From: Elusimicrobiota bacterium | GTDB lineage: Bacteria > Elusimicrobiota > Elusimicrobia > UBA1565 > UBA9628 | Direction of reading: 5' to 3' | NCBI GenBank assembly: GCA_027319565.1 | Contig: DAHVNA010000029.1 | Coordinates: 1-28,839 of the forward strand | Length of the DNA stretch: 28,839 nucleotides | Shown: positions 1 through 28,839 of the stretch, piece after piece | Position numbering within the stretch: the first letter of the stretch is position 1 | How the letters are laid out: every line of letters starts with the position of its first letter | Position numbers and translations under genes: made by a program | Notes under the pieces: model-generated | The model's database searches: none | What the model saw: only the letters and a program-made list of their open reading frames with translations | What the model was told of the DNA's origin: nothing

Positions 1-1
1 G

Positions 2-886
2 ATCAAAAAGCCCGTCGTCATTGATTATATGCATGGCGCGGCGGGAGGGCTTTTAGAAGAAGTTTTGCCTGACAATAAAATTATTTCGCTCAGATCCCAG
101 CGCGATCCCCTCTTTGGCGGACACGCCCCGGAACCAATTGAAGCCAATTTAAAAGAATTGGCGGCGCGGGTTGTTTCGGAAAAGGCCGCTTTGGGAATTG
201 CCGTGGATGGAGACGCGGATCGTTTCGCTTTGATTGACGACAAAGGAAAGTATCTGACCCCGTGCCAGATATTTCCTCTGGTCATTCGCTATTTGGTCGA
301 GCGGAAAAAAATAAAGGGTAAAATCGTCCAATCAGTCTCCATGGGATATTTGGCCGAGCGCATGGCCAAGGATTATGGGGTTGATTTTGAGGAATTGCCT
401 GTTGGATTTAAACATGTCGCCGAGGCCCTCGCGGTGGGAGGAGCCGCTATCGGGGGCGAGGAATCGGGAGGATATTCCTGGACCCAAAAGGTGGCGGAAA
501 GAGACGGACTTTTGACGGCTCTTCTTTTTCTGGAGATGATCTCCGCCGAAAACAAGCCCATTTCTCAAATGTGGAATGATATCGCCCAAAAATACGGCAA
601 ATCTTTCTTTAAGCGGACGGATTTTCACCTTCATAAGCCCGTGGCGGACAAAAACTTGTTTGTCTCACGCCTCATCAAAAAATTGCCGAAAAAAATCCTG
701 GGCTCCGAGATTAAGAACCTTATCCAAATTGATGGACTTAAAATTGTCTTAAACGAGGGGCACTGGCTTTTAATGCGCCCATCGGGAACGGAATCGTTGA
801 TGAGAGTCTATGCGGAATCAGATTCTGCCGAGAAAACGCAAGCCCTCTTGGATATCGCTAAAAAATGGGTCGCCCCGAACTTATAA
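2..886 (+). CDS. Phosphoglucomutase/phosphomannomutase family protein (5' truncated by window edge)
   Basis: The frame is open from base 2 (IKKPVVIDYMHGAAG). It has the metal-binding DGDADR, sugar-binding GEESGG and C-terminal RPSGTE motifs of alpha-D-phosphohexomutases. Confidence 0.93.
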   Translation: MKKPVVIDYMHGAAGGLLEEVLPDNKIISLRSQRDPLFGGHAPEPIEANLKELAARVVSEKAALGIAVDGDADRFALIDDKGKYLTPCQIFPLVIRYLVERKKIKGKIVQSVSMGYLAERMAKDYGVDFEELPVGFKHVAEALAVGGAAIGGEESGGYSWTQKVAERDGLLTALLFLEMISAENKPISQMWNDIAQKYGKSFFKRTDFHLHKPVADKNLFVSRLIKKLPKKILGSEIKNLIQIDGLKIVLNEGHWLLMRPSGTESLMRVYAESDSAEKTQALLDIAKKWVAPNL

Positions 887-887
887 T
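882..887 (+). promoter_or_regulatory. Putative -10 box (TATAAT) of a leaderless transcript
   Basis: Perfect TATAAT 6 nt before ATG 894, with no Shine-Dalgarno. Confidence 0.5.
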
Positions 888-893
888 TCTTCC

Positions 894-1931
894 ATGAAAG
901 CGATGCTTTTGGCGGCGGGAGCGGGAACGCGCTTAAGGCCTTTGACTTACCAGATTCCAAAACCCTTGATTCCCGTCGCGAACCGCCCGGTTATTCATTA
1001 TGTTTTAGATAATTTGTCCCGGCATGGAATCAAAGAAATCATGATTAACCTTTCGGCTCACGCCGATCAGATACGCTCTTACTGCGGAAACGGAGCTCAA
1101 TGGGGGCTGAGGCTTCATTACTCTCATGAGACGACCCTTCTCGGCACCGCCGGCGGAGTTAAAAACGTGGAGGCTTTTTTTAAAGGAGAGCCCTTCCTCG
1201 TAATGTCGGGAGACGGTCTCTCAGATATTGACTTATCCGATCTGATCGCTTTTCATAAAAAAAAGCGCGCCCTGGGGACCATCGCGGTAAAATCGGTAGA
1301 CTCCCGCTTTGAATACGGGGTGACCTTATCCGATAAGTCCGGCAGGATCAAGAAATTTATTGAAAAGCCCTCCTGGGGAGACGTTTTTTCAAGCACGGTC
1401 AACACCGGCATTTACCTTTTTGAGCCGGAGGCGCTGCGCTATATCCCCAAGGGACAAATTTATGATTTCGGGCACCAACTTTGGCCGAAACTGCTCAAAT
1501 TAAAAAAGCCTATTTATGCCTATCCCCTTAAATCTTATTGGACCGATGTCGGCAATCTTTCTGAATATAGAAAAAGCCAGATCGATTGTTTAGACGGCAA
1601 AGTGGATATCGCGCTTCCCGGAAGGCAGGTTTCAAAGGGCATCTGGGTGGAAGAGCCCGCCTCCGTATCTCCCGAGGCGATTTTAAAGGCTCCTTGTTTA
1701 ATCGGCAAAAATGTCCAAATTTCCGCATATGCAGAGATAGGCCCTTACAGCGTCATCGGATCCAACTCTAAAATATGTTCGCGCGCCGTGCTTAAAAATT
1801 GTATGCTTTTTGATAATGTCGTGGTAGAAAAAGAGGCGCATTTATCCAACTGCATTTTAGGGCCCAACAGCGTCGTCAAAGAAAGCATCAACGCATATGA
1901 AGCCGCAGTCCTAAATATGCCCCAACAATAA
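894..1931 (+). CDS. NDP-sugar pyrophosphorylase (mannose-1-phosphate guanylyltransferase-like) with C-terminal left-handed beta-helix
   Basis: MKAMLLAAGAGTRLRPLT..PKPL signature, LGTAG, FIEKP, VNTGIY, YWTDVG and hexapeptide repeats. Start moved from 810 to ATG 894. Confidence 0.9.
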   Translation: MKAMLLAAGAGTRLRPLTYQIPKPLIPVANRPVIHYVLDNLSRHGIKEIMINLSAHADQIRSYCGNGAQWGLRLHYSHETTLLGTAGGVKNVEAFFKGEPFLVMSGDGLSDIDLSDLIAFHKKKRALGTIAVKSVDSRFEYGVTLSDKSGRIKKFIEKPSWGDVFSSTVNTGIYLFEPEALRYIPKGQIYDFGHQLWPKLLKLKKPIYAYPLKSYWTDVGNLSEYRKSQIDCLDGKVDIALPGRQVSKGIWVEEPASVSPEAILKAPCLIGKNVQISAYAEIGPYSVIGSNSKICSRAVLKNCMLFDNVVVEKEAHLSNCILGPNSVVKESINAYEAAVLNMPQQ

Positions 1932-1940
1932 GGAGATACC

Positions 1941-3152
1941 ATGGAACGAAAAGGCAGACATTTCTTTACTTCAGAGTCGGTCACCGAAGGGCATCCGGAC
2001 AAGGTTTGCGATCAAATTTCCGACGCGGTCTTAGACGCGGTGCTCAAAGAAGATCCCATGGGGCGCGTCGCCTGCGAGACCTTCGTCAGCCGTGGAATGG
2101 TCATCGTCGGCGGAGAAATTACGACTAAAAGCTATATTGACGTTGATGAATTGGCGCGAAAAATTATTCGCGGCATCGGCTACGATCATCCCAAATACGG
2201 TTTTGACGCCACTTCCTGCGCGGTTTTAAACGCAATTGGAAGGCAATCTCCGGATATCGCGCAAGGGGTTGATAACGGAGGCGCCGGCGATCAAGGGCTT
2301 ATGTTTGGATATGCCTGTCGGGAAACGCCGGAACTAATGCCTCTTCCAATTATGTTGGCGCACAAATTGATTCGCCGTCTTTCAATGGCGCGGCGGGAAA
2401 ACATTTTGCCGTATTTAGGCCCTGATGGAAAAAGCCAGGTGACCGTCGAATACTTAGACGGAAGGCCCTTGCGCGTTGACACGGTGGTCTTATCAACTCA
2501 GCACACGGAAGAAATTCTGGATAAAACGAAAAAACAAATTACCGCCAAGGCCAAAGAAGAGATAATAGAGACCATCATCCGCCCGGTGTTGGGAAAACGC
2601 CTTTTAGATGAAAGGACCCGTTTCTTCGTCAATCCCACTGGAAAATTTGTCGTCGGGGGCCCGGCTTCGGACACCGGGGTTACAGGGCGAAAGATTATCG
2701 TCGACACTTACGGCGGATACGCGCCGCATGGCGGGGGCGCTTTCTCCGGCAAGGACCCGACCAAAGTCGATCGCTCGGCTTGCTACATGGCCCGTTATAT
2801 CGCTAAAAACGTGGTTGCCGCAGGTCTCGCCGAACGCTGCACGGTGCAGCTTGCCTACGCCATTGGGGTCGCGGAACCGGTGGGAATTTATTTCGACACT
2901 CACGGCACCGGGGTTTGCGAAGAATCCAAAATTCAAGCGGCCGTCCGCAAACATTTCGCGATGACTCCCAAGGGAATCATTCAAACCCTTAAATTGCGCC
3001 GCCCCATTTATCAAAAGACGGCCGCATATGGACATTTTGGGCGCGAAGAGGAAGGTTTTGAGTGGGAAAAAACCGATCGCGCGGAAATTTTAAAATCCGA
3101 GGTTTTGGGGCGACCGAAGATTAAAGTCAAACGTCCAAGCGTTCTAGTTTAG
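1941..3152 (+). CDS. metK: S-adenosylmethionine synthetase
   Basis: [19 protein letters not shown] and [16 protein letters not shown] motifs; AGGAG RBS at 1931-1935. Confidence 0.98.
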
Positions 3153-3161
3153 GCCTTAGCC

Positions 3162-4541
3162 GTGAATAAAACTGTCAAAAACGCAGAAGAAGCCTTAAGC
3201 GGCATTTCTGACGGCGCGACGCTGATGATTGGCGGTTTTGGCCTTTGCGGATTGCCGGAAAAAATGCTTGAAGCCATCCAAAACATCAGCGCCAAAAATC
3301 TCACGATTATCTCCAACAATGCCGGAACCGATAATTATGGAATTGGGCTTCTCATCAAGAAAGGCCGCGTTAAAAAAATGATTATGTCATATGGCGGGGA
3401 ATGCAAGGCTTTTGAGGAAGCGGCGCTCAAAGGCTTAATCGAGGTTGAGTGGACCCCTCAAGGCACATTGGCCGAGAAAATACGCGCCGCCGGCGCCGGA
3501 ATCGGGGGTTTTTTCACTCCTACTGGATACGGGACCATCGTCGCCGGAGAAAAAGAGACCCGCAATATTGATGGGAAAAATTATGTCTTTGAAAAGCCTC
3601 TTTTCGCGGATTTCGCTCTCATCAAAGCCTGGAAGGGAGACACGCTCGGCAACCTCATCTACCGAAAAACGGCGCGCAATTTCAACCAGGCGATGGCCAC
3701 CGCCGCAAAAACCGTCATTGCCGAGGTAGAAACTCTTGTCTTGCCAGGCGAGCTTGAACCTGACGCGATTCACACCCCGGGAACCTATATAGACAAAATT
3801 TTCCAAGGCGGAATATACGCCAAGCCCATTGAAAAATTAACCGTCCGTGAATCAGAGGCGGTCTTAAACTCTCATAATGGAGGAACGTCTCCGCGCGAAA
3901 TTATCGCCAAGGCCGCGGCAAAACTTCTCAGAGACGGCGACTATGTCAATCTTGGCATTGGAATTCCTACTCTTATTCCCAATTTCTTGCCGCAAGATGT
4001 TCACATCGTTCTCCACACGGAAAATGGAATGCTCGGCTATGGGCCCTATCCCATAAAGGGAACCGAAGATCCAGACATCATCAATGCTGGAAAAGAGACC
4101 GTCACTGAACTCAAAGGCTGTTCTTATTTCGGCTCGCACGATTCTTTTGCGATGGTCCGAGGAGGCCACATTGACGCCAGCGTTCTGGGCGCGATGGAGG
4201 TCTCTGAAAAAGGGGATATCGCCAACTGGATGATTCCCGGAAAAAAGGTCAAAGGGATGGGAGGCGCGATGGACATGGTCGCCGGCGCCAAAAAAGTCAT
4301 TGTCGCTATGGAACACGTGAGTAAAGAAGGGACTCCCAAGATTCTTAAAAATTGCAAACTGCCCTTGACCGGAAAGGGGGTCGTTTCCGCCATTGTCACG
4401 GAATTAGCCTTCTTTGAAATCACATCCAAAGGCCTTCTCTTAAAAGCCCACCATCCCGAAACCAGCGTTTCTAAAATCCGCGATTTAACGGAAGCGAGTT
4501 TCGAGATCGCCCCAAAACTCGACGCTTCTTTTTTTCAATGA
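3162..4541 (+). CDS. 3-oxoacid (succinyl-CoA) CoA-transferase, A and B subunits fused
   Basis: A-part motifs GGFGLCG and PQGTLAE; B-part motifs NLGIGIP, catalytic Glu motif TENG and GMGGAMD. GTG start. Confidence 0.93.
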
Positions 4542-4939
4542 AAAGAGCTTCTTTTTGGCTCTTTGTCATCGGATCAGCCGCTCTTTTTGCCTATCTTTTT
4601 GACTTGGTTTTTCTATCCAGCTCAAATCTCCCAGGCGCGCTCAAGGCCCCAGTAGCCCAAGCTCCGGGAAGACCGATTTTCTTGCCCGCTCAATTGCCGG
4701 CTCCGAAGACTAAAAATTCGCGCAACTATACCAACGAGGAAATTTACCGAAACCTTCAAAAACAGACCGTTAAAATGGGAATTGAAGACATTGTCTCTCC
4801 CAAGGATAAAAACTCTCAAAATTCATCACTGCCCCCTTGGCTAAGAAAAGAAGATGAGGGAGTCTATCTGGAAGGGGGAACTCCGGCGTTGTTAAAAAAT
4901 GAAAAGCCAAAGAAAACGGGGGAAAGTAACGGCGAGTAA
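4538..4939 (+). CDS. Hypothetical membrane-anchored/exported protein
   Basis: ATGA overlap with the upstream stop and an N-terminal hydrophobic helix. The last codons come from the GTAACGGAAA repeat. Confidence 0.65.
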
Positions 4940-4947
4940 CGGAAAGT
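4921..4947 (+). repeat. Short purine-rich array of GTAACGG-type units overlapping a stop codon
   Basis: ggaaa-gtaacggcga-gtaacggaaa-gt matches the unit of the larger arrays at 12.2, 21.0 and 25.5 kb. Confidence 0.6.
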
Positions 4948-4959
4948 ATGTTTTTCCTT

Positions 4960-6114
4960 TTAATTGCGGCTCATCGCCTGATCTAGATCTGAAATCAAGT
5001 CTTCCGCGTCTTCAATTCCGACAGAGAGGCGAATGAGTCCGTCGGTGAGTCCGCGCTTGAGCCTTTCTTCACGGGGAATGGCGGCGTGGGTCATCGTGGC
5101 GGGATGACCAATTAGCGATTCAACTCCGCCGAGGCTTTCGGCCAAGGAAAAAAATTTCATTTGAGAGGCCATTTTTTTAGCCGCCTCAAAACCATCCGCG
5201 AGTTCAAAAGAAATCATTCCGCCAAAAGCCCGCATTTGTTTTTTGGCTAGACTATGTCCTTTGTGGGATTCAAGGCCCGGGTAATAGACCTTTAAGACCT
5301 TGGGATGCTGAGAAAGAAAGCGCGCGATTTTAAGGGCGTTTTCGCAATGCCGCTCCATTCTCAAGGCAAGGGTCTTGGTTCCGCGCAAGAGAAGAAAAGA
5401 GTCCATCGGCCCGGGAACCGCTCCAACCGAATTTTGAATAAATTTAAGGCGCTCATGCCAGGATTTATCCGAGGTAATTACCGCGCCTCCCACGACATCG
5501 GAATGCCCGCCGATATATTTGGTGCTTGAATGAACGACCAAATCGGCTCCGAGAGTAAGCGGCTCTTGAAGATAAGGAGTCGCAAAGGTATTGTCGACCG
5601 CGACAGAAATGTTTTTTTCGTGCGCGATTTTAGAAACCTCGGAAATATCGGTGATGTTAAGAAGAGGATTGGTCGGGGTTTCAAGCCACAAAAGCTTTGT
5701 TTTTGGCGTTATTTTTTTAAGAACCTCTTTGGGGTCAGTGGTATCCACGAAATCAAAGAGGATTCCAAAGCGCTCAAAGACCTTGGTAAAAACCCGGTAG
5801 GTGCCTCCGTAAATATCGTTTCCGCTAATTACATGATCTCCGGAATTTAAAGCGGAAATAACCGCGCTGATAGCCGCCATTCCGCTTGAAAAACAAAGGC
5901 CATATTCTCCGCTTTCTAAAGCCGCGAGGTTTTCTTCCAGGGCCTTTCGAGTCGGGTTTTGCGTTCTTGAATATTCAAATCCCTTGTGGACCCCGGGAGA
6001 TTCCTGGACATAGGTTGAGGTCAGATAGACCGGAGTCATGACGGCCCCTGTCGCGGGATCGGGCTTTTGCCCGGCATGAACGGCGCGGGTTGAGAACTTT
6101 CCTTTTGTATTCAT
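4960..6114 (-). CDS. Cystathionine gamma-synthase/gamma-lyase family PLP enzyme
   Basis: YSRTQNPT, FSSGMAA, ETPTNP, DNTFATP, PLP-lysine motif HSSTKYIGGHSD and SLGGVESL. Confidence 0.95.
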   Translation of the reverse strand: MNTKGKFSTRAVHAGQKPDPATGAVMTPVYLTSTYVQESPGVHKGFEYSRTQNPTRKALEENLAALESGEYGLCFSSGMAAISAVISALNSGDHVISGNDIYGGTYRVFTKVFERFGILFDFVDTTDPKEVLKKITPKTKLLWLETPTNPLLNITDISEVSKIAHEKNISVAVDNTFATPYLQEPLTLGADLVVHSSTKYIGGHSDVVGGAVITSDKSWHERLKFIQNSVGAVPGPMDSFLLLRGTKTLALRMERHCENALKIARFLSQHPKVLKVYYPGLESHKGHSLAKKQMRAFGGMISFELADGFEAAKKMASQMKFFSLAESLGGVESLIGHPATMTHAAIPREERLKRGLTDGLIRLSVGIEDAEDLISDLDQAMSRN

Positions 6115-6119
6115 AATTC

Positions 6120-6128
6120 ATTCTAGCA
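6120..6128 (-). promoter_or_regulatory. Putative extended -10 (TGcTAGAAT), leaderless
   Basis: TGnTAGAAT 5 nt upstream of ATG 6114 on the minus strand, no SD. Confidence 0.55.
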
Positions 6129-6133
6129 AATTA

Positions 6134-6251
6134 GGGACAGTCCCCTTTTTTATCCATAAAAATAAATGATAATTTCACAAAATAAGAGATTTGTCTTTCA
6201 AAAATTCAATTTTGTTCTTAAAAAATAAGGAAATAAATAGGGACTGTCCCT
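6134..6251. repeat. Inverted pair of short GGGACWGTCCC palindromes around an AT-rich spacer (REP-doublet-like)
   Basis: gggacagtccc at 6134-6144 and agggactgtccct at 6239-6251. Confidence 0.7.
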
Positions 6252-6259
6252 TTTTAAAT

Positions 6260-8857
6260 TCAAGCGTCGGCGGGGTTGAGATTTAAAAACCGCATCTTGA
6301 CCTGATGCGCCAACAGGGCGTAGGCAAAAAGAGTCAAAAGCAACCACGGCCAAAAAGACCAGGGAAGGGGGACTAGCCCAATATAGGACGCAATGGGAGA
6401 ATAGGGCAGAATGGCCGCTATCAAAGCGATACCGCCAGTGGTCAAAAACAAGCCCGGGCTTGCCCAGCTTTGGATAAAGGGGATATGGCGGGTTCTGATA
6501 ATATGGACGACCAACGTTTGAGTGATCAAGGATTCGACAAACCAGCCGGTGTGAAACAAGCGCTCTAAATATTCCTTAGTTGCGGCGGGGGTCTGGGGAT
6601 TTGAAAATAAATGGCAGCCGAAAAACCACATCATCAGAGCGAAAGTCGTGTAATCAAAAAGAGAACTCACCGGTCCCAAATACAGCATGAATTTTTTAAT
6701 GAGCGAAATGTCCCATTTTCGGGGCTTTCTTAAATAATCTTCGTCCACCCGATCGAAGGGAATTCCGACCTGGGAAAAATCATAGAGGAGATTGTTGACG
6801 AGTATTTGAATGGGCTCCATAGGAAGAAACGGCAGAAGATAAACCGCTCCCAGCATGCTAAACATATTTCCGAAATTGGAGCTGGCCCCCATGCGGATAT
6901 ACTTAATGATATTTCCAAAAACCTTTCGCCCTTCGATGATTCCATCGTCTAAAACCATCAGGCTCTTTTCAAGCAAGACGATATGGGCGGATTCTTTGGC
7001 GACATCGGAAGCGGTATCGACTGAAATCCCGACGTCCGAACTCTTAAGCGCCGAGGCGTCGTTGATTCCGTCTCCCAAAAATCCCACCACGTGCCCGTTC
7101 TCGCGCAAGGTCGTGATAATCTCTTCTTTCTGGGAGGGGGATAAGCGGGCAAAAATCGAATATTTGAGCGCCGCTTCCTTGAATTTTTGAGCGTCCATTT
7201 TTTGGAGAACGTCTCCGGTGATAATCTCGGAAACCTCGAGCCCGACGTCTTTACAAACTTTTTTGGTCACTAGCGAATTGTCTCCGGTCAAGACCTTGAC
7301 CGCCACGCCGGCGCGGTTTAAAGCCTCTATGGCGACCGCGGCGGAATCCTTGGGGGGATCAAAGAAAGCGATATAACCCAGCAAAATGAGATCTTTTTCA
7401 TCGGAAGCGGAAAAATTTTCTTTCGCAGTCGAAAAATCCCGGTAAGCGACGGCCAAAACGCGATAGCCGTCTGAACTGAGACTCTCGTACTCTTCAAGCA
7501 GATCTCTTTTGAGCATGTCGATTAAAGGGTAAACGGCGTCATCGACTTGATAGCGATTACAAACGCTAAAAATTTCTTCGACCGCGCCTTTGCAGATCAG
7601 GACATGGTCTCCCTCGTAATCGATGACGACCGACATCCTGCGGCGCACAAAATCAAAAGGAATTTCGTCGACTTTTCGGCAGCTGCGCTCGACATCCAGA
7701 TCGGAATGGGCCAAAATCGCCTTGTCCAATAGATTTCTGAGTCCGGTTTGATAAAAACTGTTCATGTAGGCGTATCTAAGAACGTCTTCGGATTCTCTAT
7801 TGGTTACATCCACGTGCTTTTCCAAAATAATCCGGTCCTGCGTCAAGGTTCCGGTCTTATCCGTGCAGAGGACATCCATCGCGCCTAAATTTTGAATTGA
7901 GTTAAGGCGCTTTACAATCACCTTTTTTGACGACATCATCAGAGCGCCCTTAGATAAATTGACCGTGACGATCATCGGCAGCATTTCCGGGGTTAGTCCC
8001 ACGGCGACGGCCAGGCCAAACATCAAAGCGTCCAGCCAGCCTCCTCTCGTGATTCCCACCAGGAAAAAGACCACCGCGACCATGACGATCATAAACCGAA
8101 TCATCAGCCAAGTAAAATCCGAAATACCGCGGTCAAAACTGGTCAAAACTTTTTGTTCGCCCAATTTTTTCGATATTTCGCCGAAATAAGTCTTGGCCCC
8201 GGTGACGACGACCACGCCTTTTGCGCTTCCGCTAAGGACATTGGAACCCTGGAAACAGATATTGCCGAGCTCAAGAATAGTCTTTCCCGCCGTGTCGCAG
8301 GGAAAAGCGCTCTTTTCGACTGGCATCGATTCTCCGGTCAAAGCCGCCTGGCTGACAAAGAAATCCTTGGCGGAAATAAGCCTGAGATCCGCCGGAATAA
8401 TCGAGCCCGCGGCTAAAACGACCACGTCTCCGCAAACGAGATTTTCAGGTGGAATCGAATGCTCTTGTCCGTTTCTTAAAATCAGGCACGAGGTTTTGAC
8501 CATCGCGATCAATTTTTCAACCGCGTTATTGGAACGGGTTTCTTGAACATAGGACAAAATCACGCTTAAAAAAAGCATTCCAAAAACCACGATAGCCGAT
8601 CTCAAATCGCCCATGAATAGAGAAATGGCGGCAATTACCGTCAATTGAATGATGAGGGGATTTTTAAAGCGCCGGAGAAAATCAAGAATTAAACTCTTGT
8701 CCTTGGGGTCCTGCGCGAGATTAGGGCCGAAAATTTCCAGGCGTTTTTGAGCCTCTTCTTCGCTCAAGCCCTGTTCGCTTGAAGAGATGCGACCCAAAAA
8801 TTCCGGCGCGTTTAGAGCGGAGGCCTCCATCAAGTTGAGAGATTGAAATATTTCCAT
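6260..8857 (-). CDS. mgtA: Magnesium-translocating P-type ATPase (P3B)
   Basis: DKTGTLT phosphorylation site, TGES, GLTPEMLP, GDGINDA, ASSNFGNMFS and NLLYD motifs typical of MgtA/MgtB. Confidence 0.95.
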   Translation of the reverse strand: MEIFQSLNLMEASALNAPEFLGRISSSEQGLSEEEAQKRLEIFGPNLAQDPKDKSLILDFLRRFKNPLIIQLTVIAAISLFMGDLRSAIVVFGMLFLSVILSYVQETRSNNAVEKLIAMVKTSCLILRNGQEHSIPPENLVCGDVVVLAAGSIIPADLRLISAKDFFVSQAALTGESMPVEKSAFPCDTAGKTILELGNICFQGSNVLSGSAKGVVVVTGAKTYFGEISKKLGEQKVLTSFDRGISDFTWLMIRFMIVMVAVVFFLVGITRGGWLDALMFGLAVAVGLTPEMLPMIVTVNLSKGALMMSSKKVIVKRLNSIQNLGAMDVLCTDKTGTLTQDRIILEKHVDVTNRESEDVLRYAYMNSFYQTGLRNLLDKAILAHSDLDVERSCRKVDEIPFDFVRRRMSVVIDYEGDHVLICKGAVEEIFSVCNRYQVDDAVYPLIDMLKRDLLEEYESLSSDGYRVLAVAYRDFSTAKENFSASDEKDLILLGYIAFFDPPKDSAAVAIEALNRAGVAVKVLTGDNSLVTKKVCKDVGLEVSEIITGDVLQKMDAQKFKEAALKYSIFARLSPSQKEEIITTLRENGHVVGFLGDGINDASALKSSDVGISVDTASDVAKESAHIVLLEKSLMVLDDGIIEGRKVFGNIIKYIRMGASSNFGNMFSMLGAVYLLPFLPMEPIQILVNNLLYDFSQVGIPFDRVDEDYLRKPRKWDISLIKKFMLYLGPVSSLFDYTTFALMMWFFGCHLFSNPQTPAATKEYLERLFHTGWFVESLITQTLVVHIIRTRHIPFIQSWASPGLFLTTGGIALIAAILPYSPIASYIGLVPLPWSFWPWLLLTLFAYALLAHQVKMRFLNLNPADA

Positions 8858-8928
8858 TAGCGCCTAAAAGAAATTTCGCGATAAATTGAAGTTGCTCACG
8901 TCACTCCGGAAATCCGTAAGCCGTTGCC

Positions 8929-9041
8929 GTCATTCCGACGCAAGTCGGAATCCAGGAATATGTCTGGACCCCGGCTTTCGGCCCCTCTCCAACAGACTTA
9001 GAAGCGCCACTTCCTCGCCAATGCTCGGTCGCCGGGGTGAC
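8929..9041. repeat. REP-like hairpin doublet (GTCATTCCG..CGGAATCCAG / CTGGACCCCGGC..GCCGGGGTGAC) carrying a 51-bp insert at 8980-9030
   Basis: Aligns directly with copies at 12388-12516, 21123-21326 and 25637-25753. Confidence 0.88.
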
Positions 9042-9063
9042 GTCATTTGAATTCCTAGAATTC

Positions 9064-9072
9064 ATTATAACA
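9064..9072 (-). promoter_or_regulatory. Putative extended -10 (TGtTATAAT) for mgtA, implying a ~200-nt 5' leader
   Basis: The minus strand reads TGTTATAAT about 207 nt upstream of the mgtA ATG. Confidence 0.5.
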
Positions 9073-9093
9073 CTTTTTAGTTTTCCGCACATT

Positions 9094-9122
9094 TTGATAG
9101 ACTAGCGCGAGGGGATTATTCT
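9094..9122 (+). promoter_or_regulatory. Putative sigma70 promoter TTGATA-N17-TATTCT
   Basis: -35 at 9094-9099, 17-nt spacer, -10 at 9117-9122 and ATG 6 nt later. Confidence 0.55.
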
Positions 9123-9128
9123 ATTTCA

Positions 9129-10091
9129 ATGATCAGCGTCGAACGCAAGGCGTCTTATATTCTTTTCGGCATCTCGGCGGCCTTAATTATTTGGTTTCAG
9201 CTGGGCGCGGCTCTCTTGGCGGGCCTGATCTCTCTATTGATACTTGAATCGGCGAAAAAAATATCCCTTAAGAAATTTGGAAACACAAGTTCTAAACTCA
9301 TCGCCCTTTTTTCTTTTATCATTATTTCCGGCGCTTTTTTTTGGATATTGGCGGTCTTTGTCCGCTTAGCGACCATTCGAGCCCCCATGATCGTCTCTCT
9401 TTTTATTCCCAAAATAAAATCCTTGGCGGATCAATGGGGCGTTTCTCTTCCCTTTGACAATCTCGATGATATCCGCGCCTTGATTGCCAGCTCGGCCAAG
9501 GATAATCTTCGGCAAATTACCCATGCCAGTTCCCTTTTGACCAAGGGATTTTTGCAAATTGCGCTGGCTATCTTTGCCGCTGTTGCCTGTTTTTGGGAAG
9601 AAGAAAACAAAGAGGCTCCCGAAGCCGGATTTTCCGAAAGGCTTCGCGCGGAGATGTCGGCTCGAATGAAACTGTTCATGAAAGGCTTTCGGAAAGCCTT
9701 TGGCGCTCAGTTTACGATTTCTCTCATCAACACGGGGCTAGTCTCGTTTTTGCTTTTAATCCTGCAAATTCCCTACATCCGTTTTTTGATTACGGCGACC
9801 TTTGTTTTGGGGCTTTTACCCGTCATCGGCGGCGCGGTCACCAACGCGGCCATACTGGCGGCGGCTTTTACAGTTTCCACTAGAACCGCCATTCTCACGC
9901 TTATTTCCCTTTTGGTTTTACATCACGCTCAATACCCCATTCAAGGCCAGGTTTTCGGCGAGCAGATGAAGGTTCCGGCCTGGGAAATTTTAGTGGGGCT
10001 TATTTTGGGAGAGGCAATTTTAGGGGTTGCGGGAATGGTCTTGGCCCCGGCCGCGGTTTTTTATCTTCACTCGGAATTTGAGCTACTCTAA
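9129..10091 (+). CDS. AI-2E (UPF0118/PerM) family permease
   Basis: Multi-TM profile with LLPVIGG and the C-terminal G..LGVAGMVLAP pattern typical of AI-2E transporters. Confidence 0.8.
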   Translation: MISVERKASYILFGISAALIIWFQLGAALLAGLISLLILESAKKISLKKFGNTSSKLIALFSFIIISGAFFWILAVFVRLATIRAPMIVSLFIPKIKSLADQWGVSLPFDNLDDIRALIASSAKDNLRQITHASSLLTKGFLQIALAIFAAVACFWEEENKEAPEAGFSERLRAEMSARMKLFMKGFRKAFGAQFTISLINTGLVSFLLLILQIPYIRFLITATFVLGLLPVIGGAVTNAAILAAAFTVSTRTAILTLISLLVLHHAQYPIQGQVFGEQMKVPAWEILVGLILGEAILGVAGMVLAPAAVFYLHSEFELL

Positions 10092-10096
10092 AATAA

Positions 10097-10690
10097 TTAA
10101 CTGCCGCGAAGGAAAAGTTTAATCATTTCCGATTCCGCGTAGAAATAAAGCTCACAGCGGATCGTAAAATTAGACTGCGACATCACGATATTGCTGACGA
10201 CCAAAACGTTGGCCCCCGCAATCTTTTTAAATCCTTCTTCTATCATGCGCCGCCTGGTGCCTTCCGAAACCTCAGGGACAGACAAAATTAAAAGGGTTGA
10301 AAAAAGCTCTCCCAATTCTCCGCAAAAACCGTGCGCGACGATGTTCGATATTTCCTTGACCACGTCTTGGGGGGGAAACTGAGTATGAGCGCCCACCTGG
10401 CTATAAATCTTGTTCCAAGCTTGTCCCAGTGATGCGACGCTGTCGGGAGACATGATCAGATGAACTCCCAAGGGAACTCCGTCCTGAAGGGGAAGATAGG
10501 CCGACCAATAGGGTTTCTCGGAGTCGGGAAAAGTCGAGAAAAGAGGAGTTTCAAAATTATGATAGATGGAAGAAGCGGTACACTTCCAGGATTCTTGGCT
10601 CAATTTAGAAAGGTATTGAGCCGTTCTTTGCGCCCCGGTGTCAAGCGCGTTTAAGATCAGTTTCTGCTCTCGCTCGGAAAGAGATTCCAT
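10097..10690 (-). CDS. CheC/CheX-family response-regulator phosphatase
   Basis: Intact D-x3-E-x2-N-x22-P motif (DVVKEISN...SVP), with a degenerate first CheC motif. Directly follows the CheY-like gene. Start moved to ATG 10690. Confidence 0.75.
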   Translation of the reverse strand: MESLSEREQKLILNALDTGAQRTAQYLSKLSQESWKCTASSIYHNFETPLFSTFPDSEKPYWSAYLPLQDGVPLGVHLIMSPDSVASLGQAWNKIYSQVGAHTQFPPQDVVKEISNIVAHGFCGELGELFSTLLILSVPEVSEGTRRRMIEEGFKKIAGANVLVVSNIVMSQSNFTIRCELYFYAESEMIKLFLRGS

Positions 10691-10697
10691 GGATGAG

Positions 10698-11060
10698 TTA
10701 TGGGAATACCTTCGACAAAGCGGCCATGATATCCTCGACGACAAAGGGTTTGAGCAGAACTCCGCTGGCCCCCAACGCCAAGGCCTGTTTTTGGAGCATT
10801 TTTTGATCGTTGGCGGTCACGATTAGAATTTTGGCCTGCGGATGTTTGAGGCGAATTTCTTTTAAAACGAAAAGTCCGTCCATATCGGGAAGAGAAATAT
10901 CCAAGGTCATGAGATCGGGATTATGCTCGGCGTATTTCGCGATGGCGTCTTTCCCATTTTCGGCAAAGCCCACAACCGTGTGCCCCAAACTCTCAATGGT
11001 CATGGACAACAACTCTCGCATCATGGGCAAGTCTTCGACGATAAAAACATTTTTTCCCAT
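10698..11060 (-). CDS. CheY-like single-domain response regulator
   Basis: VED, AENGKDA, PDLMTLDISLPDMDG (phospho-Asp), TA and KPF. Resembles Bacillus/Thermotoga-type CheY. Confidence 0.88.
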   Translation of the reverse strand: MGKNVFIVEDLPMMRELLSMTIESLGHTVVGFAENGKDAIAKYAEHNPDLMTLDISLPDMDGLFVLKEIRLKHPQAKILIVTANDQKMLQKQALALGASGVLLKPFVVEDIMAALSKVFP

Positions 11061-11119
11061 ATTTTATTTCCCGCTTAATTCTTTCAAACCGCCTTATTCT
11101 ATCAAAAACCAAGCGAAAG

Positions 11120-11497
11120 TCAAGCCCCCAAGCGGCGTTCCAAGGCCTTGACCCGGGCCAAAAGAACTTCGCGCTCAAATGGCTTGGTCACGTATTCATC
11201 TGCCCCGCGGTTATATCCTCGAATTTGCTCGACGACCAATGCCCTGATAGTCAGCATTAAAATAGGGAGTTCCGAATACGCTAAATCCTGGCGAATGCGC
11301 TCGGTCAATTGAAGGCCGTCAAGGCGGGGCATATTGAAATCAAAAATGCCCATGTCCGCGCCTTCTGCCTTGAGTTTTTCCCAGCCTTCTTGCCCGTCGG
11401 TTGCCTCAAGCACCTCATAGCCCTCTTCTTCGAGCATCATGCGAAGAATTTCCCGCACCGAAGCGTCGTCGTCCGCGATTAGAATTTTTTTAGCCAT
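11120..11497 (-). CDS. Single-domain response regulator (receiver)
   Basis: ADDD, DFNMPRLDG, MLT and GADEYVTKPF. The start overlaps the upstream regulator's stop. Confidence 0.92.
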   Translation of the reverse strand: MAKKILIADDDASVREILRMMLEEEGYEVLEATDGQEGWEKLKAEGADMGIFDFNMPRLDGLQLTERIRQDLAYSELPILMLTIRALVVEQIRGYNRGADEYVTKPFEREVLLARVKALERRLGA

Positions 11498-12191
11498 CCT
11501 TATTTTTCCTCCGTTGCGAAGAAATAGGGACTGTCACTATTTCCCAGGCGTATCCGATACCGTGAACGGTTTTGATGCAGGACCCCCATTCGCCGAGTTT
11601 TTTACGCAAGGATTCAATATGCTTATCCACCGTTGAAGATTGGACGCTCTCTGAATCGGAGCGAATCATCTGGAGTAAGGTTCTTCTCTCAAGCGCGATT
11701 CCCGGACGTTCCAAGATAAAAGAAAGAATTTCAAATTCCGTTTTTGTTAAATCGAGAATCTTTTCGTTTAAAGAGGCCGCACGCTTTAAACGATCAATTT
11801 TAATTTTTCCGTCCTTGGACTTAATCTCTTTCGGTTCCGGCGGTTTAAAACGCCTAAGCGCCGCTTCGAGTTTCGCCGCGAGAAGCTCTCCCGGCATATC
11901 AGAAGAAATCACGTCATCAGCCCCCGCGTTTAAAAGCTCAACTAAACGCGCCGGAGCTTGGGTTCTTGATGCGACCAGAAGAGAAATTCCGCGGGCTTTT
12001 TCCCGAATGAGTTTAAGGCTTAACGCGTCCGGCAATAAAGACTCGGCGATCAAGACCGCGCCCGGAGGGATGGGCAAAAGGGCTAGGACGCTTTTAAAAT
12101 CCGCGCTTCTTGAAATTTTCCAGCCCCTGAGAGAAAACGCCTCTTCCCAAATTTTTCCCAAAGGCTCTGCTCCCGCGATCAAAACTTCCAT
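11490..12191 (-). CDS. OmpR/PhoB-type winged-helix regulator with degenerate (pseudo-)receiver
   Basis: C-terminal LTKTEFEIL...VDKHIESLRKKL...IKTVHGIGY. The receiver lacks the acidic pair, phospho-Asp and KP motifs. Start set at ATG 12191. Confidence 0.85.
   Translation of the reverse strand: MEVLIAGAEPLGKIWEEAFSLRGWKISRSADFKSVLALLPIPPGAVLIAESLLPDALSLKLIREKARGISLLVASRTQAPARLVELLNAGADDVISSDMPGELLAAKLEAALRRFKPPEPKEIKSKDGKIKIDRLKRAASLNEKILDLTKTEFEILSFILERPGIALERRTLLQMIRSDSESVQSSTVDKHIESLRKKLGEWGSCIKTVHGIGYAWEIVTVPISSQRRKNKDG
11521..11543. repeat. Imperfect palindrome gaaatagggactgtcactatttc inside a CDS
   Basis: Same family as 6134/6239 and 27344. Translated as EIVTVPIS in the regulator tail. 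Confidence 0.65.
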
Positions 12192-12232
12192 TATTAAAAT
12201 TAATCTAGCAAATATCAATTAAAAAAAGCGAC

Positions 12233-12696
12233 GTGACCGGAAAGTCACGGACGCAACGGAGGTAACGGCAAGATACAGAAAGGAACAGAAAGAAACGGAT
12301 GCAACGGAAAGACACGGAAAGCAAAAGAAATCAACAGAGAGCAACAGAAAGAAACGGAGGTAACGGAAAGTAAAAGAAAGAAGGGGACTGGATTCCGGCT
12401 TACGGCCGCTCTCTAACAGACTTGGAAGCGGGTCGCTCTTTAACGAATGCGGAAGCGACACTTCTTCGCCTATGCTCAGTCGCACTTCCTCGCCAATGCT
12501 CGGTTGCCGGAATGACGAAGCCCCCTCGTTGCCTTCCGCCACTTTCCGTTGCATTCCGTTACATCCGTGTCTTTCCGTTACTTTCTGTTGCATTCCGTTA
12601 CTTTCTTTTACTTGCCGTTACGTCCGTTGCTTTCCGTGTCTTTCCGTTTCTTTCTTTATACTTTCCGTTCCCTTCCTTCGCCATTTCTTCGTGATT
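12233..12696. repeat. Composite inverted repeat: ~15 GNAACGGAAA-type units, REP hairpin with nested 51-bp units, inverted TTTCCGTTNC-type array
   Basis: Left arm 12233-12381, core 12388-12516, right arm ~12526-12696 ending in ttccttcgccatttcttcgtgatt. Confidence 0.9.
12404..12505 (+). mobile_element. 51-bp site-specific insertion unit with a second, diverged 51-bp copy nested inside it (12431-12481)
   Basis: Removing 12431-12481 restores a 51-bp unit. Removing that unit restores ctggattccggcttac|gccggaatgac. Mobility is inferred from filled versus empty sites. Confidence 0.65.
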
Positions 12697-12719
12697 GCCG
12701 CGGAATTTTCATATACAAT
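12691..12719 (+). promoter_or_regulatory. Putative promoter GTGATT-N17-TACAAT
   Basis: The -35-like hexamer is the end of the repeat arm. The -10 is at 12714-12719 and the ATG 8 nt later. Confidence 0.45.
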
Positions 12720-12727
12720 TTCAATTA

Positions 12728-15700
12728 ATGGGAAATAAAAAAATTCCGTTTCTCTCCCTTCTTCTGATTTTGGCGGCTCTCGCGCCCTCAGCTCAGGCGC
12801 AGGTGCAATTGGCGATAGCGACGCCGACTTATCCCGCAAACGGATCCTATTTTAGCCTTCAAAATAACGTCCCTAATTTCAATTGGATGGGGCCCAGCAC
12901 GACGACCATCGCTCTTTCCACTTCGCCCGTTTGGAATCTCGACGTCAACACCGACCCCACATTTGTCTCGGGAGCCGTGATCAGCATTTCCACGCCAGCC
13001 GTTATTCTCAGCACAAATCTCGCGGGAACTCGCGGAACTTATATTTCAGGGACTCCGCTTTCCAACAACACGACTTATTATTGGCGCGTTTACGCGACAG
13101 ACGGATCGGGCGGCATGAGTCAGTCTTGGAGCACGTTTAGTTTCGTCACTAATTTCGCCAATTCTCCCAATCTCTCGGCCTCAAACTTTGGGAGCCTCAA
13201 TTCTTCAAATCAATTCACCCCAGAAAACACTTTTATTACTCTCGCCTCGGGTGTCACGTCCCAGATTTCCGTCGCGGATTCCATTAGCGGACTTGCTATT
13301 TCAACGTCCGCCCTTCCATTTTCCGGAGACGGCAATGACGCCGCGACGGGAACCAGCGGATATGGCGTTCTCTATTCTACAGACGCCGGATCAAGCTGGG
13401 AAGATTATTCCGCGCTCAACATCAGCGTCCCTTATGCTGGAGCCAATATTAACGTCCTAGCCGTATTCAATGGATTTCTCTATGCTGGCCTTAGCAATGG
13501 AACTATCCTCTATACTTCTAACGGAACGCTCTGGAATACGGTCTATTCCGGATCTGGAGGCGTGAGTCATTTTGTCGTTTTTAATAATCATCTTTTTGCG
13601 ACAACCAATGCTATCGTTTCCATTAATACCAGCAACGGGGTCAGCGTTGTTTTTAACGCTGGAGCCACGGGTCTCGGCGTCCTTAACGGAACGCTCTTTG
13701 CTGGGTTTTATCCTGGCAGCGCTATTTATGCCACGCAAGATGGAGTTAACTGGGTCTATACGGCAAACCTTGCAGTATGCTCGGACAACTCCGCAAGATT
13801 TTTTACATTCAACGGTGAAATTTACGCCAATATTACCGAGGGCCCAGGCATAAGTTGTAGCGGACTATTTAGAAGCCCAGATGGATTTAACTGGACAAAC
13901 GTTGAATATCAATCCACACCGGGATCTCTCAGCGGCGCAACAGTTTTTAATGGCGAGCTCTATGCGACAACGTATAATCCAGGAGCGCCTCTCCTTTATT
14001 CCAGTCAAGATGGTCTCAGTTGGACTGCGGACAATGGCTCTCTCTCAAATCCTTCCCTAGGCGGCACAGCTAACACTATCGGCGTGGCCAACGGAAAACT
14101 TTATGTGGGAATCAGCACGAATACCGCGAAAATTTATGAGACACCGGATGGAAATAATTGGTTTCCAACAATTGCAGGCGGCACCGGGCAAGGAGGGGCT
14201 GGGGCGCCGGTTAATTTCAACGGTACGCTTTATGCCGCCGCTGGACCAGATCTCATCCGCCTGACACCGGTCTCAACCACTCTACCTGGTGGAAACGGAA
14301 CGCCTTCGGGAACGCTCTCCGCCACAAATTTAAATCTTGTCACATCGACAAGCGCGACGACTTGCGGCGGAACTTATCCTTGCACGGCCACAAACCAGGT
14401 GATGTTTACGGCGTCTGACATGGCGGGGAATACCCTGCGCGCGGGACCCTATGCGGTTTTGGTCGACACGACGGTCGGACCCGCGATTTCGACCCAAACA
14501 TATCCCGCGAACGGGCAATATATCAACGTCAATCCCAATTTCGACTGGCAAGGGCCGAGCGTTGGGCTTATCTCATCTCTGCAGCAGCCCGTTCACTATA
14601 ATATGGAAGTTTCAAATTCTTCAAATTTTTCGAGCCTCCTTATTTCGATTAGCACACCGGCGATTATCGTCAGCACGGCAATCCCCACGGTCAATGGAGC
14701 CTATATCTCGACATACCCCGCCACGACATTCGCGAACAACACCTCTTACTATTGGAGAGTTCAAACCGTAGACGGCTTTGGCGCGGCAAGCGCGTGGTCA
14801 AGCGTCACAAGTTTTGTCACTGATTTTTCGAGCCCCACCGAATCGGGTTTTGAAAGTTTCAATCAACTTGGATCGCCCTTGACCGAAAGTCAGCTCAATA
14901 CACTCGCTTCGGGCGTGACTGCGCAGATTACGGTTCAAGATTCTATTTCGGGTCTCGCCGTTTCAAGCGGAGCCCTGGCTTTTCTAGGAGATGGGCATGA
15001 CGATCCGCAAAACACCAGCGGTTTTGGAACGATTTATTCGACAAATGCCGGCCAAAGCTGGATTAATTGGGCCGCTTCCACAAGCGCTCTGGTCGGCAGT
15101 TCCGGAGATAACATGGGCTCCCTCGCGGATTTTGCCGGAGAACTCTATACGGGAGATTACACTCATGGAGACGTCTATGTCAGTCCTGATGGGCTTAACT
15201 GGAGCGGAACCTCCGTCAGCAGTCCCATCTACGCCTTAGCGGCGTTTAACGGAGCGCTCTATGCGGGCAGCAATGGCAGCGTCTTTTCGGACTCAGGAGG
15301 AATCTGGAGCCTTGCGGCAAATATCGGAAATCAAATACGAACTTTCGCTGTTTTAGGCGGCACTTTATACGCCGGAGATGGGGGAAACGGGCATGTTTAT
15401 TCCACCGCTAACGGAACGAGTTGGAGCGACACCGCCACGGGAGCCAACTCCATCTACGCTTTAGCCGCTTTTAACGGCGCTATTTATGCGGGAGACGTGG
15501 TCACCGGAAAAATATATGAAAGCGCTAATAATACCACCTGGAACACTACCGGGATTACTCTCAATCAGGGCATTGGGGTTCTGAGCGTTTTTAACGGCCA
15601 TCTCTATGCAGGTGGAATAAAAGGAGACATTTATTCCAGCGTCGATGGAAAAACTTGGAATGTCGGAATTCCGGTGGGAAGCGACATTACCGCTATGAGT

Positions 15701-18700
15701 ATTTTTAACGGCCAACTCTATGCGGGAGACTCTAATGGGTATCTGCACTTCACTTCCGACGGCGTTAACTGGAGCACAGGGACATATTTGGGAGCGGGAG
15801 TCATCTCTCTTTCCTCTTTTAATGGGAATTTTTATGCTGGAGACACAAATGGCCAAGTCCATCAATTGACGCCCGTAACAGCGACGCTTTCAGGCTCTGA
15901 TGGAACGACATCAGCCGAGACACTTTCCACTTATGGTCTTGATCTGATTAGTTCAACGAACTCCGTCACCTGCGGAGGCATTTATCCCTGTGGAGCGACA
16001 GATCAGATTATATTTACCGCTTCCAACCTTGCGGGTAACGCTCTTAAGGCCGGACCTTACGCGGTTTTTGTCGACACCACCCTTCCGGCCCCGCCGACGC
16101 CAAGCTATCCCGCCGATGGCCAAAATATTGGGCTTAACCCCAATTTTGATTGGACCGGTCCCAGCACATCCATTGTCGCGGGGCTTCATCAACCCGCTTA
16201 TACGAATCTCGAAGTGTCTAATTCTCCAACTTTTTCGAGCCTTCTTATATCGATTAGCACGCCGGCGGTTGTTTCCAGCACTCAAGTCAGTACCGCGGAC
16301 GGGGCCTATATCTCGACTTACCCCGTTACAACTTTCCTGAGTGGTACGACTTATTACTGGAGAATTCAAAACGAAGACGGGTTTGGCAATGTCAGCACTT
16401 GGTCAAGCATATATAGTTTTGTGACCGATTTCTCATCTCCAACGGGATCTGGATTTGAAAGTTTTAACGCGCTGGGGAGCACTGTCACCGAATCTCAAAT
16501 CAATTTACTTTTATCGGGAGTCACGGCTCAAATTACCATTCAAGAAATCGACTCGGGACTCGCGGTGTCAAGTTCGGCTATTAGCTTCTCGGGAGATGGC
16601 CATAACGATCCGCAGGTTGCGGGTGATTCTTACGGCGCAATTTATTCTACCGATACCGGACAAAGCTGGATATCGTCTGTCTCTTCCTATCCTGTTCTGA
16701 CGGGAGAAACCGCCGTCAATAGTCTCGCCGAGTTCCAAGGAAATATCTATGCCGCGACGTCCAATGGCGGTAAAGTTTTCGTCAATGGAAGCCCGTGGAG
16801 CGCCTCGTTTACGGACGGAACGGGGAATATATTGGCCATGGCCGTTTTTAATAATCAGCTTTACGGCGGAGATTCAGCGGGGAAACTCTACTCTTATAAT
16901 GGAAGCGCCTGGAGCGGAGCTATCTCCGGCTACCCCGGAATTTCCGCCATCAACAGTATCATCGTTTTTAATAAAAGAATTTACTGCGCCGACAGCGGGA
17001 AAAATATCTATACCAGCCTGGATGGGGTTTCCTGGAGCCATGTATTTAGCGGCAGCGCAAGTCTAATCTCCATGGCCAGCTTCAATGGCCAAATCTATGT
17101 GGGAGATTCTGCCGGTCATCTCTATTCAAGCTCTAACGGAACTGATTGGTCGCAACAAAGTGGATATCCCGGGTCCGGCGTCTATTCGTTGGCGGTTTTT
17201 AGCGGCAAACTCTATGCCGGAGACACAAACGGGCTCTACGTAAGTTCCAATGGAGCGGCCTGGTCACAGCAAACTCAATATCCCGGAACGAGTGTCTACA
17301 CTTTGGCCGTTTTTTCCGGGGAGCTTTATGTGGGAGATGGAAACGGCAACCTTTACGCAAGCGCCAATGGCGCTATCTGGAGCCGCTCGTTATCCGTTCC
17401 CGGAGGGACTTTGTCCGCTCTTTCGGGCTTTGGCGCTCAGATCTACGCTGGCGATCAATTGGGTAATCTCTGGCAGGTAACACCCATCTCAGCAACTCTC
17501 TACGGGTCTGATGGAACGAATTCCGCTCAAGCATTATCGATCAAAAACATCAATCTCGCTCCCTCACAAACAACCCTGACCTGCGGTGGAACTTCTCCAT
17601 GTGCCGCGACCAATCAAGTACTTTTCTCTGCGTCTAATATGGCTGGAAATTCCACGCAGATCGGTCCCTACGCGATTTTAGTCGACACAATTCCCACCGA
17701 TGTGATTCTTACAACCGCCAATGTCGCTCCCAGCTCAATTCCTCAGGGCACCGACGCGGCTTTTATTCGCATGACGCTTCAGAGCGTGAGTGGAACGGCG
17801 CCTTGGACAGGTATTACCGTTCAGCGCGTTGGGGGGGGAACTGACTCGGACGTATCCAACGTTTCTATCTGGAGAGACTCGCTTAATGATGGAGTTTTTT
17901 CATCCACCGTTGACGCCCAAATTTCAAACCCAGTCTCATTTTCCGGTGGCGAGGCTCTCGTTGTTTTTACGTCCACTGAAAACATCCACACTTCGACGCA
18001 AGCCTATTTTGTCGTCTTGACGGCCAATTATCAAGCGACAGATGGAGACACAATAGGTTCTGAAATCGCCTCCACCGCTTCATTTGTGTTTTCTAGCGGC
18101 TACTCCGCTAGTAGCGGCCAGAAAAATATTTATCCTTTAATTTCGAGCACGGCGACAATAGTCGATGGCCCCAACAATTTAGACGTAACTCCGGTCAGCC
18201 AAGCGCCGTCCTACGACTCTCCCGGAACAACCGGAATTTCAATGCTGGCTCTGAAATTTCAAGTTCCCGCCACTACTCCCGGAACAAGCACTCTTTCAAA
18301 AATTGTTTTTCAGCTTCAGGGAACCGCGCCCTCTAATGACATTAGCTCGATTTCTCTCTATCGTGATAACGATAATAATGGGATATATGATCCGGGAGTG
18401 GACGGGCTCGTTTCATCGGGAAATGACTCATTTACTAACGGAGTTGCGACTGTCGCTTTCACCGCTCCCGCGGCCTCAGACACCGTCAATGAAACTCCCA
18501 TCTATTATTTTGCGGTGATTAATCTTTCCGTCAACGCCGCTTTGGGCGACACCATGCAAATCGCGGTAACCACAACAACAGACGTCCAACTCATTGACAC
18601 TCTTGACACAATAGTCTTTGTGAGCACCCCCGTCGCTTCTTCCACGATGACGGTTGAAAATCTCAATACACTCTCAATCGTGGGATCTAATCTCGCGCCT

Positions 18701-21028
18701 ACAAGTTTTCTTCAAGGCATTTCCAACTACACCGTTTTGAAAGCGAGTTTTAACGTCAATAACCAGAACACGGCATTCGCGGGAATTGCCGTCAATCGTC
18801 TTGGGCTTGGGCATGACACCGACGTTTCCTCTGTAAAATTCTGGCAGGACCCAAACCCGCCCGAAGCTTTTAACCCCGCTATCTTCAATTTTCTGGGATC
18901 AGCGCAATTCACAAGTGGCGTCGCTCAAATTAATTTCTCAACACAAACGCTTTATGCCGGAACCACCTACGTCTATTTTGTCACCTACGATATCAGCCCA
19001 ACGGCCGTTACCGGTGACACTTTGGGAGGGAGGATTCAAAGCAGTCTCTCCATTACTCTGACTAACCCTGGAACCAGCATCTCCGGAACTTTTCCTATTG
19101 ATTCCTCAACCGCGCCCATTACCGCCACTCAAGCAGGGCTTTTTGTATCGGCGCAAGATGAGGCACCGTCAAGTCTTATGCAAGGCGCGACCAACCAGCA
19201 AATGCTTAATTTGACGCTCAACACCACGCAATACGCCTTGGCCCTGAGCGCTCTGACGATTCAGTCTTCAGGAACCGCAACGAGTTTGGACATTTCGCGC
19301 GCGGAGATTTATCAAGATGCGGTTGGAAATGGAATCCTCAGCGTTTCCCAAGACCCTTTGCTTGCCGCCGCGAACTATCCGTTTGTCGGAGGCGCGGCGG
19401 TTTTAAGCCTCACCAACCCCTTAAACATCAGCACGACCCCAATTCGTTTAATAATGGCCGTTGATATTAGCTCCACTGCCGATTATTATCATACCTTCGG
19501 CGTGGCCGTGACGACGACCAGCGATCTGAGCGTAAATGCGCCCAACTTTATTGTCCCATCAAGCACGACTTTTCCCGCAAACTCAAGCGTCGTTCCTATC
19601 ACAAAAGAGCCTGACATCATGACGCCATCGGGAATTTCTCTAATAAACCCGGCTGGAGTCGTGCAAAATCAAGAAGCTCTCGCTGCGGAGATATCGGTCT
19701 CAACTCTGCGGAGTTCAGTAACATGGACTAATATCGCGATATCTAGAGATGGGAGTCTCCCGGATTCCGGAATTGACGCCGTGAAAATTTACGCCGATTC
19801 CGATGGCAACGGCGTTTGGGACTCAAGCGATGTCTTAATTGGAAGTGGAACATTTATCGCGGGCCTTGCCGATATCACGTTTTTTACTCCTCAAATCACG
19901 AACGTCACGCCCTTAAATTATTTCGTGACGCTCACTATCGATATCAATGCGACTCCAGGAGACACTATTGGGATATCTTTGGCTGGAGCCTCAAACTTTA
20001 CAGTCGCGCCGCCAGACACTGTGTCTGGCTCAAGTCTTCCTTTTGTATCGGCTTTGGCGCCAATTCTAAACGCGAAAACTCCAACGCAGCCACTGGTGAC
20101 GCTTCCGAACGGAAGCTATAGCAGTTCTTTTGACTCAGTCACTTTTATCTGGTATTCGACAGTAACGATTGGCACAATTTCAAGCGCGGCCTATGCCGTT
20201 GGAACCACTCCCGGTGGGAGCAACGTCTTGCCTTTCACTCAAATTCCGCTCACAGCCTCAAGCTACACCGCCACGGGACTTCTCTTTTCAAACGGAGCGA
20301 CATACTACGTCTCAGTTGAAGCGACATCTAATTATGGTTATACAAGCCCCGTAGGAACGAGTCCCGGGTTTCTTGTAGACCTTATTACCCCCGGCCCACC
20401 GACAAATTTAACGGCTCAAACAGGCGCGAGTTCGATTTACCTTGATTGGTATCCGGGAACCGCCGGGCCGTCAGGACTTGCGGGATACCTGCTTGAGTAT
20501 TCCGACGTCGAACATCCGACCTGGTATAACGCGAAAACCGGGGCGGTCACCGCCTTGGCTGTCGGCCCCCACGGGACCTTGTCGGCAAATTTCATTCCTT
20601 CCGCGCCTTTCTTATTCAACAACCCGCCCCAGGGAACCCTTCTTTTCCGCGTCAGCTCGGTCAATGGCGCGGGAGTGCAAAGTTCGCCCTCCAACACCAT
20701 TCGCGTTCTATACGGAACGCAATCGACGGCGGGAATATCGAACGTCTCTTCCTATCCCAATCCCTTTAACTCCAATTCCGGAGTGGCCACTATTGTCTAT
20801 ACCTTGGATACGCCGGGAAGCGTTTCGATTCAAATATACAGCGTCTTTGGAAATATGGTTAAAACCCTCAGTTATTCCGGAGGAGGCGCGGGGGGGCAAG
20901 CCGGAGTCAACACCGTGACCTGGGACGGAACCGATTCCGGAGGCCGCAAGGTGTCCAAGGGCATTTATATCGCGATTCTTAAAGCCAATGGAGCGAGCGT
21001 CCAATACAAAATTGGAGTTAACCACTGA
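12728..21028 (+). CDS. Very large secreted/surface protein: 3x (Fn3/Ig + beta-propeller) modules, 5 Ig-like repeats, 2 Fn3-like domains, C-terminal T9SS type-A sorting / FlgD-Ig-like domain
   Basis: Signal peptide MGNKKIPFLSLLLILAALAPSAQA, repeated LAVFNGxLYAG and SxDGxxW (Asp-box) blades, repeated IYxDxxxNG motifs, and C-terminal YPNPF...IQIYS..G.MVKTL...WDGTD..G..VSKGIYI...KIGV. Confidence 0.88.
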   Translation: MGNKKIPFLSLLLILAALAPSAQAQVQLAIATPTYPANGSYFSLQNNVPNFNWMGPSTTTIALSTSPVWNLDVNTDPTFVSGAVISISTPAVILSTNLAGTRGTYISGTPLSNNTTYYWRVYATDGSGGMSQSWSTFSFVTNFANSPNLSASNFGSLNSSNQFTPENTFITLASGVTSQISVADSISGLAISTSALPFSGDGNDAATGTSGYGVLYSTDAGSSWEDYSALNISVPYAGANINVLAVFNGFLYAGLSNGTILYTSNGTLWNTVYSGSGGVSHFVVFNNHLFATTNAIVSINTSNGVSVVFNAGATGLGVLNGTLFAGFYPGSAIYATQDGVNWVYTANLAVCSDNSARFFTFNGEIYANITEGPGISCSGLFRSPDGFNWTNVEYQSTPGSLSGATVFNGELYATTYNPGAPLLYSSQDGLSWTADNGSLSNPSLGGTANTIGVANGKLYVGISTNTAKIYETPDGNNWFPTIAGGTGQGGAGAPVNFNGTLYAAAGPDLIRLTPVSTTLPGGNGTPSGTLSATNLNLVTSTSATTCGGTYPCTATNQVMFTASDMAGNTLRAGPYAVLVDTTVGPAISTQTYPANGQYINVNPNFDWQGPSVGLISSLQQPVHYNMEVSNSSNFSSLLISISTPAIIVSTAIPTVNGAYISTYPATTFANNTSYYWRVQTVDGFGAASAWSSVTSFVTDFSSPTESGFESFNQLGSPLTESQLNTLASGVTAQITVQDSISGLAVSSGALAFLGDGHDDPQNTSGFGTIYSTNAGQSWINWAASTSALVGSSGDNMGSLADFAGELYTGDYTHGDVYVSPDGLNWSGTSVSSPIYALAAFNGALYAGSNGSVFSDSGGIWSLAANIGNQIRTFAVLGGTLYAGDGGNGHVYSTANGTSWSDTATGANSIYALAAFNGAIYAGDVVTGKIYESANNTTWNTTGITLNQGIGVLSVFNGHLYAGGIKGDIYSSVDGKTWNVGIPVGSDITAMSIFNGQLYAGDSNGYLHFTSDGVNWSTGTYLGAGVISLSSFNGNFYAGDTNGQVHQLTPVTATLSGSDGTTSAETLSTYGLDLISSTNSVTCGGIYPCGATDQIIFTASNLAGNALKAGPYAVFVDTTLPAPPTPSYPADGQNIGLNPNFDWTGPSTSIVAGLHQPAYTNLEVSNSPTFSSLLISISTPAVVSSTQVSTADGAYISTYPVTTFLSGTTYYWRIQNEDGFGNVSTWSSIYSFVTDFSSPTGSGFESFNALGSTVTESQINLLLSGVTAQITIQEIDSGLAVSSSAISFSGDGHNDPQVAGDSYGAIYSTDTGQSWISSVSSYPVLTGETAVNSLAEFQGNIYAATSNGGKVFVNGSPWSASFTDGTGNILAMAVFNNQLYGGDSAGKLYSYNGSAWSGAISGYPGISAINSIIVFNKRIYCADSGKNIYTSLDGVSWSHVFSGSASLISMASFNGQIYVGDSAGHLYSSSNGTDWSQQSGYPGSGVYSLAVFSGKLYAGDTNGLYVSSNGAAWSQQTQYPGTSVYTLAVFSGELYVGDGNGNLYASANGAIWSRSLSVPGGTLSALSGFGAQIYAGDQLGNLWQVTPISATLYGSDGTNSAQALSIKNINLAPSQTTLTCGGTSPCAATNQVLFSASNMAGNSTQIGPYAILVDTIPTDVILTTANVAPSSIPQGTDAAFIRMTLQSVSGTAPWTGITVQRVGGGTDSDVSNVSIWRDSLNDGVFSSTVDAQISNPVSFSGGEALVVFTSTENIHTSTQAYFVVLTANYQATDGDTIGSEIASTASFVFSSGYSASSGQKNIYPLISSTATIVDGPNNLDVTPVSQAPSYDSPGTTGISMLALKFQVPATTPGTSTLSKIVFQLQGTAPSNDISSISLYRDNDNNGIYDPGVDGLVSSGNDSFTNGVATVAFTAPAASDTVNETPIYYFAVINLSVNAALGDTMQIAVTTTTDVQLIDTLDTIVFVSTPVASSTMTVENLNTLSIVGSNLAPTSFLQGISNYTVLKASFNVNNQNTAFAGIAVNRLGLGHDTDVSSVKFWQDPNPPEAFNPAIFNFLGSAQFTSGVAQINFSTQTLYAGTTYVYFVTYDISPTAVTGDTLGGRIQSSLSITLTNPGTSISGTFPIDSSTAPITATQAGLFVSAQDEAPSSLMQGATNQQMLNLTLNTTQYALALSALTIQSSGTATSLDISRAEIYQDAVGNGILSVSQDPLLAAANYPFVGGAAVLSLTNPLNISTTPIRLIMAVDISSTADYYHTFGVAVTTTSDLSVNAPNFIVPSSTTFPANSSVVPITKEPDIMTPSGISLINPAGVVQNQEALAAEISVSTLRSSVTWTNIAISRDGSLPDSGIDAVKIYADSDGNGVWDSSDVLIGSGTFIAGLADITFFTPQITNVTPLNYFVTLTIDINATPGDTIGISLAGASNFTVAPPDTVSGSSLPFVSALAPILNAKTPTQPLVTLPNGSYSSSFDSVTFIWYSTVTIGTISSAAYAVGTTPGGSNVLPFTQIPLTASSYTATGLLFSNGATYYVSVEATSNYGYTSPVGTSPGFLVDLITPGPPTNLTAQTGASSIYLDWYPGTAGPSGLAGYLLEYSDVEHPTWYNAKTGAVTALAVGPHGTLSANFIPSAPFLFNNPPQGTLLFRVSSVNGAGVQSSPSNTIRVLYGTQSTAGISNVSSYPNPFNSNSGVATIVYTLDTPGSVSIQIYSVFGNMVKTLSYSGGGAGGQAGVNTVTWDGTDSGGRKVSKGIYIAILKANGASVQYKIGVNH

Positions 21029-21431
21029 ACGGCAGTAACGGAAAGCAACGGATGTAACGGCAGGTAACAGAAAGACACGGAAAGAAACGGACGTAACGGA
21101 GGGCAACGGAATTCCCCTCCGCGTCATTCCGGCGACCGAGCATTGGCGAGGAAGTGCCGCATCCAAGTCTGTTGGAAAGCGGCCGAAAGCCGGAATCCAG
21201 CAACGGAAAGTTAATGAGAACGACCAAGAGAGGCGATGAAGGAATTGAGGGCAAAAGCCCGCTCGTCATTCTGACGAAAGCCGGAATCCAGATACTGGAC
21301 CCCGGCTTACGGCCTGCCGGGGTGACAAGGAGCCTTCGCCGCTTTCCGTTTCTTTCCGTTACTTTCCGTTACGTCCGTTTCTTTCTGTTTCTTGCCGTTT
21401 CTTTCTGTTCCTTTCCGTTTCTTTCCCTTCC
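21027..21431. repeat. Composite repeat: purine array, REP with 51-bp unit (21134-21184), ~50-bp linker module, REP doublet, pyrimidine array
   Basis: Arms at 21027-21111 and 21342-21431; hairpins at 21123-21200, 21265-21291 and 21295-21326. Confidence 0.88.
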
Positions 21432-22929
21432 CGCATCCGCCGCCAGCTCCTATGCGGGTTCCCCCAATGAAATATTTCAATTTGGAGCCGACGCTCGCGC
21501 GATGGGAATGGGAAACGCCTATACCGCGATTGCCGGCGGGGCTTCTTCCTTATATTACAACCCTGCGGGGCTGGGACTTCTCAATGGTCCCGATATCAGC
21601 GCCATGCAAGCAAGTTTAATCGGCGGAGCGGGATATGAAAATTTATCCTACGCCCAGAATTTTTCAAAAATGCCGGGAGCTTGGGGGGTCGAAGCCCTGA
21701 ACATGGGTATCAGCGGGGCGCAACAGCGGGATTCTCAAAACAATCTCACCGGAAGTTTCGGCTTTCAAGAAACCGGATACGGCGCTGGATTTGGACTGAG
21801 AAACGTCATCATCCCTAATTTGTCCTTGGGAGGATCCTTTCAGGGCCTCAGCCGCAGCCTTGGAGGAAGTTCTTCCGACATGCTTTACGGAGGAAATATC
21901 GGAGCTCAATACGGCCCTTTTTTCGACAACATGGTCACGGCCGGCGTGGTTGTTCAAAACGGATTTAGCGGGGCGCAAAACACCTTTGACCGGCTTCCGA
22001 CCGTTGTCCGCACTGGGCTGGCCATCACTCCCATGGATAATCTTCTCATCTCCGCCGATTATGGAGATGACGGGGATTATGGAATCGGAGCTGAATATCG
22101 AATATGGATGTTCGCCATACGAGCCGGATACATCCCGGAAGGCCTTACTTTCGGAGCCGGAATCTATTACAAATCTCTTGAGGCCGATGTCGCCATGGTC
22201 AACGATCCTGTCTTTGGACTGGGAGAGAGATTTTCTCTCAATTACCGCTTTGCAGGAAAGAAAAAAGAAAAACCTCTGGACGCTTACACCGAAAGCTATC
22301 TTGAGGCGGCGAAAAAAGAGCTCAATCTCCGCAACTATCTTAACGCGCAGCTCGCGCTTGAAGAAGCGCTGGGCATCAATCCCGCCCAGGTCCCGCAAGA
22401 GTGGAAGGAAAAGTTAAAGCTTTTAGAGTCTTTTAACAATGCCTTGGATCTCAAGGAACGCCCCGATGAGATTAAAACGCTTCGTTCTCAAGACCAAGCG
22501 GCCATTTTGGCACAAAAATCTATTTTCTCCTACTTAGACGGACACGACGGCGAGGCGATGATTTGGGCTTCGGTGGCCGCGGGATCCGGAAACAAAACAA
22601 TGCCCTATATTGACTTTGTCAAGACGATGGCTTATCTTACTAGGATGAAAGTCTCGGAGGGAGACTTGTTGCCGCCAGCGGAATTTGTCTCCAAGAAAAT
22701 GGAAACCGCGCTTCAGGCTATTTATCAAAAGCGCTTTGCCGACGCCGTCAAGGATTGCCGGCAGGCCATAACTATCAACCCCGATGAGTCCTCGGCTTGG
22801 ACCCGGCTTGGAAGCGCTTATTTCGCCTGGGGACATAAAAGAGAAGCCAAGAAAGCATATCAAAAAGCTCTTTCCTTGGACCCCAAGGACGTCGATCTCA
22901 AGAAATTTATGGAGATGTACATAAGATGA
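21322..22929 (+). CDS. PorV/PorQ (FadL-like) outer-membrane beta-barrel with C-terminal TPR region
   Basis: ARAMGMGNAYTA....SSLYYNPAGLG N-terminal signature, amphipathic beta-strands ending FSLNYRF, and TPR motifs (AWTRLGSAY...YQKALSLDP). The start is uncertain: GTG 21322 or ATG 21214. Confidence 0.82.
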   Translation: MTRSLRRFPFLSVTFRYVRFFLFLAVSFCSFPFLSLPASAASSYAGSPNEIFQFGADARAMGMGNAYTAIAGGASSLYYNPAGLGLLNGPDISAMQASLIGGAGYENLSYAQNFSKMPGAWGVEALNMGISGAQQRDSQNNLTGSFGFQETGYGAGFGLRNVIIPNLSLGGSFQGLSRSLGGSSSDMLYGGNIGAQYGPFFDNMVTAGVVVQNGFSGAQNTFDRLPTVVRTGLAITPMDNLLISADYGDDGDYGIGAEYRIWMFAIRAGYIPEGLTFGAGIYYKSLEADVAMVNDPVFGLGERFSLNYRFAGKKKEKPLDAYTESYLEAAKKELNLRNYLNAQLALEEALGINPAQVPQEWKEKLKLLESFNNALDLKERPDEIKTLRSQDQAAILAQKSIFSYLDGHDGEAMIWASVAAGSGNKTMPYIDFVKTMAYLTRMKVSEGDLLPPAEFVSKKMETALQAIYQKRFADAVKDCRQAITINPDESSAWTRLGSAYFAWGHKREAKKAYQKALSLDPKDVDLKKFMEMYIR

Positions 22930-22998
22930 GAAAGAAGGAACGAGTAGGAACGGAAAGTAAAAGCAAGTAACGGAAAGGAATGGAAAGCAACCGAAAAT
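22930..22998 (+). repeat. Solo purine-rich GNAACGGAAA-type array
   Basis: ggaacggaaa-gtaaaagcaa-gtaacggaaa-ggaatggaaa-gcaaccgaaa lies between two genes. Confidence 0.75.
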
Positions 22999-23009
22999 AG
23001 AGGAGCGAC

Positions 23010-25526
23010 ATGGATCTGATTGCCTTGGTTTTTATTCCAAGCCTCTTTCTTGTCCTAGGGGCTTTGATGTTTGTCGTCAGCCGGGTCATGGAATTTACGC
23101 AATCCAACCGCTATTTCGCAAAGCAAAGGGGAAATAACCTTATGTTCACTAAGTTCATGACTCAAATCGCCATCGCCAAAAGCCAATTGGGAAAAAGGGC
23201 GCAAGAATTGGAGGCTCTTTCCCTACGCCTTCAGATGAATAACGAGGAACTCGCCCGACTCAATAATCTCAAGATGAAGTTTCTGTCGATGGCGGTCCAT
23301 GACATCCGCAATCCTTTGACCGCGATCACGGGATACAGCGATATTCTCTCGCGAAACAAAAATTTGGGGCCCAGGGAACAAACTCTCTCTAAAATGATTT
23401 TGACCGCGACCAGACAAATCAATCACCTGATGGGAGACCTGACCGATCTGGCAGTCATCGAGGCGGGAAAGTTCCACATGGAGATGGCGCCCTTTGATCT
23501 AGCGGGGCTTGTTCAAGAAGTGGGGGCAACGCTGGCCCCCGGAGCATCAAATAAAGGAGTTATTCTCTCCGTTCGCGAACCTCCGCCCGGAATTACCATC
23601 ACCGCCGACCGCTACCGTATTTGGCGCGTATTGACCAATCTCTTGGGTAACGCCGTTAAATTTACTCCCGCGGGCGGACGGGTCGAACTCAGAGCCGAGG
23701 TCGCGGGGGGAATGGCGATGATTTCCGTTCAAGACAACGGGCCTGGAATTCACCCGACCGAGCGCCGAAAAATTTTTGAAAAATTCTACCAGTCCAAACA
23801 CATCAAGGATGAAAAAGCCCGAAAGGGCGGCTGGGGCTTGGGACTGGCTATCGCCCAGGAAATCGTTCAGGCCCACGGAGGGGAAATCGGCGTCGATAGC
23901 CGCGGTCTCGGCCACGGGTCCACTTTCTGGGTCCGCATTCCTCTTAAAGCCAGGCGCCCAGTGCGCTCAAATCCCATGCGGCTTTCTTTAGCCTTTCTTG
24001 GATTCCTTAGCCTTTCTTGGATTCCAAAGCCCATTCAAGCGCAAACAGTGGTTCCTTTTCTTGAAAAATCTAAATTCGAAAAATCTCTCGAAACAAAGGT
24101 CGACGGGGTTCTTCTCAACATTCTGGGCCCTAATCGCGCCAAGGTCATTATCAACGCGACCCTTGATTTCACGAAAACGGAAAGTTTCAAAACCGAAGGG
24201 GCCAGCGTAACGAGTACCAAGACATCGGGCTTGCCGTACCTTTGGCAAGAGCCGAGTAAAACGGAGCGACCTCAGGAACTTTTGCCCGGGGTGCCGCTTG
24301 ATTCCGGCGGTCCGGCCTCACCCGCGCCGCCGCCGTCCATCAAAGGCTATAAAAAGGAAGATTCTTTTCCTTCTAATTTTGTCAAACGCTTAGACGTGAC
24401 GTTAATTTTAGATAACTCCGTCAAAGGCAATCGCAGTACCGAAATCGGTAAAATTACCGCGGACCTTCTCAATCTTAATCCCAAAAGAGGGGATTCCTTG
24501 ACCGTCGTCCACACCGGATTTTCTCCGATCTGGAAAACCGTCTGGTATTCTCCGGAAACTGCGGGCATGCTTCTCAAATATATTTTGACTGGGTTTCTCT
24601 TTTTCATGGCGCTTGTCGTTATCGCCGTCGGATTTATCAAGATCGCCAATGCCATGAGAATGATGGCTAACGCCCAGGCTCAGCAAATTTCGATGGACAT
24701 GAAAGGACTGGAAGGCGAAGGAGGCGAAGGCCCGGGAGGGGTTTTAGGACGCAATACCCTGATGATTGGAGAACAAAAATCCGGAGAGAACGCGGAAGAA
24801 AACAAAAACGCGCCAATCATGTTTGACGTTAGAATTGAGCAAGTGGAAACCTTGGCTCAAATGCTTTTGCCGGAACCCCCTGAAAATATCGCCATTGTCG
24901 CCTCTCGTTTGACTCCCGAAGTATCCAAGAAACTCATCGAGGCCCTTCCGCCAGAGCTTGCCAGTTCCGTCATTAGTCAATTAGCTCGTCCGCGTTTTAT
25001 CGACCCGGAAATAATCGTCAATCTCAAGGAAGAGTTGGAGCGGCGTCTGTCCGGAGCCGTGGGAGGAGTTCATTATCTGGCGGAACTCATGTCGGCCGCC
25101 AGCCAAAAAAGGCGCCATGAAATGCTTGAAGCCGTGCGCGTGCAAAACCCCACTCTCGCCGAAGAATTAAGAAAGAGAGTATTCTTCATCGAAGATCTTT
25201 CAAAACTCACGCAGCAAGAGTGGTCGTATCTTTTGTCCCTGGTTACTTACCAAGAGTGGAGCGCGGCTCTCCATGAGGGTCCTAAAAGCGTGGTAGAAGC
25301 CATCAAGCAAAACCTATCAGAGAAGGCCTGGGGAGTCTTAAGCGAAATGATTGAAGCGTCTTCTCCAACGATAGAACAAGCGGAAGCGGCCCAAGATAAA
25401 ATCGGAAAAAGCGTTTCTGAACTGATTTCAGAACAGCGCATTAAAACCATCGCCCCGCAATTAGGGCTTCAAATTCATGAATCTCCCATAGAGGAAGAGA
25501 AAGATACGGAAAGTAACAGAAAGTAA
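23010..25526 (+). CDS. Fusion protein: TM - histidine kinase (HisKA+HATPase_c) - TM/signal-like segment - FliF C-terminal ring-building domain - TM - FliG middle/C-terminal domains
   Basis: H-box VHDIRNPLT, N-box NLLGNAVKFT, DNGPGI and GLGLAI. FliF-like LLNILGPNRAKVIINATLDF and VKRLDVTLILD...NPKRGDSLTVV. FliG-like EPPENIAIV (EHPQ), GG hinge, LAEELRKRVFFIEDL (MFxFEDL), NLSEKA and EAAQ. AGGAG RBS at 23001. Confidence 0.85.
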   Translation: MDLIALVFIPSLFLVLGALMFVVSRVMEFTQSNRYFAKQRGNNLMFTKFMTQIAIAKSQLGKRAQELEALSLRLQMNNEELARLNNLKMKFLSMAVHDIRNPLTAITGYSDILSRNKNLGPREQTLSKMILTATRQINHLMGDLTDLAVIEAGKFHMEMAPFDLAGLVQEVGATLAPGASNKGVILSVREPPPGITITADRYRIWRVLTNLLGNAVKFTPAGGRVELRAEVAGGMAMISVQDNGPGIHPTERRKIFEKFYQSKHIKDEKARKGGWGLGLAIAQEIVQAHGGEIGVDSRGLGHGSTFWVRIPLKARRPVRSNPMRLSLAFLGFLSLSWIPKPIQAQTVVPFLEKSKFEKSLETKVDGVLLNILGPNRAKVIINATLDFTKTESFKTEGASVTSTKTSGLPYLWQEPSKTERPQELLPGVPLDSGGPASPAPPPSIKGYKKEDSFPSNFVKRLDVTLILDNSVKGNRSTEIGKITADLLNLNPKRGDSLTVVHTGFSPIWKTVWYSPETAGMLLKYILTGFLFFMALVVIAVGFIKIANAMRMMANAQAQQISMDMKGLEGEGGEGPGGVLGRNTLMIGEQKSGENAEENKNAPIMFDVRIEQVETLAQMLLPEPPENIAIVASRLTPEVSKKLIEALPPELASSVISQLARPRFIDPEIIVNLKEELERRLSGAVGGVHYLAELMSAASQKRRHEMLEAVRVQNPTLAEELRKRVFFIEDLSKLTQQEWSYLLSLVTYQEWSAALHEGPKSVVEAIKQNLSEKAWGVLSEMIEASSPTIEQAEAAQDKIGKSVSELISEQRIKTIAPQLGLQIHESPIEEEKDTESNRK

Positions 25527-25942
25527 AAGAAAGCAACGGATGCAACGGAAAGACACGGAAAGTTAATGAGAGCGGCGAAGAGAGGCGATAAAGGAATTCA
25601 GGCACGAAATCGCTCCTCATTCCGGCTGCTGCCCCCGTCATTCCGGCGACCGAGCGTAGGCGAGGAAGTGCCGCTTCCAAGTCTGTTGGAGAGCGGCCGG
25701 AAGCCGGAATCTAGTTTCAAAAATTCCTGGACCCCGGCTTTCGCCGGGGTGACATCGAGCGTCTCAGCGCGCATGTCATCATCTATCATACGGCTATCAG
25801 CATCATTTTGTTCCCGCTCTTCTAACTCCTTTCCGTTACATCCGTTGCCTTCTGTTGCATCCGTTTCTTTCTGTTTCTTTCCGTTGCTTTCTTTTGCCTT
25901 CCGTTACTTGCCGTTCCGTTCCTTCGTCATTTCTTCGTGATT
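25497..25942. repeat. Composite repeat: purine array, linker module, REP with 51-bp unit (25648-25698), empty REP (25727-25753), pyrimidine array
   Basis: Same architecture as at 12.2 and 21.0 kb. The right end ttccttcgtcatttcttcgtgatt nearly matches 12673-12696. Confidence 0.88.
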
Positions 25943-25965
25943 AAAGCCCTTCTTTGTTCTATTCT
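25937..25965 (+). promoter_or_regulatory. Putative promoter GTGATT-N17-TATTCT
   Basis: Same geometry as 12691-12719, with ATG 25972 6 nt after the -10. Confidence 0.45.
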
Positions 25966-25971
25966 ATAGTT

Positions 25972-27342
25972 ATGGGTGAAAGTCCAAAAGGCTCCATCTT
26001 CGCGTCGCTCAGGGCTTTAGAGGAAGTCCCGGAAGAAACGCCTACGGCGTCCCCGGTTCAGCAAAGCGCTCCTCCCACACCGGCCCAACCCGCTCAGCCG
26101 CCGACGCCGCAACCAGCTCCTGTTACGCCTGCATCCAATGATGCTGTCAAAAGCGTGGAATCAAGAATTGAGAAAATGGAGCAAAAAATCCAGGAAATGG
26201 GAGCAGTCCCTCATTCGCCCATTCCGGACTCTCATCTTGACCGCATTGAAGCGCTTGAGAAAAAACTTCAACAAATGCAAGAACGCGCCATTCAAGCGGA
26301 AGTCGCGCTCAGAGAGCGGGAAAAATCTCAAGAAGCGGCAAGAAGAGAAACCGAAGCCCTGCTTCAAAATCTCGCAGCTCAAAGACGGCTAGAGGAATCA
26401 GATCGACAGATGAAGGAAAATCTGGCCTACTCCCGAAGACGCATCGAGGAATTGGAAGCGAAAAAGCCGGAATTTCCCACGGAAATTCCGCAAGAAGAAA
26501 TCACTCGAAAAATAGAAGAAGGGTTGCGCCCATTTTCAGAGACGCTGTCGCGTTTGGAACTTCAAGCGAAAGCCCTGCAAGAAGATGTCTATCGAAAAAC
26601 AGAAGAAGGGTTGCGCCCATTTTCAGAGGCCCTGTCGCGTTTGGAACTTCAAGCGAAAGCCCTACAAGAAGATGTCTATCGGAAAACAGAAGAAGGGTTA
26701 CGCCCATTTTCAGGGACGCTGTCACGTTTGGAACTTCAAGCGAAAGTTCTGCAAGAAGATGTCGCTCGAAAAATAGAAGAAGGGTTGCGCCCGCTTTCAG
26801 AGGCCCTGCCTCGTTTGGAACTTCAAAATGAAAATATTGGGAAAATGGGGCAAAAACTTAAAAATCTGGAAAACCGCGTTGATTCTTTTTTTGCCTATCA
26901 AGCGGAATTTACTCAAGACATCATCGAGAATCAAAAAGCCCTAGCCGCAACTAAATTCCAAGCCCAAAAGACGGAGGAGATTCTTAAAAACACTCTTGAG
27001 CAATACGCACGGTTTGAAAGCTGGTTTCGCAATCGTCCTATAGTCGCCGCACAAGCGGATTCTCTTCATCAGACTCTCTCTCATTTTAAAAAAATCAATG
27101 AACAAACCGCTGCGGCTACAAAAGAAGAACTTGATAAAATCAGTTCCGCTCTTAGCCATTTGATCGATCAAGAGAAAATGTTTGAAAGCTGGCTGGACTC
27201 ATCTCCTCTTCCCCAAAAATATTCAAATCCGGCTGTCTCCAACACTCCAGGGAAAAGCGAGGATATCGAAGAACTTGAGGAAGATTTCCAGAAAATATTA
27301 TCCGTCCTTGACTCGGGATTAAACGTCCCGCCCAACAAGTAA
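25972..27342 (+). CDS. Hypothetical cytoplasmic coiled-coil protein with Pro-rich N-terminus and 29-aa tandem repeats
   Basis: Long E/K/Q/L-rich ORF with no TM segment. ATG 25972 preferred over TTG 25954. Confidence 0.8.
   Translation: MGESPKGSIFASLRALEEVPEETPTASPVQQSAPPTPAQPAQPPTPQPAPVTPASNDAVKSVESRIEKMEQKIQEMGAVPHSPIPDSHLDRIEALEKKLQQMQERAIQAEVALREREKSQEAARRETEALLQNLAAQRRLEESDRQMKENLAYSRRRIEELEAKKPEFPTEIPQEEITRKIEEGLRPFSETLSRLELQAKALQEDVYRKTEEGLRPFSEALSRLELQAKALQEDVYRKTEEGLRPFSGTLSRLELQAKVLQEDVARKIEEGLRPLSEALPRLELQNENIGKMGQKLKNLENRVDSFFAYQAEFTQDIIENQKALAATKFQAQKTEEILKNTLEQYARFESWFRNRPIVAAQADSLHQTLSHFKKINEQTAAATKEELDKISSALSHLIDQEKMFESWLDSSPLPQKYSNPAVSNTPGKSEDIEELEEDFQKILSVLDSGLNVPPNK
26506..26826 (+). 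repeat. Intragenic 87-bp tandem repeat, ~3.7 copies
   Basis: Units start at 26506, 26593, 26680 and 26767 (RKxEEGLRPFSExLSRLELQAKALQEDVY). Confidence 0.95.
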
Positions 27343-27343
27343 A

Positions 27344-27364
27344 AAATGGGGCCTGTCCCCATTT
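27344..27364. repeat. Palindrome aaatggggcctgtccccattt (REP-like; possible terminator)
   Basis: Lies immediately after the stop at 27342. Same family as 6134/6239/11521. Confidence 0.65.
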
Positions 27365-27391
27365 CATTTGGAATTCGCTTTTCTTTCCTTA

Positions 27392-27397
27392 TATAAT
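27392..27397 (+). promoter_or_regulatory. Putative -10 box (TATAAT) for leaderless motAB transcript
   Basis: TATAAT 7 nt before ATG 27405, no SD. Confidence 0.55.
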
Positions 27398-27404
27398 AAG
27401 CAAC

Positions 27405-28142
27405 ATGGAACTAACATCAATTATCGGTCTCGGAGCAATTCTCATTTTAACCGCGATAGGCCTTGCAACCGGAGGGCTTCCCGCGGTCTTTATCAACTGG
27501 CATGGAATTGGGATTGTCATAGGGGGCACTTTCTGCGCCTTGATGATTAACACCCCGATGGATATTTTGCTTAGAACCGGAGCCTCCTTGACCGATTTAT
27601 TTTCGGCCGATCCCTATATCGATCGCCTAGGAATTATGGACGCCGTCATGTCCTTGGCCCAAGATATTCAATCCCGCGGGATGAGCGCCTTTCAAAACGT
27701 CAACAAAGCGGTCGCTTCCGGTTATTTAGCCTACGCCGCTCAAATTGCCGTTGAATATAATAATCCGGAAATTCTAAGACAGGTTCTGGAAAATGAAATC
27801 ATTCAGAACTCCGATTTGCAAAACGAGGCGGTCAACGTCTTTAGAACTGCCGGCATTTTAGCGCCCATGTTCGGCCTTTTGGGAACCTTGATTGGAATTG
27901 TCGAGGTCCTGCGCCAAATTGCCAACCCCGCTCAGGTGGGATCCGCCATGGCGGTAGCCATCACGACCGCTTTTTACGGTATCGCGATGGCCAACGTCTT
28001 TTGCGTTCCCATCGCCGGGAAACTGCGCATCAGGTATTGGAGGGAAACACAGGCCAAATCCATGATTCTCGAAGGAGTTTATGAAATTCTCCAGCGAACG
28101 CCCGCAGTCATTATTTCGCGAAAACTAAAATCCTATCTATAA
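27405..28142 (+). CDS. motA: Stator A subunit (MotA/PomA family)
   Basis: N-terminal TM pair (FIN..GIGIVIGGT), APMFGLLGTLIGIV and MAVAITTAFYG...AN...PIAGKL. Precedes motB. Confidence 0.9.
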   Translation: MELTSIIGLGAILILTAIGLATGGLPAVFINWHGIGIVIGGTFCALMINTPMDILLRTGASLTDLFSADPYIDRLGIMDAVMSLAQDIQSRGMSAFQNVNKAVASGYLAYAAQIAVEYNNPEILRQVLENEIIQNSDLQNEAVNVFRTAGILAPMFGLLGTLIGIVEVLRQIANPAQVGSAMAVAITTAFYGIAMANVFCVPIAGKLRIRYWRETQAKSMILEGVYEILQRTPAVIISRKLKSYL

Positions 28143-28145
28143 AAC

Positions 28146-28838
28146 ATGAGACGCTCGCGCCACGAGGAACTGGAAAACCAGCTCTCAAAATCCGCCCAGT
28201 GGGCCATCACCTACGGCGATTTTATGAGCTATCTCATGATTTTCTTTTTGATCATGTTCTCTTTTACCCTATCTAAATCCGGGGGGAAAACGACCGAAAA
28301 TATCAAATACCAACAATCCCTGATCAAAATTCAAAAAGTCTTCGGCGGCAAGGGCTCTTCTCTGGATTATGATCGGCTCATCAAAAGAGAAAAAGAAGAG
28401 TCCATGGTGACCCAGCTTAAACAAGCCCTCGACAAAAAGGATTTATCCAAGTACGCGAAAATAGAAACCTGGGATAAAAAAATTCGCCTTATTTTGGCCA
28501 GTGCCGTTCTCTTTGATTCCGGAAGAGCTACGCTGGCGCCGCGTTCTGAAAAGATATTGGCGGCGGTCGCCCAACAACTCAAAACCCTGGACAATCCCAT
28601 CCAAATCGAGGGCCACACCGACAACGTGCCGGTTCGCGGCGGAAAATACAAATCAAACTGGGAACTCTCTATGGCCCGCGCTTATTCCGTTTTAGTTTTC
28701 TTTCAAAAGCAGGGAATCAACCCGCAAAGATTATCCGCCATCGGCTACGGAAAATATCACCCCATCGCGGACAATAGCACTCCCGCAGGGCGGGCAAAAA
28801 ATCGTAGAATCGAAATAGATTTATTGAGGACTCAATAA
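28146..28838 (+). CDS. motB: Stator B subunit (MotB/PomB family) with OmpA-like peptidoglycan-binding domain
   Basis: TM motif WAITYGDFMSYLMIFF with the conserved Asp (D25), plus IEGHTDN, NWELSMARA and NRRIEI. Confidence 0.93.
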   Translation: MRRSRHEELENQLSKSAQWAITYGDFMSYLMIFFLIMFSFTLSKSGGKTTENIKYQQSLIKIQKVFGGKGSSLDYDRLIKREKEESMVTQLKQALDKKDLSKYAKIETWDKKIRLILASAVLFDSGRATLAPRSEKILAAVAQQLKTLDNPIQIEGHTDNVPVRGGKYKSNWELSMARAYSVLVFFQKQGINPQRLSAIGYGKYHPIADNSTPAGRAKNRRIEIDLLRTQ

Positions 28839-28839
28839 A

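Follow-up and report, generated by a model that had tools for sequence, protein, structure and literature searches.

The Agl-Glt machinery of Myxococcus joins an ion-driven, stator-like motor to a trans-envelope adhesin link and includes a cytoplasmic coiled-coil protein, AglZ; in these features it resembles the motor proposed below. To our knowledge, Agl-Glt has no FliG/FliF ring, and we are not aware of any described system in which FliG and a FliF ring are used outside the flagellum. A search of the literature, mostly outside subscription journals, likewise found neither such a use nor a description of the operon treated here. AglRQS is assigned to the generic, TolQR-like group (PMC12505986).

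In the T9SS/gliding system of Bacteroidota, SprB is reported to remain on its co-expressed carrier SprF (PMC9143113), and SprF's C-terminal periplasmic tail to attach to a moving track (PMC12635249). The T9SS is confined to the FCB group in the literature consulted, and Elusimicrobiota fall outside that group. On the rotor side, a FliF-FliG deletion fusion without FliG_N remains able to swim, at reduced function (PMC6445934), and rotor proteins without a filament are reported in 11% of non-motile species, their function left open (PMC12199754). A 2022 preprint (10.1101/2022.07.08.499144) notes orphan motAB and fliG in Elusimicrobiota, with an unclear role. The available part of PMC12204202 names Elusimicrobia solely for TolA and CpoB, and a term search of the available text of 10.1101/765248 finds no passage on motility or secretion.

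The DNA studied here, the window, is the whole 28,839-nucleotide stretch of contig DAHVNA010000029.1, positions 1 to 28,839 (assembly GCA_027319565.1). It belongs to an Elusimicrobiota genome, G000, which is 91.65% complete, holds a second copy of the operon, and also encodes a chemotaxis cluster. All of the genes named in the first-pass annotation were found, in the order and on the strands that it gave. The genes of interest are:

10097..10744, minus strand: CheC-like phosphatase (profile match), candidate member of the system
10698..11060, minus strand: CheY-like single-domain receiver (domain match), candidate member of the system
11120..11497, minus strand: single-domain receiver (domain match), candidate partner of the fused kinase
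11490..12218, minus strand: OmpR/PhoB-type regulator with a degenerate receiver (domain match), candidate output of the fused kinase
12695..21028, plus strand: giant exported surface protein of 2777 aa (domain searches, CTD profile), candidate adhesin
21154..22929, plus strand: PorV-like barrel with a TPR domain (family profile, structure model)
23010..25526, plus strand: fusion of HisKA-HATPase_c, FliF RBM3 and FliG-M/C (domain searches, profiles, Foldseek)
25954..27342, plus strand: cytoplasmic coiled-coil protein (sequence features, relatives at the equivalent position)
27405..28142, plus strand: MotA, flagellar-type stator A subunit (profile match)
28146..28838, plus strand: MotB with transmembrane Asp, plug and OmpA domain, a complete gene ending at the contig end

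Each of these parts is known; the novelty is their combination, and the function is proposed. The operon suggests an undescribed motor that would move surface adhesins or sense load on them.

The rotor is encoded by a single gene, whose product matches HisKA, HATPase_c, FliG_M, FliG_C and, weakly, YscJ_FliF_C. An N-terminal transmembrane segment (residues 1-30) is followed by HisKA-HATPase_c (88-313) without a sensor domain, a signal-peptide-like internal segment (about 324-344), RBM3/beta-collar (346-515), a second transmembrane segment (about 518-549), and the middle and C-terminal domains of FliG (602-814). The FliF part is RBM3 and beta-collar only, and there is neither RBM1/2 nor a separate FliG_N. 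The RBM3 profile scores somewhat better with FliF (E 2e-5) than with SpoIIIAG (E 1.5e-4), and Foldseek agrees (MS-ring E 5e-5; SpoIIIAG E 0.058). Thus, the folds are those of flagellar FliF RBM3 and FliG-M/C. The SpoIIIAG sporulation-channel ring shares an RBM3-type ring domain outside the flagellum, but has no FliG, stator, or outer-membrane partner. Kinase fusions of 819-876 aa, including the window's own, make up 22 of 29 clusters. At the 21 junctions compared, the signal-like segment is retained and a Met is mostly absent, indicating a real translational fusion; internal restart at the junction Met is unlikely, as most relatives have no Met there. An assembly artefact was also ruled out, since the kinase fusion recurs in three other genomes (G142, G090, and G188) and in 21 further clusters. 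Three of ten fusion clusters looked up have a named source, in each case Elusimicrobiota. Long FliG-like clusters also occur in Balneolota, Bdellovibrionota, Myxococcota and Pseudomonadota.

The stator is of the flagellar type (FIT). MotA matches the flagellar model at E 2e-41 and TolQ at E 3e-5, and MotB has a MotB_plug and an OmpA domain, both above cut-off, with the transmembrane Asp conserved. The rotor-stator charge pairs R90/D288-D289 and E98/R281 (numbering after PMC12505986, positions mapped by alignment) are absent from the window, where MotA has Gln at both positions, that of R90 included, and FliG has K, E, and M. In the window's clade, Gln occupies R90 in 4/4 MotA and the acidic FliG pair is mostly missing, while type A operons keep K/R90 in 25/25 and E288 in 39/40. 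At the FliG R281 position, 33 of 40 type A proteins have Gly, versus Arg in 4/4 FliG of canonical length. In the MotA tree and a quick FliG tree, the operon types are separated from one another and from flagellar copies of the phylum. Types B and C share one MotA clade (97/87, marked as a long-branch join), in which 9/10 have Gln at R90. The motAB genes lie inside the fetched region in just 20 of 40 loci, and four genomes have a type A MotA without a FliG_C match. An apparent MotA-MotB fusion in one locus (L073) proved to be separate, overlapping frames. No hydrophobic segment is present in the coiled-coil protein, which has a Pro-rich N-terminus and an 87-nt repeat at 26490-26826; genes related to it stand in the corresponding place in three or four close operons. 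Together, the RBM3/beta-collar, FliG-M/C, and a stator with plug, OmpA domain and Asp are common to this locus and the flagellum. The differences are a natural single-pass fusion with a signal peptide, the lack of RBM1/2, altered torque-helix charges, and extra TPR or kinase domains.

The product of the gene just upstream of the fusion is a PorV-family carrier by both profile and model, although the window gene itself scores 66 bits with PorV_fam, below the cut-off of 90, in addition to its TPRs. The family profile matches PorV of F. johnsoniae at E 3e-16. The predicted structure (pLDDT 89) comprises 14 strands followed by 10 helices, and its closest structural match is PorV (Z 30.4), with FadL-family barrels near (Z 25-29). 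The barrel begins at about 21433, and the C-terminal 10-helix TPR domain is presumed periplasmic. The leader is extended by a repeat array. A complex prediction for PorV-TPR with the RBM3 domain (score 0.01, mark 0.32) carries no weight either way. The giant protein probably starts at ATG 12731 and has a signal peptide, three repeated Ig and propeller-like modules, further Ig-like domains, and a C-terminal type-A/FlgD-Ig-like CTD (20729-21025). This C-terminus matches FlgD_ig at 27.5 bits (cut-off 27) and Por_Secre_tail (TIGR04183) at 20.8 bits, under the cut-off of 23; a profile of 35 such CTDs finds the PorU CTD first (E 8e-10) and FlgD second (E 3e-6). Both T9SS hallmarks of cargo, signal peptide and C-terminal Ig-like CTD, are therefore present. 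With the Bacteroidota T9SS and gliding system the locus and genome share a SprA-like translocon, 14-stranded carriers adjoining CTD cargo, giant cargo, and a periplasmic C-terminal carrier extension. They differ in that the neighbouring motor is FliF-FliG/MotAB, and in that the CTD is type-A/FlgD-like, yet is paired with a carrier gene by gene, as in type B cargo.

The first-pass annotation had supposed that the rotor and stator genes are linked to PorV and CTD genes and serve no flagellum, and both suppositions are supported, the linkage being conserved across the phylum. A PorV-TPR gene lies immediately upstream of the fusion in 38 of 40 high-scoring loci, which were picked on FliG_C alone, and 1.4-1.7 kb away in 13 of 14 held-out genomes. 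Among divergent paralogues, a PorV is nearby in merely 10/20. A broken porV in the G188 orthologue was ruled out; its 774-aa frame clusters with PorV. Before PorV, just a stand-alone CTD of 130-180 aa is found in 10 of the 40 loci and no CTD gene in 11. Flagellar absence was examined genome-wide in G000 for four families: FlhA (controls positive in 4), rod (PF00460), flagellin (PF00669), and FliM/FliN (PF01052), the controls for the last three also being positive; none matched. Across Elusimicrobiota, FlhA is absent from 79 of 85 FliG-positive genomes tested and present in 6. In these searches, no full flagellar gene set using these motAB was found.

The genome search for SprA that the first-pass annotation had proposed yielded a 1918-aa SprA-like gene on another contig (C20). 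As a single sequence, it finds nothing in PDB or Pfam; as a profile, it matches SprA (6H3I) at E 7.8e-21 in 4 collinear stretches, and TIGR04189 at E 1e-15, under cut-off. By sequence profile, then, G000 has a translocon of the SprA/Sov type. Searches run without a positive control gave no GldM match in G000 or in 80 genomes (0/80), and 0/5 each for GldN and GldL. Two large families, f4 and f14, keep SprA-like genes (77/79 and 48/70) and PorV-family genes (34/34 and 28/28), while FliG is nearly gone (1/79 and 1/70), as are MotA (1/31 and 0/23) and the operon-type PorV-TPR subtype (0/28 and 0/23). This co-loss of rotor, stator, and PorV-TPR rests mainly on these two families, and so represents few independent events.

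Regulatory genes accompany the operons in several ways. Four stand head-to-head with the window operon. Two of these, the response regulators between the CheY/CheC-like genes and the giant gene, were missed by the first-pass annotation. The single CheC-like sequence gave no CheC in a PDB search; a profile of 8 CheC-like proteins, the window's included, matches CheC at E 3.5e-34, and the protein retains the second ExxN-type motif. A paralogous CheY/CheC pair lies on another contig (C23). With the CheC seed, the window is the sole match among 42 regions, most of which stop short of the upstream side of the giant gene. In 31 of 41 loci the fusion gene has a c-di-GMP-I riboswitch 1.6-2.9 kb upstream; none was found for the window operon. 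In one genome (G052) a whole chemotaxis cluster separates the coiled-coil gene from motAB, and in two more (G149 and G211) such a cluster sits directly upstream of the operon; all three are FlhA-negative and each is in a different family. Of 92 FliG-positive genomes only 23 have CheW, which 4 genomes without FliG also encode. A search of RNA runs listed no RNA holder.

The reading that we favour, tentatively and with a little less than even confidence, is that the operon specifies an ion-driven rotor-stator of flagellar descent that acts on T9SS-like adhesins and is accessory to a phylum-wide SprA/PorV/CTD export route. Cargo exported through SprA would remain attached to a PorV-TPR carrier of its own, in the way that SprB stays on SprF. 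The fusion protein would form a ring without an export gate, and peptidoglycan-anchored MotA5B2 would rotate this ring through FliG. The periplasmic TPR tail would transmit force to the carrier, either directly or via a further linker, and displacement of the adhesin would produce surface movement, controlled by c-di-GMP and, in some lineages, also by chemotaxis. The first-pass annotation did not recognize that the window copy is a divergent, kinase-linked paralogue. Because it is faster-evolving and fused to a kinase, this copy may represent a motor that has been modified or has become partly sensory.

Indeed, being divergent and kinase-fused, with no riboswitch and no usual charge pair, the window copy may sense rather than move. 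On this account, an adhesin-tethered ring and stator would signal contact or load to the histidine kinase and on to the regulators. As an explanation of the system this seems fairly unlikely; it is most probable for the window copy (type B) and for type C. In its favour, the fused kinase has no sensor domain and is joined to the ring in most clusters by a true fusion. On either side of type C loci there are 2-4 kinases and 2 regulators, and the coiled-coil gene there is itself fused to a kinase domain. The head-to-head regulators and the Gln at R90 shared by the B and C clade point the same way. However, in types A and D, which form the majority, a kinase adjoining the fusion is usually missing, and a signal peptidase cut at the internal segment would separate kinase from ring. 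With its Asp intact, MotB probably still supports ion flow, and the charge changes are not diagnostic, since even flagellar MotA of the phylum has Gln at the E98 position (4/4).

The first-pass annotation had offered secretion or surface movement as the work done. The surface branch fits better, and general T9SS-like secretion is weakened because f4 and f14 keep SprA-like and PorV genes without FliG or MotA: general export evidently needs no such motor. That the ring replaces GldLM/GldKN and ejects carrier and cargo from the SprA-like translocon, perhaps for giant cargo only, thus appears unlikely. The SprA-like gene in a genome without a GldM match would suit it, as would the c-di-GMP-I riboswitch just upstream of the SprA-like gene in three genomes (G000, G150, and G188) and the single energy chain that Bacteroidota gliding and secretion are reported to share (PMC12635249), but several paralogous motors per genome and their chemotaxis linkage poorly match a single housekeeping role. 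It is more improbable still that a CTD and PorV cassette is merely co-regulated with a flagellar remnant that serves pili, envelope remodelling, or nothing. Such cassettes are promiscuous (5 of 7 C-terminal CTD genes in G000 adjoin a PorV without any motor), type D loci often have no adjoining PorV, and the 2022 preprint (10.1101/2022.07.08.499144) proposed a link to twitching. Yet one PorV-TPR subtype follows the rotor both in position and in loss, and the genes are intact, conserved over many families, and have matching trees.

Taken further, the favoured rotor-stator reading would make this a new kind of surface-motility machine in free-living Elusimicrobiota, in which FliF-FliG/MotAB without gate or filament moves adhesins delivered by a GldLM-independent SprA/PorV route, and duplicates serve as kinase-coupled mechanosensors; we regard this as possible, if somewhat doubtful. 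The operon is a concrete, testable case of filament-less rotor proteins. It takes SprA/PorV/CTD secretion beyond the FCB group into a further phylum, apparently with no GldLM, which poses the question of the energy source for export in Elusimicrobiota. A natural one-gene rotor offers a minimal system for torque generation and for the modular evolution of the flagellum, and the machine may provide a motility mechanism for the non-flagellated magnetotactic Elusimicrobiota.

The operon encodes a genuine rotor-stator that is conserved, is not flagellar and has links to carrier and cargo genes of T9SS-like type. The first-pass annotation asked whether these genes stay neighbours in related genomes, and in most of the main set of loci examined PorV-TPR does stay beside the rotor gene. 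FliG_C is present in 92 of 251 genomes, mostly within ORFs of 470-720 aa, while FlhA occurs in only 6 of 85 FliG_C-positive genomes tested (from the 91 other than the source genome). Linkage was examined in 40 regions from 38 genomes, hand-picked from listed FliG_C matches with long ORFs rather than at random. In this sample, PorV-TPR lies directly upstream in 38/40 regions, a CTD gene lies just ahead of it in 29/40 (19 giant and 10 small stand-alone CTD only), and motAB lies downstream inside the fetched region in 20/40; in five genomes checked, a type A motAB pair lies at another site. Another 20 regions, 18 centred on weaker FliG_C matches and 2 on G188 motA matches, have PorV nearby in 10 cases. 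Of 14 genomes left out of profile building, 13 have a match to a TPR-region profile at 1.4-1.7 kb upstream of FliG_C.

CTD-only genes of 130-180 aa directly precede PorV-TPR in L037-L041, L044-L047, L059, L060 and L065-L067, and their products are possibly a plug or adaptor. Locus L005 (G121, family f14) encodes a FliG of canonical length (348 aa); its genome gave neither an FlhA nor a MotA match, and its contig is possibly misbinned. In P0105, a MacB-like periplasmic domain is fused with one resembling FliF RBM3. The protein atlas also has long FliG-M/C proteins, 446-681 aa in length, in clusters whose most frequent phyla are Balneolota, Bdellovibrionota, Bacteroidota, Myxococcota and Pseudomonadota, and one Pseudomonadota cluster combines FliF_C, FliG_M and FliG_C; these clusters outside Elusimicrobiota are leads only.

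The window, which spans the entire contig C33 of the source genome G000 (2.03 Mb, 91.65% complete), has the gene order first described for it, each label having been tested individually. Ahead of the operon are housekeeping genes with no sign of membership in the rotor-stator system:

within 2-10091: AI-2E transporter (Pfam)
2-10091: phosphomannomutase-like, nucleotidyltransferase, SAM synthetase, fused CoA-transferase, cystathionine lyase/synthase and Mg-type P-ATPase genes (sequence reading)

The ring portion of the window fusion consists of FliF RBM3 and the beta-collar only, followed by a single TM helix and FliG-M/C. Foldseek matches the fusion model to FliG (E 6e-11) and MS-ring RBM3 (E 5e-5); with a mean pLDDT of 78 and pTM of 0.39, its domains can be relied on and their arrangement cannot. 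A signal-like internal segment precedes RBM3 in all 21 junctions listed, which are kinase fusions, and relatives without the kinase start with a comparable signal peptide. B. subtilis RsiV is a precedent for a cut internal signal. The PorV-like protein has a predicted structure of 14 strands and then 10 helices, with PorV as its closest structural match (Z 30.4). Given the usual topology of even-stranded barrels, the TPR tail would be periplasmic. Relatives with a named source are Elusimicrobiota. Degenerate 10-nt repeat arrays (window 12226-12679, 21034-21430, 22921-22997 and 25492-25936) occupy gene junctions and part of the PorV leader, in inverted orientation about an 82-nt palindromic element; at the equivalent junction, the G188 orthologue carries another repeat together with a gene resembling a REP-associated transposase.

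The absence of FlhA, flagellin, rod and FliM/N, first noted in the window, extends to G000 as a whole, where these four gave no match at 91.65% completeness, with positive controls in every search. The operon is not a flagellum. GldM, GldN and GldL also had no match in G000, in searches run without a positive control. The SprA homologue is a 1918-aa gene on contig C20 (L078:9446-15202, minus strand), with a BamA-like POTRA gene at a distance of 3 kb. A second operon, on contig C27, contains in order a riboswitch, PorV-TPR, FliF-FliG-TPR, a coiled coil, motA and motB. Upstream of this riboswitch (L003:2106-4581) are genes for two Gly/Ala-rich membrane proteins with no Pfam matches, and similar-sized genes occupy this position in G188 and G150. 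The C27 PorV-TPR gene has a near-identical second copy, the sole gene of a 1.6-kb contig (G000:C80:15-1622), which is a duplicate or a strain variant. Seven G000 ORFs have a C-terminal CTD, five of them directly followed by their own PorV-like gene. A CTD protein of 6093 aa or more (G000:C24:1-18279) has no adjoining PorV gene and is a candidate cargo of the C27 operon, itself without a CTD gene. Contig C37 carries chemotaxis genes: two CheY-like, CheW, CheA, CheC-CheD, MCP and CheR (CheA, CheC-CheD, MCP and CheR labelled by sequence reading).

In 31 of 41 loci, one of them scoring under the gathering threshold, the fusion gene has a c-di-GMP-I riboswitch 1.6-2.9 kb upstream, positioned before PorV-TPR or before the small CTD gene that precedes PorV-TPR. 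In G000, G150 and G188 such a riboswitch is found ahead of the SprA-like gene as well. The riboswitch had no match in the f4 (0/5) and f14 (0/4) genomes searched, nor was one found at the window operon or at the two closest relatives tested. CheW is present in 27/251 genomes; 23 of these are among the 92 FliG-positive genomes, and so most motor-bearing genomes are without CheW. G052 has a complete chemotaxis cluster within its operon, and in G149 and G211 such a cluster is immediately upstream of the operon. Five Che regions were fetched for this comparison; the stretches from G131, G073 and G063 contain no rotor gene. These chemotaxis clusters regularly include a 650-740 aa protein (L115:14227-16428; L170, L171, L172, L174, L176) whose N-terminus reads as FtsA-like.

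In trees of 59 MotA-family and 70 FliG rows, operon types A, B, C and D, labelled by gene order, stand apart from the flagellar copies of the phylum; the FliG tree is a quick one that leaves type D unresolved, and the analysis has long-branch warnings, a midpoint root and no order of events. Type A has K/R at MotA R90 (25/25), E at FliG D288 (39/40) and Gly at FliG R281 (33/40). The window belongs to the long-branched, kinase-fused type B, whose MotA is sister to type C and which has Gln at MotA R90 (4/4) and at FliG D288 (25/31); the MotB of the window retains the Asp. Type C loci abound in kinases and regulators, and in L150, L155, L156 and L168 the gene following the rotor encodes a coiled coil joined to a histidine-kinase domain. 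Type D operons L157, L158, L159, L163, L164, L165 and L167 contain two motB genes, the second with Asn for the channel Asp, which suggests an asymmetric MotB heterodimer.

What was observed is how the parts are related and folded, the order of their genes, their joint loss and their regulatory context; from this a mechanism can be proposed in which the fusion protein would assemble into a ring driven by the MotAB stator, the carrier would bind cargo, and force would pass via the TPR tail of the carrier to produce movement. Surface movement is quite possibly the function of the operon, a tentative reading. Sensing is somewhat unlikely, and likelier for the window copy than for the family. It is improbable that the CTD/PorV genes and the motor are only loosely linked.

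That the motor energises secretion, proposed at first alongside surface movement, is unlikely, and here families f4 and f14 are informative. An SprA-like gene is present in 226/251 genomes (f4 77/79, f14 48/70) and PorV_fam matched in 80/80 (f4 34/34, f14 28/28). FliG_C is found in 1/79 f4 and 1/70 f14 genomes, MotA, with a single query, in 1/31 and 0/23, and the PorV-TPR subtype of the operon in 0/28 and 0/23. Thus, SprA/PorV export exists without the motor, which weakens a role in energising secretion in general. Rotor, stator and one carrier subtype were lost jointly while export genes were retained, although the genomes are kin and amount to about two large events, with some scattered genomes besides. 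A type A MotA with no FliG_C match occurs in four genomes. From their small genomes, f4 and f14 are inferred to be host-associated. The near-universal SprA-like gene, with GldM not found in 80 genomes by a search lacking a positive control, points to secretion of SprA/PorV type in a phylum beyond the FCB group.

Non-flagellated Elusimicrobiota are known to have motAB, flbD and fliG homologues, for which a gliding or twitching role has been speculated and the role called unclear; the portion of that work dealing with these genes mentions neither the FliF fusion nor PorV (10.1101/2022.07.08.499144). A term search of the available text of PMC12505986 and PMC12199754 returned no naming of Elusimicrobiota, and the literature searched held no published description of the operon. 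Compared with the canonical T9SS, the operon has T9SS-like carrier and cargo genes, a likeness at the level of genes. No kind of system described so far has its combination of parts, and the function proposed for it is putative.

Follow-up and report, generated by a model that had tools for sequence, protein, structure and literature searches.

The window analysed here, a stretch of 28,839 nucleotides from contig DAHVNA010000029.1 of the Elusimicrobiota assembly GCA_027319565.1, carries a conserved gene cluster in the order OmpR-like regulator, stand-alone receiver, giant T9SS-tagged protein, PorV-like barrel/TPR protein, kinase::rotor protein, coiled-coil protein, MotA and MotB. The kinase::rotor gene is a single ORF of 838 aa (23010..25526, + strand), in which a histidine kinase is followed by a signal-like segment, a FliF-RBM3-like domain, a membrane helix and FliG-M/C domains. 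An earlier note on this DNA had described the frame as uninterrupted and had placed the kinase and the FliG domains inside the cell and the ring domain in the periplasm. Our ORF check of the window found the frame open from 23010 to 25526, and Pfam scan, fold searches and hydropathy confirmed the domain map with its coordinates as well as the topology. HisKA, HATPase_c, YscJ_FliF_C, FliG_M and FliG_C all scored above their curated cut-offs. Strong hydropathy helices are residues 1-30 and 517-553 (KD19 2.7 and 2.8); the segment after Met323 is less hydrophobic (KD19 1.11).

The kinase half starts with an N-terminal membrane helix (residues 1-30, 23010..23099, + strand; KD19 2.72) and comprises a HisKA domain (residues 88-153, 23271..23468, + strand; Pfam 49.5 bits) and a HATPase_c catalytic domain (residues 200-313, 23607..23948, + strand; Pfam 96.4 bits), both of which had been recognised in the earlier note. 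The phospho-acceptor His97 (23298-23300, + strand), the histidine of the H-box, is kept in 17/17 fused homologs. Over the same 17 proteins, which cover 38-90% identity, the N, G1, F and G2 boxes are invariant, including N210/N214, D242/G244, F256-S262 and G274/G276/G278 of the ATP-binding site. Judged by its H-box His and its ATP-binding boxes, the kinase part belongs to the HisKA class. Profile searches detected no family in residues 1-87 that could serve as sensor or input domain, in line with the earlier reading; ahead of HisKA there is just one membrane helix and a coiled coil.

The periplasmic part of the rotor half (residues 345-516, 24042..24557, + strand) was assigned by Pfam and AF2/Foldseek to a FliF RBM3-like ring-building domain. 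Since the score for YscJ_FliF_C (PF08345) of 25.0 bits is barely above the cut-off of 23.8 and a plain sequence search of PDB FliF gave only E=0.57, this assignment is based mainly on the predicted structure. In sequence, there is a weak colinear match to residues 241-278 and 409-449 of Salmonella FliF. The AlphaFold2 model of this part (pLDDT 84.5) matched FliF RBM3/collar in 18 of 18 PDB fold matches at E<=0.001 (Foldseek, E 3e-8 to 4e-6), followed by PrgK, SpoIIIAG and EscJ, and shows an inserted low-confidence loop at the collar position. According to the model, the periplasmic part has the FliF RBM3 or S-ring fold, as the earlier note had proposed. FliF RBM1/2 (YscJ_FliF, PF01514) was detected by profile searches neither in the protein nor in the genome.

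A membrane helix (residues 517-553, 24558..24668, + strand; KD19 2.77), which is a long helix in the model, returns the chain to the cytoplasm. It is followed by a low-complexity linker (residues 554-610), the FliG middle domain (residues 613-683, 24846..25058, + strand; FliG_M 45.9 bits and a fold match) and the FliG C-terminal torque-helix domain (residues 708-811, 25131..25442, + strand; FliG_C 53.1 bits). All 13 PDB fold matches of the FliG part at E<=0.001 are FliG (AlphaFold2 pLDDT 91.1), a sequence search against T. maritima FliG-MC (1lkv) gave E=1.8e-22, and FliG_C superposes on the T. maritima domain (1qc7) with an rmsd of 1.6 Å. The Gly-Gly hinge (G685, G686) is invariant in the fused homologs. 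FliG_N, with 21.4 bits, did not reach its cut-off of 25, and the match overlaps FliG_M. Both the FliG M/C domains and the lack of RBM1/2 and FliG-N had been read correctly from the letters, and similarity to FliF and FliG is supported by profile as well as by fold searches. The rotor family counts 537 representatives at E<=1e-10.

Contigs from three runs, which may be the source of the assembly itself, span 23765/23813-24911 and so bridge the junction between the two halves; they agree with the window in every letter and show no indel. The junction is also covered in a run of a second study, with substitutions only. The contigs of the bridging runs contain no stop or frameshift at the junction. 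None of the RNA runs searched for the window contains the stretch. A literature search found no published description of a kinase::rotor fusion, and we know of no experiment on any member of the family.

Among 401 sampled genomes of the phylum Elusimicrobiota, 16 have the fused open frame, down to about 38% identity; the earlier note had asked for homologs with and without the kinase, and both forms exist. By family, the fusion is present in 8/10 genomes of f2 (the other 2 are re-split), 1/2 of f3 and 7/48 of f1, and 41 of the 48 f1 genomes, two of this genus included, have no kinase-type cassette. A set of 5.8 billion proteins contains 17 protein clusters with the same five-domain architecture. 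At 15/15 loci of the sister family f5, the kinase ortholog (282-324 bits) has a gene of its own, of 313-340 aa, in the same operon, with the order barrel, kinase, MotA, rotor and MotB. The tree unites the 16 fused with the 2 re-split proteins in a single clade (SH-aLRT 100) and places the f5 forms at the base, a topology that shows a single fusion event. There is strong support for a functional coupling of kinase and rotor, since the same kinase was separate in the same operon and then fused once. In genus g18 the fused gene was split again and neither part was lost; together with the long-lived split form of f5, this indicates that covalent linkage is not required.

Residues 323-344 (23976..24041, + strand) consist of a basic linker and a short hydrophobic segment ending ...IQA|QT. 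They resemble an internal signal peptide, with a candidate site for signal peptidase I after Ala344. Among the 17 fused proteins, position -1 is always Ala, position -3 is Ala in 11, Leu in 2 and Ile, Thr, Gly or Cys once each, and position +1 is Gln in 15; 3-7 Lys/Arg lie within the 27 residues ahead of the hydrophobic core. In homologs the segment has a median KD19 of 1.74, whereas the two true TM helices reach 2.74 and 2.73, and only 11 of its residues are helical in the AlphaFold2 model. Of the FliF-type pair of flanking helices, the C-terminal one is strong and the N-terminal segment resembles a cleavable signal peptide. Where the genes are split, an ordinary N-terminal signal peptide ends at this site, with Ala or Gly at -1, and the same conserved mature start follows. 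As no feature of a cleavable signal peptide is missing from the junction, export may break the covalent link, and the mature kinase and rotor proteins may be separate. We regard it as about equally probable that the kinase is or is not still covalently attached after export.

The giant surface protein of 2777 aa (12695..21028, + strand) has a C-terminal T9SS type-A sorting domain (TIGR04183, 28.1 bits, cut-off 23) within its last 199 residues. It lies upstream of the barrel gene at 15 of 16 fused loci, the 16th being a short contig. The PorV/PorQ-like outer-membrane barrel with C-terminal TPR (21154..22929, + strand; TPR families) is located directly upstream of the kinase/rotor gene at 33/33 loci examined. 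Its match to the PorV family NF033709 (66.2 bits here, 88.7 in a paralog on contig C27) remains under the cut-off of 90 in both cases, and its true start is probably downstream of 21154, within repeat DNA. Repeat DNA flanks the kinase::rotor gene at both ends. Downstream follows a Pro-rich coiled-coil repeat protein of 462 aa (25954..27342, + strand), which matched no known family in profile searches and whose slot is conserved, its sequence only weakly so. The order giant protein, barrel/TPR, kinase::rotor, (coiled-coil protein), MotA and MotB was observed in every fused locus of sufficient length. Elsewhere in the genome, SprA reached 55 and 44 bits on contig C20 (cut-off 200), and the GldM search gave no match in this genome, nor in any control genome.

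The MotA-type stator subunit (27405..28142, + strand) matched PF01618 with 79 bits, NF006583 with 141.7 bits, which is below its cut-off, and MotA/PomA of the PDB with E~1e-27. The MotB-type subunit (28146..28838, + strand) comprises a plug (MotB_plug, 38.6 bits), the channel Asp and an OmpA-like peptidoglycan-binding domain (80.7 bits). The channel Asp, in a YGD/YAD motif, is present in 32/32 cassette MotBs. The NCBIfam equivalog cut-offs for MotA and MotB are not reached. Of the 7 MotA/ExbB genes in the genome, only two have the size of MotA, and these lie next to the two rotor genes; the five others are of the ExbB/TolQ type. In flagellar motors, charge pairs mediate the contact of FliG and MotA, and we take the torque-helix Arg and first Asp of FliG and the loop Glu and Arg positions of MotA to be the contact residues. 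In the 17 fused proteins, the Arg position of the torque helix is basic in 6, and the first Asp position is acidic in 4 and Gln in 13. The loop Glu position of MotA is acidic in 0/32 cassette MotAs, with Gln/Asn in this genus and Arg/Lys elsewhere, and the Arg position is Gln in the MotA of the window. Judged by these positions, the canonical rotor-stator charge pairs are missing from both partners, FliG and MotA. As the pairs are not kept, rotation itself is putative.

Three regulators are encoded on the - strand at 10.7-12.2 kb, which the earlier note had suggested as phosphotransfer targets. Two of them are canonical receivers, the CheY-like stand-alone RR1 (10698..11060; Response_reg 102.1 bits) and RR2 (11120..11497; Response_reg 100.5 bits), which is also stand-alone; the third, the OmpR-family winged-helix regulator RR3 (11490..12218), has a degenerate receiver. 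Only Trans_reg_C was detected in RR3, the acidic pair and the Lys are missing and Ala occupies the acceptor position. RR3 overlaps RR2 by 8 nt, an arrangement of translational coupling. RR1 is confined to this genus, with orthologs only in L114 and L115. RR2 orthologs (127-225 bits) are found near the cluster at 5 f1/f3 loci, in 7/8 f2 stretches and in 1 f5 operon, there between barrel and kinase. In 7/8 f2 stretches, the giant gene is immediately preceded by the RR3-RR2 pair, which shares its strand; in f1/f3 the pair is found nearby. The receiver of RR2 scores best against OmpR-family receivers (CseB 110 bits, PhoB 109 bits), with CheY at 80 bits. By synteny, RR1, RR2 and RR3 are candidate partners of the kinase, and RR2 is the best of them.

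Searches for FlhA (PF00771), FliM/FliN (PF01052) and flagellin (PF00669) gave 0 matches in the 91.65%-complete genome, while the flagellar searches gave matches in 4 flagellated control genomes. The bacterium has no flagellum. The protein nevertheless resembles the flagellar rotor-stator core in its RBM3 fold, membrane helix and FliG M/C with Gly-Gly hinge, and the stator pair resembles MotA5B2/PomA5B2 in plug, channel Asp and peptidoglycan-binding domain. It differs from flagellar FliF/FliG by the lack of RBM1/2 and FliG_N and by the kinase in front of the rotor. Unlike in the flagellar system, FliM/N, export gate, rod and filament are missing from the genome, the charge pairs are not kept, and the gene lies beside those of a PorV-like barrel and a T9SS-tagged giant protein. 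A second cassette of the same genome, on contig C27, shares the rotor architecture, the PorV-like/TPR partner and the MotA/MotB pair; it differs in that no kinase gene lies in or beside it and that its rotor has a C-terminal TPR tail.

FliF and FliG in one chain are known from the natural FliF-FliG fusion of Chlamydiaceae (PMC4768692) and from engineered fusions of Salmonella and Vibrio, which still build rings and motors (PMC11481574; PDB 8z4d/8z4g). As described there, the Chlamydia protein keeps RBM2 and an unassigned region and has FliG-M only (PMC4768692), whereas the engineered proteins join full-length FliF to full-length FliG (PMC11481574). None of these fusions is known to carry a kinase or to have its own MotAB operon. 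In B. subtilis the two-component system DegS-DegU responds to an arrest of flagellar rotation (PMC3963450). The system described here would likewise tie a two-component system to a MotAB-driven motor, by gene linkage and with putative function; however, DegS is soluble and is not known to be joined to the motor or encoded beside it, while here the link is genetic and physical. The cluster also parallels the T9SS/gliding apparatus (GldLM, PorV, and cargo with a C-terminal domain such as SprB; PMC8986121), in that an ion-driven 5:2-type motor is encoded with a PorV-like outer-membrane barrel and a giant cargo bearing a type-A sorting domain, but MotAB and a putative FliG ring take the place of the GldLM motor.

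The kinase and the FliF/FliG parts, in a conserved MotA/MotB gene set of a flagellum-less host, suggest an envelope machine that has not been described before and that has signalling built into it. We consider it rather probable that the one frame encodes both a histidine kinase, anchored in the membrane and lacking a sensor domain, and the rotor subunit of a rotor-stator machine that is not a flagellum, with the kinase as the signalling arm of this machine. The rotor subunit, with RBM3-type domain, one membrane helix and cytoplasmic FliG M/C, would form a ring, as flagellar FliF does with about 33-35 subunits. The FliG domains would be acted on by MotA/MotB units that are fixed to the peptidoglycan and powered by a flow of ions. 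The periplasmic face of the ring could then work on the PorV-like barrel/TPR protein and the giant T9SS-tagged protein held by this barrel. The kinase, in this reading a dedicated signalling arm, was a separate gene in the same operon before its fusion to the rotor gene. Since it has no sensor domain, it would read the assembly or working state of rotor and stator through its membrane helix and coiled coil, so that signals would run from motor to kinase. The phosphate would most likely be passed to RR2, which may act together with the co-transcribed RR3 to set the expression of the cluster.

An assembly or frameshift error that merged two genes, or relics of a lost flagellum, might be suspected because the junction resembles a gene start (Met323 and a signal-like segment), the window stems from a metagenome assembly and repeat DNA adjoins both gene ends. 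We reject artefact and decaying remnant, a chance we regard as practically negligible, in view of the open fusion in 16 genomes and 17 protein clusters, the indel-free contigs across the junction, the invariant catalytic and structural residues and the synteny of the entire cluster over three families. The fusion is a genuine, selected gene of Elusimicrobiota. A different question is whether the chain stays intact. Its chance of being a polyprotein, translated as one chain and cut by signal peptidase I after Ala344 once the signal-like segment is inserted, falls only slightly short of even. The mature products would then be a kinase held by two membrane segments and, separate from it as in the sister family, a rotor subunit that crosses the membrane once; the fusion would serve 1:1 synthesis and co-insertion and not act as a mechanical tether. 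The pattern at -1, -3 and +1, the basic stretch, the low hydrophobicity compared to true TM helices and the signal peptide ending at the same site in split forms are consistent with cleavage, and the re-split in g18 with both parts retained is expected if fused and split forms yield the same mature proteins. A precedent in bacteria is the FbcH cytochrome b-c1 precursor of Bradyrhizobium. The short core also fits cleaved signal peptides, which are distinguished from signal anchors by shorter hydrophobic cores (PMC2120157). However, the cleavage call was made by hand rules, the uncharged run of 14-23 residues (median 17) overlaps the range of short membrane anchors, several homologs have Arg or Lys at -2 to -4, and the conservation of Ala344 could reflect the first residue of a folded domain. 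In the mechanosensor reading put forward in the earlier note, the chain would stay fused and each rotor subunit would carry a kinase whose activity is altered by rotation, stator engagement or load. The self-consistent topology, the lack of a sensor domain, the conservation of the fusion across an order, the kinase gene adjoining MotA in the split form and the DegS-DegU precedent (PMC3963450) argue for such a mechanosensor, which we nevertheless find doubtful given the signal-peptidase-type junction and the covalent link that g18 and f5 dispense with. It is further weakened by the degenerate receiver of RR3, which leaves two canonical receivers among the three regulators, and by the missing FliG-MotA charge pairs. 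HisKA kinases act as dimers, so the ring geometry would have to permit this.

The signal might also run to the motor, with the kinase as a rotor-bound, CheA-like protein that phosphorylates RR2, plus RR1 in this genus, and with these receivers then binding the FliG ring or the stator to brake, clutch or reverse the motor. Both are stand-alone canonical receivers, one f5 operon includes an RR2 ortholog, and in a genome without FliM/FliN any control by a receiver must act directly on FliG or MotA. Such control appears unlikely to us, since the coupling of RR2 to the DNA-binding RR3 and their travelling as a pair fit transcriptional output better; moreover, the RR2 receiver scores OmpR-family members above CheY and RR1 is restricted to one genus. 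It is quite improbable that the machine does not rotate and that a FliG-like ring or oligomer and MotAB push proton-motive energy to the barrel in the manner of TolQR/ExbBD, with the kinase reporting the envelope state. While the loss of the charge pairs on both FliG and MotA, the lack of a rod or bearing and the five additional ExbB/TolQ-type genes would agree with this, the stator proteins have the length, plug and peptidoglycan-binding domain of the MotA/MotB type, RBM3 folds serve to build rings and FliG has kept its hinge.

FliG and MotAB are textbook parts of the flagellum. A minimal rotor of one ring-building domain and FliG-MC with its own stator, under selection in a bacterium without flagellum, bears on the origin or re-use of the flagellar motor, and the loss of the classical charge pairs by FliG and MotA together provides a system to ask what rotor-stator coupling really needs. 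In its furthest form, which we consider possible but tentative, the cluster encodes a free-standing rotary motor, flagellar-derived or ancestral, that drives or tensions a giant adhesin in the PorV-like barrel and whose rotor is made with its own kinase, so that assembly, rotation or load feeds a two-component pathway. If true, the rotor would contain its own molecular tachometer or load sensor, and MotAB and FliG would power a second route, beside GldLM, to move type-IX-style cargo. If confirmed, the signal-peptidase-type junction would represent a rare bacterial membrane polyprotein. The kinase offers a handle that the kinase-less cassettes do not have, and it names an assayable output in RR2/RR3. 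With this defined protein pair, the reading of the state of a rotary motor by the cell becomes testable, and the fused and split forms of the family constitute a natural experiment.

The frame at 23010-25526(+) is uninterrupted over its 838 aa and was proposed in the earlier note to join a histidine kinase to FliF- and FliG-like rotor domains, a reading that holds for both the domain map and its coordinates. A Pfam scan detected all five families named there above their curated cut-offs: HisKA (residues 88-153, 49.5 bits), HATPase_c (200-313, 96.4 bits), YscJ_FliF_C (25.0 bits versus a cut-off of 23.8), FliG_M (613-683, 45.9 bits) and FliG_C (708-811, 53.1 bits). Hydropathy places strong membrane helices at residues 1-30 and 517-553, while the segment after Met323 is much weaker than these two. 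NCBIfam returned generic histidine-kinase cores only, all far under the equivalog cut-offs. The kinase had been described as devoid of a recognisable sensor domain, and residues 1-87 indeed match no Pfam or NCBIfam family. Likewise, neither FliG_N nor FliF RBM1/2 (PF01514), the latter sought in kinase::rotor and in the genome, was found, as had been claimed.

The earlier note had also suggested inspecting the reads at the junction and searching for homologs with and without the kinase. Contigs of three sequencing runs span the junction without a mismatch or indel, and in a run from a second study the junction is covered and differs by substitutions alone. None of the runs listed as containing the stretch is an RNA run. 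Since the three runs may be the source of the assembly itself, the independent support for the fusion is its conservation across genomes. Among 34 proteins retrieved by a word-indexed search for the rotor part, 17 clusters of 819-876 aa share all five Pfam families and are 39-100% identical to the query over the aligned part. All 17 aligned fused proteins (38-90% identity) read through the junction without a stop, and they share His97, N210, N214, D242, G244, the F-box and G274/G276/G278 without exception. An assembly artefact is therefore rejected, and the kinase::rotor architecture is real and conserved. An internal translation start at Met323 was also rejected as a general feature, since Met occurs there in only two of 17 fused homologs, both near-identical to the protein of the window. 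The 80 loci (L004-L083) obtained by a pattern search built on the kinase boxes are generic histidine kinases of many phyla and were left out.

Relatives of the rotor part (E<=1e-10) are present in 170 of 401 sampled genomes of the phylum, and an open frame of at least 808 aa with the rotor part in 16; split forms occur in the family f5 and in the genus g18. The kinase-type cassette is found in all ten genomes of family f2 (eight fused, two re-split), in one of two of f3 and in seven of 48 of f1, where it is missing from two of the five genomes of the window's own genus.

For the gene context, ∼20 kb were fetched around 17 loci of the taxonomic order in which the fusion occurs (15 fused, two re-split) and around 15 loci from their nearest kinase-less relatives, and the proteins of the window were mapped on them. 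Counting the window there are 16 fused-gene loci, and their gene order, with gaps only at contig ends, is a giant protein of 2200-3800+ aa (12695-21028(+) in the window), a PorV-like barrel/TPR protein (21154-22929(+)), kinase::rotor, a poorly conserved slot, MotA (27405-28142(+)) and MotB (28146-28838(+)). A T9SS type-A sorting domain (28.1 bits, cut-off 23) forms the C-terminus of the giant protein, and the barrel scores 66.2 bits with the PorV/PorQ family model, under the cut-off of 90. The slot is filled in the window by a coiled-coil protein (25954-27342(+)), for which a protein atlas search gave generic coiled-coil look-alikes only (best feature score 0.88, best TM-score 0.40). Composite palindromic arrays of 10-bp units fill the intergenic gaps of the cluster (21018-21441, 22928-23015 and 25492-25937); the first is part of the long N-terminus annotated for the barrel ORF, and the arm 25492-25580 codes for the last ∼11 codons of kinase::rotor. 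Strain variation is indicated at 22934-23008, where contigs of three runs have a different stretch of 32 letters.

The kinase has long belonged to this operon. At all 15 f5 loci the order is barrel, kinase, MotA, rotor, (coiled-coil protein), MotB, with the kinase as a separate gene of 313-340 aa that scores 282-324 bits against the kinase of the window. A quick IQ-TREE analysis of the rotor part (35 rows, the kinase-less paralog of contig C27 as outgroup, SH-aLRT support only) groups the 16 fused and two re-split proteins as a single clade (SH-aLRT 100), to which the f5 forms are basal. Thus, kinase and rotor were fused once, at the base of f1-f3, from a split ancestor, with one later reversal. 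The reversal is seen in g18, nested inside the fused clade, where a frame change in the linker split the gene again: the kinase ends in the linker, and the rotor gene begins with its own Met and a signal peptide. Both re-split loci, L129 (G382) and L130 (G182), have a 327-aa kinase and an overlapping rotor ORF of ∼590 aa. One f5 operon (L143, G308) carries two tandem rotor genes, at 5714-7417 and 9050-10906, which flank MotA and are each other's nearest relatives in the tree. Another relative, P0028 (741 aa), has a coiled-coil region of ∼215 aa instead of a kinase before the signal-like segment and rotor, so that N-terminal cytoplasmic additions at this place arose more than once.

Residues 323-560 and 591-838 were modelled from 51-row alignments (pLDDT 84.5 and 91.1, respectively). 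All 18 PDB matches of the periplasmic part with E<=0.001 are FliF RBM3/collar domains of Salmonella or Vibrio MS-rings (E 3e-8 to 4e-6), and PrgK, SpoIIIAG and EscJ are the next folds. By plain sequence the PDB comparison with Salmonella FliF is not significant (E=0.57), the match being colinear with FliF 241-278 and 409-449, the two RBM3 halves. It is Pfam and the predicted fold that carry the RBM3 assignment. The C-terminal part matches FliG in all 13 of its PDB hits with E<=0.001; its C-domain model superposes on T. maritima FliG_C at 1.6 Å, and the sequence itself matches T. maritima FliG-MC with E=1.8e-22. The FliG-MC model (m04728260cf5f) fits clockwise-state Salmonella FliG with TM 0.59-0.62 and rmsd 4.1-4.7 Å, and counter-clockwise-state structures far more poorly (TM ∼0.37, rmsd ∼14 Å).

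Whether the two halves stay joined in the mature protein bears on the proposal of a motor-embedded mechanosensor, a putative reading that is possible and has a concrete rival. The ORF may encode a polyprotein that signal peptidase I would cut into two mature proteins equal to those of f5, a reading that we consider about as likely as not. As at a signal-peptidase site, Ala stands immediately ahead of the conserved periplasmic start in 17 of 17 fused proteins; 11 of them also have Ala at -3 (the others L, I, T, G or C) and 15 have Gln at +1, with a basic stretch leading into the hydrophobic core. The hydrophobicity of this core falls well short of that of the two true helices (median KD19 1.74 vs 2.74 and 2.73), with an uncharged run of 14-23 residues and only 11 helical residues in the model. 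Where the gene is split, this site forms the end of a normal N-terminal signal peptide, and position -1 is Ala or Gly. Such a junction counts against a permanent tether between kinase and rotor, and cleavage would explain why fusing and re-splitting were both tolerated. The Bradyrhizobium cytochrome b-c1 precursor FbcH is a bacterial precedent for a polyprotein of this kind. A complex prediction of the kinase half (1-322) with the rotor half (323-838) speaks neither for nor against binding (score 0.00, mark 0.32). A 19-bp tandem duplication (copies 95% identical) lies at 23984-24021 inside the signal-peptide-like segment; since 19 is not a multiple of three, its copies are read in different frames.

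The rotor-stator interface was read by alignment to T. maritima FliG and to solved MotA, with the torque-helix Arg and first Asp of FliG and the loop Glu of MotA as the residues we take to form the classical charge pairs. Of the 17 fused proteins, six have a basic residue at the Arg position, and at the Asp position four are acidic and 13 carry Gln; the MotA Glu position is acidic in none of 32 cassette MotAs, being Gln/Asn in the window's genus and Arg/Lys elsewhere. The loss of these charges on rotor and stator points against simple flagellar-type torque generation, and the interface is, as far as these positions predict, re-wired or different. The FliG Gly-Gly hinge is invariant in the 17 fused proteins, the MotB channel Asp is kept in 32/32, and the stator looks able to conduct ions.

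The three regulators named in the earlier note are present at 10698-12218(-). RR1 (10698-11060(-)), restricted to the window's genus, and RR2 (11120-11497(-)) are canonical stand-alone receivers. RR3 (11490-12218(-)) overlaps RR2 by 8 nt and is an OmpR-family winged-helix protein whose receiver is without the acidic pair and the conserved Lys, with Ala at the acceptor position in the genome of the window. The RR3-RR2 pair lies beside the cluster in f1/f3 (L114, L115, L117, L119, L126), and in seven of eight f2 stretches it immediately precedes the giant gene in the same orientation; in one f5 operon an RR2 ortholog sits between barrel and kinase. The degenerate-receiver regulator always stands just before a stand-alone OmpR-type receiver, overlapping it or a few bases apart (11120-12218(-); L155-L160, L162). 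The pair resembles a response regulator divided in two, one half being a pseudo-receiver with DNA-binding domain and the other the phospho-acceptor. From synteny alone we propose that the kinase may signal to RR2 as candidate partner, which would act together with RR3 on transcription.

The organism has no flagellum: FHIPEP (FlhA), YscJ_FliF, Flagellin_N and FliMN_C gave no match in its genome (2.03 Mb, 111 contigs, 91.65% complete), while each was found in four flagellated control genomes. Only two of its seven MotA/ExbB-family genes are MotA-sized, and each adjoins a FliG-containing gene. The second of these, on contig C27, encodes a kinase-less 683-aa FliF-RBM3::FliG paralog with a TPR tail, within a cassette (4839-15734) of PorV-like/TPR protein, rotor, an 894-aa protein of no family, MotA and MotB. 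This cassette is followed by a caspase-domain protein and by a protein with DUF4384 and weak FlgT_N matches (23.9 bits, under the cut-off). Contig C20 (∼17752-22230, L153 and L154, and 34294-34551) holds a 1936-aa frame whose matches to SprA, the T9SS translocon, are weak (55 and 44 bits, under the cut-off), and an ExbB/TolQ-type gene ∼14 kb away. GldM gave no match in this genome, a result of no weight since it gave none in the control genomes either.

Neither the cassette nor a fusion of a kinase to FliG was found described in the literature searches, and the architecture is apparently undescribed. Engineered Salmonella and Vibrio FliF-FliG fusions still form rings (PMC11481574), and Chlamydiaceae have a natural FliF-FliG(M) fusion that retains RBM2, not RBM3 (PMC4768692). 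The nearest functional analogue is DegS-DegU, which responds to arrest of flagellar rotation (PMC3963450), and the nearest system-level analogue the GldLM-driven type IX/gliding apparatus (PMC8986121). The most useful new findings are a split-operon ancestor with a single fusion event and one later reversal, a conserved RR3-RR2 pair, a signal-peptidase-type junction, and classical charge pairs that have been lost from the rotor as well as from the stator.
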